A stretch of 64,000 nucleotides of DNA from Lepidodermella squamata. Lineage: Eukaryota > Animalia > Gastrotricha. The notes under the pieces were generated by a model that did no database searches, was not told where the DNA came from, and saw only the letters and a list, made by a program, of their open reading frames with translations. Each line of letters begins with the position of its first letter. Positions within the stretch are counted from its first letter, which is position 1. The translations under genes and the position numbers were made by a program. This document shows, in pieces, positions 1-64,000 of this stretch. The stretch is from positions 930,001 to 994,000 of the forward strand of contig JBLDXI010000033.1 in assembly GCA_047495785.1 (NCBI GenBank). The letters run 5' to 3'.

Positions 1-232
1 TGTGTAGCCGACATTGTAGATCGCACAGGATGATTTAACTGTGAAAAGTATACTTTTCGACTCAGCAATTTGTCTATGATAGAACGCGAATTTGTCCGCA
101 TCAATGAACCATGTCGCGAATAAATAGCGCATGTCTCAGTAATTGAGGAAAAGACACTTCAACAGGATATTTAAACGCACTTCGTGTTGAGAATCGCAAT
201 ACATTTCGAATTCTCAGCAAGCTACTAGAATA

Positions 233-1075
233 ATGCACGAGAGGGGCAATTTCACGGACTTGAAGAAAATTGTTGCATCATGCAGGCGAGCATCAGCGGC
301 CCTAATTTCGTCAACTTCCCCTCTTTTAAGCCGACCAAACGGAAAGTCGAGAAAGCATCCGCATGAGAACCACTTTCACACCTGCGAGGTGCAGATCCTG
401 CGATCAACCTTTGATCACGTGAAGCAAATGGAGACTTTCCCTTGGGAGGTTCAAGACAGGTATGAATAAAAATATAGTAGTCCACTTTAAAATCAAAACA
501 TCCCTTATTTTGACAGCTTAGCAACTTCAAATCATGCCGAGATCGTTGCCAAGTGTTACAGATTTCAGAGTCGGCTCGTCGAGCTGCAAATGGATGCGGA
601 AAATATGAATTTAGCAACTATTATGATCAGCGTCCTCGAGCGATGCTTGGCTAAAATTCACAACCCAGCTAGCCTTGATGATGAAATCAATCAGATAATC
701 ACCCTTCATCGAGTTCTGGGCATTCATCCCAGGCTGACAGCTGCTATTCTCGAGGAAATCAAGCCTGTTGTATCGGCGCATCTAATATATGGCCACCTGT
801 GTATAGTTAAGGAGGAGAGTGAGCGTCGCCGGTCGTCCTACGCCGGAAAATATGTAGCACGCCAGCCTGTGGGCAGAACCAACTCGAACAACCACGCGAA
901 AGATATATTCAGCAAGATATTGCATTTTCGTCATCAAGAGAAGCCATCAAGTTGTCCGAACCTTCGCCAAGAATGTCTTACTTGCCGCACGTGGGATCGA
1001 TTCTTTGAATGCCTTATCAAGCGCTTCATAAAACCAACGGCGGAATGCAAAGGCAATAAGCCGCTCCTCTTTTAA
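233..1075 (+). CDS. Divergent globin-like protein G1 (2 exons: 233-459, 517-1075)
   Basis: Phase-2 GT-AG intron 460-516 joins an A/B-helix exon (EVQILRSTFDHVK..WEVQDS) to NLATIMISVLERCL-IHNP-IITLH(F8)RVLGI..CLTCRTWDRFF; homologous to eight other genes in the window. Confidence 0.75.
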
Positions 1076-1456
1076 AATGACTGAAAACGCACTCGTACTA
1101 CGTCATTTAGGCTACGATTCTTTCACCTCTCATTTTTTTCATTGAAATTCTATTCGTAAAAAGTAGCAATGCTCTATGAGCTATACATGGACCGTTGTAG
1201 CACTATAGATGAACCAATAAATCACATTGATTTAACGATTGAAGGATTTTAGTAGCCGGCGGGTCTCGCATTAAATTTGCATCGGATTCGCTCAGTTTCT
1301 ATCAGACACCTTAGAATAATAAAGAAGGTCGCATCTATTGGTTACAAGCCCGTTGATCGATTACGCCAGCCTCGCTGTGTTTTTTTCGCCTATTACAAAG
1401 AAACTTGCAGAAGGTGAAAAAACGAGCTGCACTTCGCCTGGCCTAGCAAATAGAAC

Positions 1457-2553
1457 ATGGCTTCCCGCGCCGAGTCCGAGGGCGGAGTAAGTGTCGCTGC
1501 GTCAGGTAAACCCCACAGTGAAGCTCCTTCGAACGTCAGTTCATTGCCTTCGATTGTCAAATCAATACACGGCCCTGGGGTCCGTTATTACTATCTAAGT
1601 GGTCAAAAGAAATACGACGATCGATTTTGGGATACCAAAGCAAATCTCGATCTTTACAACTGGCAGTTTCACAGAAATCGAGTTAAGCTTCGTAAGTTTA
1701 CTTTTAGAGTGATGTCCAGCTTAACACCATTTGTTTTCAGAGGGTAGTCACGTAGATGCAGATCTTCCAGCAGAATTTGTTAGGCAAGTTGAAATATTGG
1801 CTGATAGGGCGAAGCGAAAGAAGGCATTCGAGGAGAAGGAGATCGAAGAGAAAAATAAACTGCTTGCCGTATACAAACAGGGAGTCTCTCCTGATCCTTA
1901 CGCTTACAAATTGGAGCCGATTGTAGAGGCTAGGAGATCCTTCTAGTAAGGATTAATTTCGTCGGATGCATCTCTTACCTCTTTTGTTTTTCGTTCCCAT
2001 AGTAAAGAGAATTCAGAAGTCTTAAGGCAGCGGAGATCTGTGGAGCTCAGTGAAGAGAATAAGGTAATAGCTGGAAAGAATAAGAAAGCTATTCGATCGA
2101 TTCAATTTGACAAAGCGGAATCTTTTTATCAGGTAAAGCAAGCTTAAGTTCCTGAATTGCTTATTCCTTATTTTTCTGCATGTTGTGATTTTCAAGCACC
2201 ATCTGAAGCAAATGTATAAACTAACGCGATTCCCGGCTATCCAAAGCCAGCTGATAAAGGGTCAGATCTGCTTGCTTGATTTAACGCTGAGGAACCAGGC
2301 TAACTGGAGATCTCATGTTGCAGGTGAATCGACTACTCCCCGCGACAGCAAGGCGCCATCACAACTGGCGACGGACCGGTCATCTAAAGTCGAGAAACTT
2401 CCACGTGACATCGTCAATAAACATCCAGTTCTTGGTCATGGAGGACACCCTGAGAAGGACAGTGGCAAACGAAAGACTCTGGTTTCAGCAGACCCTCGGC
2501 ACACTCCGCCGGCGTCGCCCGAAGATGGAGATATCAGAAACGCGGCTTTTTAA
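1457..2553 (+). CDS. Hypothetical multi-exon protein, unknown function
   Basis: Frames join through short GT-AG introns (1692-1740, 1945-2002, 2133-2196, 2261-2323); AATAAA near 2634; no recognisable domain. Confidence 0.6.
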
Positions 2554-2679
2554 CAAAAACCCCGTGCAATAGTAGAAAACCGAGTGCATTTCCCGGTGAT
2601 CAAAAGTTACTTTGTTAGTATCTCGACAAGAAAAATAAATAGTTATGGAGAGATAATTCTTGTTTTATTGAAATACCAG

Positions 2680-3763
2680 CTACATTAAGCAGATTCTTGT
2701 TAAAAAGGGCAAATCCGAAGGCTTTGGCGGCTCGACAGAATTAGGACCCACTGGTTTTGTAAATTTATGCACTAGTAATGTCCTTAATGCTAAAACAGCG
2801 AAGGCCGCCAGGATGATACTCGCACCAACGATGCTGTAAGGATGCGGTATGACGCCTACAACAATTATCTCCCAAAAATACTGAAAAATCAACTCAGAGA
2901 TTGGATCGAGAGCTAAAAATGCGGGAGGGAGACTTTTTGACGCAAGCATATCCAGCGCAATTCTTCCACTGCCTAAGAGGCCTATGACTATGGTGGCTAC
3001 TCGAATATGCGTCTCGCATGGTGGGAGTCGAATGTCCCATACCAAGAAGAGAATCGTCGCGATCCAACCGCTAACAAAACCGTGAATCGTAGAGACGCTA
3101 GCTATTGGGATTTCCTTTAAGCACGCGTAAGTTGAATACATAATTGATCCTAGGAGTATTGAGCCGAACGCCAAGATGCATCCAACAACATCAGGCGGAT
3201 CCGAGTTGCTGAAAATGAAGTCTGGGCGGACAATGAATGCGGCTCCTTAAAATGAAAAAATAAAAAACCTCCTTAACGAAATGTAATTTCTAACCTGCAA
3301 CACAAGCGAAAAACAGTGGGAAATCAGTGAGACGCGGTCGTTGCCGCAAGAATGGCCAACTTATCATCATGGTTAAAAAAGGACCCATCGCTGTGATTGT
3401 TGCAAAATCTGGTAAGCGGATCCTTTGAATTGCATACAACGCAAGTCCGACCTTTCCTATTGCACTCATGCAACGCAATGTCAGAAATGTCCATACTCTT
3501 TTGTTGTAGCGTCCGAATTCGATGATAGGTTCGCTTTTATAGACAGCAATCGGCACTGCGGTGAAAAAAACCGTCCATTGCCGGATCATGAGAACAAACG
3601 CCCCAGGCAACGGGTCGGCGGCTTCTGATGAGGTCACTTTTTGGACGAAGACGTTATAGACAGCGCCGGAAAGGCCGGCAGAGATCACGCAGATGAAGCC
3701 GAACCACCATCGTAGGATGACGGAATTTTCCGGTATAACGTACCGTTTCCGGCGAAGAGTCAT
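2680..3763 (-). CDS. EamA/DMT family (SLC35G-like) membrane transporter; 5' end may extend further
   Basis: Two hydrophobic exons with EamA-type motifs (LTLRC..G, ATITAMGPFLT..SWPFL, FIVRPDFIFS, P.PYSIVGASII). Confidence 0.8.
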
Positions 3764-4462
3764 AATTTGAAAATCATCATCTGAAAACGAAAAAAGTGGA
3801 GTGGCCCCATATCGCTGCGAAGTTCATTATGCAGACATCTCACTGCCGGTCAGTACCCATGGGAGAAATTCTTATCGGGAATTTCTCGCAAATTTACAGC
3901 CCGGCATTGCGATAACAAAACGTACTCGTATTAAACAATGTCTTTGCGTACTTTTATTCAGATGACAACGGTAACAAAAAAGTTATAGTATTTAAAATTG
4001 CCAAAAACAGTCAAGTTTTTCTTGAGCTTTTTTACAGGTTAATTATCTCGATTTTTTCATACAGCTTTCTGAGCTACAAAATAAACTAAAACAAGGCATA
4101 CTGCGGTACCCGTCTGATTGGGGTTTTAATTTAACTAAATATGAGAATAATACTATCAGCTACTCACGAAACGATTTTTGCACATTTTGTTCCATGTCAT
4201 GGCCCTTCCATCAGGATAAAATAGCGAGAAAAATATGACGGGTCGGAACAAATATAGGTAAAATTAACTTATTATGCAAAAAATAAAAATAACAAAATTC
4301 AATGCGAATATCTGTTAATCGATGCGGAAACAACTAAATTGCCGTCATTTGATATTTACAGCGTAATTTTTCTAGCTATATTATGTACTCTGTTTTCGAA
4401 TATCGCAGATGCTATGTATGACAAGGAGGAAGGATCATATTTTAGGTAAACATGAAGTCTGC

Positions 4463-7400
4463 TCAGGAGCATTCAGAACCGAGCACATGGCTCACGAAGT
4501 TGTAAGCAAACGAGTATTGTTCTTGGTTCGGAATAAATTCTGGCCGAATATTGCGAATCATCCGCACGGTGTTGAATACGTCAACCTCGCCATCGCAGTC
4601 GACCTGTTCCTTCAGCAGGATTGTCAGAAGCGTCAGCCCGGTTCTCGTCGAAGCATCTCTATTCAACAAAAATTGCAAAAATGATGAAAAATCAGAAAAT
4701 TTTGAAATTTCAAAAATTATGAAAAATATGAAAAAATTACATTTTAATTTTAATTTGATTTCAATCTCAATTTTTTCTTATTTAAAATTTTAATTTTAAA
4801 ATTAAAAAAGGGTGCCTATAATTAATTTAAAAATTGAAATAAAAAATCAATTATTAATTTTCAATATTTGAATTTTTTCCAATTTTTTGAATTTCATTTG
4901 AATTTGAAAAATAATTAATCAAATTATTTCAACTCACAAGCAGTGAACGATAACTGGTCTGCCATGAGCCGATCGCCGTGTCTCATCGATACCGATGATA
5001 AACTCGGCGAACTGTTCAACCGAGGCCGGGACCCCCTTCACATTAGGCAACCAGGCTCCAGTATAGCCGAAATGCCGCACCTCGCGATTTGCATCCGTTT
5101 TCTTCTGGGTATTATTCACACTTAGCACATCGACAACGTAAGGCCGAGAAGATTCCTCATTACTGCGGCTACTGACCGCCGTTCTTCTCAGCGATTTTAT
5201 CCGAAAAGCGCCGTGGTAGATCGACTCTGTTTCCTCGCTAGGCCCGATCGGGCAGTAGGTAGGGTCGAGGCACGGCTGCGGGTCCAGGCTAACAACAGCC
5301 GCGGCGTTGTAGTCCCAGACAACGGACCAAAAATCTGAAACTGTATGCGGCATCGGAGATTGAGCCGCGATTAACGCCCTCGGTTTTTGATAGCCATCTA
5401 GCCAAATCGCTGAGATATAATCCTGCTTATCATCGCTAGGCGTCAGCAATTGAACGCGGCAAAACGCGGGCGGTAGAATTCGTTGAACCCGGTTTTTACC
5501 CGCGTTTTTCAAATCCATCGCCAGGTCGAATTCATTACGATTTATCGCCGGCTTCGTGCGTTCCAACACGTCGAATTCGCGCTGAAGCCGCTCGTTAGAC
5601 ACAGGGCCAACCATCGACAATGGGATGGCGGTTGATTTTACTAAATAGCTTGATAGCGCTTCATAGACTAGGTCGTAAACGAACATGTACTGTTCTAGGT
5701 TTTGCACCATTTTGTGCCTCTGTTCACGTAGCGTGTTGATAGTCGCTCTTATGTCGACTTCAACGTCGTGGGGCGAGTGCTTTGCTAGGGACATTTCAGC
5801 GCGTTTGATGGCGATATCAGCCGCTAACAGCGTACCGGTCCGGCCTATACCGGCGCTGCAGTGGACAAGGACTAGAGAACCGCCGTTTAAAAACTTGCCG
5901 CTGTCTGCCGCGGTATCGCAATTCTGCGGCCGGCTGCTGAATGGTTGGATTTTGTTGATTTTTCGAAGGAATGTTAACACAGGCGTTGCGAAGCGCACGA
6001 CGCGGTGATCTGGCCAGTTGGTGAACTGGAACTGGGTGACTACACGCGAGCATGTCTCGGTGCGTTCGCTAAGCGGGCGAACTCGAACACGCAGGGTTCG
6101 CTTCACGTAGAAGGCGAAATTCTGCTCGCTGATTGTTTCGACGCTGATACCGTCGAAGACTGCTGATTCTTGCAGCTCTGGCCAATACTTGTAGCATTTC
6201 ACTTTGCCTTTTTCGTGAGTCTAAAATAGAAAGAAAAGCCATATTACAAATAAGGACAATTGTATTGAAATCCCCTGATTTTTACTTTTTAGGAAGTATT
6301 TTTTCCTAGGTCCTAAAAATTCAGCCGTCAGCCGCACTGTACTTTGATTATTTTTTGGAACCATTTTCTAGTTGTACATGTCAGTTTAGAAGTGAAAAGT
6401 GGGGTTGGACGAATTTTGCAGTAAAATCAAAATTCTTAGATATAAACCAAATTTGCTAGTCAAATTCCAAATGTTCACATTTTTGGACCATTGAATTCCT
6501 TATCAATTCAAATAAACCATGGCAAATTCGACAAAATTAAAAATTAAAATTTTGAAGCGCTCATTTTTCGCTGGAAAATTTGAAGCTCCTTTCCTCAGCA
6601 ACCCATTTGCAATAAGCCTCATTTTTATATCGTTCGACACCTCGTTCATTGATGTTGAAGTGGCATTAAATCCTAACGATGTCATAAATCTCGCTACACC
6701 CTACTTTTCAATTTTCAAAGGTCAGTTTCGAAATCTGGATTTTTTCGATTTTCGAGCGAAATAATACCGGAGTATCAAACAAATGCAGCACAAATCCCGA
6801 AGTATCATCATGAAGCAAATCGGACCTTATTGCATTCGGCCGAAAAATCAATTTAAAAGTAAAGTTTCCCAGTAAAAATCTAACTTAAAAATATATTTTA
6901 CTCAACCTGAAAATTCCCGTAGGTTGAATAGTTTCGGACGACAACAGATTAAGCACTGCTTCCTAATAATTTATTTTTGAGAATTTATTGAGATGAATCA
7001 CACGAAAATCCTATTGCCACACGTCACAAAGTACCGATGAGTCAAAGCTTCACGTCAAAGCAGGCCATAAAAATGTAGGTCAGGTACAATATAGCCAATT
7101 AAGGTTGGACAAGAAAAAGGTCAACAGTTTGAAAGGTATCAGGAAATAATTCCCACTAATTAAATCGGTTGATTTTCTGACCTTGTTGGTTAAAATAAAT
7201 TATTAAATTGAAAAAATAAGAATTTTAGCAAAAAGAGAAATAATATAATATATTTTTGTTTCATTTCAGGGCAATCTAAAAACCCGAAACCCCACCCAAT
7301 TCTTTAGACATTTTTATGTGAAAACTGAAAACATATTTTTTCTTCGGAAAACTAACATTAGTAAGCATGACGACTCGGCTGATATTGAGCTGCCAAATCA

Positions 7401-10400
7401 TTTTCCAGAACTCGCCAACAGTCGACCCGCTGGGACCCTGGGACGCAACGTACTCGCGCTCGCCACTCGCGCCCTTGATGTAACTCGCATTGACGTAAAT
7501 CGGCTCTTTCGCGTTCATCTCATCGTCCAACAGCACGCAGTTGAAATCGTAAGGAAACACGTCCTTGTAGCGATTCCTCGCCGCGTTCAACTTCGACTTG
7601 CCGATATCTTGAGTTTTGTCAAGTTTCCTCAACAGCGACGCGAATTCCTTACGAAACAACGCGTTATCATCCGCCTTTCGGTCAACAATCGCCTGTTTCA
7701 GCCGATCGACACGGACCGCGGTACAGGCAGAAGTTCCATTAATAGCACTACCAGCTGATTGTAATGCCGGGCTGGGCCAGGCGTTAGGGTTTGAAATATT
7801 CGCAATCTGACTTGATTGCAAAGTCTCGCAAATCGAACCGGCCTTACTGCGTAAAGTTCCGTCCCTCGGCTGCTGCTCCAGGTCGAACTGCCCGGTTGTA
7901 GACGTCGGTGTCGAGTCAGTGGGCGGGGTGTTGAAACCAGCCAGGCCGATGCCCTGGTTCGGGACTTGAGTTTGACTGCTGCAAAACGCGGCTACGTCAG
8001 GTAAAAGACGGCCGTTAATTGAAACGGTGCCGTTATGATTCGATGTGAAGTGCGATTGGGTCGACTGATGGAGGGAATTTTGCTTGATGAAGTAATCTTG
8101 GGGGCCCAGGGCGGCAACGTGATCGGAAGCTCCGCTCGATGGCGAGATGTTAAACCGGCTGACTTTGTTGCGCGAAAATAGCTTCTTTTTCCTGAAAAAA
8201 TTAGAACATGAGCATATTATTTTGATCGTAAAAATATGAGAAAAAAATAAATTCCACCTTAACAATTCTAAATGACAATTTTTCCTGCTCATAGTTCTTT
8301 CTTGAAATTTTATTCCCCGTAAACCGACTAGAATTTTTTCAAACAGAATGTCTTTCAGCGGAACCAAGTTACAAAACTTGGCACCAAACGCAAACTAATA
8401 AAAAAGGCCATTTCCGAATAATTTTTATAGATCGCGTGGTCTGAAAATTGCGGAGAATTTCAATGGTGAAAAGGATTTTTGACGCATGAACGTTTCAGAA
8501 AATTCAGAAAAGGCAATTTTGGGCGAATAAATTCTTTTAAATTTAAATTCCGCTCCCGGTCAAATTCGGTTCCGCAACAGTCAATTTTTTTCCGGTTGCG
8601 ATGTTCATCAGGGAAGAAATTAAAAACAAAGAAAATTCGAAATTTTCATAGATTTTCAGCAGCAACTATTGCGGAGAAATCAAAGGAAAATTGCTATAAT
8701 AGTTTTTATCCGTTTTTTTGCAAAATTGCGAAGGAATGATCTCAAGAAACTGGACACTATAGGAACCCTAATACTGAATTTTTGAAATTTTTTAAAAAAC
8801 GTTGTATTTTTCTGTCCTTGAAATTTGATAAGATTTAACTCACTTCATGAGTAAAATGCAAAGAACAGCCAACGCGCTCGCCACGCAACCGCAACCAACA
8901 ACAATGCCGATAATCATTGTCTGAGTCGGGGTGACCTTCCCATCGCCAGCTTTCGCATTCGCCTCACTGACCATGTTCGCACTCGTGGTCGTCGTCGTCA
9001 TTGGAGGTGTCGAAGTCGGCTGCGATTTCGGCGAAGTCGACGAGGAAGATCTCGTTGATGCCGGATGGGTCTCAATCACCTTATCCGTCCAAGATGGAGA
9101 TGTAGCCGACGAAAATTCGGGGGTGATAATCAAAGGAGATGAAGTCACTTGTTGAGTTGAAGACGACCTAGCGATGACTGGGGTAGGACGGCCTGTGCTC
9201 TGGGGTGGGCCGATTACGTAGACCTCAGCCGGTTCTGACCAGTCACTAGTCAGACCCCTCGTATTTATAACCCGGGCTTTCACTAAAGCCAACTTCGAAT
9301 TGGTCATCCAGGACGATAAATCGTTAACGCCAAAATCGTAAGTTCGAGCTAGGACATTCGTGATATTAAGGACCATTTGAACTTGAAGGTTAGAAACAAC
9401 AAGTTGAGTAAGAGCTAATGGGCAGTTTGAGTCGATTTCCAACTCCCATTGAATCGTTATCGACATTTTCGATTGGCGAATAACCGTCATATTGAAAGGC
9501 GCGGAGGGTACTGAAAATAAATAAAAAATAGTTAAAAAATTAAATTTCATAAAATTATTAAAATTTATTAATTTTTTAAATTTTATAAATTATTGAAAAA
9601 ATTGAAAAAATTACCGTTGCAAGTCGTTGTAACAGTCAAAGTTTCTGAGCGGTACATTTCCTCAACCTGCGGGCCTTCACTCATAGCCATAACGGCGAAG
9701 TATTGCTGGTTATTTGGTTTCAAATTCGAGATCACAGTTGAGCATTCCATCTCAGACGCGCCCCTTAGGCACGAAGAATTCGTCTCGACCAGCAAAAATT
9801 TGATCAAATTTTCGCCATTCACCTGCTCGCTCGACGACGGCATTCGAGCCGAGTAGAGCCAATAAGCCACCTTAAAGCTGGTCGGAAATTCAGCGGGCGA
9901 CGGCTCGACGGTCCAGTGAAGCGTGACGGTTGTAGCTGTTGTATCTTTCACGCTGATTTTCAACGGAATTCCAGTCCAAATTGAGTTGTAAACTGCATCG
10001 CCCTCTTCACGCTCGGTGTTCTTGTACCAAACAGCTATTGTGTAGTTTGAATCTGCTCGAATGTCGCTGAGCTCAACACTCCGCCGCCTGCCAGACATCG
10101 AAATTTGCTTATCAGGGATGGCTTGATTCAACTCGTAATAGGAAAGTAGGAACTCGCCGGGTTCCGGGCAGTCGGCCGAGCGGATTGGCGGCTCGAATGA
10201 AACTTGAATTTCCGGAACGCCCCGGCGCCATTTTATCACCGACGTCAGGGTAGCGATAGGGCCTGGTTTGCCACATAGGGTGACCAATGGGTTGATGGAC
10301 CAACTTATCGTGCCGTTATCGCCGCCTGGCTCAGGCCGAACTGGGATTATTCCGACCAGGTAATGCGACTGGGCGTCTAAATCGCGGAGTCGGAACTGGC

Positions 10401-11862
10401 ACGAAGTCCGACTGCCGCACGCTCTGTCGTCGATGAGAGCTTGAAATGTTGAATTTATCAATTCTTCGCTGACGTAACTAGGCGGCCGGGTTACAAGAGG
10501 CTCCCCGGTATCGAGGGGTAGCACGAAAATTCGGTAGGCGATGACTGGCCCGACGCCGATATCGTCATTTTGATCCCACCGGCTCCAGCGAATTCGGGCT
10601 GAATTGTTTGATACATCGTCGAAAATCAGCTTTAACGCTGCAAATCGAGGCAGAGTGAGTGGCCGGATTTCGATGCTTTGCCGAACTGAGGCGCCGTTCA
10701 TGTTGGCGGCGAAGCATAGCAAACGGCGGCTCGTGTTTTGGGGAATGCCAGGGACGTTAACCGAGGCTAGATATGCGGTCGTATTGACCCGGGTGACGTT
10801 GATTGGGCCCAGCCAGATGGGTGGGTTAATTTCCTAGCAGAAGATGAATCAAGATTAAAAAATTATCCATAGATCTACATGAAATTTTCGAATAATTTTC
10901 AACTAGAAGATTTAGCGTTTAATTTAAAGCTTTATGGGCAATAATTTTTTCAGAATTTTCTACTTTTTAGACCAAATGTCCCAAGGTGGCTCCGAATTCG
11001 AACGCGTCAAATTTCCTCTTTTTATGACGTTTCCTGTTGATATTTTTCGGCCTAAGTGCCAAGATATAAGGCGAAATACAAAGTCAACACTGCTGCTTGG
11101 GAAATATGAATTGAAAAATTGAATCAAGGAAATTAAAAAAATTAAAAAATACTACCAAGTCCACCTAAAATTGTTAAAAAAATAGTTTCCGATCAAGAAA
11201 AAACTCACATCACTAAGTTCGATGGAAATCGTTGTAGGTATCGCAGGAGGCAAGCCGTCGACCGTGCAATTGGCAGTAGAATTCTGCCCAGGGTTAACGC
11301 TATTATACGACATGAGCGTCGTCATAGTTCGTTGCACATCTAAAAAAAGAACGAGGTCATAAAAAAATCCACCTCATTCTACAGAATATTTACTTTTCAC
11401 CAGCATTGTAGCTTCGATTTTTCGACCCACAGGTATAAAATTCGCTGGACATGTCGCGATCGTTTTCAGCCAACATCGAGTCACGTTATCAGCCGTTTGC
11501 ATGCCATTGTCTAGCAGCAACGGTAAATCTCGCATTCGGACCGCAACTGATTTGCAAGCGGGTGCGTTTGAGCATCTTTTCAGGCAAGCCTCGAGGTTCG
11601 CAACAGTGAGGCCGTCCTCGGAAACTACGCTCATAAAATTGCCGGGGCAGTTGCCGAGCTGGTTGATGTAGTAATAAGCATCTCCCTTAACGAGCATCGG
11701 AACTTTCCGCTCATTCGGCGGAATCGGCGTCGTAGTAGGGCCGTTTTCATCAGCTATCACTTCTGCATTGTCCGATTCATAGTAGTCGATGGCATTACCT
11801 GCAAGAGCAACACCAGGCAGTAGCATACAAAAAACGAGGCGAAAAATCGTTGATAAACGCAT
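4463..11862 (-). CDS. Receptor-type protein tyrosine phosphatase: signal peptide, PAN/Apple-like, Ig-like, about 4 FN3, S/T stalk, TM, PTP D1 (active) and D2
   Basis: NRYKDVFPYD, YVNASYI, YVASQGP, FWKMIW, KCYKYWP, WPD, VHCSAGIGRTG and QY.FVY in D1; second degenerate PTP domain; TM segment MIIGIVVGCGCVASALAVLCILLM; multi-exon. Confidence 0.93.
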
Positions 11863-14800
11863 CGTTCATTTAATCATAATTAAATGGTTTTCTTTGGGTA
11901 AAAAAACCTCTGCCTATAATAACAAAGTGATCAAGGTTAGATAAACTCATCAGCATCGTCGCGTCCGAAGCCTGAGGCGTGATATGAACTAGACGACGGG
12001 TGATTAAACAGTATAAAACCTAACCCACAATGTGACTCCATGGGTGCCACGGCGCTCTGACCTGTATTATTAATATTGTTTTTAGAAATATCTATAAATA
12101 ACAATAATAGGAACGCGAATATTAATGGCTGTAAAACACTTCCCAGTCTAGGTATCGCAGGACACAAAATGATGGTTGGTCTCTGAACAAATGTGAGCCA
12201 TTGTTGTCGCTCGCGCGCACAACATGCGCACCCTACACGCGACAACAATATTGCCAAAAATATAATGGCGCGTTTTTAGGCGAGGTGATTTTGCGCCTCT
12301 GTATATTACTTATTTAAATATCCCACGTTTTAGGCAACGCAGAGCGCGTAAAGGCTATATACCTGTAGGCCTATAAATATATCTGGAAAACGTGTGTTAA
12401 ATATATACGATGGAGAGGTGTAAAATAAAATATTACAGACCTTGATAATATATATGTGCGGATCGTTTACTTCCGTAGAAGCGGCGTCTCCGAATAACCA
12501 ACCGCTTGTCTCTACGACTACTACTGTGCGCGAAATACAGAACGACGTGTGCGCATTTAAATGACGCGCACACCTTGTGCGCGCGTGTCAAAAATATGCA
12601 AATTAAGGTGGGCCGTCGCGCTCGCGCACCACATTTTCCTCAATGAACGAGGCTATAGGTGGCTCTAAGAGAAAGAATAATATGTTGTATAAAATAGTAG
12701 AATTATGATTCACGTCGATAAAATCGCCCGTCATTCAAATCGAGATGACGACCTGGGGTGATATTGTATATTCGATATGCTAGCAATATGACAATGAAGC
12801 GAGTACACGTTAATGCCGCCGCCTTAACAGACTATATGCGGCAGTAAAAGTGCCCCGCGCAGACTCTATTAGGCCCCTTATTAGGCGACTTGAGGTCAGT
12901 ATGCTAATTAATAAATCATGTCACGAGTGGCGTGGAGGCTGTCGACAATAAGCTTTATTTACAAAATCAGCTCTGTCTGTGTAAGCCGGACAAGCTTCAC
13001 GCTGAAAGAATATTCGCCTGGTCCAACTTGAACAACGAATGGGTTTATTTTCGGGACAATTAAGAGAAGTCATATATTTTTCACGAGGAACCATTTAAAT
13101 TGAGTCGTTGTTTTTTGTTTACGCCAAAATTTCAGAAAAATACGTGCAAAGGTGAAAATGGCCTCGCTAGCTCCACTGGGACTATATTGCCAGACAAAAG
13201 TTCATCGCAAAGCTGCATTGAAAAAGCTTTTTGAAATGAGGAAAAACGACGTTGGCTACAGCTTTTTCACCTTTTGGCCAAACAAATGTATGTGGCCCTA
13301 GAGAGGAAGTAATTTAACGATAATATGTATGATTGTTTATTGCTTTTAGTGGCTGGCTCGCGACAGACACTGGCGATGATTTTTGTATTATTTATTTTAT
13401 CGGAAACACGCGCGCCTAAAATACACACGCACACACACATACACTTTGTTGTTCTTCGCGTTTTATTTTTGTTTCGCGCGTATTCGATTTTTGCGCCGCG
13501 CGCGCGCCGAAACTTGACACGTTTTTCATTTTGAAAAATTGAGCGATTGCGCGAAACAATAACATAACGCAAAACGATTTTTGCAAAACTCAAACAATAG
13601 CTGTCAAAAATTTGCATTTTTCGAAACGATGCTACTTGAAAAACGATTTCTCGTTTCGCAATATTTCTCAACAACAATGCAGAAACAGGTAGGTGAGTGT
13701 TTGCAGAAAATTACGTCGACTTGTCAAGAAGCGCCAAAAACAGTTTCCTCGAGTGTTGTTTTTGCAGCAATATTATGATAAGGATATTACTGCCGGGGTA
13801 GACGGGCTATTAAAAATTCAATAGGCCAACGCTATGCTTGTTGCAATTGTCGCACTAAAACAACAACGAAACGTGGTTAACGAAAAATTGTTGCGAATAA
13901 ATACAGGCGCGCGCTCTATTTTTGCGCGCTTTTCGCGCGCCAACTCTGCGATCTGCTGCGTTAAAATATTGGTAGGTTTTTGTTTTATTTACCTACAACG
14001 TGTTATTATTATCCCTCTATTTATATGTCGGGTTATTTACCGAACTCAATAAAAATATAAACAGCTCTACTACGAGGCGGGCAACTGTTTCCCAGCTGGT
14101 CTTGCTACTCTCAAGTACGTGACTAAAAATCGAGAAAAAATGCGTTTATTAATTCTGAAAAATAATCAGAAGAATACAAGTTGATGTTTGCAGCTGCAAG
14201 GTGATCAACAAATTATTAATTTTTACGCAAGGGTATAAATAATTTTTCGAGTGCGCATTTCCATACTTCCAGTGCTGCATGTGATGTCAGCCGAGTTAGT
14301 GGCGCGAAGCACATCATGTTTTCCGGTAAACAAAAAAGCTCGCATATCGCACAGCTGTGCGACAAAAATCATCGAGCGAAGCTACAAAAAGTGCACTAGT
14401 CAAGCGTCAATACGCTTGTTGTAGGTAAGTCTATTATTTTCGGCCTAAACATACGATAAACATTACACGAATTATGCTCATAATCGATTGCTGGATTTTG
14501 CGTTGCACTGAATTGCGGAGAAAAATTTGCAGAAAAATCTACCTTAAAAATAAAAGATTGCACGCTTTAAAAGTCTTTAAAATCGCGTCGCGTTAAAACA
14601 GCAAGATTTTCTAAAATTGAAAAGATCTAATTAGAATTCGATAGCGAGAAAGGGACAGTCGCGTAATTGAATGAAACTTCAACTAGCTTATTTACGCCTC
14701 TCAGGTGAATTGATGAAAGAGCAAGAAAAAGACAACATTTAGTCAAACTGCTGGGTGTTAAACAAGATTTTGGCGCGTCACTGGGTAATATTTTACGCAT

Positions 14801-16750
14801 CACAAATTATTCTCATACACTTCTCGAGAAAATTGCGGTAATTCACGGAATAATTAAACCTCTGTTAATTATAAGACAAAGAGCTGTTGATAAATAAAGC
14901 GGAAGAACACCACTTGACAAAGGCTGTAGTTATAAACTTTTGAAAGACGAAAAAACACCAAAGTTCAACTAGTTGAAGCTATAATACTCGAGTATTACGG
15001 TAGTAAAAAGCAATTTATCTTCACGTGTTCTTACACTTTTTTCTAACAAAGCTTATGACGTCGGGCTTCGTAATAGCCGTGCCGTGATTATTAATACGTT
15101 TTTGTGTAACCTAAGCTGTATATAAAGGCAAGAAAATAACGTGGATGCGTGGTGAGATCGTTTGAAAATAGTTGGTTGATTGATAAGATCATATTTTAAA
15201 GAATTGGGCAATATGTATCAGATAAAAAATGCGAGTAAATAAAATTTGTGAAAAAATTGTCTCAACATTTGTCGAGCATTCACTGCGGTGTTTGGGTCAA
15301 CAGTGCCGACGCCAGGCTTCACCTTTTTCCTGTGTTTTAATACCTGGCGTACTTCACGCCGTCGGTGTTGCGAACACGTTTATTTATTGGTGGTCAAAAC
15401 GCGGCGGCGAGTAGTATTTTCATTACCGGCACATGCTTTAGTAGTACGCAAAGAGGAGGCTGCTTTTTATTACGAGCTATCATCATCAGTCGCATCATTA
15501 GACAGCCAGACTGCGGCCGACCAACTTGGCGGTGATAATAATTTTGTTTGCCGCCGTTGTTGTAGCGCCTGTGTACTTTTATTTGCCGACCAGGGCTTAT
15601 ACCGATGTATTACTGTTAATAAAGAAAATACGACTGTTGTGTTTTATTGTCACCGCTGTTGTATCATGTGTATATGTATGTGTTTTTACCGAAATGTGCC
15701 ACGCGCAAAAGTAGGTAATTTTTACGCCCAACAAGAACAACAGACACTTGTGGTTTCGGTGGCACACGCGCCGGCCATTCTCATTCTCCAACCGAGCCAA
15801 TTATACTAGCCTGCCTGGGCAAAAACACACACCTCGCGAGCAAACAGCAGGCACGTGCGGCGTCAACAAGGTGACACATAGAAAAATGAACCATCAGTAT
15901 ATAGCGCGCATCGTTTCCAGGGCTTTCCAATCAATTTTTTGCATCCCACACAACAGAGCAAAGAAATGGCAATCGAGATCAATTAAGCAATTTCGTTGAA
16001 AAAATAATGATGATGATGATAATGAATAAAATCTATGGTCTCAAGAAACAAGGCTATATGACGGCATTCGAGTGCCGCGCTTCTTTCACTGCACCGCAAA
16101 TTTGTCATCGCAAATGCACTCGTCGTTTTTGAATTTTTATCTGCAATAAAAAATACCTATACACGAGTATAACTAGCTCATCGCCAATTTTCGCTGCGCG
16201 ATGCTAATTCAATTGTTGAAAGTTATTGTCCGGCTGGTAGTAGAAGTAGGCGTACGTTTTTCGCTCAAACGACTCCACCCGCGATTCAGAATTCTTTTTA
16301 TAGCGCTGCCAATTTTTACCGCAAAAAGAGCCTGCAATCTGAACAATAGACTGCTTTGCGATTTTCTGGCCTTGAAAAAATATAGGTCGAAAAAAATTAT
16401 GCATAGATCTCTCAACTTTTTCGTCCGATTGCGCGGTTGCTGCCTCAAAAATCAGAGAATCTGATATTCACAATAGAAAAGGCAGTGCGATTTTGTTGTC
16501 AAGCCATTCTTGCTTCAAATCTTCCTTAAAAATCGGATTCTCGAACTTAAGGTCGAATGGTTATCTGTTTCTGTTCGTTTTTTTGAGATTTTACTCTATA
16601 AAAGATTGCATTGCTGTAGCTCCAAGAACCGAATAGCCAAGCTTTCTATCCCAACTTGGCGATCAATATTTTTCTAGTTAAATGTTTTTCTGTAGTGTCT
16701 GCATGTTTAACTTGTTCTGAACCTCATCAATCATCATTCAGCTGACAATC

Positions 16751-17323
16751 ATGCAGTCCTATCCATCAGCGACCAAGCTGAACGATGACGTCAATGTGTT
16801 CACGCAAATCGAAATAACCATGCTGAGGAATTCATTCAACGGCTTGAAGCCCAGGCATGAAGAGGTCGCACAGTTACTCCTTCAGAAGTAATTCAAATTT
16901 GTTCACTGATTTTTTAATTTACTTCATTTTTTCAGAATTTCAAATGTAAAAGGCGCGTTGGACTCATTCCGCCGAGCTACGAAAGGCGGCGAAGTCGCAA
17001 ACAGCTGGACTACAACCCATTTAGGAATGATAGTCATGGGCGGGATCGAACGCTGTCTGCTCCGAATCGATAATCCCAACAGTTTAAAAATGCTCATTGC
17101 CCGACTGACGAAGAGCCATACGGAGCGATTTCGAATCGACCCGATCATGATGGCGCGAGTGCTAGCCGCCTGCCAGCCTGCCATCCAGGCCGAAGTCAGT
17201 AAAAATTACGCTGTAAACAAGGCCAACTCAGACCCGGGGAGTCAGTTCGACCGCGCATCTGTCTGCGCTGCTTGGTCAAAGTTTTTCCGAGTTGTTTGTA
17301 ATTTATTTATGACAACTAAATAA
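16751..17323 (+). CDS. Divergent globin-like protein G2 (exons 16751-16887, 16936-17323)
   Basis: MQSY..FTQIEITMLRNSF..LLLQK | ISNVKGALDSF(CD1)..HLGMIVMGGIERCLLRIDNP..KSH(F8)TERF..AAWSKFF; phase-2 intron at B12. Confidence 0.85.
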
Positions 17324-17591
17324 TAAAATAATTGAATTGTGCGCAGTGATTATAAAAAAGCCCGCCTTAAAAAATGCGCGAGAAAAAATGCAACGCTCCA
17401 GGCACTCAAATTTCAACTCAATTCCGTATATTAAACTTCTTGCTTTGTTTGAGGAGACTGAGAACAGCTTATTCTATTAGATGCATTAAGAGAGTATAAG
17501 AGAGCAAACACACGTATATTACGCACGCAAAAAGTGCCATTTCAACGAGCACACCTGAAATTGCAGCCCCATCATTTTTTACACTTGAAAA

Positions 17592-18152
17592 ATGAAGTTT
17601 GAAAAGCTGCTCAGTGTGTCATGTAGAATTTGTCGACAAAAAGGCTTCCAGCACTTGACCGAGCTGAAAAGCGATGCCGACTGCTTGTATGCTCAAGTTT
17701 GCGGCTGCGTCGGCAAGGACGCTTACGTTCACTACGACTGCTTCAACAAGGTGATTCGGCGGCGAATTTCCTGCTTGGATACTTTCAACGACAACACGAT
17801 TATTTGTTGCGATAAATGCCGGAAACCGTTTCAATGCAGATATTTGCACAATTGGCGGCTTCGTTTCTTGTACGATCCATGCAGGTGGTTTTACATTTCA
17901 CTCATCGTCGGAAATTTACTGCTGATACCGACAGCGATTATCTGCTTCACTGAAACTGTTCAAAACATGATTTGCGGGGAGTTCAGAGATGATGCCAATA
18001 TCAAGTCATGCTGGCCATTCCCGTTCGGCATCGGTTGCATTCTGGTTTTGGGATTCCTTTGGGTCATCTTCTCGATTCTAGTTTCTCGCCGGCCTGTTTT
18101 TGTATTCTTACAGCCACCTGTTCAACGGGTCTCAACTGCTGATGTTAAATAA
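17592..18152 (+). CDS. RING-CH (RINGv/MARCH-like) membrane E3 ubiquitin ligase, intronless
   Basis: CRIC..C-G-C..YVHYDC..CDKC (C4HC3) followed by two hydrophobic segments. Confidence 0.75.
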   Translation: MKFEKLLSVSCRICRQKGFQHLTELKSDADCLYAQVCGCVGKDAYVHYDCFNKVIRRRISCLDTFNDNTIICCDKCRKPFQCRYLHNWRLRFLYDPCRWFYISLIVGNLLLIPTAIICFTETVQNMICGEFRDDANIKSCWPFPFGIGCILVLGFLWVIFSILVSRRPVFVFLQPPVQRVSTADVK

Positions 18153-20076
18153 ATTTCTCACATCAGACTTGATTTCCATGTCATTTAATGAATAAGATGT
18201 GCCGATAGCCGTTAAAAATTATTTGTTACGTTTGATTGGCGTGGAAAATGAGCCGTTAAAAATATTTGAGTGACATTTTTCGATGGGGTTGGTTACACCT
18301 CCATGATTTCCTATAGACATCGAATTAAATTTGTCTTTTTCAATTAATGAATCAGTTTTCCGAATAATGCATCCTAATCAAATAAATTCCTAGCTTTTTG
18401 CATGAATTTCTTCTTGTTTTGGACCATCAGCAAACACTTTGCTGCAGCGTAAAATAGGGGAAACTTATAAACCTCGGACTCCTGTAATTAAGCCACTCTT
18501 CCAGAGAAATTACACAGACACTAACGACTTAAAACAGACACCGTCGCATCGTCTTCAGGAAGTAATGAGAATCAATTTGAACAGCTAAACAGCCCGAGCT
18601 GTACAGAAATGTTATCATATTGCGTGGCATCGCCCACTCACCACTCATTTTTAGAAGACAAATAGCGTTCTATTTCGCCATAGAGCGGCGGCAGTCATCC
18701 GCTATTTAAGAAGAATGACATTTTATCGCTCATCGCCACTCAATAGCGCGAAATTTATTATTTGATATTTCGCAGTAGAATCGCACAATGCCCCGATTTA
18801 ACTTCGTTATATTGAAGCTCTTCGTCACAGCGCGTACTCAAGAGATCACAGATCACGCGATAAACAGCCAGCCGTAAACTCAACTCAAGATTTCTCAATT
18901 TTTATTTTAATTCTCAATTAATTTCAAATAGATTAATTCAAATGGCAATTTAAGGAGGGGTTGGCTCTTCAGCTAACACATTTTTTATTATATGGATGAT
19001 AGAGGTATTTACCTCTTTGGTTATCACCCCAACGTGACCCGTAGTATGTAGTATGTATGCAATCGGGAAAATGCATATAATTAGCTTGTGGTTGGCGAAT
19101 TTGTGCCTTAGCAAACGTAGGCAGCGTAAAATTGCTCAGATTCGATCTTTTGATTGCTTTTGTCGGGCGCGGGGTTCCTTATAGACATATAACGCGGTGA
19201 ATACAGATCAGATTTTTTAGCTAATAAATAAATGTTTACACAATTTTGTTGTTTTGGAATAGTATACAAATTGATCGGAGATCGGGCAAAAGCTAACGGA
19301 GCCACAGAAATAGTTGGAATCTATCTGTACATAAACAGCTGTTGATTTTATGGCTATATATTTCAACAAATCACGGTCAGATTTTATAAGCCTTCAAATC
19401 TCCATCTGATCACTGACTATTTGAAAATTAGTCCCAAAATTGCTCGTCAAGTCTTTAATTATAAAAAATAATAGCTGCATAGCCTCACCAACGCTCGATT
19501 ATGATCAATCCGCTTTGTATTTCAATGGTTTCCGCCCTTAAGTGTAATTAATTTCGTGCTAAATAAGGATTCTATAAGGGTGTGGCAATGCAATAATTTA
19601 AACAAGGCATCTGTACGTTTTTTTCAGAGTTCAGTACACCCTTGACAATAATTTCCTAACACCAGGTATCCTATATAATCTAAGCCTGGCATTACAGTCC
19701 GATGGCTATCTAGTTCGTTTACATCGGAAAATTGCCCACTACATCGGAAAATATAGTTTTTTTACGCCCACAAATTCGCAGGAAATTTGGAGGAAATTAG
19801 TTGATATTCACCAAGAAAATAAATCACATCATACTAAAAATATGCTGAGAGCATCGACTTTAATTAAAATGATGCTATTTTGTATGTTAAGACGTATTAT
19901 TTTTATTGCCCACGTTGGCGGTCTCGAGAGCGCAATACAATAAAACTGCGCATAAATTATATGTCAAGCATGAGTTTGTCATAATGTTTTACTTTCGATG
20001 CCACAAATATCTGACCAGCAGCTTATATATTTTTATTTCAGATTTTTAGGTGATTTTTTTCCTTACACACTAAAAA

Positions 20077-20355
20077 ATGAAATATATTGCTGCTCTATTG
20101 CTGTGCAATATCGCGCTGGCCGCTTTGTCGTCAGCCGCACTTGTTTACAAGCGCCATGGCAAGGACGATTCATCGGACGCGTCTGATTCGTTCAGCAACT
20201 GCAATCACAGGTGTCACGTTGATGCGGACGGCGAGTGCGCGCTCAACGAATGCGCCCTGCGATTTATCGACCTGCGAACTTGCGACGCCGATTGCGTCAT
20301 GGACGAGGACAACTACTGCAATTTCGTGTGCCGACCGATGTACGGTCGTAAATGA
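20077..20355 (+). CDS. Small secreted cysteine-rich prepropeptide
   Basis: Signal peptide, KR site, two 4-Cys repeats, C-terminal GRK; AATAAA near 20503. Confidence 0.75.
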   Translation: MKYIAALLLCNIALAALSSAALVYKRHGKDDSSDASDSFSNCNHRCHVDADGECALNECALRFIDLRTCDADCVMDEDNYCNFVCRPMYGRK

Positions 20356-20980
20356 CCGGCGTACATCTTACTAGTCGATTTGTTGTAAATCTCAGTTTTT
20401 TGTGATGATGGGTGCTAGAACAAATCAGTTTCGACCTTTAGACCTACTATCAGAGCCGATGGATATATATTAACGATGTTTCGTGTTAATTTATAGATTT
20501 TCAATAAATCGCTGCTTTTGCGACTAGATTTTGAATCGAGTTTTGTTGGATAATTTCAAGTTGGAATGTTTTTATTGGATGAATCCTATGTCCTCATAAA
20601 CAAGAAAATACAAAGCAAAAGTACTTTGATTTCCGTAGCATTAAAAAATAGAATCGAACGGAAGAAGTGGGGACATGTTATGCAATTAAAAATTCGCTAT
20701 AATATCCCGCGAATTTTCCGCAAAACCGAGATTGCCGATGATTAGCGAGAGAATAATGCTAAGCTAAATGTGGAAATAGGATTTATGTCTCGATTAGCCC
20801 GGCTAATTATCGATATCAGCCGACGATTATTCATCAGTCGTGTTAGAAATTGCGCGACTTAGCACCTTCAAATCCCGAAGTCGTGATCAACTCGAGCACG
20901 AAAATCGCCGTCTGTGTTGATTTTTGAACATGGTTGCACGGCTTCTAGATTCTTCCTTCAGTTGCAGCTGGCATTAAAAT

Positions 20981-21694
20981 ATGGGCAACGAAAAATCTAC
21001 GCTGAAGCATAGTATTACTCAGCCCAGTTTCACATATAACCCGCGAAAGGTTCGGCTGCGGGCTTTCAGCACTGAATCTGCTTCTCAAAGCTCGACGGAA
21101 CTTACTGGAGAAGTTCAAATCGGGCCTAAAGAATATCCATTCAGTGCAGGAGAAATCTTGACTCTGAGAGCCACATTTGAGAGACTTACCAAAAAACGCG
21201 ACTTGATTGCTATGGAAATTTTGGACAAGTACGTTAAAACTCGCTTATTGGTTTTTCATCATTTTTACTCTGTAATTTATAGAATTTCGAAAAATTCACA
21301 AATATCAGAGAAGTATAGGAAAGCGAATTATCGATTGGGTTGTTCAAGCACGGTTTTGAACTTGGGGTCCATTCTGGTATCGGGAATCGAGCGTCTCATA
21401 CTTCGCCTCGCGAATCCCGTCAAACTCGAAGCAACGATCGCCGAATTGCTGAAAAGCCATGAACAGCTTAAAATATCGCCAAAGCTCATGGTTACCGCGT
21501 TGAAGGAGGCGAGACCTATTATTTTAACGAATATCCTGCAGTGTCATAGTTGCCGCGGGGCGGCTGCATTGGAGCATGAACAAGTGCCTCGAAGCGTCAC
21601 AGGATGCCTTTTACCGACAGATTGCGGTACCTGTCAATGTTGGAACAAATTTTTCGACTACATTTGTTATTCAATTTCGACCATAATTTATTGA
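20981..21694 (+). CDS. Divergent globin-like protein G3 (in-frame 54-nt intron 21229-21282)
   Basis: MGNEKS start; FSAGEILTLRATF..EILDK | ISK; NLGSILVSGIERLILRLANP; KSH(F8)EQLKI; CHSC..CGTCQCWNKFF. Confidence 0.8.
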   Translation: MGNEKSTLKHSITQPSFTYNPRKVRLRAFSTESASQSSTELTGEVQIGPKEYPFSAGEILTLRATFERLTKKRDLIAMEILDKYVKTRLLVFHHFYSVIYRISKNSQISEKYRKANYRLGCSSTVLNLGSILVSGIERLILRLANPVKLEATIAELLKSHEQLKISPKLMVTALKEARPIILTNILQCHSCRGAAALEHEQVPRSVTGCLLPTDCGTCQCWNKFFDYICYSISTIIY

Positions 21695-22566
21695 ATAGTA
21701 AATTCCAAAGCTTGTTTTGACTATTTCAATAATTCGGCAGCATTTTGGGTCTTTTCTACTTTGCCACCCAGGTGAATTTTTGGGAAAACCATTGGCAAAA
21801 ACATGAGTATAGAGGAGTTCTCGAGCTTTCGAATGCCGGTTTCTGCAAATCAGGAGGATTTTCCATTGGTTTATGGCTAATTTAGTAGTAACGTGGCCGA
21901 AATAAAAGGGAACCGAGTGCCCTAATTTCGACCATCAGCTCATCCATTTAAGCCAATACCTTAAGTTTGATACCTCGATTTGTTTCGACAAGTTCAGTAT
22001 GGAGTGTGGATCGGGCAGAAGTGTGCCTTTTGTTTTTTTGTATATATGAAGTGCCTCGCCCATTTAAAACAACGTTTTCGCGATCACGTGCTTAAAGAGA
22101 TAATGAAACAGATTGAAGCAGACAAAAACTGATGCACACCACTCTGTGTCCATATTTTGGTCGACTACCGAAATTAGGTCGCAGCGTCCGAAATTAGGGC
22201 TTTCTGCTCTAGGAGCTCTCGTTCGACAAATTTGATGGGGAAATTATTTGCGTGCTGCTCGAAATACATAAGCGCGATTGTGCTCTGTGAGGGAAATTTG
22301 TAGTGCACGTAAAATTTGCTGACTTTAATTTTTCGAGCGAGAACCTCTTGAATTCAATCGACAGAGAATCGTCCAAGTTTTATTTTGGTCTTAACACCGA
22401 CATCGTTTTCGATAAGTCACCTTTCAAGAGATGCGCGGGACGATTCAGCCAACGGGAGTGCGCGCGCGGAGAAAACATTGGCGGGTTTGAAAATGTGCCA
22501 GTCTAGGATTCCTTAGCCCATGCTGCTAGATTCAAAGAAGAGTTTAACCTTCATATTCATTCATGT

Positions 22567-23366
22567 TTAAGTAGTAAAAATAAAAATAGCATGATTTACA
22601 ACAGTTTTCCAGAGATGACAAGTATGGCAAACTTCAGATTTCGCTCCGGAGCACTGATCGCCGAAAGTTCTCGTTTCTGAGCTGCAGCTACTTGAAACCG
22701 GGCTGAGTTTTAGCTTCTGAAGAGACCATTCGGTTTTCAGGCTAGTTAGTTGTTTCGCATAGCACTCGTGATGAAGCTTGAAATACCGCATCAAAACGGG
22801 TCTAAAGGCCTTTAATGCCGGCGGGATGTTTTCCTTAGGGAGGCTTATGGATGCACGTCTTTTCCTCAAGTTTCGAATAGATCTCGCGAAAGAATCAGGA
22901 TTTGTTGATAGTTGTAAGCAGGATTCGATGGCATCGAAAAGAAGAGATGTCAGGTGAAGAATATCCCAATCCTCCGTATCCTTCGCCCTACGTGAAGCGG
23001 CAGTTGCCTCGAGTCCTTTTTTCTGGTCGTACCTGGCTCAGCCGATTTGCAAAAAATTAAACTATTTAATATATTAAACCGAAACCTTTCAAGAAGATCC
23101 GTTGCGATTTTATCTCGATCGGGTCTCATATTTTGATAGATTATTCGAACATCCAGTAGCTCCTGCTCTGAGATACCGAGGGCGCCTGAGGAGAGGTCGG
23201 CATCACCATGAAGACTTAATTGGTAGTCGTCGCGAAAGCTGCCAAAGGCCTGCAAATGGGTTAGCTCCTCCGAAAAATACGAAGGCATGTGCAGTAAAGA
23301 CTGAGCTAATGCTCGTTTGATGTGCGGGCTTTTCTGCTTTCGAGAATTAGACGATGCTGCACCCAT
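22567..23366 (-). CDS. Globin-like protein G4 lacking the proximal His (exons 23366-23086, 23032-22567)
   Basis: MGAASS start; ISEQELLDVRIIY..DLLER | YDQKKG..WDILHLTSLLFDAIESCL..NPDSF..RNLRKRRASISL..HHEC..CHTCHLW; phase-2 intron 23033-23085. Confidence 0.7.
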
Positions 23367-23932
23367 TTTCGATCAAGCAAAAGTGAAAAATTTACTAAGT
23401 TGTCAACGATATCGGATCGTCATCCATAACAGCTGTCATGTCGATTTAACCTCAAAGTTATTTACGTTATAGCTGTCAACTTTTTAACAAGTATTTTTTG
23501 TTTACCGTCTGCCGTGATATTTTTTCGGTCAATTCTGGTCAAATGAACGAAAGATCACGATTGGTGTTGTCTGATTCAACAACACTTACCAATTAAAACG
23601 GACATTTTGTGGTGGCGATAAGATGTATGGTCTCTTAATCCAATTAGAGATGCAGACCTTCACTTCAATGCCAAATCCCTTTATTTACCGCGAAGAAAAC
23701 GCTTGAAATATCCTTCTGCTAATCATACTTATCAGACACAGCACGTAATCGACCTCAGTGATTTGTCTTCATCCTTACTATCGTTGTCACCCCAACATCA
23801 CGACTGCAAATGTCTTAAAGGTTATCTAACAAATAATTACCCTCGAAGCTCTTTGATTAGGAACTTTCTAATTTTTTCCAACTTTTTTATTCGATTTCCA
23901 AAGTCAATTCTTATTGCTTCGGTTCGGTTAGA

Positions 23933-24265
23933 ATGAGCAACTTTCAACTGATGGTTCTCGTTATACTGGTCATCCAATCATTCGCTCTGAATGCCACTGG
24001 AAACAGGCGAAATCGATTTCCTAGACAGCGCACTGGCTTGGAGGACCTTGAGCCTGCAGTCCAAAATCGCATTGCTTTGGAGGATTTCCAACCCTCCAAA
24101 AAGCTGGTTTCAGTTAAGCGAAAATTAAGGCGGCTCTGCAAACGATGCGAGGATTCTGCTGAAACCAGGTCAAGAAAAAAGACTCCTTCAATACCTTCAA
24201 ATCGGTCTCCATCTCTATACTTCCGGAGTTACATGCAAAAGGCGCCAGATGAAGATCCGATTTGA
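23933..24265 (+). CDS. Putative secreted basic orphan peptide precursor
   Basis: N-terminal hydrophobic signal-like segment, several dibasic sites, AATAAA near 24395; no homology recognised. Confidence 0.45.
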   Translation: MSNFQLMVLVILVIQSFALNATGNRRNRFPRQRTGLEDLEPAVQNRIALEDFQPSKKLVSVKRKLRRLCKRCEDSAETRSRKKTPSIPSNRSPSLYFRSYMQKAPDEDPI

Positions 24266-24933
24266 GAGCAGTTGGCACACTCGCACAGACATTTTCAAAC
24301 TTTTGTAAGTTACATCAGTACAAGTTAGCGGCGCTGCATACCAGAATAACTTCATGTGAAGTACAGAATTGGCTTCATGTGACTTACCTGGCCTAATAAA
24401 GAGCGCTATTAGCTTGTTTGTGTCCAAGGTGACAAGTGACAAGTATTAAATGTGGTTCGCATGTTTCTACAATAAGCAAAAACAGTGGAAATTGGAAATT
24501 ATGATTTTTAATTGTCGCACCTGTCACCCACTTATACTGACGTAAACAAGCTAAAGTCCGATTATTTATCGACTCCGCTATCTGGGGATGAGTTCTTCTG
24601 TTGCTGTTTTTATGTATAAATGCCTAAAGATAGCCGCCCACCTTAAAGAGTTGTCGCATTTGCAATATTGCAATTTGCAATAACAAGTTCTGTTGTTAAG
24701 GAGGAATCTTCGTTATCTCTCTCATTGTTCCTGCCACTCAAGGTTCAGAGATCAGAGATCCATACATGCCTAAGCAACGATATCCATTAATAACTTCAGC
24801 TTCCTCAACAGTTTCGATCTTAGAGCTTTAGCTGAACGTCTCAGTAAAGGAAATATCACGTTTTAATTTAAAACTCCCAACATCAATTAAATGCGGAATC
24901 AATCCACTGAGTGTCATGTTTCATAGATGATTA

Positions 24934-26788
24934 TTAACCTGAGAATTTAAGAAGAGGCGGGCAGGCCATTTTCTTGTTAACCACGTCCATAACACAGTTA
25001 TAGCACAAGTTGAAAGTGCTGACTGGCTTGAAGTAAGTGTTGTTCTTCATGACAAAAGTCGAGTTGCTACTGTCGTACTTCGGAGCATAAGAGTCGATGT
25101 CCGCTTTATAGATGATGCCAAAAGCGACTGTTGCGACGAAAACACACAAGATGTACATCGCAAGGCCGATATTGTTTGCCATCTGCAGCTTTTCTTCGCT
25201 TCTCTTGGCGCGGCCTCTCGCCGCCATTTCAACCAAGGTACTCTGTCTCGACAGCGGTTCACTGATTTTCAGTTGATCATCCGGTACAACCTTCGTCTTT
25301 TTAGACCTTTTCAGAATCTTATATAGGTAAATTGTCGATAAAATGAGATAATAGGCGTTTTAAATAGAACTCACTGCCTCTGCAAAGAACTTTTTAACCC
25401 AGTAGAAGAACCGAACTGATTCATCTTTCTCAGCGTAGTCGACCAATTTTAGCAAAATTGATGCGTAGATCTATAACCAAAATAACTTATCGTCACTAAT
25501 CACTAACAGATTTTACATTAATGAGATACTTACAGAAGCAGCGATTGAGATGGCAAAAAGAGCTAAGAGAAGCTTAAACACATAAAATGCTAGGCATTAC
25601 GATCATCTTCAAAGTTGGATACTTACCCAGTATAAGGCTGGCATGGATTCCACATCGGCATTGGGCGGTAATGTGTTTACCACGTTACAGAAAATGACTG
25701 TGAGGGAGGCAAAAATAAACAAAAATTGATTGAAATTGAACATTTACCAAAGAACGATAGAGAAATGGTGAAGGAGATCTGCATTTTTTCATCACTTCCT
25801 GCTTCAACCAAGAAAATGCAGACGCCAGCAATGGCCAGTAGAATGATGGGCAGCATGATGCTGAGGAAGTAGAACTGAGGCTTTCGCACTATAACATACT
25901 CAATAATATATTCCTGAACCCCAAATCCGTAGCTCTTCAGATAGTTTCTGCTGCCTAGCAAGTCCCATTGCGGGTTAGACACGTAAAACTGTTAAGGCGG
26001 ATTTAAAAGTAATGTTTACGTTCCAGAGATAACCTGCCTGATCGCAAATCGGGAATTGAAGGTCAGTATTGAACAGAACAATGTTGTAGTCCGTCATGAG
26101 GATGAAATTGCTGAATGTTAGACATGATAAGTGAAAGTACGATTGGATCACATGAAACATACATAGCGCAGATTTGGGTATCATATGGGTATGAATAAAC
26201 GCGGAAAGTACTGCAGAAATATCAAAGATTTTATCTTTTGCAATACAATTTACGAACAATTACCAAGAGAGCCGATACTTGTTGAATAACCGCCACCAAG
26301 CCAACGATGGCGACATTATATCAACAGGGGACTTATCAATAGCGTTCCTCCAAGCTGCATAAGTTTTACTTCTATCATGTCCACAACATTTCATATGACT
26401 TACCATCAACATTCAGAACATTCCTGATAGCAATTTTCGGTGTCCACATCTTAGACGACCCGCCAGATTCGCCAATAGTGAATACAAACCCAGTCTTGTC
26501 AGGAACATTAGGCCCAGACGAAGAAACGTCCCACATGAATTCGATAAGAGCAGATAGGGATATTTCATTTTTCGCCTCGTTAACACTTTCGATGGCGATT
26601 ATGACAGGGTGGACTGCTATGCTGACAGTTTTACTCTGAAGCAAATTTATGGGTGGTATATTTGGATGGCGCAGAGTCTGAGCCTGAATTGACGCCGTAT
26701 CGTTATTGATAAAAACTGCGTACGGGTTATTGACAGCCGCCGACACGCTCGCAAATAGCGTTGCAAGTATTAAGCAAGCGTAAACCAT
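24934..26788 (-). CDS. Divergent Cys-loop ligand-gated channel subunit L1 (cation-type M2), multi-exon
   Basis: WTPKI (loop A region), spliced Cys-loop CTFRVYSYPYDTQIC, RKPQFY-M1, SDEKMQISFTISLSF M2, M4 followed by a Cys-rich tail. Confidence 0.88.
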
Positions 26789-27015
26789 CGTTTACAAAAC
26801 GAGAATTAAAAAAATTGTTTTAGGATGATTTATTTCTAGCCTACGCGGCCATACTGAAAAAACATCGATTCCCGAGAGATATATGGCTCGCCATTCATTT
26901 TCCGCTGAATCAAAAATTAGCCATTAAGCCTGGCCTTACTTTTGTAGTCATTTTATTTTTGAAATTGTAATGGTGCATTCGGATGAAAAGTTCTGTGTTC
27001 AATATAGCAGGCTAG

Positions 27016-28772
27016 TTATTTGCCAATACGACATGGCATGTCTTCATCTACGATTAGTCGATTCGAAGTTGCATTAAGACTGCATCCCATGCACTGGCTG
27101 ATATCGTTGACTGGTGGAAAGTAGGTTTTACCATTCAGGGAAAGAAGGCCTTTCAGATCTCCAGTAAGGTCACGCGGCACAATGTTGCCGAAACAGTCCA
27201 AAATCGAGGTGAAGAAAACAATTGACGAGATAAAGAACGTCAGACAGTAAATGACTAGTCCGATGACATTGGCATGGTATAGGCAGCAAGGCGTAATGGT
27301 AAACTTCGGGTTCGAACTGTTTTTTGAATGTTTATCAGGCTTAGCTTTCTGAAATCCAACTCAAAAACTCAGAGGATTCACTAGCTTTAAATTATTGCTT
27401 ACCAAATGATACGGGCTGGATTCAGGAATTGGTCCGTCGTAAAGAGATGGTACATTTAGATTTTGCGTGAAAAGGTTCGGGATAGCAGGCAGGGCAACAT
27501 CATTTCGTTGCAAGAATGTTTTAACCCGCTGCTCCATTTCATACTGCTTGATGCTAAATGAAAATCGGCCCAAGATCGCCGATGCAATAGCAGAAATCAG
27601 TGATAGCGTGAACAGGCTCAAGATATACTTGAAAAGACACATATGTCAGAAATGAATCGAGAAATTTCAGCAGATTAATTTACGTAGTAAAGAAGAGGAA
27701 AGAAGTCTGCATTTGACGGTAAATTTGTGACCAAGTTCGAGAAGACAAAGAAAAAATTTAGCAGTACAGTGAATGAAACACCCATTTTCTCTTCAGATGC
27801 TGGCGGTAAAATGAAAATTATTGCTCCGGAAACCCCGAGAAGGATTGTCGGAATGACTACGCTAAAGCAAAAATGATCACAGAATTGGTATTTAGTATTA
27901 GGAAGGGGAAAAATTTGAACCCAAACCTGACAATATAAAACAGGGGTTTCCGCTTCAGAACGAATTCAAGCCGCATTATTTTGACCGTATTGAATAGCTG
28001 AATGGAATGCTGGCGACTTGCGATCAACTCCCATTGTGAGTTGGGAAGATATAAAGCTGTGCACACAGGATCGATCACACTGCGAAACAAGCTTCATATA
28101 GTCAAATTGTTGGCAATATCAGCGAAATTCTTACTCCTTTACAAATCCCACGTATTCCGACTCAGCTGTAAGAGAGATGTTCATGTCACAGACCTGATAG
28201 TCCCACGGAAATGACGTCAGTTTTAGCGAGCATTTAAGTAAGAATGGCATGTAAAAGCGCCATTTTACGTTTCCGAGGAAATCTAACTCCAAGGGTGAGT
28301 AAGACGAAACATCGCGGAAGTCGTTCAGATTCAGCAGGTTTAGAATTGTAAGCTTCGGGGTCCAGGCTGATGCCTGGCCGTTGCTAATGCCCATTGTTGG
28401 CGCTAGGCAAACGCCAAGTTCGTCGTTAACCCACGTGAAGCCATCTCGCGCTAGGTTGTACTGAAGTTCGAGGGCTCCGTTGATCAGCACAGTATTACTT
28501 GCCTCCTCGACATTCTGCACAGAGGCTATGTAGAAGTACGGCTGAAGGTCGATTATCTTCATCCCGCTAGAAACAGGTGGGATATTTGGGTCACTATTAG
28601 CAGTTTGCTCGAGCCTTTGTTTAATAACGGCTTGGTAATTAAACACTCCATCGAATTTAGATGCAATATCTCGCGCCAAGGTTGCGTTATTTTGCAGGTT
28701 CTTGCAATCATAAGACAAGCAAAGAATGTCAGCATGAAGACCAGCTAACACAAGGACGTAAAGGATTTTCAT
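27016..28772 (-). CDS. Divergent Cys-loop ligand-gated channel subunit L2 (cation-type M2), multi-exon
   Basis: WTPKL, Cys-loop CSLKLTSFPWDYQVC, KRKPLFY-M1, PPASEEKMGVSFTVLLNF M2, Cys-rich tail. Confidence 0.9.
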
Positions 28773-29060
28773 AGTTTTTCAGATTTTACGCCATCATGCC
28801 AGAAGCAAACCAAGCCAAGCCCTCACAAAGGCACTCAAGGGCCTTTGAGATTCGGTTAAGTGCATCATTCAGTGGGGAGCGCGAAAAAACATGGAATGTT
28901 TAAAAATGCATAGGATTCGAATTTCCAAATGTTCAAACTTTGCAGGAAGCAATAAATCAAACGTCCCTCGGAAGTTTTGCAACGTGAACTTTCGGCGCCT
29001 TTAACCTGAGAAAAGAATTTCTGTCCCAATTTCGACCTACTATGTGATAATTTTGCTGTT

Positions 29061-29677
29061 TTATTCACGACATGCTTTGGAGACGACAATCAAGAACTTT
29101 TCCCAAATCTGGGCATTGTTTTGAGAGTGGCGTTTGAAAATCGGAATAATGTGAAGGACAAGAAGAGACATTGCAGCGCCATTCAGGCCGAAACGTTGCA
29201 GGTGGGTTAAGCAGAACTGTTTTACACCTTCTCGCAAACCTGCAACATTCCCGGATCGTTGCACGCATTTTTCAACTCCTGTTAAAATGATGTTTCCGAA
29301 ATTGAGAAAATTCGGACCAATACTTGATATAACAAGTTGGGCTCTCGCTTTTGCGTAGAATGAAGCAATAGCTGGAATTGAGTTGATCCTATAAGTAAGA
29401 AAAATTAAATAGGATCCTGGAACTTCAAGGTGATTTCTCACTTTTCCGCTATTTCAGCAGCAATTATACCACGGTGAGATTTCATGTTTTCGAAACTTGA
29501 TCGAAGTTGTTGTTGCTCTTGAGCAGAGAATAGTTGGTTACCAGCGGTTTGTTCGGAAGATGCTCTGCATATCACAGCCGCTATCCGAACGGATTGAATC
29601 AAGTGCTTCGTTGCCAAGCCGTGGCTTTCATCACCAAGCTTAGAACTTTTCTCTAAATGCCCACAAGCGGATCCCAT
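29061..29677 (-). CDS. Divergent globin-like protein G5 (exons 29677-29442, 29388-29061)
   Basis: First ATG gives MGSACG; FSAQEQQQLRSSF..EIAEK | INSIPAIASFY; NFGNIILTGVEKCV; LTH(F8)LQRFGL; IWEKFL. Confidence 0.8.
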
Positions 29678-30259
29678 TTCAAATTCCCCAACTGAATGAA
29701 CTGAGCTAGCTCGCCGATGAAAGTCAATTTGAGTCACTTAAGCTCGATTATTATTGAGCTGTGTCTCAAATTTCAGCAAAGTACGGAAAGCACGCGATCG
29801 GAAATACATACCCATAAACTACAGCCAAAGCTAATACTTGTGAAGGGCGAAGCTTCCGTGATTTTTAACATCAAGCCCACGTAAAGAAAATGCTTATGGC
29901 ATGTCCGCACTCCTGCGTGCATTATTGGTATTAAAATTTGAAAAATGATACCTCCAACAAATGATAAGACAACTCTCGAACTAATTAGAGTCACACGAGC
30001 AAGATTAGTGCGTATATTGTCTGATAACAGTCAAATTGCGGTTGTAAATAACAATTCATAGGCATTTCCGGTAAAAATACGTGGGAAGTCAAATTTTTAC
30101 ACGTCGTAGCTATTCATCATATCAAAATAGTGATGTATTAGCCTTCTTTCATTCCTAAGCAACAAGTTGATTCGAAAAATATTTTTTTAAGATTAGCCGA
30201 ATTAGCAATCAGTCCATATGCTGATGAATCACGCCTTGTTGTTTTCTGCGCAGTATTTC

Positions 30260-30939
30260 TCAAGCTAAAATAAGGCGTTTGCTATTTGCCGAGAATATTC
30301 TTATAACGATATCAAAAAATTTGCTCCAAGCGGCCTGAACGTCCTGCACGGGGTACAAGCTACGCTCACTCTGTCGAATAGCTTGCTGAATGATGACTGG
30401 TTGAGACGCTCGAAGAGCATCGACCATCATAAAAGTGGGGACGTCGTAGAATTGAACGTGTCGCTCTCGCATGCCTTCAATTGCGCGAGCAAGAGATTGC
30501 AGATTGTCGACCCTGAGCAGGCAACGCTCGATTCCGCCGAGAAGTATCGTGCCCAAGATGGCTCCAGCCCACGCATCGCCCATCACTGAGTAACGAACCG
30601 CGTAATTCCTGTACTTCTCCCGCGCTCCTATCACCGAAGCTACGCTATTTTAACATCAAGAATAGAATCAAGGCGCTCAAGAATAGCCTTATCATACCTG
30701 ATGTGTATCTCGAGACAATCTTCGCTAGTATTTCGCTGCTTGATGCAATTGAAAGTGCCGCGTAAAATCGCGAGTTCCTCACTGGAGAACAGTACTTCAG
30801 GCTCAGTTTGGGTTGTTTCGTCAATTGATAGCCTATGACCTCCCGAACCCGAACCTTCCTGCTGTTGGTGGTAGACAGGGCAGCCACCCTCTGCGTTGTA
30901 AAGAAGACTTTTGCTTCGTGTAAGACCGTAAGATTGCAT
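30260..30939 (-). CDS. Divergent globin-like protein G6 (exons 30939-30698, 30644-30260)
   Basis: FSSEELAILRGTF..EIHIS | VASVIGAREKY; ILGTILLGGIERCLLRVDN; ERH(F8)VQFYDV; AAWSKFF. Confidence 0.85.
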
Positions 30940-31124
30940 CCTTCCTACTATAAATTCGGTGCCAAAAATGAGCTGGCTTTTAGTTTCGCAGAATTTATTC
31001 AGCTGTTAAATATACCGCCGGGGATTATTAAATTTAGTTAAAATTATGTAGCAAATGTGACCATATAATAAAAATACGGGTATAATTTAATTCACACCGG
31101 ATGATTTTAATAATAGTTTTTTCC

Positions 31125-31893
31125 TCAACCAGTTGATGGGCTGACAATTAGACCGCAGACAACTCGGAAAAACTTTGGCCAAGACCGGCAAATTTCGCAT
31201 GTCTCTTCGGGATTCTCCTGGTTTTCGTCGTGAGTATGGCACTGGAGCAGAGCTTCTATAATGCTTGGCTCACAGACTCGCAGAGCTCCAGCCATCATTA
31301 TTGGATGCACTTGATAAAAAGAAAATGTTGTATATAATATAACATAATAATAATATATTAAACATACCGTTATACTGCTCGCGGTGAGTTATCTTTAAGC
31401 GCCTAATCATCGCACGTAAACTTTTTGGGTTGTCAATTCGCAAAAGGCAACGTTCGATACCGCTCATCAATATTATTCCGAGATTTACAGCTGACCATGA
31501 GTTTCCGATATCATGCAGCGCACTTTCGTAACTTTGAACAGCCCCCTCGACAGTGGAAACCCGCTGTAGAAGTTGGAGAGCAGTCTCGTATGGGCACTTC
31601 TTGATGTGTTCAAACGTTTTCCGCAACGTCTCGACTTCTTCGGCTGTGAAATCGTCGTCAACATCTTCGAAGTTGACCGTCACTGCGTCATTTGATGTGT
31701 ACGACAGCGATTTGGCCACACTAGTACGCCCTGATCCAGAAATCATCGGACATAAGTCATTGCGCTTTCGCGGATCTTTCTCGTGGATGAAGGCTGAATG
31801 CTGATTTTTGCTGATGGGGCAGGCACTTTTCGAAACTGGCAACCGGGTTTCATTGACGTGGTTTGGCTTTGCTTTAGCGATATTAGCGCCCAT
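31125..31893 (-). CDS. Divergent globin-like protein G7 (exons 31893-31368, 31309-31125)
   Basis: MGANIA start; FTAEEVETLRKTF; NLGIILMSGIERCLLRIDNP; ITH(F8)REQYN | VHP; CHTH..CEICRSWPKFF. Confidence 0.85.
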
Positions 31894-33482
31894 TTCCAGT
31901 AAGTGAATGACCTCGTACGAAAAATGATAAAATTATATAATATGTAGCCTAGACATTAAGGACAACAGAAGACAGATTTTCGGATTATGAAAAGGGCACT
32001 TCATCCTATTTCCTACCGTGGACATGGAATTTCTGAACTGTAATGAGAATCTAGCGCTTTGGCAAATGTTTCGAATCCTTACAAACGCCAAAGAGGATCA
32101 TGTGATTTATCGAGAGGGCACTCAATGGCAACTGTCAGCTGCTGATGAATAAAAAGACATAAGTTGGCGAAACTTAATTAGGAATTACTAGCCGACCACA
32201 CTTGGTTAGTGCGCAATTAACCAATCATGCATGCTATATTGGGTAGCGTTTAGCGTTCAGCAAAGCGGCTTGTTGCAGCCATAAACCGGTGTTCTCCTAT
32301 TACAAAGGACTCTACACTGAATCGATGTTGAAAGCAGTTTTTCCAAATTAGGTGGTTTGACTGTTGATATGTCAGCTTATTAGGTGTACAGAAGTTTAAA
32401 ATTAAATGACTCTGGCTGTCATAGCTTTCACCATTGCTCTGCACTGGCCCTAATCTAATGCTTAAATTACAAGACTTGTTAGATATAAACTAGCTATGAT
32501 AAGCATGTCACATCGTTAACCTTGCGTTAGATGCAGTGATCCAAGAACAGCTTGAACTGATAACAGGGACCTACCCCGAAGATCATAAGAGAAACATTTT
32601 CGAGACGGCAGGTTGGTTTCCAGAGTGGCGTGCTGCAGGGTTCGACTCTGCTCGTCATTTTGCACACCCCAGCGCTCCTGGCGGTGAGTTTGATGCATAT
32701 GACGATGATTTGTGTTGGGCAGCAGTCCGCTCAGGGGCTACTTACCCAGAGGACGACATAGGCCCGCTCAGGCGGAAGTGTATCACGTGGCTGCTTGGAC
32801 CGGTTACTAAAGGGAGCAATTTAACGCTCCCGTCATTGCGAGGCTCGAACTCGGCGGCGCTGTGGCCCCTGGCCCCGCAAGTGTCAGTCCTTAGAATTAG
32901 GTTCGATGAGATGTTGCTTTGAAGTCCCACATCGATCACGTGCTTAATTGCTGTGGGCAAAAGTTGGTTCATGGTTCAACTCCGGCGGCCAGGGCTGTCT
33001 TTCCCATGGAGCCGTACCTCATATGCCTGGAACTCGTTCGTTCCGGCGACACCTTTGGCTCGTGCGCTTTGCGTCTGCTACGAAGACCCAGCTCCGCCGC
33101 CTTGACGTGCTCCGAAATAGCTGGCACCAGACATTACCAAAATTTTCAATGTAAATCCCGCGGCAATTTATCTTTCAGTTTTTGAGAATTGGGTGAAAAC
33201 TGCGGTGATTTTTCAGGTGCCGCCTTTACTCGAGTGCGGCCCTTATCTTTCACCAAGTTGCGATTTTATTAGGCAACATGGCATTTTCCCCCAAGATTAG
33301 CTCGCAGGCGTACGCATTAAGCAGGGACTGCATGTTATTCAGTCACTTTCCGACCAACCTAAATTGAATTTAATCTGCTAGCTGCTAGCATCTGTTGGCA
33401 TAGGTACTTGCAGAAGGTGTCAAGAGTCTAACAAGGGTTGCAGAGGCGACGAAAAAATGTTGAGGATTAATCACTTCAGTGT

Positions 33483-33631
33483 GCGAAGTAGGATCCGGGA
33501 GCTGAGGTGTTTTCTAGTTGTTTTCTGGGACCCAGCCGAAGAAACCAAAGGGTCCCCTCTGGTTTTTTAGCCGTCACCTGGGAGGAGTCCCGGAGCTGGG
33601 GTGTCGCGCGTTGCGCACCCCTGTACTTCGC
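33483..33631. ncRNA. Candidate structured RNA or element of unknown class
   Basis: Nested complementary segments GCGAAGTA/TACTTCGC, CCGGGA/TCCCGG, AGGTG/CACCT, GGGACCC/GGGTCCC and GGGGTG/CACCCC in a GC-rich island. Confidence 0.35.
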
Positions 33632-34522
33632 TTGAGATGTGCGGTGATTGAACGAGTGCAGCCTATATTAACGTACAAAGCTAGGAACAAGGGTGATTTT
33701 GCAGCGATTCTTCAGGTGCGGCCTTAATACTGAAAATTACAGTATGCTGAAATTCGACTTCAAGCAGTATGTGCGGTGTAACTGAACAGTCCAACAATTT
33801 AGGTTAAAGTTGTTCACCTGTCTTTTCGTCAATCTCGAACTCGAGGAGCCCATTGTTGTGCGATCAAGGAAAATCCGCTCAAAATGTCAGACTTTTTTCT
33901 AAAAAAACATTTGAAGAGGCGAATCTAAAAATGCCGACGACTCTTACAATCATCTTCAGCTCGTTTATTCGCTCGAATAACGGGGGCGATGCAACTTTCA
34001 TTTTTGATCAAAAAATACCCCCATTTCTATAGGAAGACTTTAAAACTGCTGTTTACCGACTTTTCGAGTAAAATGACATGCTGGGGACGACGAAACGCGT
34101 TGCCGGCAAGCTACTCCCAAGATTCGATTTTAACGAGAATTTCAGAAAAGTTTACCGCTAACTATAGCTATAGCATGGAGAAAACATAACTTTGAGAAAT
34201 TCCTCTCATCTTTAAGGAGTAATTGAAATATTGCGAGGACAAAATATTGTCCATCGTCCGTTAAAGAAGCGAACAAAGAAAAACTGGTCCGAGGCTACCG
34301 GCGGGGAAAGAACTAAGACCGCTGCTGGGAGCTTCGTAACTACAAAATCTGCTCTGGTTTCAACTCTGCTCTGGACCTGAGAGCCGTGATTGTTCCCAAG
34401 TGGCTGAAAATGTCTTTGTAAATAAAGAAGGGGGAGAAATAACATCAGCGTAGAAACAAGTGTATTTATTTTAGAATTTAAAGACAACGATAAACAATGT
34501 AAATTTTGAAGATAATCTGCCT

Positions 34523-35591
34523 TCAAGAAGAAGTCGTATGTAACAGATTAACTGTCTGCCTGAAAAATTTTAGCCACGCGTTCTGAACCTGATCGGAGGT
34601 GTAAGCGCACCGCGGCGTTGATGCACATGCCTTGACGATTTGATGGATGAATACATGCTGCGTGGCGCGTAGTGCCTGAGCCATCATGCGGGCGGACACA
34701 TTCATGTGTGAGTGATTATCGCGCTGCAAATGCACGGCGGCTTGATACTTCTTCAAATTATCGATCCGCAGCAGGATTCGCTCGATGCCAACACATACCG
34801 TTTGACCAAGGTTCTTGGAAGACCACCCGCTGCTGTTTGAGTGAATTTTGCAACGTTCTTCAAAGCGATCTTTCGCACCAGGCACAGTAATTACACTAGA
34901 GGACATACATAAAAATAAAAATAAAGCAATCCACCTTAAAAATTCATTACCAATTGTGGATGATTGTTTCTAAATCACTTCGCTGGAGTTTCAAAGTTGC
35001 GAAGGTGCTTCGAAGTAATGCCACCTCCTCTGACGTGAACTCTTCTATCGGAACCTCGGGATCATCGTCCAAATGCTGCTGGATAATGATGCAAGGTATT
35101 TTGAAATTGCAACTGTGACTACAATGCGCTCCATTGCTATGCGATCTGTGAGCATGAGACTTGCAAGCCGCATTGAGGTGAGACCGTTCTGAGTCATTAG
35201 AAGCCGGAGCGCTGTTGTTGTTGCAGAGGTACGGATGATGGCTGCTATGGGTGATGCATGGCGACAGGCTGTGGCACGCATTGCCGCATTTAGGATCATT
35301 ATCAGAACCATTCAGCATTTCGTCAGATGCAGCAAGTCTATTAAAATGGCTGAAGCTGTTGCGGTGATGATATAACAGAAGGCTAGAGTCTGGCAAGTCT
35401 AGATTGTTATCGACAGCGAACAAGCTCGTTGTATTAGCTAGATCGAACAGATCGAGTTTAGGTTTTTTGAATTGATTGCTCAGATCGGTGATAGAATTGC
35501 GCCACTCGCTAATGCTGTTTTTACCCTGCGTGTACAACTCGCGTACTGGCGAGCGCAGACTGTGCGCCTTCTCGGCGATAAAATCGAACAT
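34523..35591 (-). CDS. Divergent globin-like protein G8 with a long His/Cys-rich N-terminal extension (exons 35591-34951, 34895-34523)
   Basis: FTSEEVALLRSTF..TIIHNC | VITVP(C2)GAKDRF(CD1); NLGQTVCVGIERILLRIDN; DNH(F8)SHMNV; NAWLKFF. Confidence 0.85.
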
Positions 35592-36262
35592 CTTCAGACG
35601 CCGTAGACAGGGCGCGAAAATTCCTTAAATTATCTATTTGTGAGAGAAATAAAACACAGTAAAAAATTATCGACCTTTCCCATCGCCGTTGTATTAGCAG
35701 TATTAAAGCGACTCTTAAGAAACGCCTACTTACAAAGCGTGTGAAATCGTTAGTACAAATTCCCTTGCGAGAAGCCCTTATATGTTACCGAGAAGCAGTC
35801 ATGCAGTTGACAACTCGAGCTGATAGTCCCAGCATCAGGTTTGTCATATTCGATTAGTATGAGTTCGTATTTACTCTACGTTAGTTTTTCCCGTAAAATC
35901 TCCAGTTGTTGCACCAAGATAAACCCGAAAAATCTTGGTCAAAATGAGGGTCAAAAGATCAGACGGACGGATAATGACAAGTTTTCAGAGGAAAAAACGG
36001 GGACTCGGAAGAGATATTATCATGTTACTTCACCGTCATAAACAGAGCTTGAAAATTGATTATCTGCGATCGAAGATTTAAGACTGCGGGGCTTATGCCT
36101 CTGTTGATAGATTACTCTCATTCTAATTAATCGAAAAAATGCAAATTTCCTGATGCATTAGCGATGATCAAAGTCGGCGATAAAAGCCTAGCTTATCATG
36201 CTGATTAAAAATACTGAAAATGTGCGAGTGAGGCGGTTTTATTCAAGACCATTTTAGACATA

Positions 36263-36993
36263 TCAGTCAATAACAGTGAAATGGCGGCAGACGACGGTAA
36301 AGAACTTGGTCCACACGAAGCAGATTTCACAATGCGAATCGCCGTGGGAACGATGTGATCGCTTGAGTTCGGTCATGAAAGGCTTCTCCGCCTGTCGCAG
36401 CGCTTGCGTCATCAAGTCACCGGAAACCTGATATGACTCACGATGGCCGGATTTCAGTTTTGATATGAGCGTTCGTAGAGATTCCGGGCTGTCGATACGA
36501 AGCAGGCACCGCTCAATGCCGCTCATTAGGATCATGCCGAGGTTCATAGCAGACCAGGAATTTCCTATGTCATGGCGGTTCCGCTCGTATGTATCAGTAG
36601 CCCCTTTAATCTCCGAGATCCTGAAATATGCTAATTACAAAAAAATCAAATGACGTCATTAACTCACGTCTTCAGCATCTCTAAAGCGACCTCATCGCGA
36701 TTTTTCTTGACCTCTTCGAAAGAATCTCGTAAAATGCGTACTTCCTCTTCGGTGAAACGGTCGTCGTAAGATGACGTGCATGTTCCGTTCGTCAATGTTG
36801 ACTCTTCGCTTTTGCGTTGCGCGTTTGCGTCATCTTCTTGAAAGTTATGTGAGGTAATTTTAGGTGGCGAAGCGCGAGCTAATTGAGATCGTCTTAAAAT
36901 TGTCGCCACTCCAGCGCTGAAAGAACGCTTGATGCCAGACTGGCTCCTGCTTGAAGTGACTGACTCGTTCTGTTTTGTTTCCGAGGCTCCCAT
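36263..36993 (-). CDS. Divergent globin-like protein G9 (exons 36993-36668, 36620-36263)
   Basis: MGASET start; FTEEEVRILRDSF..EMLKT | ISEIKGATDTY; NLGMILMSGIERCLLRIDSP; SGH(F8)RESYQV; SHRSH..HCEICFVWTKFF. Confidence 0.85.
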
Positions 36994-38270
36994 GCTAGCA
37001 TTTCATAAACAATTCTAAATAATAGAAAAGGAAGTGGCTATGACCAATTTATTCATTCGAGTTGGCAGGTCGCGTAATTGATTTTAGCGATCAAGAATGA
37101 CATGACCGAGTTTCAAGCTCATCGAAACGTTTTTGCACTACTCGAATGTAACAGGAAAGTAAGCGTTTGACAACATATCTGCATCAAAACTCGATTTCAC
37201 TTGCTTTGCCCCTATTCAGTGAATGAATGGAAACTAAATAACAAGAACTTTTCGCCTGTCACCTTCATGCTATGGCATATGGCTCAGTTATCCATAATCA
37301 CATTTAACAAGAAGGGAATCATTAAATTCATCCGAACTAAAAGCTGAAGAAGCACATTTTTCTTCGGATGGAAACAACATCAAATAAATGTCAACTTCTC
37401 TAAAGGTTTTTAACCAGTTTTTATTCTTTGAGGAAATAGTTCTGCTATATTGAGCCTAGCTATGCCACCTAATGAAATTAAGTATTACAATGAAGGAGTC
37501 ATCATTAATACGGTAACTTATGCACTGCTTGCCGCCATCTGCCGATTATAATCATATCCATCGCTGGTTTGCGTGGGCAGACGCTATAGGTTTCTAAATG
37601 CTCTGATAACATTAAAAGCCACTGCGGAAAATCGATATTGCAGCATGAATATAGGTCCCCAGCTCCTTGCAGTATTTTGAGGAGCTGAAAACAAAGCAAA
37701 AGAAGAAAAGACCATTGCAGTTAATTTTCATCTTAACAAATTATATTCAACTTTATTTACGCACTGGCTTATTCACTGCGTATAGAATCTAATTTCAAGC
37801 GAATGAGACTACGGGGATTTAGCCTTCTTACAACATCAATGCTTATATCACGTGTTAACTTTTGGCGGCCATCGAAAACACACGAAGACGAAAAACAGGA
37901 AAGCGAATAGGCTTGACATGCGAATTTCGAATGAGCAAGAGATGAATGAAGAATGAATCTTAGCAAACCGCGCGTCTTAAATACGCCACTTGCCAAGACA
38001 GCTCGTGCTACCAGCTTGACGGAACAATAGGCGCAGTAACGCTGCATCCGAGAGAAAGCGTGCCCATGAGCGTGCATTTTCACTTGTTTCGTAAGCAGTG
38101 TTATTCATAACTTTTTCCATTCATTTTTTCTTGACTTTTATTTGTGATTCTCTCACCGCGAAAAGTTTAACATTTAACAATTGAATGACAGCTTTGAAAC
38201 CTTTCAAAATACAGTTTACAATCAACGTTTGCTCGATTAGCCAAGATGCATGTTCAATAGAAGATAGAAC

Positions 38271-40574
38271 TCAAATGTGCTGAAACCTGCTTCCCATCCT
38301 CGATTGTGGGCTTGACGGTACTATTACCCTATTCCCGCTATAGCGCATTCCATTTATTAAGTAGTGAGATGCCGATGTGGCAAGCAAGAATACAGATAAA
38401 ATGATGTCATATTGAAAGCTAGGTGCCATAATGTATCCAATGGCAGCAGACGCGCAGAACAATGATGCAGTGATTCCCATTGAAAAATTAACCGATTTCG
38501 CCCCAGGGTGCTTTCTCAAATAACGTAACGTTGGCTGCAATTTTAACACAAACATCAGGCCAAGAAGAATCAGAGCGAAGTTCAGAATGACAATAGCTCC
38601 CAGCCAGGCAGATGCCCGCTTAGATTGGCACAACCTCCACGCCGTTATTGTGTAAGCGTCAACAGCTTCATCATAATAAGCAGAAGGATTTGAAACTGAA
38701 TCAGCAGATACTGGGTTCACGGCTAACCAAGCGGAGACAATTGCGAGATTAATAGCAGTGTAGACGGCCGTGAATACCGTCAGACGATTCCCTCCGACTT
38801 CAATGTCAACTAGATCAGGATTTACGGACTGATCTGATTTTACAGAGAAAGATGTAGCAGCTGAGTTCAAACGATGTAGCCCAGACCGTCCAGTGCTAAG
38901 GTATCGTCGCAGAACAATGTGGTAATTTATGACCCTAATAACTATGCCAAATATAAGGGACGAAACGCCGATAGTAATCACGACAATTGCTAGATTGCAA
39001 ATCGTGTTTGAACGCAAATTGATGGGCGTAGATATCAATGGAACAGACAAAGAGAGACAGAAATAGCTAGTTAGCGAAACTAAATTCCTCACCAGGTCTT
39101 TTCGTGTCTGCTTATCGATGATATGCCGCTTGGCTATGAGAATAACTTGGACAAGGAACAGGGTGATTGCAGCAATTGTTAGAATGACGTAAATGGAAAG
39201 TGGCACTCCCATAACTACAGTAACAGTAGCAGGCGAGTCACGAGGTAGCGAATCTGTTTCGAAAGGTCTAATTTCAGTAAACGCAATGACATTTGGCTCA
39301 TTGAAATTCGATGCATTCGCCATCAAGGTTCCAACTAATCTAACAATCAGACCCGTTCCCTGTTGCCACGTCATAACAGCCTGAGGCTCATAGTCCCATT
39401 CTAAACGGCTAGAATATCGAAAATTGCTGAATCTCAAACTTTCGTAGCGAATCGAACTTATTGTTTGGTTTGCAATCTTCATAACAAGCTCTGGATGCTC
39501 TTGGTAATCTCTCAAGTTCATATTAAGCGTGGCGAGCTTTTTCTCCGTATCATTGAGTGCGACAATAGCTTGAAGCGCTGCGTCGTAGCAAATTCCGCGG
39601 AACGATTCAGCCACTCGTGACAAGTTTTGAGCTCTTTCCGATATTATTCTTTCAAATGCAGGTTGAGAAAGGCCCAATGCGTCAACTCGCGATGATACAA
39701 CAGGTGAAGCATCACTAGGTCCCACAACGATCACTGATTTCAGTTGCTCGATGTAATTCTCCCTTGAACAACCGCTTGGGTAGATCTGTCCGGGTGATGG
39801 CTCTAGAAACGCAACAGATGGAATGAAGAACGTAAAGCGGCGTCCCGTTACCCCACTTTTGAACGCCTGGCATAGAAACTGCTGCGACATTGCTGGGTCT
39901 GAAGTTTCAAATGTGAAGATTCTGACGTCGCGCTTCTTCAGCAGTTGCAACAACTCGTCGTTGACATCGAGAAATGCTTCGAAAGGCTGTACCTTAATCC
40001 CGTTAGCTGTCGCAATTTCGTGGAAGAAAATCCCAGTTTGAACAGAAAACGCGTTACCCAACTCCACGATAACAGCTAACGTTTTCCATGGCGTGAATCG
40101 TCTGATGAAATGAAGCCGAGTAACAAGGCCGAGCTCGATTGGACCCCGAACTCTGTACATATTGGGGTAAAGATCACGTCTAGCTGTCTGGCTGGGGGCA
40201 GTGCAAGATCCAGCTATCATCACCATATTCATGTGATTCGCAATCGATCCCCAAGCTTTACAGCCAGGGGTTGCAATTGCGCCGACAGTTATAGGGGATT
40301 TGTACGTATTGCTTGATTGCATGATTTGTTCGGTGAATTTAACGCCCTCTGCAGCGGCGTTGGCACTGTACACTTGCTCGTCTTTGTGCAAGAATTCGAC
40401 ACGGTAGCCGGGCAGTAAATTGCGTTCGTTGACGATTTCTCCGACGAGATTTACCGCGAATCGGCATCTTTCGAAAAACGAAGGCAACTGGGTCAGAATC
40501 AACAAATTACTTGTGTTCTGAGCTGCTGCGAGATTTAGTTGGTAAATAATGAGCAAAATATTATAAAAATTCAT
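38271..40574 (-). CDS. Intronless class C GPCR, GABA-B-receptor-like (Venus flytrap + 7TM, no cysteine-rich domain)
   Basis: Signal peptide; AVNLV.EIVNERNLLPGYRVEF and RDLYPNMYR (ANF-receptor type); LPRD linker; seven hydrophobic segments with TM3 and ECL2 Cys. Confidence 0.85.
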   Translation of the reverse strand: MNFYNILLIIYQLNLAAAQNTSNLLILTQLPSFFERCRFAVNLVGEIVNERNLLPGYRVEFLHKDEQVYSANAAAEGVKFTEQIMQSSNTYKSPITVGAIATPGCKAWGSIANHMNMVMIAGSCTAPSQTARRDLYPNMYRVRGPIELGLVTRLHFIRRFTPWKTLAVIVELGNAFSVQTGIFFHEIATANGIKVQPFEAFLDVNDELLQLLKKRDVRIFTFETSDPAMSQQFLCQAFKSGVTGRRFTFFIPSVAFLEPSPGQIYPSGCSRENYIEQLKSVIVVGPSDASPVVSSRVDALGLSQPAFERIISERAQNLSRVAESFRGICYDAALQAIVALNDTEKKLATLNMNLRDYQEHPELVMKIANQTISSIRYESLRFSNFRYSSRLEWDYEPQAVMTWQQGTGLIVRLVGTLMANASNFNEPNVIAFTEIRPFETDSLPRDSPATVTVVMGVPLSIYVILTIAAITLFLVQVILIAKRHIIDKQTRKDLVRNLVSLTSYFCLSLSVPLISTPINLRSNTICNLAIVVITIGVSSLIFGIVIRVINYHIVLRRYLSTGRSGLHRLNSAATSFSVKSDQSVNPDLVDIEVGGNRLTVFTAVYTAINLAIVSAWLAVNPVSADSVSNPSAYYDEAVDAYTITAWRLCQSKRASAWLGAIVILNFALILLGLMFVLKLQPTLRYLRKHPGAKSVNFSMGITASLFCASAAIGYIMAPSFQYDIILSVFLLATSASHYLINGMRYSGNRVIVPSSPQSRMGSRFQHI

Positions 40575-41496
40575 TTTCTTCAGATGGAGGGTTTTCTATT
40601 GATTAAGGAACATCCTCAAGTTTTATGGCTCGCTGTCACATGCGTCATTTAACTCAATTATCTAGCTTGCAGCCAGACGATTTCCTCAGGAAATAACAGG
40701 TGCGCACAAAGTCAAATGGGAAATTGGTTCCGTTTGTTCATTTTTCAAGCTTTTCCCACGTGGGCTGCTAATGTAAAACGAAGGATGCAACTTAAGCCGA
40801 AAAAATGTCGACAAAATGGTTGGCTGAAGCGTCCCTTTTTCAATCAACTTTGGCAATATGCATAAAATTATCAATTAAAAGCATCTTCCACCCACCTATT
40901 GCTTCAATCCGGCTGAGCAATGACCCTTTTTGAACGCCATTAAACCATTAAAAAATCGATGGCGCGTGTCCCGTCTGTTAAAATGAAGAGCTAGTACTAA
41001 TTTTCTGAAAATGTATCCTATAGGCTGAACCTGATGCAAATTTGCATGCTGAACAGACGGAACCCGATAAAAATGCCAATTAATTATTTCAAATGATCAA
41101 TAACCCTATGATGGTTTTATCGCAAGATGTTTCGAAATCATAAAGATTTCTCCATATCAGGTTTTGAAAGTGAACAGAGATTTTCCAGAAAATGGAGTTT
41201 TAAAGGGGATATTTTTTCAAAAGGTGAAATCAGCAACGGTGGTTCAAGCGTGAGGGTAACGTTATCATTAACGCATTAAAAAGTCATATCCTATATTTAC
41301 CAGGGATCGTAGCCTGCGATAATGGGCCAGTACTCTAGTGCTAAATCGTTAAACTGATAAATTAATTAATAACCTTTCACCGTCGGTAACAACTCAATCG
41401 AGCGACAGTGCTGCTTTCATGGATATTTCATTGATCGACTGCGCCATTTTCAAAATTTCAATTTGCCATATATTGAAAATATTCATAATATTAAAT

Positions 41497-43051
41497 ATGT
41501 CCCTCGCTGCGATTTTTCCTGTCTTCTTGCAGACACTTCTGATGATTGCGGCCAATGCTGACCCGGCGAGTGTCAATCTGAATGCAGTGTTGTTAGCAAA
41601 GGATTTGACAGATAGGTACAACAAAACAATTATTCCTGCATCGACTTGCGCCGACCCAACAGCGAATTTCTGCCCGTTCAGAGTTGTTTGTCGGCTATTC
41701 CTTATTCGAATTCAGGATATAGTCGAGAGCTCTGAATCGCTCATCACAACCGTACGGGTCCAGTTAGGCTGGGTAGATCCTGGAATGCGTTGGAATCCGG
41801 CTGATTATGGAGGGGTCAACTCGATAACGTTACCAGGCGATGCGTTATGGAAGCCGGATTTGCAGTTTGTTAACAGCATTGAGGATATGTACACGCTGTT
41901 TTCGCAAGACAGTTTCGGATTCAGAGTCACAAATGACGGGCAAGTATGGTGGCACCCAACTGGCAAGGTCCAGACGCGTTGTGCTATCGATCTTTCGTAC
42001 TACCCATTCGACTACCAGTGAGCTTTAAGTGACTCAGAATTGTATCATAGCAAAAATTCAATTTTCAGACGCTGCGTCATTATAGTCGAGTCTGTCATCA
42101 ATACGGCTGGAGAAATGATGCTTGATTTGCGATCTGATAAAACCGACCATGTTTCCCTTCAGCTTTTTGCAAGAAACGAAATGTGGTCTCTGATTGGTAA
42201 GCTATTAGCAAAATCAATTCAGAGCCTAATGATTCCTTTTCCTTAATATATAGACAGTACAGCTGCTCCAACATTGTACAGATCGTCCAAAAACACCTAC
42301 TTCAGCCGAATTCAATTTTGGCTAACTATAAAACGTGACTCAGAGTACTATCAGCAAACAATCTTGATCCCAGTCGCTCTTCTTTCGATGCTTCAAGCTG
42401 TGACGTACCTAATACCGATAAAATTTGTCGACCGGACACCGCAAGCAACAGTGGTCTTGCTTACGACGTTTTTCCTTCAAAGTTAGCCGCCAGTTTCATT
42501 AATTTTTCATTGATTTTCACAAAATTTCAGGCTACATTTCTGACCGCATGCCGAGGTCGTCGAAGCAGTCTCTAGTCCTGACCTATTTGAACATTTTGAT
42601 CGGAGTTTCAGTTGCTACCATCATGATTTGCGTGATAACATTGCAGGCTATCGACCCCGATGATGGGCTCGAATGGTGGGGCATTGTAAGAATGCGGTAA
42701 GAAACGTTTCAAGGCATTTTACTTTCCCTAGAGTGCTCCTTCTATAGATACCGTTTGATACAAAAAGTCAACAGAAGGAGAGGTCGGCCGAAGACCGTGA
42801 GAGTCTCGCCAGCTCAATCATCAACTAGCTCGGATATTGACTTGAAGGATAAAACCAATAGTGCTGAAATGGCACCGTTGCCAAAAGCTGCGCTTGCTGC
42901 CGCCCTGCTAAACTTGATCGGCTTCGTCGTCAGCATGCTGATAGCAATCATCTATCCGTTGGTAGCTTTCGTCTTGTACATGCAGCCCATTCCACAACCC
43001 ATGCCGCATTCAGCCGCGAATTATTCGGTGACTTACTACGCTGATCCATAA
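41497..43051 (+). CDS. Divergent Cys-loop channel subunit L3
   Basis: WNPADYGG, LWKPDL, Cys-loop CAIDLSYYPFDYQRC, M2 DRTPQATVVLLTTFF, tail NYSVTYYADP. Confidence 0.92.
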
Positions 43052-43488
43052 CCCGCAATCCATACTTCTCGGTTTCGGCCGCCGGTTGGCATTAAAATGA
43101 AACTGTGAACTGTGATGACGTTGTAGCCATCCCTAATAAAGCGTTATGATCGAGAAAAGTTGCAAGATGAACCATGATGACGATGGACCCCCTCCTTCCA
43201 CCTGCATTCCAATAGAATACTTGATTCACTCAACACCCAACATTCCTTCCTTTTTTATTCGAAAAAATGGGCGCAAATCCTTGAAAATGTGATTTAAATA
43301 CTATGGAGTATTGAATCTTTAACCCTTTATACTAGAAATAAGCTTCGGCGTGTAACACCTGTGCCTGGGCGAGATTCTATGAGCTGTCAATCAACTTGTT
43401 TTCTCTTCATTTGATTCGTTGCTTGGTGCTCGGTGCTCGCAGCCAGCACTAGCATTATTTGATTCATTTTAGCGAAAAAGTAACAGGG

Positions 43489-45330
43489 ATGGGAATAATT
43501 GCACCAGCGCTTTTACTCACTTTGGCTGTCTTACCTTCGGGCGACTGTGGACCAGTCGAATACCACCAGAAGCAAGCTGACTTGCGCAGCATGTTGTTCA
43601 AAGATTACAATAGGAACATTCTACCTGCCTCAAATTGCAGTGACCCGAATGCAGTGACGTGTCCTTTCGTCATTCAGGCTCGACTCTTTCTCGTCCGCAT
43701 TCATGATTTGGTGGAGGACAAAGAGGCTCTCGATGCAACTGTTCGACTTCAACTCGTGAGTTTTCGACTAAAAAATTAGCGTTCGTTGTTAATCAGTATG
43801 CATAGTCTTGGTATGACCCAGCTTTGACATGGAATCCCAGCAACTATATGAACATTGACTCGATATTCTTGCCACCGAGAACAATTTGGGAGCCAGACCT
43901 TCACGTATATCCTTTAATTTTAAAATGAGATAATTTGACAATCATGCTTATCGATTTTTGTTAAGATTGCGAACAGCGTTGATCTGGCACTTTTCTTTGA
44001 ATACGGCTACTTCGGTTACAGAGTGACTCATCAAGGGTATGCAATTATTGCCTTATAGGATATTTCTCGATTCTTTCATTCCAGGCAAGTCTTCTGGAAT
44101 ATCACCGCAAAGGTTCTAACACGATGTCCACTGGTAAGGATTTTCAATGGAGAAGTCTCACTGCTAAAAAGTCTTTCTTATTAGGATCTTGGCGACTATC
44201 CTTTCGACTATCAGTGAGCTTTCAACTTCGAGTAGATATAAAAAGTCCCCTGTCTATATTAAGGCTCTGTGCAATCATTGTTGAATCCCCATTCCACACA
44301 TCCGACGAGCTGTATCTTACGATTCCGTCTAAAGCCGAACTCGCGTTTTCTAAAAACATGCTGGCGCAAAATGACCGATGGCGCTTATCAGGTTATCAAT
44401 AGTTTTAATATTTTCAAATTACAACTGTTTGTTATACTACCCTTCAGCCTCTACGGCTTTTCCTATCTTCTACAAAACGGGCGAGACGTTGTACAGCCGC
44501 ATTCACTTCTGGATCACGATCGATCGCGATTCGGGCTACTACCAACAATGCTTTCTAATCCCAATCGCATTGCTATCAGTCATTCAAACGATGACCTACC
44601 TAGTACCAATGCATTTTTCGGATAGAGTAGGCCAGTCAACTGTGGTCCTTCTTACAGCGTTTCTTCTCGAGGGTATTACATTCACTTAAAAGTTAGCCGT
44701 TTTACGTCTTGTAATAGGTTACATCTCCGACCGCTTGCCAAAGTCATCGCAACAGTCCCTAGTTCAGACATACCTGAACATCCTGATTGGAATTTCTGTA
44801 GTCGCGAATGGTCTCTGCATCCTGACTGTCGAAATGTTAGACCCAGATCCTGCCTTGGAATGGTGGGGAATTCCTACCCTTCAGTAAATTCTCTCATTTT
44901 TCGAATATAAATGTTACCTATGGCCATTTCTGTTTTCAGTAAGATCGTTACGCGGAATTTTCAGTTTGGCAGGAGGCAATCAGTCTCGCCAACTCCAGAT
45001 TGTCCTAACAGCACGCTGTCTGTTAAGTCAGTCAGTAGCCGAAGTTCGAAATCATCGCGATCTTCACGTTCCTCGCACTCGTCAGGCAGCAGCCACGTCT
45101 CTAATGAAACGTCAGCTACAGAAATCATGGAAGGCGAAAAATTCCAGGCATTGATTTTCCCAGCCGCCATTCTCAACTTTCTAGGCTTCGCTGGCTCGTT
45201 GCTGCTAGTAATTATCTACCCGATCGCTGTTTTCATCGGATCGATAGCCTCACAGCCGCCCCCGCTGCCGAGACCACCAGCCGATAACATTACGTATTCC
45301 TACTACGCAGAGGGAACGTTTCGCATTTGA
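43489..45330 (+). CDS. Divergent Cys-loop channel subunit L4 (about 8 introns)
   Basis: WNPSNY, IWEPDL, spliced Cys-loop CPLDLGDYPFDYQLC, M2 DRVGQSTVVLLTAF, tail NITYSYYAEG. Confidence 0.9.
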
Positions 45331-45434
45331 AAGAAAATAATCCATAATTTAAAAGTTAATTTCTCCATTAAATAAGCTTTAATTGAAATTTCAAAATAAA
45401 TAAACGCTCTATGACATGTGGTTATAGATGAAAT

Positions 45435-47027
45435 TCAAAATTCAGCGTAATATGAGGTTGAGACGTTCCCTTCAGGAGCTCGAGGCATTTCAGGTGGTGG
45501 CATATCACCGAGACCGTAAAACGCGAAAAACGGGTAACCAAAAGACAGGCTAACGCTAGCAACAAAGCCGATCCAGTTGATAATAGCTGCGATTATAGCT
45601 GTTTTCCTAACTTGGGCAATGCTAGGCGATGGAGAAGAGGATGCAATCTCATCTTCAGTTTTGTCGGCAGATACTTTCTGAGTTTTACGAAGGCAACATT
45701 TCAGCAAAGGTACGAAGCCCCATATTTGCAAGCCTTCGTCCGGATCGACGAGTTCGATTGTTAGGATGCAGAAAGCGACTGTAACGACTGATAGAGCGAT
45801 TGTAAGGTTAAGATAGGTTTGGACTAGCGAATCGCCAGACGATCTTGGTAACTGATCTGATAGGTAGCCTTGGAGGAAAAACGCGGTCAGGAGGACTACT
45901 GTAGCTTGAGGTACTCGATCGATGTACTTGATTGGCATCAAATAGGTTAGAATCTTCAATTATAAAAATTAAGAAGAAACTTTCTCCAATTTGAGAGTTT
46001 CATGAACTTACTTGCAGAATTGAAAGAAGCATCAATGGGACCAAAAATGAGCGTTGGTAAAAATCTGTAAATTAGGCGAATTTTAATTTCATGGGCAAAA
46101 TGTCCTAAATACCTGGTTTTCTCTTCATTGTAATCCAGAAATGAATACGACTGAAGCCGGTATTTTTGCCTGTTTTGTAAACTGTGCTGTATCCACTCGT
46201 ATCTGTTCGAAAGATTCATGCAATAATGTTTCCGGGAATTTTGAAAAATTTATAGCGTCCAACCTATCAAAGTCCACATGGGGTTTTCCGAGTACATTCC
46301 AAGTGATATGGCTTCAGGCTTATCCGAGCGAATAATGAGCTGCAACTCTCGCGTTGTGTACATCAAAGACTCGACCACTAGAGAGCATCTCCTGAAAAAG
46401 AAGTTCGGAATTCAATTCAATCTCAATTTCGGAACTAACTGGTAGTCGAAGGGATAGTAAGTGAGTTGGAGAGAGCACCGAGTTGAGAACCGCCCAGTTG
46501 GATGAAACCACACGCGGCCATCGTTCATGACTCGAAACATGAAGGGCCCCTCGTTTAACACCTCCATCGCATCGTCGACGCTGTTGGCCATTTGTAAATG
46601 CGGCTTCCATATCGAATCAGGCGGGAAAGTTATGTCCTTAATTCCACCGTAATCGGCTGGATTCCAGGTGAGAGCCGGGTCATACCAACTCTATTAAAGT
46701 ATTTTTGAGAAAATAATTATGAGCTTGAGTAATTACCAGCTGGAGACGTAATGTTGACACGAGAGTTTCAGAATTTTCAACGATTTCCTGAATTCGAATC
46801 GGGTATAGCCGAGATTGGACGATGAAGGGACATTTGGCTTTTGAAGTATCATTCGCCTCTCGGCATCGGCCGGGTCGGGGTAATACACTGCGATTATACG
46901 CACTAGCCGGGCCAATCAATTGATGAATCAGCAGAGCCGAATATTCGTGATCAAGGTCGTCATTTGAAGCAAAGGACTCGCGATGAGAGATAATAGTAAA
47001 AATTAAGGTGGCTAAAGTTGCGCGCAT
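45435..47027 (-). CDS. Divergent Cys-loop channel subunit L5
   Basis: WNPADYGG, Cys-loop CSLQLTYYPFDYQRC, M2 DRVPQATVVLLTAFF, tail NVSTSYYAEF. Confidence 0.92.
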
Positions 47028-47302
47028 TTTTTCGCACACGAGTTAATTTTTTTACATTATTGTATTAGAAAACTGGTATAGTTGATATTTTATAACCATG
47101 GTGTGTACCAAATAATAGCTTGAATGTTTATGTAAACATTGAGTAATTTTTAGGCTGTAGGCGCATCGATCATTAGCACGCGATTTTATAACTTATACGT
47201 ATAACCAAAACAAGTCGTAAAAAACGGACGCAAACATCCATCCGACCACCGACTGTGTGATGCGCGTAAATCATTTTAAACGCGGGCGATCATCAAACAT
47301 CA

Positions 47303-49043
47303 TCAGTGCTCGGCATAGTACGACTCGGATATATTATCGTGCCGCGGCGCCGGAATTTTCGGCGGCTCCTGGTAGTGCATCTCGATAAAAACTGCGATCG
47401 GGTATAGGAATGAGAGGAAAGTAGCCGCTGAAAAGCCGATCAAGTTCAACGTGGCCGCGATGATCGTCGACGTCTTCAGGCCACTTCCTTGCCGACCTTT
47501 CACGCGCTTGATTGACAGGTTATTTTTTAACGACCGCCGAAGTTGAAGACTCTCCTCCAGGTCGACAACTGCCTCGGATGAGTGGCGCCGCCATTGTTCG
47601 ATCTGGCGTTGGGTGTTACGCCGAACATGCTGCTGCGCTAGACGGGCTCGGTTTTTTCGGCGGTCGTAGTAGTGTAGGATGCCCCATAGAGGTAGCCCTT
47701 CATCCGGGTCAACGAGCTCGGTTGTTGTGATGCAAATTAATACGGTTATGACGGAGGAGCCGAGCATGAGGTTGACGTAGGTTTGGAGTAAGGATTCGCT
47801 TGAACTACGCGGCAATTGACTGGCGAGCTGGCCTTGGAAGAAAAACGCTGTCAGCAATACAACAGTAGCTTGAGGGACCTATTTAAAATTAAAATTAATC
47901 AAAAATAAATTCAGAAATTTTCATACTCGATCTATGAATTTCAGCGGTATTAGGAAGGTTAGGACTTGAAGGACGGACAGCAAGAGCAAAGGAGTTAGGT
48001 AAGTTCTTTGAAAATAATCTGAAAAAAAATAAAATAATTCGCAAATAAATTCCTACTTAAAAGCGGACCTGATTTCCTTTTAAGTATAAAGAAAAATTCA
48101 ACGCGGCCGAAACTAGTCCTCCTGCCTGTTTTATATATCGCGGAAAATCCATCGGCATCTATATGGGGTATGTCTGATTCATCGGAAATCAGCCTTCAGC
48201 ATTCAGTCCTTACCTATTAGTGACCACATAGGATTTTCGGCGTACATTCCTAGCGCGACTGGGTCAGGCTTATCTGAACGAAGGTTGATCAACATTTCAC
48301 TGGCCTTGTAAGTCACAGATTCGAAGACTATCGAGCATCTCCTGATTTTCGGGAAAAATCGTAATTTTTCACTTAATTTACGAAAATTCCTTACTGATAG
48401 TCAAACGGGTAATATTTAAGGTCGAGTAGGCACCGAGTTGCGTATTTGCCGCTCGGGTGATACCAAACCCGGCCGTCATGGGTGACTCGATACCGGAAAT
48501 CGTCGTGATGGATGACGTTGTTCTTATCCTCAACGCTGTTAGCTACGTGAAGGTCGGGCGACCAAATCTGTTGAGGCGGCAAGATGACCTCATCGACCCC
48601 GCCGTAATCCGCCGGGTTCCAGGTTAGAGCAGGGTCATTCCAACTCTGAATAAAAATCGATTTTTACAAGCTTTTCGAACACTATAAAAAATTACCAATT
48701 GAAGTCGGATGGTTGTCACCATGGTTTCGTCATTTTCTACAACTTCTTGAATCCGAATGAGGTAGAGTCGGCAGAACACTCGAAATGGACAGCTTTGACT
48801 GCTGCTAATAGTCGACTCTCGGTCCATGACGTTACCCGGTCCATCTGGGCATAAAGCAGCTGGCATCAGGGTTTTGTTGTAGCCACTGTTTTTCCCAACC
48901 AGATGCTCCACGAGATTGGCCTCCATTCTCGATTTCTGCAGCAGAATTTCTCTGCGCTGTTTTTCGGGTGATTCGGCGGCGCCATGCAGACCGAAAACAT
49001 TGGTAGAAAAAATGCAGAGAACGAGTAAAGATTTGCAGGTCAT
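47303..49043 (-). CDS. Divergent Cys-loop channel subunit L6
   Basis: IWSPDLHVANS, Cys-loop CLLDLKYYPFDYQRC, ELVDPDEGLPLWG, tail NISESYYAEH. Confidence 0.92.
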
Positions 49044-50353
49044 ATTTTTTAGTACATTGTTCTTCTAACAGCTTCTAAATATAACCTCGCAGCTGATGTC
49101 CGCTGATCACATATTATGCTATAAGTTATTTTTCTCATTATCGAGCCTGAAATGCAGGATTTCCTGCCACCTCAGTGATCACAGCCGCGTGTACTGATCG
49201 ACTGATGAATAAATAATTAGTGGCACTGCTTGATATCACCAGCGAGGCCGCCAAATTGAGAGAGGCGTTCACGCTGTCTCGATTTTTATTGTCTGAAGTG
49301 CTAGCGCAAAATGATGTGACACCCTTCGCAAAGCCAGTTTTAGGCCCATGCTGTCAAATATCTAATGCGACGATAGAATTTGAAAAAAATGCAGACACTG
49401 AAAGCATCTGCGTTTTCTTTAATTTTCAATAGCCCACATTCTAAATTTAGGGTTAATTTCGTTTAATTTAGCGAAGCAATAAAATTAGCGCTGAATTTCC
49501 TCAAATAAAGGTTTTTTCAATTTAACACCATCCCTGGAATCAGAGTAATTTTATGGTTTGGCAATGTTCATTCTATTGAGTTTCCCTTCTGGAGAGTCGA
49601 TATCGATTCCTTTATCGATTTTAGAAATCAGTGATTTTTCCTATCTCAAATTTATCGGCAACCACTACAGCGAGAGTCCCAGAATTTGCGCAACTATTTT
49701 TTAATTTGGCAGCTTTTTTTTAGGAAATTCAGCTGACTTTATTAAATTAACAATTAAACCTACCGAGAGAATATTCCATCGCTTATCCGCGATTTAACCG
49801 AAGAAATAAATAAAACCAGGGAACCCCGATGGTAACGAGTTCGGTAATTTTCGGTATTTTACCAGATTGGGCCAAATTTCTCCGGACTTTTTCTTTACCA
49901 TTAACAACGGACATACTACATACTTGATATTTTTTGAATTTTTCTAACAATTTTCTAGCCATGAGATATGACTTCATCTCTCATTTTAGACTTTCCAAAC
50001 CCTTCCTTATCAGTGTATTTTCTTTGCTTGCTTTACTTATGGAACACGCCGTACGCTGTATTGAAAAATGTTTAACATACCTAAGGAGGTGGAAAAGGGA
50101 AAATTAAAAAACCCCGTGCTGGCAGGGGAAATTATTATCAATCGTGAAATTTGTTGATGAAACTCAAACTTTTGCGGAATTAAAAAAATTAATTTTTCAT
50201 TGAGCCAAGAAAATCTAAGATTTGAATTAATATTATTCATAACTCTTTTCATAACCTCTTTTACTGTTGATTGGAAAATTATTCATAAATTGTGGAAAAA
50301 ATCAAAAAATTAACTGTAAAGATGTAAAATTCTATTTTTATTTCTCGGTAAAA

Positions 50354-52044
50354 TTATTCAGGATAGTAAGACGATGACAGATTTCCATGCCCAGGGTTGC
50401 GAATCGATGGCGGTTGAACGGAACAAAAGTCCAAGAATGACATAAACGGGTATGAAACTGAGGTGATTATCACAATTAAAAATCCCAGCCAATTCAATGT
50501 GTTAGCCGCGATAGTGGTTGCTTTGATGTGATACCGCACACCGTCCGGCGATTCATAGCTGATGCATGAAAATCTCGAAACAACAGGCGTTGGCACGGGG
50601 TCGACAGCGATTGATTTGCGCTTATCGCCTTTCCGTCTGACATTGGATTGAAAGGAAATTTTGTGCCGCTCATAAAAACTGTGAAGAGCCCCCCATAACG
50701 GCAGACCTTCGTCTGGATCGACCAGCTCAATGGCGAGGATACAGATTGAAACTGTGATCACGGACATGGTTATCATGACATTGATGTAGTCTTGGAGGAG
50801 AGAATCTTCCGAACTTCGAGGTAGCCGAGCTGAAAGCTGACCCTTGAAGTAAAATGTCGTCATCAAGACGACAGTTGCTTGAGGAATCTTAAAAAAGGAA
50901 CGTAAGACCAATCATTTTGTTGAGAGACATTTTCTTACACGATCGATGAATTTAAGCGGCATGAAAAATGTGAGGACTTGAAGCGTGGATAGCAAAATTA
51001 GGGGAATGAAATAGGTTCGTTGAAAATAGTCTGAAAAATAATTGAAATTTTTAAAATATTTAGCGAAAATGATAAAAAACCAACCTGACTTCCGCTTCAC
51101 AATCACAACAAACTGAACTCGGCTAAATCCTGTTCGGCGACCAGTTCGGTACACTGATGAAAAACCATCGGCATCTGAAAAAAATTTGATAAAATTGAGA
51201 AAAATTTTACTTCAATTAATTTATACCAATCAACGTCCACATTGGATTTTCGGCATACATTCCGAGAGCTACGGCATCGGCTTTATCCGGCCGAATAAAT
51301 AGCAGCAATTCGTTATGTTTATAGGTCATCGACTCTAATATCAACGAGCAGCGTCTGGATGAGATACTAGAATTTTTCGAGATTTTTCAAGATTTTTCCA
51401 AGCTCACTGATAATCGAATGGGTAATATTTTAGATCGAGTTTGCAGCGCGTCTCGTATTTTTCGCTGGGGTGAAACCAAACCACCCCATCAAAGTTCACC
51501 CTGTATCGAAATTCCGCTGAAGATACGGCATTAGCATCAGCTTCGATGCTATTCGCCACGTGAAGATCGGGCGTCCAAATAGCTTGAGCTGGAATGATAA
51601 TTTCCTTCAAGCCTCCGAACTGCGCCGGGTCCCACATTAAAGCAGGATCGGTCCAGCTCTTAAGTGAATTTCGAATTTTTTAATTAAAAAAATTGAGAAA
51701 TAAAATACCAGCTGTAAGCGAACTGTTGTTACGAACGTTTCGTCATTTTCGATGATGTCCTGAATTCTGATTAAATAAAGCCGGCAGTTGACGAAAAACG
51801 GACAGGAATTTGGCTTAACAGTGTTGTCGCGAGTCAAATGCATGAATGGTATGGTATTTGGGCAGAACGTAAGTGGCAGAGTTGTCTTGTCGTAGCCGCT
51901 TTTCGGCCCGATCAGGAAATCGAGAAGTTCCGCTTCGAAATGACCTCTTGTTGGAGTGCTGTTGTTATTACCTGATTTTATCTGAGAACTGGCTATTCCA
52001 AAATCAGCATAAATCATCAGAAGTAAAATTTCTCTCAAAAACAT
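50354..52044 (-). CDS. Divergent Cys-loop channel subunit L7
   Basis: IWTPDLHVANS, Cys-loop CKLDLKYYPFDYQRC, M2 DRIPQATVVLMTTFYF, tail NLSSSYYPE. Confidence 0.92.
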
Positions 52045-52919
52045 CTGAAAAATTCGGCCGTAAAACAGGGTAACATTTAGGCTTTGCAGACGATTAGCCT
52101 TTCGGGGTTAAAAGTTGGAAATATAGGATTTTCAGCTTTAAATTCTCTGCCTATAGTCAGATTTCGTTCATCGTCAAACTCGGTCCAATTTGAGCATAAA
52201 AAGATTTGTAGACAAATTCACAATTTACTTGAAATTTGATCCTCTATGATATCTTTCAAATAATCATGGATTTAGTATTTTTTATCAAGATAAATAAATA
52301 AAATTAAAATTAATAAATATTTTTGAAAAAATTCGGCATGGGTACTACCTTACCTTCTGAAAACGCTATAACATTTAATAAGACCGTTACCGGGTTTGCT
52401 AGGGATGATATCGGGTAGTAGGGCAATGTCCCTATTAAGCACAATTTCAGGGACATCTCATTAGACTCACAATGGCAATTAAATATGCAAATGAGCGCCC
52501 AAAAATGAGAAATGGAAAAGCCTTCGTGAAATAGAAAAACTTTCCTATATAGGAACAGTAGGAATTACTTGAGTTTCGAATTTCCGAATCTGTTGAGCTA
52601 ACAGCAAACGCTGGCTTTTAGCTTTTATATAGTATATTGTTGTGTCCTAGGTTACCCTTCGTTAAGGCAAATTGTTCACCTTAAACAGCGTAAACTCCAG
52701 CTCAAAAGCTCTTATCTGCCAATTGCTAATAATTTCTGAGGTGGCAATAGCTATATGTAGCTATAAATATGATATCAATTTACAAAATCAGCATTGGTCT
52801 ATGCATCGTAAATCTATCGGCACTTGCAACAAACAATATTGCTTTATTCAAAGTGTTATCAGTTGTTATAACCAAACACAGACGAACAGTATAACAACGT
52901 ATGCAGGGATATCTTTTTA

Positions 52920-55370
52920 TTACGGTTGCTGCAGGTATTCTGCGTAGTACGAGTGCGACTCGCCTCCCAGCACGGTAACATTCGGTATCGAAAGCGGCTC
53001 GCGCGCATTTAGGCCTATATAGGCGATCAGCGGGTAAATTACCGATATGAGAGTAGCCGTAGTGAAGCCGAACCAATTGAGGAGGGCGGCGATAATTGTC
53101 GACGTTCTCATCCGCCGGCAGTTTGCTAAGCATCTACTACTAGTACCAGGCTGGTCCTTAGTCAGTTGGGCACTTTTCGCCGATGATCGACGATGGTGAT
53201 GGTGATTAAGCAAAGCCGCACTTCGCCTACGACAGATTGGCCGCGAAGTGATAGAGCCATAGTCCTCGCAATAATCAGTTACATCAATAAATTCTTCGGC
53301 AATATCAGCTAATTCAGGTCCTCGATTTTGGTAACGCAAAAACGATTTTCGAACTAATGAACTGCGGTTTTCTGATCCGCGTCGTTTGTGAGTGTAATAA
53401 CAGACCATAAGGCCCCACAATGGCAGCCCTTCATCCGGGTCAACGAGCTCGGTTGTTGTTATGCAGATTGAGACAGTGACGACAGATAGGCCTAACATGA
53501 TGTTTAGGTAGGTTTGAAGTAGAGATTCGTTTGAGCTGCGGGGTAACTCGCTGGCTAGTTGGCCCTGGAAGAAAAACGCGGTGAGTAGGACGACAGTGGC
53601 TTGTGGCACGCGGTCGATGTACTTGAGCGGGATGAGGAATGTCAGCACTTGCAGAATTGATAGCAGTAATAACGGCACTAGATACGTCCGCTGGAAATAG
53701 TCTGCAAAAAAATAAGAGCGATTGTAATTCCGAGTCGAGCGAAGTGCCAACATTATTTCGAAAAATACCGTTTTTATAAATTTTATAAAATTCAGAAAAT
53801 TATCAATCAAACGAAAGTTCGCTTTTTCAAAGATTTAATTGAGACATTTTTATTATTATGCGATCGAATATTTTTCTTGCAATTTTCATAATTATTATTG
53901 GATGTGCCATGGGGACACCCTAACCTTGGGGGTTCCAGCACTTAATTTACTAAAAATATGGCTTTCCGAGTTTCACGAGCACCCTATTAGAATCTTAATT
54001 TTTCCTAATCGAAGGTCCCACCATTAAGCATACTTTCTGCCATGAGTGGTCTCTTCAGCTAACAGCAGAGCCGATATCGATTCCAAGTATCGGTTTTGAA
54101 AATAACTGATTTTTCCAATATCGCCAACATTGAATGCCAACTAGAATTTCAACATTGAGCATGTTTACCTAGCTGATGGCGGCTATAATTAAAAATTCCA
54201 GGTTCAGGAGGAATCAGAATCAATGAAGAGCAAAGCATTGGAAAATTTTAGTGCTTCAGTTTAGGAAGCTAAATTTTTGGGTTGAAACCCATTAGTAATT
54301 ATCGGGATATTAAAAAATATTAAAAAAAACTTTGAAATTACGTTTTCATTTTAATTTTCTCACCTGATTTACGCTTTATTATTAAAAAGAATTGAGCTCG
54401 ACTGAAGCCTGTTTTCTTGCCGGTTTTGTAAATTGCTGCAAAGCCATTTGCATCTGAAAAAGGAAGTGTAAAAATTTATTCTTCATTATATTCTTCATTA
54501 CCGATGAGTTCCCACATTGGATTTTCGGAGTACATGCCCAAGGCAACTGCATCGGATTTATCAGGTCGCATCAAAATAAGCAGTTCACTGGCTGTATAAG
54601 TCACCGATTCAACGACAATCGAGCAGCGCCTTTTACATGAGAAATAAAAAATCCAATCCTATCACCTAAATTAAAAGCTTACTGATAATCGAACGGGTAG
54701 AATTTCAAGTCGAGCAAGCATCTGGTTGCAAATTTCCCACTCGGATGAAACCAAACTCGGCCGTCGTACGAGACTCGAAAGCGAAAATCGTCATGGTGAA
54801 TGAGGTTAATTTGATCTTCAACGCTGTTTGCCACTTGAATATCAGGGTACCAGATTTGCTCAGGAGCAATGACCACCTCCTTAATTCCACCATAAAGATC
54901 AGGATTCCAGGTCAGCGCTGAATCATTCCAGCCCTTCATACAAAAATTTAAAAAAATTTAAATAATTTGGAAAATTGGAATTAAAAAATAATAAAATTAT
55001 TAATTATTAATTATTAAATAACCAGCTGAAGTCTGATTGTAGTGATGAGCGTCTCGTGATTTTCGACAATCTCCTGCACTCGAATTAAAAACAGCCGACA
55101 GTGAACCACAAAGGGACATTCATGGCCGTCCGCAAACGAGTTTCCCGGGCAATTGAAGGCTGGCATAATCGTTTTATTGTAACCACTCCTTTTGCCGACT
55201 AGGTCATTGATCAACTCGGCTTGATTCAGATGCTTCCGGAGACGGTGAGCGTTTGGCGGTCCGATGGTGTAGTCCGAGTAATAATCGTATGTTTCAAGCG
55301 AGTTTTCAACAAAAACCGTGGCAACGAGACAAAAGGCGGCTAAAATAGGCCGAAGAATTATTGAGAACAT
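52920..55370 (-). CDS. Divergent Cys-loop channel subunit L8
   Basis: IWYPDIQVANS, Cys-loop CLLDLKFYPFDYQRC, M2 DRVPQATVVLLTAFFFQ, tail SHSYYAEY. Confidence 0.92.
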
Positions 55371-56907
55371 GATTTCACGCGTAATGCGCAATCATCGAGT
55401 TGCAGGCGTTGCCCGTCTTATTTATTCGCTGCAGAGATGTAGCGGTAGTTAATCCCAGTGTAATCATTTTACTCACCTCCGAGGCAAAAACTATTAGCTA
55501 TAAATTAGCACAGTGATTAGGACTCTCGCAGACATTTTTATTATTAGGGGCGTTGTTTTTCGCGCGCTAATACTGCGATAGATTTTGAGCACGAAGATGT
55601 TTGATAAACAAAATTAGCCGCTCATCGGCATATATCGGTATTCAATAACAACTGTGCTACTGATATATGATGATGGTTTATGAGTAAGTCCGGTCAATTA
55701 CCGAAATCAAAAATATTATTTTTTCAAATCCCTAGTGATTAGCCTTTATTGCCAATAACACGGCAAAAATTACTGTTGGGTTGTAGCAGCTTTTTTGCGA
55801 TCTCGATGCTGAGTACATTGAGTATTTATGAATTTGGCTAATAACACCATTGGGAAATTACCCACTTGACAACTAAGGAAAATCTGCGTCCTTTGACCTA
55901 GATTATTCGGATCGTAAATCGGATGCTCGCACGTCAAATCGCCCATGGGCCCTGACCCTCGATCGTCCTCATAACATTATATCTTATATTATTTTAATTA
56001 ATTCATTTAAGGAGATATAACACCCAGATATAGGGGCAGCTGAGACAAGTGATCAATAAAACAACAACAAAACTAATAATTGCAGAAGCATAAAAGTAGA
56101 TTGATTGAGGATCAATATCGAAATCGATGTAATAATCAGTATAAAATGAACAAGATGGCATATATAGGAGTAATCAACGGATTAGATTAAAGCGGCATTG
56201 GCGTTGTAGTAGTGTAAATATAAGCAGCTTAGCGACAAGCTTGTGACGCCCGAGGGCATTTGATTCCAAGTGAGTTCATATGGTAAGACATGCTTAGCTG
56301 GCCTCGCTCAGACGTGTTGGTCCTACATGTGCATCTTTCTATAGTTCCTTGAAATTATGTCTCTATAGGTGTCTAGAATTGTGAACCCGACCCGAAAAAT
56401 TCATTTCTTGGGTTATAAATGCGATTCCACGTGTTCTTTTCCTCTTCGTTTCCATCCTAATACCTACATTTTATAAAACAGATAATTATGAATGATGATT
56501 TCAGCATATACTACGATTCATTCAACGCAGTAACCCTCTAGAGCCTACTAAACAGACGCCAACCATGATGGAGTTGGAAGTCGGCTAACCAAAAATTTCG
56601 GCTGAAAAGGGGATATAAATTCGGGCCTCGCTTCGGTTTTCTTGAGAGATTGGCCGAAAATTAAAAAAAAACAAAAAATTGATCTGAAACAAAATTAGAA
56701 CCAAAATATCGGCTCGTTATAGCAAACATTCGTTGTAAAGGATGTTCGCTATAAATCAAAAGTAATTTAAAATTATATAATAATTTCGACGGAATTTTGA
56801 CATAAAATTCTGAAATTTTTAGGTTCGATTTCAGAATTGTTCTTCTTTACTTTTCCAAATTTCGGCATCTGAGCTGTCTTCGATTACCGTTTCGGTTTTC
56901 GCAATAG

Positions 56908-56951
56908 GCTCTTGCCCTTTGCCTCTTGCCTCTTGCCTCTTGCTTCTCGCC
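56908..56951. repeat. Short 7-bp tandem repeat, (CTCTTGC)n-like, about 5-6 units
   Basis: ctcttgccctttgcctcttgcctcttgcctcttgcttctcgcc. Confidence 0.7.
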
Positions 56952-57410
56952 ATCTCTTCCAAGTGAGACGGTGAGACAAGGAGAGAAATCAATGAGGAAT
57001 CGGTATCAACGATTGCGAGGTTGATAGATTTCAGAGGTCAAAGGAATTGAACAATTTGCCGAACATTTCACTCGCCATTTTCAGCTCGAGATTTCACCGT
57101 GTCGAACGCGGTTTCATTCCACATTGAAATTGATTGAAACTCTCCAGAAATTACCTCGAAAAAACTAAATCGCGTGTCAAAATGTATATATATTTCGGGA
57201 AAACGAAAATTAAGAACAATTGTCGGATCGCTTTTATATTAGGGTAATCTGAGGTGAGGAATTTCGCTAGATATTCTAAACGTTTTTAGCGGAATCAAGC
57301 TAGTGTCACCACACTAACACGAATCGATAGGACTTTTAAGCGACTTTTTTCTCAGACTAAATTCCGTTTAAAACAGCAATCCAGCAGAGGGTCATCTCCA
57401 TATTTTGAAG

Positions 57411-57856
57411 TGTTGGGGCCCGAGCCCGATTTCGGCCCGTACGCGTTCGGGCCGGCCCGTATGCGACCGGGTAACTTTGCCACTCCGCGCTTGGGCCAGT
57501 CTATAACGTGCCCGTATGCGACGTTTACTGTAAATTTAACAAACCGTGATTCTTCACCGCACACGGGCCGGCCAAGGTGTCGGCCCGAGCACGGCGGAGA
57601 ACAATGACAACCAGCGCTATTGTTCAGCGCCGTACTCGGGTCGCCGGGCTTGGGCCATCCATCCTACAACCAACGCCCTACCGATAACTGTATCAAGTCC
57701 CGGCCCAAACCCGGCGGCCCGGTCTATCGAATTGACAGTAAAAGTCGCATATGGGTGTTTTGAAGTGGCCCGAGCGCGGAGCGGCAAATCAATGTTACCG
57801 TCTGCGTAAGGCCGGCCCGAACGCGTACGGGCAGAATTCGGACTCGGGCCCCAACA
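57411..57856. mobile_element. GC-rich foldback/MITE-like element with imperfect terminal inverted repeats of about 130 bp
   Basis: TGTTGGGGCCCGAG...CTCGGGCCCCAACA termini; inverted similarity continues about 130 bp inward; many GGCCCG/CGGGCC units; AAG on both flanks. Confidence 0.8.
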
Positions 57857-57905
57857 AAGGCAACACATCAAACACATAATTACTCAGAATCAAAAGGCCC
57901 TATAT

Positions 57906-57969
57906 GAAATAACACCAAAATCTATTCACATTACCATGACTAATATTCGGCATAGTAAGGAACAGTGCC
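57906..57969 (-). pseudogene. Relic copy of the last codons and 3' UTR of channel gene L9
   Basis: Matches 61549-61612; reads GTVPYYAEY* versus GTVSYYAEY* in L9. Confidence 0.8.
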
Positions 57970-58364
57970 TACAAGATCGGACTCGTAGTTTATAGTGTGA
58001 TATTTTAATGGAAAATGGAAAAAGCTGGATTCCGCTTCCTAATTCGATTACTAGGGCCGAATGCATTGACGCTGCTGTTTTCTTTCTGAGACTATGCGAT
58101 ACCATATTTTTCGTTTTTTTCCTAATTTACTTTGGAAATAAAAAATTTGAATGATGATTTCATCAATTTCGAAGACTAATAAATATTCAGTATTGTGCTT
58201 TCATAAATTATATTATTCACACCTCGTGGATAGTGCCAATTGTCCACAAGACAAGACCCCTATAACAGCGTTCAATATTATTTTATTTGAAACAATCTAT
58301 CTTCAAGCATCAGAAAAGCTCTACACTCTACAACACCCAAATTCTGTACTCTGGAAGCAAACCG

Positions 58365-58712
58365 CTATTTCAACTGATGAAGCTTGTTTAAATACTTATA
58401 GCCGCCTTCCGAATACATTCGTTTGCAATTGTAGTCGGGAAGGAACTGTTGCAACTTTGCTTTCGCAGCGTCATCGCTTCCAGCCGGGAAGACAACGTGA
58501 TAATGCGGTGGGGTAACGGATTCGCAGCATCCTTCATCATCACGATAGATATGTGCGCCATTGGAAAAGCTGTCCAGAAAGCTTATCAGCGCCTCGATTT
58601 TTCCCCAATCTCTTCCGTCGGGTTGCAAATTTGGCTCGAGTTGCCCATTCGAGTTGACACGCAGTTCATCCCCAGAGCGGCCCAACTTGATTACAAACCA
58701 GTATTCGGACAT
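58365..58712 (-). CDS. Intronless HUH-endonuclease-like small protein, copy 1 (HUH and YxxK intact)
   Basis: YWFVIKL, PPHYHVVF, YKYLNK; TATAAAAA about 80 bp upstream and AATAAA downstream; three paralogs in the window. Confidence 0.65.
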   Translation of the reverse strand: MSEYWFVIKLGRSGDELRVNSNGQLEPNLQPDGRDWGKIEALISFLDSFSNGAHIYRDDEGCCESVTPPHYHVVFPAGSDDAAKAKLQQFLPDYNCKRMYSEGGYKYLNKLHQLK

Positions 58713-59536
58713 TGTAATGCAAAATAAGATTTTTTGAATAATATTATCGACCTATAACCTTCGAATGCTGAAGCCTACCGCCATTTTGGTTATTTTTATA
58801 GGCCCACCGCCAGTAATATGAATCACAGCATATGAGATAAAGACATCCTCAAAGCCTTATCTTCTCGGTTTTTTAAAAGGTGAATACACAACCGCACGCA
58901 GCCCACGGACAAAAGATGCACAATTTGAATCATTTTGCATTGTTTTTCTGCTCGACAATGTTTAGCAACTTATCCGATGGACTGCTGCCTGGGTTCATTA
59001 TACACAATTTCGAAGCGAAAACATAAATCTTAAGTAACGAAATGACACAAATCCTGTGTCTGGGCGTGAAAACCCAGTATATTCGTATGAATTGTAACCA
59101 CGAAAATTAAGAGCAATTGTCGGATCGCTTTTATTTATTTTCGATCATTCTTTATGAATAATTGACCGGTGAATCATCATCTTTCTCCCCAAAGGCCCTC
59201 AAGAATCTGTTAGGAATCCATTTGAATTAGTTTAAAGACGATTGATGATGATTTGCCATCAACTATTTTGTCCCGAAATCTCGAGTTTTCCTTAAACAAT
59301 ACTTTCCAGGTAAAAAGTAAAAAGTAAAATAATTGATGTGCCTCATTTTTTTGATTGTGCTGAAGATGATGGCGTCAAACAACAGGGGCTAAAATTTATG
59401 ATGTGAATTTGTTTATTCATCGGCCGATTTCTGAGAGAATGATACATATCAGTTTGTAAAAAAAATCGCAGAGAAGTTAACGCATAAAAGCATGTGGACA
59501 AGCGACGTGGCCCTTACAATCTGTGGAGGCGAACTG

Positions 59537-59887
59537 CTATTTCAACTGATGAAGCTTTGCAAGGAACTCGTAGCCGCCCTCCGAACGAATTCGTTGGCAA
59601 TTGTGGCCGGGAAGGAACTGTTGCAATTTAGCTTTCGCGTCTTCATCGCTTCCAGCCGGGAAGACAACGTAATAATGTGGCCCGCGAACAGAATCACAGG
59701 ATCCTTCATCGTCAAGATAAATATGCGCGCCATCGGAAAAACTGTCCAGAAAGCTTTTCAGCGCCATGACGCGGTTCGATTCTCTGCTGCCGTCGGGTTG
59801 CAAATTCGGCTCGAGTTGCCCATTCGAGTTGACAAGCAGTTCATCCCCAGAGCGGCCCAACTTGATTGAAAACCAGTAATCAGGCAT
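59537..59887 (-). CDS. HUH-like small protein, copy 2 (HYY, YEFLAK; probably nuclease-dead)
   Basis: Clear paralog of copy 1 with an intact ORF despite many substitutions; AATAAA near 59413. Confidence 0.65.
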   Translation of the reverse strand: MPDYWFSIKLGRSGDELLVNSNGQLEPNLQPDGSRESNRVMALKSFLDSFSDGAHIYLDDEGSCDSVRGPHYYVVFPAGSDEDAKAKLQQFLPGHNCQRIRSEGGYEFLAKLHQLK

Positions 59888-60874
59888 TGTAAAGCAAAAT
59901 TAAAAAATCAGGATTCTTAGAATTAGAATCTGCGAATACTACAAGCTAGCTACCGTTCGCAGTATATTTTAAGCCCATCCGCTGGTAATAAATAAATACC
60001 TACCACCTTACATTGGGTAACAGCATTAGAATTGCGCATATCCGCTATCCGCCTTAACAAACAAACTGGGGAACGTACAAGAGTACGCTTGCAGCTGTGA
60101 ATCGATTAGATTATGGCTCATGATATATAAATATATAGGATATAGGATGTACCGCAGATTTGAACTATTCAAGTTATAAAATAGCCTTATAACAAACAAA
60201 CATACCTATAATCCAATCGCGAGAGATCGCGCGTGATTAATGGCAAATTTTATGCTTGATCATCGAAATATTAACGCATTGAATATTACTCAGAAATGAA
60301 TCAGAAAGCCAAGTATGACCAAGCAAATGCCCTGCGTGGCACCTCCGAACTCCGAAACGCAGTAGCTTCCTCAGCCGCGACGATTTATAGCCGCCAATGG
60401 ATCTTACTATAACGCACTAAATACATCGAACCTTTTTACATTGCGAATTCTAATAGAAAGCTACGAATGGCATGTAATACTTTTACCCTCATTTTATATA
60501 TTTTTACACTACATACATGATTGTTTTTACTCGTTATGAGGCTCGAGTCAACGCGCCGAGAGCGTCTATGACGGATGGTGGTACAAATAAAATCCCTTCA
60601 CATGCCAAATCTCGGACGGCTCCGTACAGATATAAACCTGTTACTCATGTCATACCATACAAATATGAATGATGATTTCATAAATATCGAAGACTGACAG
60701 TAGGGTATTATTATATTCACACCTCTTGAAAAACGCACATTGTCTCCAAGACAAACAACAGCGTTCAATAAGATTTTATTCACCTCGGAAACAGTTTACA
60801 ATCCGCACAGAATTATCAGCAAATCGCCCTCTCTACTATTTGCTCATCAAAAACTGGACTCTGCAGGCAAACCG

Positions 60875-61222
60875 CTATTTCAACTGATGAAGCTTTGCAA
60901 GAAACTCATAGCCGCCTTCCGAATACATTCGTTTGCAATTGTAGTCGGGAAGGAACTGTTGCAACTTTGCTTTCGCAGCGTCATCGCTTCCAGCCGGGAA
61001 GACAACGTGATAATGCGGTGGGGTAACGGATTCGCAGCATCCTTCATCATCACGATAGATATGTGCGCCATTGGAAAAGCTGTCCAGAAAGCTTATCAGC
61101 GCCTCGATTTTTCCCCAATCTCTTCCGTCGGGTTGCAAATTTGGCTCGAGTTGCCCATTCGAGTTGACACGCAGTTCATCCCCAGAGCGGCCCAACTTGA
61201 TTACAAACCAGTATTCGGACAT
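60875..61222 (-). CDS. HUH-like small protein, copy 3 (HYH, YEFLAK)
   Basis: Identical to copy 1 except within the last ten codons, which resemble copy 2. Confidence 0.65.
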   Translation of the reverse strand: MSEYWFVIKLGRSGDELRVNSNGQLEPNLQPDGRDWGKIEALISFLDSFSNGAHIYRDDEGCCESVTPPHYHVVFPAGSDDAAKAKLQQFLPDYNCKRMYSEGGYEFLAKLHQLK

Positions 61223-61582
61223 TGTAATGCAAAATAAGATTTTTTGAATAATATTATCGACCTATAACCTTCGAATGCTGAAGCCTACCGCCATTTTGGT
61301 TATTTTTATAGGCCCACCGCCAGTAATATGAATCACAGCATATGAGATAAAGACATCCTCAAAGCCTTATCTTCTCGGTTTTTTAAAAGGTGAATACACA
61401 ACCGCACGCAGCCCACGGACAAAAGATGCACAATTTGAATCATTTTGCATTGTTTTTCTGCTCGACAATGTTTAGCAACTTATCCGATGGACCGCTGCAT
61501 AGGTTCATTATAAATAATTTCGAAGCTGACACATTACTCTAAAGTTACGAAATGACACCAAAATTTATTCACATTATCATGG

Positions 61583-63455
61583 TTAATATTCGGCATAGTA
61601 AGAAACAGTGCCATTTTCATCAAAGGGCCGCGGAATACCCGGCGGATCTTGAGACATGAGCCCAATCCACGCAATCAGTGGATAAATAATCGATATTAAC
61701 GTCGCTGCAAGAAAACCGAACCAGTTAATTAATGCCGCAATCAAGGTACTCCGCGTCAACTTTTGAAACTTGTCCGAACTAGATCGAATCGACGCGCTGC
61801 GTTGGAAGGAATTTCGCTTCAAATAGGACGGAGTTGCTAGCGAAGCTGAATAGTTCGTATCCGATGTGCTCCTAGACGAAGAAACTGGGCTGATTGCTGC
61901 CCCAACGCTCCTACTATTAGGAGGTGGTGATTCGCCGTAGTCTTGATCGATAAATTCTTCAGCCATTTCAGCCAGAACACACACGCCATGACTACTACTG
62001 CTTCGGACATTTGTTGGGAATTTCCGTTTTGATGCTTGGGGTTTTTTGATTTTGTATCGATGCCATAACAAGCCCCAAAGCGGCAGGCCTTCATCCGGGT
62101 CGACTAGTTCGATTGTAACAATGCAGATCGAGACAGTTACGACGGAGAGTCCGAGCATTAAATTCAGGTAGGTTTGAATCAGCGACTCGTCCGAGGATCT
62201 TGGCAGCTGCTCGGCCAGCTGGCCTTGGAAGAAAAAGGCTGTTAGCAGCACGACAGTACCCTGAGGCACTCGATCGATGAATTTGATCGGCATGAGATAG
62301 GTCAACACTTGGAGTATCGATAGAAGAGTTAACGGGACGAGGAAAGTTCGCTTGAAGTAGTCAGGTTTCCTCTGTAAAACGATGAAAAACTGCATTCGGC
62401 TGAACCCAGTCCGCTTTCCAGTTCGGTAAATTGCAGGAAATCCGTCGGCACCTGAAAAAAGTATTTTTTAATTTATTCAAATTATTTTTTAATTTATTAT
62501 TATTGTAATTAATTTAAATTTTTTGAATTTTCAAAATATTTTTTTGAATTTTTTACTAACCTATCAGCGTCCACATTGGATTCTCAGCGTACATTCCTAA
62601 TGCGACGGTATCGGATTTGTCCGGCCTTTCGACGATTTCAAGCTCCGTCCATTTGTAGGTAATTGATTCAATAACAATCGAGCATCGTCTGGAAAAAATT
62701 AGTAAAAAAATTTAATTTAATTCTATAAAAAAAATAAAATAAAAAAATGAACAAAAATGAAATAATAAATTATAAAAAAAATGAAAAAAATGGATTAATG
62801 AATCTTTATATACTGGAAATCGAAGGGGTAGAATTTGAGATCGAGGCGGCATCGTGTGGCGAATTTGCCACTCGGATGGTACCAAACTTGGCCGTCATTG
62901 GTGACTCGGAATCGAAAATCGTCGTTATGGATCAAGCTAATGATGTCATCAACGCTGTTGGCTACTTGCAAATCAGGCGCCCATATCAACTCGGGCGCTA
63001 TTATAACCTCCTTAATGCCGCCAAACCGCGCAGGATCCCACCTGAGCGACGGGTCGACCCAGCCCTAAATTCGAAAAATATTTGAAAAATCAGAAAAAAT
63101 TCCAAAAATTATTAACCAATTGAAGTCGGGCGGTTGTCACTAAAGTTTCGCTGTTTTCGATGATTTCCTGTACCCGAATGAGATAAAGCCGGCATAGTAC
63201 GATGAAAGGACAGGAATGCGAATCGTTCGACCCGTTTGGACAATCTTGCTCCGGGATAATCGTTTTGTTGTAGCCACTCTCAGGACCAATGAGAGCATCT
63301 AAAAGCTTCGACTCGTGGCGGCTTTTCGGCTTCCAGTGCTTGATAAAATTCGACCCCGGCCTTTCATCAACCAGGTCACGTGTTTCGTCCTGAGCCTCAA
63401 TCACGGCAAAGGCCGAAAAAACTAGGGCAAACGTGATGAGGTAATTTCTGTTCAT
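61583..63455 (-). CDS. Divergent Cys-loop channel subunit L9
   Basis: IWAPDLQVANS, Cys-loop CRLDLKFYPFDFQRC, M2 DRVPQGTVVLLTAFFFQ, tail NGTVSYYAEY. Confidence 0.92.
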
Positions 63456-64000
63456 ATCACATGAAATTCAGGTGAAAAATCGCGCCAATAACGGCGATCT
63501 AGAACAAGTTATATTACCAACTACAATAACAAAATCGCTTTATTGCTTCTTCAATGGCTATTATTGCGTTTGTTATTTATCGTTAATGATCAAGCACCAT
63601 GAAAAGCCGGTCAAGAAACTAACTACCTGTAAGCACTTTTCTCATTTCCGCTCCTCCTTTCACCTAATTTTCACCGCTTTTCATTACACCTTATATTATA
63701 GACCATAAGGCGCTATTTTTAGATCATGATTGCCCTTCTGGGCCGGGGAAGTTGACAATTTTTGCCGAAATATTTTGTCACCAAATGTATAAATGTATTG
63801 TGGACTGCGTACAATTGCGGAAAAATCACCCTTTTTCATTTGATTGATAGTAATAAAAATCAGGTAAAGAAGGTTTTCCATGTTTTTACCACAAGCCGGG
63901 TATAAACGCATTTATGCGAAATGCCGGCGGGCTTTCACGCGCCGTCGGTTAACAACATAATATCCGCGCCTTAGATGAGATTACTCGGGCTAGTTTGTTG

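What the first reader, a model, noticed from the sequence alone, without database searches (positions are those of the whole stretch)
728..36400. Candidate zinc site grafted into the globin GH corner: H-x-[C/H]...C-x-x-C-x-x-W
Seen in five paralogs. The G-helix end reads GHLC (G1), CHSC (G3), HHEC (G4), CHTH (G7) and SHRSH (G9). A loop of very variable length (a few to about 60 aa) follows, then CLTCRTW, CGTCQCW, CHTCHLW, CEICRSW and CEICFVW entering the H helix. G2, G5 and G6 lack both halves together, and G8 has neither motif (only a different Cys pair). Inference: co-occurrence of four potential ligands across a length-variable loop suggests a Zn (or Fe / redox disulfide) site clamping helices G and H. 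I do not know this feature in described globins.
Basis: partly seen in the sequence, partly recalled or inferred. Interest (0 to 1): 0.82.

Follow-up and report, generated by a model that had tools for sequence, protein, structure and literature searches.

The report
Globins with a probable zinc clasp
Five of nine neighbouring, very divergent globin genes of an unidentified compact-genome animal keep four zinc-type residues (His, Cys/His, Cys, Cys) where helices G and H meet, most likely a metal clasp at the base of a floppy loop that I found described for no globin; the metal itself is untested.

Summary
The window holds nine two-exon globin genes. G7, G8 and G9 are transcribed and spliced as modelled.

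- **The motif.** G1, G3, G4, G7 and G9 carry His-x-[Cys/His] (His-x-x-His in G9) at the end of helix G. They also carry C-x-x-C-x-x-W at the N-cap and first turn of helix H. The loop between the two halves is 4 to 57 residues long. G2, G5, G6 and G8 lack both halves.
- **Conservation.** Only 11 of 143 aligned columns are invariant among the five. The three that are specific to them are the His and the two Cys.
- **Relatives.** An exhaustive search of 1.84 billion proteins found 26 family members, all from one related unnamed organism. In the 35-member family, 22 have C-x-x-[C/H]. Eighteen of those 22 also have the helix-G pair, against 2 of the 13 without it.
- **Ligand swaps.** Cys and His replace each other at ligand positions (C-x-C ... 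C-x-x-H). That fits a metal site and not a disulfide.
- **Loops.** Loops over 30 residues occur only in motif bearers.
- **Fold.** AlphaFold2 and Foldseek give a confident globin fold and a confident GH turn. No coordinates were available, so the geometry was not measured.

Best reading: a structural Zn(II) clasp, confidence about 0.6, with no metal evidence yet. I found no description of such a site in globins. The scan had already reached the same reading on another stretch of this genome (s1-410285).

The parts
233..1075 (+). G1 globin gene (exons 233-459 and 517-1075). Motif bearer: GHLC at 791-802, 57-aa loop, CLTCRTW at 974-994.
   Evidence: Gene model, motif coordinates, profile hit. 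The start codon is uncertain because the gene lies near the window edge.
16751..17323 (+). G2 globin gene (exons 16751-16887 and 16936-17323). No motif; it keeps only the second Cys (ASVCAAW).
   Evidence: Pfam Globin 23.3 bits against a cutoff of 22. It nests with G7, G9, P0002 and P0003 in the tree.
20981..21694 (+). G3 globin gene (exons 20981-21228 and 21283-21694). Begins MG (N-myristoylation signal). CHSC at 21542-21553, 23-aa loop, CGTCQCW at 21623-21643.
22567..23366 (-). G4 globin-like gene (exons 23086-23366 and 22567-23032). Begins MG. HHEC at 22762-22773, 44-aa loop, CHTCHLW at 22609-22629. It lacks the proximal His (Arg instead) and the CD1 aromatic residue.
   Evidence: Very long branch in the trees.
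29061..29677 (-). G5 globin gene (exons 29442-29677 and 29061-29388). Begins MGSAC. The GH region is deleted and there is no motif.
30260..30939 (-). G6 globin gene (exons 30698-30939 and 30260-30644). No motif; helix H starts with DVQAAW.
31125..31893 (-). G7 globin gene (exons 31368-31893 and 31125-31309, with the intron at the start of helix G). Begins MG. CHTH at 31230-31241, 10-aa loop, CEICRSW at 31179-31199.
   Evidence: An X2 contig runs from 31310 straight into the end of exon 1, which shows the splice.
34523..35591 (-). G8 globin gene (exons 34951-35591 and 34523-34895). No motif. It has a His/Cys-rich N-terminal extension.
   Evidence: The splice joint 34895>34951 is present in X2 and X3 contigs. 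P0015 is its ortholog-like relative and also lacks the motif.
36263..36993 (-). G9 globin gene (exons 36668-36993 and 36263-36620). Begins MG. SHRSH at 36344-36358, 4-aa loop, CEICFVW at 36311-36331.
   Evidence: The splice joint 36619>36667 is present in X2. AlphaFold2 model of the exon-2 piece.

Best explanation
The nine genes encode cytosolic globins of a very divergent, lineage-specific family. Several are probably anchored to membranes by N-myristoylation.

In five of them, four residues most likely bind one Zn(II) ion. These are a His at the last turn of helix G, a Cys or His two (in G9 three) residues later, and the two Cys of C-x-x-C at the N-cap and first turn of helix H. The ion would tie the end of helix G to the start of helix H. 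This clasp would keep the G-H helical hairpin closed at the base of the GH loop, so the loop can grow to 20-100 residues and vary freely without loosening the fold.

**Shown:**
- the genes, and for G7, G8 and G9 their splicing and transcription;
- the globin fold;
- the position of the residues at the two helix ends;
- their family-wide conservation, co-occurrence and Cys/His interchange.

**Inferred:** that a metal is bound, that it is zinc, and that its role is structural.
For: 1. **Specific conservation.** The three invariant columns specific to the five motif bearers are His, Cys and Cys, at 16-52% overall identity.
2. **Relatives.** In 35 family members from two organisms, 22 have C-x-x-[C/H] at W-6/W-3. 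Eighteen of these also have a [H/C]-x(1-3)-[H/C] pair at the helix-G end, against 2 of 13 without it (Fisher p = 2e-4). The other four have one His there plus an extra Cys or His just before C-x-x-C, for example CHCDLC and CSCVNC.
3. **Cys/His interchange with the ligand count kept.** P0008 and P0012 read C-x-C ... C-E-I-H. The second position is Cys in G1, G3 and G4 and His in G7 and G9.
4. **Probable joint losses.** G2 nests in the G7/G9/P0002/P0003 group (support 90/93) and keeps one relic Cys. P0023 nests in a well-supported group with P0009, P0011 and P0022.
5. **Placement.** AlphaFold2 ends helix G at Ser88 in G9 and His168 in P0003. It starts helix H right after the first Cys (Cys97 and Cys176). 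pLDDT in this region of P0003 is 93.
6. **Loop length.** GH loops over 30 residues occur in 12 of 22 motif bearers and 0 of 13 others (p = 9e-4).
7. **G4.** It has lost the proximal His and the CD1 aromatic residue but keeps all four ligands.
8. **Compartment.** Five of nine begin M-G-x-x-x-[S/T/A/G], so they are made in the reducing cytosol. By established knowledge, structural disulfides are unusual there and zinc-thiolate sites are common.
Against: - No metal has been measured.
- The tools give no model coordinates, so the ligand distances are unknown.
- Spacing at the helix-G end varies (H-x-C, H-x-H, H-x-x-H, C-x-C), and four members show only one clear ligand there.
- The association statistics are not corrected for shared ancestry. 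The phylogenetic pair test had only two well-supported pairs (p = 0.5).
- All relatives come from one other organism.
- Motif-less members read V-Q-x-A-W, like ordinary globins, so the direction of change (ancestral with losses, or gains) is unresolved.
Confidence: 0.6

Rival explanations
1. A metal-free redox switch. The C-x-x-C at the N-terminus of helix H forms a reversible disulfide, as in thioredoxin-type motifs or the regulatory disulfides of neuroglobin and cytoglobin. The nearby His residues tune the thiol pKa.
For: C-x-x-C lies at a helix N-cap and first turn, the classic position for a reactive thiol pair. Regulatory disulfides are known in Ngb, Cygb and GbX (review PMC7475203).
Against: P0008 and P0012 replace the second Cys by His (C-E-I-H), so they cannot form this disulfide. 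This reading does not explain why a second ligand pair on helix G is kept and lost together with C-x-x-C. There is no thioredoxin fold.
Confidence: 0.13
2. A redox-active iron site that relays electrons to or from the heme: either mononuclear Fe of rubredoxin type, or a 2Fe-2S cluster with mixed Cys/His ligation as in Rieske proteins or mitoNEET.
For: Four Cys/His ligands, with 3Cys+1His or 2Cys+2His sets. C-P-x-C knuckles occur in P0002 and P0003. Electron-transfer roles have been proposed for membrane-bound hexacoordinate globins (titles and abstracts listed).
Against: The spacing is neither the Rieske one (C-x-H ... C-x-x-H) nor the CDGSH one, and the fold is all-helical. The ligand set varies between members more than is usual for Fe-S sites. 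By general knowledge of globin structures, the GH corner lies far from the heme iron.
Confidence: 0.07
3. No intramolecular site. The Cys and His are conserved for another reason, such as a partner-binding surface, an intermolecular metal bridge (dimerisation), S-acylation, or lineage-specific sequence inertia.
For: No metal or geometry data exist. All family members come from two related organisms, so shared ancestry inflates the statistics. The pair test is underpowered.
Against: Sequence inertia is unlikely at 16-30% identity, where almost everything else has changed. Cys/His interchange with a constant ligand count and loss of both halves together in G2 point to one cooperative site.
Confidence: 0.2

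Closest known systems
N-myristoylated membrane-bound globins (vertebrate globin X; C. elegans GLB-26 and GLB-12)
   Same: A globin domain with N-terminal extensions that begin M-G-x-x-x-[S/T] (five of nine here; G5 also has Cys5). A non-respiratory, possibly redox or signalling role is plausible. The family profile weakly matches GLB-12 (4bja, E = 0.11).
   Different: No specific sequence relation to GbX or the nematode globins was found. Those globins are not described with a Cys/His cluster at the GH corner (no mention of zinc in the 2020 review). E7 here is Leu.
Regulatory disulfides of neuroglobin (CD7-D5) and cytoglobin (B2-E9)
   Same: Added Cys residues in a globin that could couple redox state to structure.
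   Different: The location differs (GH corner rather than the CD/D or B/E regions). There are four ligands including an invariant His. Cys-to-His substitutions exclude a disulfide in some members.
Zinc clasp of CD4/CD8 tails with Lck (C-x-C plus C-x-x-C around one Zn)
   Same: A minimal site built from two short ligand pairs on separate segments. P0008 and P0012 even read C-x-C ... C-x-x-H. The presumed role is to hold two segments together.
   Different: The Lck clasp is intermolecular and all-Cys. Here the site would be intramolecular, within a globin fold, and would use His as well.
Classical zinc-finger ligand geometries (His pair at the C-terminal end of a helix as in C2H2; Cys pair at the N-terminus of a helix as in treble-clef fingers)
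   Same: Each half of the motif sits where those fingers place ligands. This rests on established knowledge; here only the secondary-structure positions were tested.
   Different: There is no zinc-finger fold. The two halves belong to two long helices of a haem protein and are separated by 4-100 residues.

Membership tests
Globin superfamily (3-on-3 globin fold, Pfam PF00042) | Significant sequence or profile similarity to known globins | tested here: met
   The paralog profile against PDB gives Hb beta 3bcq_B at E = 5.6e-5 and a full-length match to Hb mu at 3e-4. The 45-row family profile matches 70 PDB globins at E <= 0.01, best 2.8e-6. Single sequences mostly escape Pfam: only G2 (23.3 bits, cutoff 22) and P0013 (30 bits) pass.
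Globin superfamily (3-on-3 globin fold, Pfam PF00042) | Predicted fold superposes on solved globins | tested here: met
   The P0003 model has domain pLDDT of 93-98. Its Foldseek top hits are all globins (Lucina HbIII TM 0.73, cytoglobin, Spisula nerve Hb; probability 1.00). For the G9 exon-2 piece nearly all listed hits, including the top 19, are globins (TM about 0.6).
Globin superfamily (3-on-3 globin fold, Pfam PF00042) | Proximal His (F8) and aromatic CD1 residue | tested here: met
   Both are present in eight of nine paralogs. G4 has Arg at F8 and no CD1 aromatic residue. The F8 alignment to Hb is shown.
Globin superfamily (3-on-3 globin fold, Pfam PF00042) | Haem binding | not testable with these tools
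   This needs expressed protein and spectroscopy.
Globin superfamily (3-on-3 globin fold, Pfam PF00042) | Ancestral intron positions B12.2 and G7.0 | tested here: inconclusive
   Eight genes have one phase-2 intron at the B/C junction, which is compatible with B12.2. G7 has one phase-1 intron at the start of helix G, near G7.0 but in another phase. The relatives P0002 and P0003 are intronless.
N-myristoylated membrane-bound globins (GbX-like) | N-terminal M-G-x-x-x-[S/T/A/G/C/N] signal | tested here: met
   Present in G3, G4, G5, G7 and G9. The start codons are from my gene models. The G7 and G9 mRNAs are partly covered by RNA-like contigs.
N-myristoylated membrane-bound globins (GbX-like) | Orthology to globin X or to nematode GLB-26/GLB-12 | tested here: inconclusive
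   There is only a weak profile match to GLB-12 (E = 0.11). The exhaustive search returned no named GbX.
Structural zinc site (clasp or finger type) | Four conserved Cys/His ligands in two pairs | tested here: met
Structural zinc site (clasp or finger type) | Cys/His interchange at ligand positions with the ligand count kept | tested here: met
   G1, G3 and G4 have Cys where G7 and G9 have His. P0008 and P0012 read C-x-C ... C-x-x-H.
Structural zinc site (clasp or finger type) | Tetrahedral arrangement of donor atoms in 3D | not testable with these tools
   Model coordinates are not returned. Only secondary structure and pLDDT are known.
Structural zinc site (clasp or finger type) | Stoichiometric bound zinc | not testable with these tools
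   This needs purified protein.
Thioredoxin-type redox C-x-x-C | Thioredoxin fold, with both Cys indispensable | tested here: not met
   The fold is a globin fold. The second Cys is His in P0008 and P0012.
Cytochrome c haem-attachment motif C-x-x-C-H | His immediately after the second Cys | tested here: not met
   Only G4 (CHTCH) and P0009 (CQLCH) have it. The others read C-x-x-C-[R/Q/F/Y/I/K...].
Rieske or mitoNEET 2Fe-2S sites | C-x-H ... C-x-x-H or CDGSH spacing in the respective fold | tested here: not met
   The spacing and the fold both differ.

The most novel reading that the evidence does not exclude
The site is not merely structural. It is a zinc-thiolate (or iron) switch that couples the redox, NO or metal state of the cell to the conformation of the G-H hairpin. 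Through that it would affect haem coordination, or the exposure of the long GH loop, in a large lineage-specific family of membrane-anchored signalling globins. That would be a new regulatory principle for globins.
Probability: 0.12. Interest if true: 0.85.

Novelty: new variant of a known kind. Interest (0 to 1): 0.62.

Why it matters
Globins are among the best-studied protein folds, and I found no report of a second, non-haem metal site built into the fold. If confirmed, the clasp would show how an old fold can carry long, fast-evolving loop insertions. It would add a possible zinc or redox control point to non-respiratory, membrane-anchored globins, whose functions are still an open question. 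It would also mark out a large hidden gene family, spread over several arrays in this genome, that standard domain searches mostly miss.

Tried and rejected
- **Word-index protein searches.** A search with G3 and one with the paralog alignment found nothing. A search with the 45-row family alignment returned only two members already known. So the family's size rests on the exhaustive search.
- **ESM Atlas.** Neither the search by features nor by shape gave anything usable.
- **Pfam on single members.** Mostly negative.
- **Measuring ligand distances.** Impossible, because no model files are exposed. I therefore make no geometric claim.
- **Phylogenetic tests.** The nine-gene tree is unresolved. 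On the 35-gene tree the trait needs about 8 changes, but only 2 are forced by well-supported branches. The independent-pair test had 2 usable pairs (p = 0.5). Direction of change was not resolved because the tree has no outgroup root.
- **Cytochrome-c type C-x-x-C-H, haem-regulatory Cys-Pro, and Rieske/CDGSH readings.** Rejected on spacing and on rarity within the family.
- **Whole-domain fold of a window paralog.** Spliced proteins cannot be given by reference, so I folded the G9 exon-2 piece and the intronless relative P0003 instead.
- **Organism.** Not identified. Run and organism names are coded and the relatives sit on unnamed metagenome contigs. Gene content (receptor tyrosine phosphatase, Cys-loop channels, ANF-receptor family protein) points to an animal.
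Full report
**What is in the window**

Six-frame reading and splice-site inspection give nine genes, G1 to G9, between 233 and 36993. Each has two exons and one GT..AG intron of 47-58 nt. Eight have the intron at the B/C-helix junction in phase 2. G7 has it at the start of helix G in phase 1. A profile built from the paralogs finds exactly these nine copies in the window and nothing else.

Contigs of two public runs cover only the exons. They carry the joints 34895>34951 (the G8 intron) and 36619>36667 (the G9 intron). One contig runs from 31310 straight into the end of G7 exon 1. So G7, G8 and G9 are transcribed and spliced as modelled. The other six gene models rest on sequence alone.

**They are globins, but very divergent ones**

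- Single sequences mostly fail Pfam. Only G2 passes the Globin cutoff, at 23.3 bits against 22.
- The paralog profile matches haemoglobin chains in the PDB: E = 5.6e-5, and a full-length match to Hb mu at 3e-4.
- A 45-row family profile matches 70 PDB globins at E <= 0.01. The proximal His and the helix-H Trp align as expected.
- An AlphaFold2 model of the G9 exon-2 piece (pLDDT 83) finds globins as its top structural matches.
- A model of the intronless relative P0003 (domain pLDDT 93-98) does the same, with TM 0.73 to Lucina HbIII and probability 1.00.
- Eight of the nine keep the proximal His and an aromatic CD1 residue. G4 has lost both.
- Five (G3, G4, G5, G7, G9) start with an N-myristoylation signal, M-G-x-x-x-[S/T/A/G].

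| Paralog | Helix-G end | Loop (aa) | Start of helix H |
|---|---|---|---|
| G1 | GHLC | 57 | CLTCRTW |
| G3 | CHSC | 23 | CGTCQCW |
| G4 | HHEC | 44 | CHTCHLW |
| G7 | CHTH | 10 | CEICRSW |
| G9 | SHRSH | 4 | CEICFVW |

G2, G5, G6 and G8 lack both halves. G2 keeps only the second Cys.

In the models helix G ends at Ser88 (G9 piece) and His168 (P0003). The first Cys is the residue just before helix H, and the second Cys lies in its first turn. In the alignment to vertebrate haemoglobin the C-x-x-C falls on positions H2 and H5, and the Trp on H8.

**More than chance**

The five motif bearers are 16-52% identical to each other. Only 11 of 143 ungapped columns are invariant among them. Eight of those are conserved in the whole family. 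The three specific to the five are the His and the two Cys. With Cys plus His at 7.6% of residues, that is roughly a 4e-4 event. The figure was worked out after seeing the pattern.

**Relatives elsewhere**

The first two word-index searches found nothing. The exhaustive HMMER search of 1.84 billion representatives found only 30 proteins.

- Four are ordinary multi-domain haemoglobins; the one that carries a name is from the snail Biomphalaria.
- Twenty-six are family members on unnamed metagenome contigs.
- The five I traced (P0002, P0003, P0005, P0015, P0017) lie in the same four samples. One contig shows a similar small array of these globins beside a Cys-loop channel gene.
- I take the 26 to be one related organism, with GC about 38% against 42% here.

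**Census of the 35 family members**

- 22 have C-x-x-[C/H] at W-6/W-3. One more has C-x4-C.
- 18 of the 22 also have a [H/C]-x(1-3)-[H/C] pair at the helix-G end, against 2 of 13 without C-x-x-C (Fisher p = 2e-4).
- The remaining four have one His there plus an extra Cys or His just before the C-x-x-C (CHCDLC, CSCVNC).
- Ligand types interchange. The second position is Cys or His, and P0008 and P0012 read C-x-C ... C-E-I-H.
- Loops longer than 30 residues occur in 12 of 22 motif bearers and in none of the other 13 (p = 9e-4).

**Phylogeny**

The trait is scattered over the tree and needs about 8 changes. Two cases look like losses:

- G2 nests among G7, G9, P0002 and P0003 (support 90/93) and retains one relic Cys.
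- P0023 nests in a well-supported clade of bearers and retains the His pair.

Only two changes are forced by well-supported branches, and the independent-pair test is underpowered (p = 0.5). The tree is unrooted. The motif-less members read V-Q-x-A-W like ordinary globins, so I cannot say whether the motif is ancestral to the family.

**Mechanism**

The best reading is a structural Zn(II) site that clasps the end of helix G to the start of helix H.

*Shown:*
- four conserved ligand-type residues in two pairs, located at two helix ends that the connecting GH turn brings together;
- Cys/His interchange;
- probable joint loss of both halves;
- retention in G4, which looks haem-less;
- the association with long loops.

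*Inferred from established knowledge:*
- His pairs at helix C-termini and Cys pairs at helix N-termini are standard zinc-finger ligand positions.
- N-myristoylated proteins are cytosolic, where zinc-thiolate sites rather than structural disulfides are the rule.

*Not shown:* any metal, or the geometry. The tools return no coordinates.

**Rivals**

| Reading | Main objection | Confidence |
|---|---|---|
| Metal-free C-x-x-C disulfide switch | Contradicted in members with C-x-x-H | 0.13 |
| Iron or Fe-S redox site | Spacing and fold do not fit known types | 0.07 |
| No intramolecular site at all | Unlikely at this divergence, but not excluded | 0.20 |

**Comparison with what is known**

The nearest relatives in kind are the N-myristoylated membrane-bound globins (globin X, C. 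elegans GLB-26 and GLB-12) and the disulfide-regulated neuroglobin and cytoglobin. The nearest chemistry is the C-x-C plus C-x-x-C zinc clasp of CD4/CD8 with Lck.

Four full-text searches combining globin terms with zinc, C-x-x-C or structural-zinc terms returned no paper on a zinc or C-x-x-C site in a globin. A 170,000-character review of globin diversity from 2020 never mentions zinc. The library holds only open-access papers, so this is not proof of absence.

**Earlier scan notes**

The scan had already noted the same motif on other stretches of this genome. One follow-up (s1-410285) reached the same 'probable zinc clasp' reading. I formed and tested the reading on this window independently. 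New here are:

- the transcript evidence;
- the second-organism census;
- the Cys/His swaps;
- the loop-length association;
- the fold models.

**Verdict**

This is a new variant of a known kind.

Noticed in passing
window 20981, 23366, 29677, 31893, 36993 (start codons of G3, G4, G5, G7, G9): Five of the nine globins begin M-G-x-x-x-[S/T/A/G], an N-myristoylation signal. G5 (MGSAC) also has a Cys that could be palmitoylated. Several relatives (P0004, P0005, P0007, P0013, P0025, P0028) also begin MG. The family looks membrane-anchored, like globin X.
   Followed up: partly
window 22567-23366 (G4): G4 has Arg in place of the proximal His and lacks the CD1 aromatic residue, so it probably cannot hold haem. 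It still keeps an intact reading frame, an MG start and all four clasp ligands. Its branch is very long. Its expression was not checked.
   Followed up: partly
window 34951-35591 (G8 exon 1): G8 lacks the clasp but has an N-terminal extension of about 190 residues rich in His, Cys, Ser and Asn, with runs such as H-x-H and C-x-H-x-C. This could be another metal-binding region. An RNA-like contig covers it.
   Followed up: no
window 31309-31368 versus the other eight introns; L001 and L002: The intron position differs between paralogs. G7 has its only intron at the start of helix G (phase 1), while the others have theirs at the B/C junction (phase 2). The relatives P0002 and P0003 in the other organism have no intron at all.
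   Followed up: partly
window 33450-33650: A short high-copy repeat lies between G7 and G8. Summed contig depth is about 13,760 against about 100 nearby, with many partial contigs and joints. It is probably a dispersed short repeat or a miniature transposon.
   Followed up: no
window 25677-28772 and 41419-42021; L002 8202-8789; L005 7423-8496: Cys-loop ligand-gated channel gene pieces (Neur_chan_LBD) lie beside the globin arrays, both here and in the related organism. This may be conserved neighbourhood, or simply two expanded families interleaved.
   Followed up: partly
window, E-helix codons of all nine genes (for example G9 around 36530): When aligned to haemoglobins, the distal E7 position is Leu in most members, preceded by Asn (His in G2 and G4). 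The conserved motif is N-L-G-x-I-L-x-G-I-E-R. The distal pocket is therefore apolar, unlike that of O2-carrying vertebrate globins.
   Followed up: no
window 17592-18152 (+): A 186-aa open reading frame between G2 and G3 has several C-x-x-C pairs and a Cys/His pattern followed by hydrophobic stretches. It resembles a membrane RING-CH type protein, but has no Pfam match at E <= 0.001.
   Followed up: no

What the first reader, a model, noticed from the sequence alone, without database searches (positions are those of the whole stretch)
233..36993. Hidden family of nine highly divergent globins in 37 kb
Seen: nine two-exon genes (G1-G9), which the ORF track splits, share an F-[ST]-x-x-E-x-x-x-L-R-x-x-F-like A helix, [NH]-L-G-x-x-x-x-x-G-I-E-R-C-L-L-R-I-D-N-P (E/EF), a His in the F helix (8 of 9) and W-x-K-F-F (H helix). 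Eight have a phase-2 intron at the end of the B helix. Established: B12.2 is an ancestral globin intron position; Pro C2 / Phe CD1 spacing (G8 VPGAKDRF) and His F8 are globin hallmarks. Inference: a lineage-specific globin radiation with long variable N-termini, more like sensor or redox globins than O2 carriers.
Basis: partly seen in the sequence, partly recalled or inferred. Interest (0 to 1): 0.85.

Follow-up and report, generated by a model that had tools for sequence, protein, structure and literature searches.

The report
Nine hidden, divergent globin genes
Nine genes in 37 kb of an unidentified small animal's genome really do encode very divergent haemoglobin-type (globin) proteins that routine annotation would mostly miss; they are a new subfamily of a well-known protein kind, probably membrane-tethered signalling or redox globins rather than oxygen carriers.

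Summary
A profile of the family finds exactly nine loci in the window, E 1e-12 to 1e-52, with the next best piece at E 0.19. Eight genes have a 47-57 bp GT..AG phase-2 intron at one homologous codon. G7 lacks it and has a phase-1 intron between helices F and G.

cDNA contigs of a public run join the exons exactly as modelled in all four genes I could test (G5, G6, G7, G8). The DNA run keeps the introns.

The globin reading also holds:
- Pfam Globin is weak: only the G2 exon passes the cut-off.
- A family profile against PDB sequences lists only globins in its best 60 (best E 5.7e-7).
- The profile hits the snail, sea-urchin and nematode multidomain globins among 1.84 billion proteins.
- AlphaFold models match globins over the whole fold (Z 15.0-15.4, 137-141 residues). 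In a search of 48,161 chains the first 43 rows are all globins.

Alignments place the shared intron at B12.2. His F8 is kept in 8 of 9 genes and Phe/Tyr CD1 in at least 7. Distal E7 is Leu or Phe, not His.

Five genes start with a myristoylation-type Met-Gly. The paralogues are old: orthologues and gene order recur in a metagenomic relative.

The scan has noted similar globin clusters elsewhere in this genome. Haem binding and function are untested.

The parts
233..459 (+). G1 exon 1 (N-terminal extension, A and B helices). The start may lie upstream or outside the window.
   Evidence: ORF and GT donor after base 459; aligned in A2
517..1075 (+). G1 exon 2 (C to H helices, long G-H insert, H-x-C...CxxC-W)
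   Evidence: Acceptor AG before 517, intron 57 bp, phase 2; HMM E 2e-45
16751..16887 (+). G2 exon 1 (short N-terminus MQSY.., A and B helices)
16936..17323 (+). G2 exon 2. The only piece above Pfam's Globin gathering score.
   Evidence: PF00042 23.3 bits against cut-off 22; intron 48 bp, phase 2
20981..21228 (+). G3 exon 1 (MGNEKS start)
21283..21694 (+). G3 exon 2. The 54-bp intron is in frame, so 20981-21694 is one ORF, and that ORF was the one folded.
   Evidence: AF2 pLDDT 74.8; VIA Z 15.0 to cytoglobin 6q6p_B
23086..23366 (-). G4 exon 1 (MGAASS start followed by a polybasic stretch)
22567..23032 (-). G4 exon 2. The most degenerate member: Arg in place of His F8, no aromatic residue at CD1, long branch in the tree.
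   Evidence: A1; HMM E 8e-41; tree branch 2.43
29442..29677 (-). G5 exon 1 (MGSACG start)
   Evidence: cDNA joint
29061..29388 (-). G5 exon 2 (Phe at E7, no G-H insert)
   Evidence: cDNA contig skips 53 bp, 29388-29442, CT..AC on the + strand
30698..30939 (-). G6 exon 1 (MQSY.. start)
   Evidence: cDNA joint 30644->30698
30260..30644 (-). G6 exon 2
31368..31893 (-). G7 exon A (MGANIA start; helices A to F in one exon, no B12.2 intron)
   Evidence: the loose end of the cDNA contig equals the end of exon A
31125..31309 (-). G7 exon B (G and H helices, H-T-H...CxxC-W). The 58-bp phase-1 intron lies at about FG5.1.
34951..35591 (-). G8 exon 1 (extension of about 185 residues rich in His, Cys, Ser and Asn, then the A and B helices)
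   Evidence: an 862-nt cDNA contig crosses the junction and runs on upstream
34523..34895 (-). G8 exon 2 (VPGAKDRF: Pro C2 and Phe CD1)
   Evidence: cDNA joint 34895->34951; 35% identical to orthologue P0009
36668..36993 (-). G9 exon 1 (MGASET start)
36263..36620 (-). G9 exon 2
   Evidence: Intron 47 bp, phase 2; HMM E 3e-45

Best explanation
The nine genes encode real but very divergent globins with the 3-on-3, myoglobin-type fold. Each has a variable, disordered N-terminal extension and, in several members, an insert between helices G and H.

Shown here:
- They form one family and are homologous to canonical animal globins.
- The ancestral B12.2 intron is retained in eight genes.
- The ancestral G7.0 intron is absent from all nine.
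- Four of four tested genes are transcribed and correctly spliced.
- The paralogues are old and are shared, in conserved order, with a second (metagenomic) animal.

Inferred from conserved residues: eight of the nine bind haem through His F8, packed against Phe/Tyr CD1. With Leu or Phe at E7 and mostly Leu at B10, the distal pocket is apolar and lacks a distal His. The iron is therefore more likely five-coordinate than bis-histidyl.

Inferred from the Met-Gly-x-x-x-[STAG] starts of G3, G4, G5, G7 and G9, and of many relatives: these members are N-myristoylated and sit on membranes, as globin X and C. elegans GLB-12 and GLB-26 do.

Most likely role: a diversified set of low-abundance, cell-type-specific membrane or cytoplasmic globins acting in gas or redox sensing and signalling, or in handling reactive oxygen species or NO, rather than bulk O2 transport. 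G4, which has lost His F8, may no longer bind haem.
For: Family and count.

Sequence homology to globins:
- Pfam Globin scores 23.3 bits for G2 (cut-off 22), 15.8 for G3 and 15.4 for G5.
- The exon-2 profile against PDB sequences gives fish haemoglobin beta first, E 1.5e-4.
- The full-length profile A3 against PDB sequences gives 200 sequences at E<=1. The best 60 are all globins, best E 5.7e-7, with alignments running from helix A to helix H.
- An exhaustive HMMER search of 1.84 billion proteins gives 32 hits. The named ones are the Biomphalaria and Bulinus multidomain haemoglobins, a Gnathostoma globin-domain protein and a sea-urchin multidomain protein.
- A3 aligns to 12 domains of the Biomphalaria globin.

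Fold:
- AF2 of the G3 ORF: pLDDT 74.8. Foldseek's top 50 are all globins.
- VIA gives Z 15.0, rmsd 2.4 A over 137 residues to cytoglobin.
- AF2 of the intron-free relative P0002: pLDDT 78.7. Against 48,161 chains the first 43 rows are globins; best is Lucina HbIII, Z 15.4 over 141 of 152 residues.
- ESM Atlas gives globin clusters both by features and by shape.

Residue mapping to B12, C2, CD1, E7 and F8.

Expression and splicing.

Age and synteny: tree; locus L003.

Acylated membrane globins as precedent: PMC3176823, PMC4686822, PMC3520999, PMC7771090.
Against: - No haem-binding, spectral or localisation data exist.
- Most members fall below Pfam's threshold.
- Tyr rather than Phe at CD1 in five genes, and Leu at E7, are unusual.
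- Without model coordinates I could not check which side chains face the pocket.
- The E7 assignment rests on profile alignments. They agree across five target proteins, but a register shift of one residue would put N/H at the distal site.
- Myristoylation is predicted from a simple motif only. G1, G2, G6 and G8 lack it.
- An apolar five-coordinate pocket also fits a plain low-affinity O2 binder such as Glycera haemoglobin.
- Phylogenetic placement among globin X, X-like, neuroglobin and nematode globins was not done.
Confidence: 0.75

Rival explanations
1. Classical oxygen-storage or oxygen-delivery globins (myoglobin-like). They would be five-coordinate with an apolar distal pocket, and were multiplied for different tissues or oxygen regimes.
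For: Leu or Phe at E7, with His F8 and Phe/Tyr CD1, predicts an open sixth coordination site. Glycera haemoglobin is among the fold matches (1hbg_A, Z 13.1); its E7 Leu is from my own knowledge and was not checked here. Large globin families in invertebrates are known to include carriers (PMC7771090).
Against: Five of nine carry myristoylation-type starts. All have long disordered extensions of 17 to about 185 residues, features linked to membrane and signalling globins (PMC3176823, PMC4686822). There are no signal peptides. An apolar pocket without a hydrogen-bond donor stabilises bound O2 poorly.
Confidence: 0.15
2. Globin-fold proteins that no longer bind haem. They would be structural or regulatory domains, as in RsbR or phycobiliprotein-like relatives.
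For: Sequence divergence is extreme: most members fall below Pfam's cut-off. G4 has lost His F8 and the CD1 aromatic residue. RsbR and phycobiliproteins appear lower in the fold list, Z 9-10.
Against: His F8 is kept in 8 of 9 genes and in nearly all relatives. The CD1 aromatic residue, Leu F4, Val/Ile FG5 and the H-helix Trp are also conserved. Haem globins score 3-5 Z units above the haem-free folds.
Confidence: 0.08
3. Not globins at all: a chance resemblance of an unrelated helical family, or decaying pseudogenes.
For: Individual Pfam scores are marginal. Helical models often reach middling Z scores.
Against: Independent lines agree: profile to sequence, fold over the whole domain with only globins on top, a language-model search, and intron position and phase. 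All nine reading frames are intact. Four of four tested genes are spliced in cDNA. Orthologues are conserved in a second organism.
Confidence: 0.02

Closest known systems
Globin X and globin X-like (GbX/GbXL) membrane-bound globins of animals
   Same: Globin fold; N-terminal extension with a Met-Gly myristoylation-type start in 5 of 9 genes; B12.2 intron; presumed non-respiratory role (PMC3176823, PMC7457136, PMC7771090).
   Different: There is no G7.0 intron and no E10.2 intron. E7 is Leu or Phe instead of His or Gln. The sequences are too divergent for Pfam. Five genes have a Cys/His cluster at the G-H corner.
C. elegans globin family (33-34 genes, e.g. GLB-12, GLB-26, GLB-6)
   Same: A large family of very divergent globins with N- and C-terminal extensions, some myristoylated or palmitoylated and acting in redox signalling (PMC4686822, PMC3520999). 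The nearest ESM Atlas clusters by features are nematode globins, score 0.89-0.90. GLB-12 matches the fold at Z 12.2.
   Different: GLB-12 is bis-histidyl six-coordinate with a distal His (PMC4686822). Here E7 is Leu or Phe. No specific sequence affinity was seen: GLB-12 scored E 4.8.
Planorbid snail multidomain haemoglobin (Biomphalaria glabrata XP_055883606; Bulinus)
   Same: The best-scoring named proteins in the exhaustive search. The E to EF region (G-L-E-S-L-I-N-N-L-N-N-P against G-I-E-R-C-L-L-R-I-D-N-P) and the F helix align in all 12 domains.
   Different: The snail proteins are secreted chains of a dozen or more domains with Gln at E7. The window's proteins are single-domain and intracellular, with extensions.
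Cytoglobin, Spisula nerve haemoglobin and Lucina haemoglobins II and III (solved structures)
   Same: The best structural matches: Z 14-15.4, rmsd 2.4-3.3 A, 137-141 residues, the whole domain.
   Different: Sequence identity is only 10-15%. Their distal residues differ (His or Gln at E7, Tyr at B10 in Lucina).

Membership tests
Globin superfamily (3-on-3, myoglobin-like; Pfam PF00042) | Eight-helix 3-on-3 alpha-helical sandwich | tested here: met
   AF2 models of the G3 ORF and of relative P0002. VIA Z 15.0 (137 residues, rmsd 2.4) and Z 15.4 (141 residues). Only globins lead both the Foldseek list and the exhaustive VIA list.
Globin superfamily (3-on-3, myoglobin-like; Pfam PF00042) | Proximal His at F8 | tested here: met
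   The conserved His aligns with F8 of haemoglobin beta, haemoglobin mu and cytoglobin. Present in 8 of 9 genes; G4 has Arg.
Globin superfamily (3-on-3, myoglobin-like; Pfam PF00042) | Phe at CD1, six residues after Pro C2 | tested here: inconclusive
   Phe in G2 and G8 (G8 VPGAKDRF has the exact spacing). Tyr in G3, G5, G6, G7 and G9. G1 is ambiguous (CYRF). G4 has none.
Globin superfamily (3-on-3, myoglobin-like; Pfam PF00042) | Score above Pfam's gathering threshold | tested here: inconclusive
   Exon by exon, only G2 passes (23.3 against 22). G3 scores 15.8 and G5 15.4; six others have no hit. Spliced full-length proteins were not scanned, because the joined step was left out. Family profiles reach globins at E 5.7e-7.
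Globin superfamily (3-on-3, myoglobin-like; Pfam PF00042) | Binds haem b | not testable with these tools
   Needs recombinant protein and spectra.
Globin superfamily (3-on-3, myoglobin-like; Pfam PF00042) | Ancestral intron positions B12.2 and G7.0 | tested here: inconclusive
   A B12.2-type intron (phase 2, codon aligned to Arg B12 of haemoglobin mu and cytoglobin, within one residue) is present in 8 of 9 genes, three of them confirmed by cDNA. G7.0 is absent from all nine. G7 has a new phase-1 intron near FG5 (positions defined in PMC7457136).
Globin X / globin X-like clade | N-terminal myristoylation, with or without palmitoylation | tested here: inconclusive
   Met-Gly-x-x-x-[S/T/A/G] in G3, G4, G5, G7 and G9, with Cys5 in G5. 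Absent in G1, G2, G6 and G8. This is a motif only; no predictor or experiment was used.
Globin X / globin X-like clade | E10.2 intron (GbX) or the B12.2 plus G7.0 structure (GbXL) | tested here: not met
   No intron in the E helix and none at G7.0 in any of the nine.
Globin X / globin X-like clade | Groups with GbX or GbXL in a phylogeny | not tested

The most novel reading that the evidence does not exclude
This is an undescribed, ancient subfamily of membrane-tethered animal globins. It has an apolar distal pocket (Leu or Phe at E7) and, in about half of its members, a Cys/His metal or redox clasp tying the G-H insert. It has expanded to dozens of genes in a poorly sampled animal lineage and is invisible to standard domain annotation. 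If so, surveys that report animal lineages as globin-free or globin-poor (for example 'none' in Adineta, PMC7771090) may be missing such families.
Probability: 0.35. Interest if true: 0.6.

Novelty: new variant of a known kind. Interest (0 to 1): 0.45.

Why it matters
Globins are a model family for gene, intron and functional evolution. This family shows how far a globin can drift and still keep the fold, the proximal His and the roughly billion-year-old B12.2 intron. It has fallen below Pfam's threshold, lost the distal His and lost the G7.0 intron.

It also shows that genome surveys based on standard domain models can undercount globins in poorly sampled animal phyla.

The family gives testable material for the open question of what membrane-bound, non-respiratory globins do. 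Its natural variants come with and without the acylation signal, with and without the Cys/His cluster, and in one case (G4) without the proximal His.

It is not a new kind of system. Large families of divergent, acylated globins are known in nematodes, annelids and arthropods.

Tried and rejected
- The search for homologous proteins with the G7 ORF found nothing. With profile A3 it returned only one metagenomic protein. The word index does not reach this family; the exhaustive HMMER search did.
- Taxon identification failed. The neighbouring receptor tyrosine phosphatase has a 58%-identical metagenomic hit, but its best named hit (Pecten) is only 27% identical. The run names are coded. The organism stays unidentified; a rotifer or any well-sequenced phylum looks unlikely.
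- Pfam scans of the closest full-length relatives (P0002, P0003, P0004, P0006, P0013) gave no Globin hit. Only P0016 passed, at 30 bits.
- Rfam found nothing in the window.
- The idea that the conserved N/H of 'NLG' is the distal E7 residue was rejected. Five independent profile alignments put it at E6.
- The idea of a recent local tandem burst was rejected by the tree and by synteny in L003.
- A phylogeny against GbX, neuroglobin and nematode globins was not possible without tool-supplied reference sequences.
Full-length evidence comes from the naturally contiguous G3 ORF, which carries an 18-residue intron read-through, and from the intron-free relative P0002.
Full report
**What is in the sequence**

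The window is animal DNA of about 42% G+C, with very short introns. Its genes include a receptor tyrosine phosphatase with fibronectin-III repeats, cys-loop receptor-like genes and a class-C receptor-like gene.

Between 233 and 36993 lie nine related genes: G1, G2 and G3 on the + strand, G4 to G9 on the - strand. An HMM built from the aligned second exons (A1) was run against every stop-to-stop piece of all six frames. It finds exactly these nine loci (E 4.7e-52 to 1.6e-12), and the next best piece scores E 0.19. Chance does not explain the family, and there is no tenth copy in the window.

**Gene structure**

Read directly from the DNA, eight genes have a single GT..AG intron of 47-57 bp after the second base of one homologous codon, so the intron is phase 2. 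That codon is K, K, K, T, S, S, C or R in the different genes.
- G3's intron is 54 bp, in frame and stop-free, so G3 appears as one ORF.
- G7 has no intron there. Its exon A runs from the start codon to the end of the F helix, and a 58-bp phase-1 intron follows.

They are degenerate in G1, G4 and G5.

**Expression**

One public run (X1) covers only the exons of the 6-kb stretch that I was allowed to lay. Its contig ends carry the SMART cDNA primer, so it is cDNA. A second run (X2) covers everything and is genomic DNA.

The X1 contigs skip exactly 53, 53 and 55 bp at the modelled G5, G6 and G8 introns (CT..AC on the + strand, which is GT..AG on the gene strand). One contig runs from G7 exon B straight into the last 14 bases of exon A. 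None of these joints is in X2.

So four of four tested genes are transcribed and spliced as modelled. An 862-nt contig also shows that G8's long N-terminal extension belongs to the same transcript.

**Are they globins? Sequence evidence**

Exon by exon, Pfam's Globin model is marginal: G2 scores 23.3 bits against a cut-off of 22, G3 15.8, G5 15.4, and the rest nothing. "Hidden" is therefore a fair word.

Family profiles are clear.
- A1 against all PDB sequences puts a fish beta-globin first (E 1.5e-4), with many globins after it.
- The full-length profile A3 combines the window pieces with metagenomic relatives. It gives 200 PDB sequences at E<=1, and the best 60 are all globins (best E 5.7e-7). 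The alignments run from helix A to helix H.
- An exhaustive HMMER search of 1.84 billion representative proteins gives only 32 hits.
- The named hits are the multidomain haemoglobins of the snails Biomphalaria and Bulinus, a Gnathostoma globin-domain protein and a sea-urchin multidomain protein. The close relatives are all unnamed proteins from metagenome assemblies.
- A3 aligns to twelve successive domains of the Biomphalaria globin.
- A protein-language-model search gives nematode globin clusters as nearest neighbours, score 0.89-0.90.

**Are they globins? Fold evidence**

I folded the naturally contiguous G3 ORF, which contains an 18-residue read-through of its intron, using A3 as the alignment. 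The result was pLDDT 74.8 and pTM 0.66, with a disordered N-terminus and G-H loop.
- Foldseek's best 50 PDB matches are all globins.
- VIA-align gives Z 15.0, rmsd 2.4 A over 137 residues to a fish cytoglobin, covering the whole domain.

The intron-free relative P0002, which the tree places (93/79, not starred) as sister to G2 and which is 40% identical to it, gave pLDDT 78.7 and pTM 0.70. In a Foldseek-independent comparison with 48,161 PDB representatives, the first 43 rows are all globins. The best is Lucina HbIII, Z 15.4 over 141 of 152 residues. The haem-free globin-like folds (RsbR, phycobiliproteins) follow only at Z 9-10. The ESM Atlas shape search also returns only globin-fold clusters.

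**Residue and intron mapping**

In the HMMER alignments to haemoglobin mu, cytoglobin and fish beta-globin:
- The split codon aligns with Arg B12. Phase 2 then makes the intron the ancestral B12.2, as defined in PMC7457136. The family lacks one residue around B12-B14, so the assignment is good to within one residue.
- Pro, where present (G5, G8), aligns with C2.
- The aromatic residue six positions later aligns with Phe CD1. It is Phe in G2 and G8, and Tyr in G3, G5, G6, G7 and G9.
- The conserved His aligns with F8. It is kept in 8 of 9 genes; G4 has Arg.
- The Trp of W-x-K-F-F aligns with the H-helix Trp or Tyr.

In five independent alignments, the residue just before the conserved Gly (E8) aligns with the distal residue. 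The targets were beta-globin, haemoglobin mu and cytoglobin, which have His there, and hagfish haemoglobin and Biomphalaria, which have Gln. E7 is therefore Leu in eight genes and Phe in G5. The conserved Asn or His is E6. The more canonical metagenomic relatives (P0016, P0023, P0024, P0031) have Gln in the E7 column.

B10 is mostly Leu. The G7.0 intron is absent from all nine genes, and G7's own intron lies at about FG5.1.

**N-termini**

G3, G4, G5, G7 and G9 start Met-Gly with a small residue at position 6: MGNEKS, MGAASS, MGSACG, MGANIA and MGASET. Many relatives start the same way. This is the N-myristoylation pattern known from globin X and from C. elegans GLB-12 and GLB-26 (PMC3176823, PMC4686822, PMC3520999).

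G2 and G6 start MQSY. G8 has an extension of about 185 residues rich in His and Cys. G1's true start may lie outside the window.

**Age of the family**

A maximum-likelihood tree of the C-to-H region was built with G7 represented by its C-to-F part only and three Biomphalaria domains as outgroup. It does not unite the nine genes:
- G8 pairs with P0009 (99/95).
- G6 joins that pair (96/92).
- G2 pairs with P0002 (93/79).
- G7 and G9 group with P0003 (92-94).

On the metagenomic contig L003, the G8 orthologue is followed on the same strand by the intron-free P0003-type gene and at least two more family members. That orthologue has a His-rich N-terminus and a gap of about 57 bp at the same place as G8's intron. 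The order matches G8 followed by G7 in the window.

The array is therefore old and shared by at least two animals that are only 35-58% identical in protein sequence. The organism could not be named.

**Mechanism**

Shown: homology to globins, the fold, intact reading frames, expression and conservation.

Inferred:
- Haem binding through His F8.
- An apolar, probably five-coordinate distal site.
- Membrane tethering of five members.
- A signalling, redox or ROS/NO-handling role rather than bulk O2 transport.

A plain O2-storage role (about 0.15) and a haem-free role (about 0.08; likely for G4 alone) remain open.

**Comparison and novelty**

Large families of divergent, often acylated globins are known: 33-34 genes in C. 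elegans, 32 in Capitella, and globin X or X-like across animals (PMC7771090, PMC7457136, PMC4686822).

This family differs in several ways. It lies below Pfam's threshold, has Leu or Phe at E7 and frequently Tyr at CD1, and lacks the G7.0 and E10.2 introns. In five of the nine genes (G1, G3, G4, G7, G9) there is an H-x-[C/H] motif at the end of helix G plus C-x-x-C just before the H-helix Trp. That motif is the subject of a separate finding.

I class it as a new variant of a known kind.

Notes from this scan record several other clusters of similar globins elsewhere in the same genome. I did not test those. They agree with the picture of a genome-wide expansion.

Every search used exon references, the contiguous G3 ORF, or proteins returned by the tools.

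Noticed in passing
window 33477-33608: A short element of about 130 bp, between G7 and G8, has about 100-fold excess depth in the genomic run X2 (about 11,000 against about 100 in the flanks), with many divergent loose ends. It is single-copy in the window and has no Rfam match. It is probably a very high-copy short repeat of MITE or SINE type.
   Followed up: partly
G1 728-1040, G3 21560-21650, G4 22600-22760, G7 31150-31250, G9 36290-36400 (approximate): Five of the nine globins, and many metagenomic relatives, carry H-x-[C/H] at the end of helix G and C-x-x-C immediately before the H-helix Trp. The two motifs flank a variable G-H insert, which looks like a metal or redox clasp. G2, G5, G6 and G8 lack it. 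This is the subject of another finding of the scan.
   Followed up: partly
window 34953-35591 (-): G8's N-terminal extension of about 185 residues, upstream of the A helix, is rich in His, Cys, Ser and Asn. Its orthologue on L003 (9644-9934) also has a His-rich N-terminus (HFHHYHHRF...). It may be a metal-binding tail.
   Followed up: no
L003:9644-15322 (ENA metagenome contig, relative organism): A tandem array of at least four family members on one strand. The G8 orthologue keeps the short intron at the same place. The next gene (P0003 type, G7/G9 clade) has no introns. A cys-loop receptor-like gene lies just upstream, as cys-loop receptor-like genes also lie close to the globins in the window.
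   Followed up: partly
window 24934-28772 (-) and 41419-63455: Arrays of cys-loop ligand-gated-channel-like genes: Neur_chan_LBD hit at 28131-28772, and repeated ...CPF.V.CRLYLIRIQ... and ...SYYAE. exons from 41 to 64 kb. This is a second expanded family next to the globins.
   Followed up: no
window 17592-18152 (+): An ORF of 186 residues with a Cys/His pattern resembling a RING-CH (MARCH-type) finger, followed by hydrophobic segments. It has no Pfam hit at E<=0.001. It lies just downstream of G2.
   Followed up: no
window 31006 and 34461: cDNA contigs of run X1 end here with the SMART IIA primer sequence. The positions lie 119 and 62 bp downstream of the G7 and G8 stop codons, and probably mark the 3' ends of those transcripts.
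   Followed up: no
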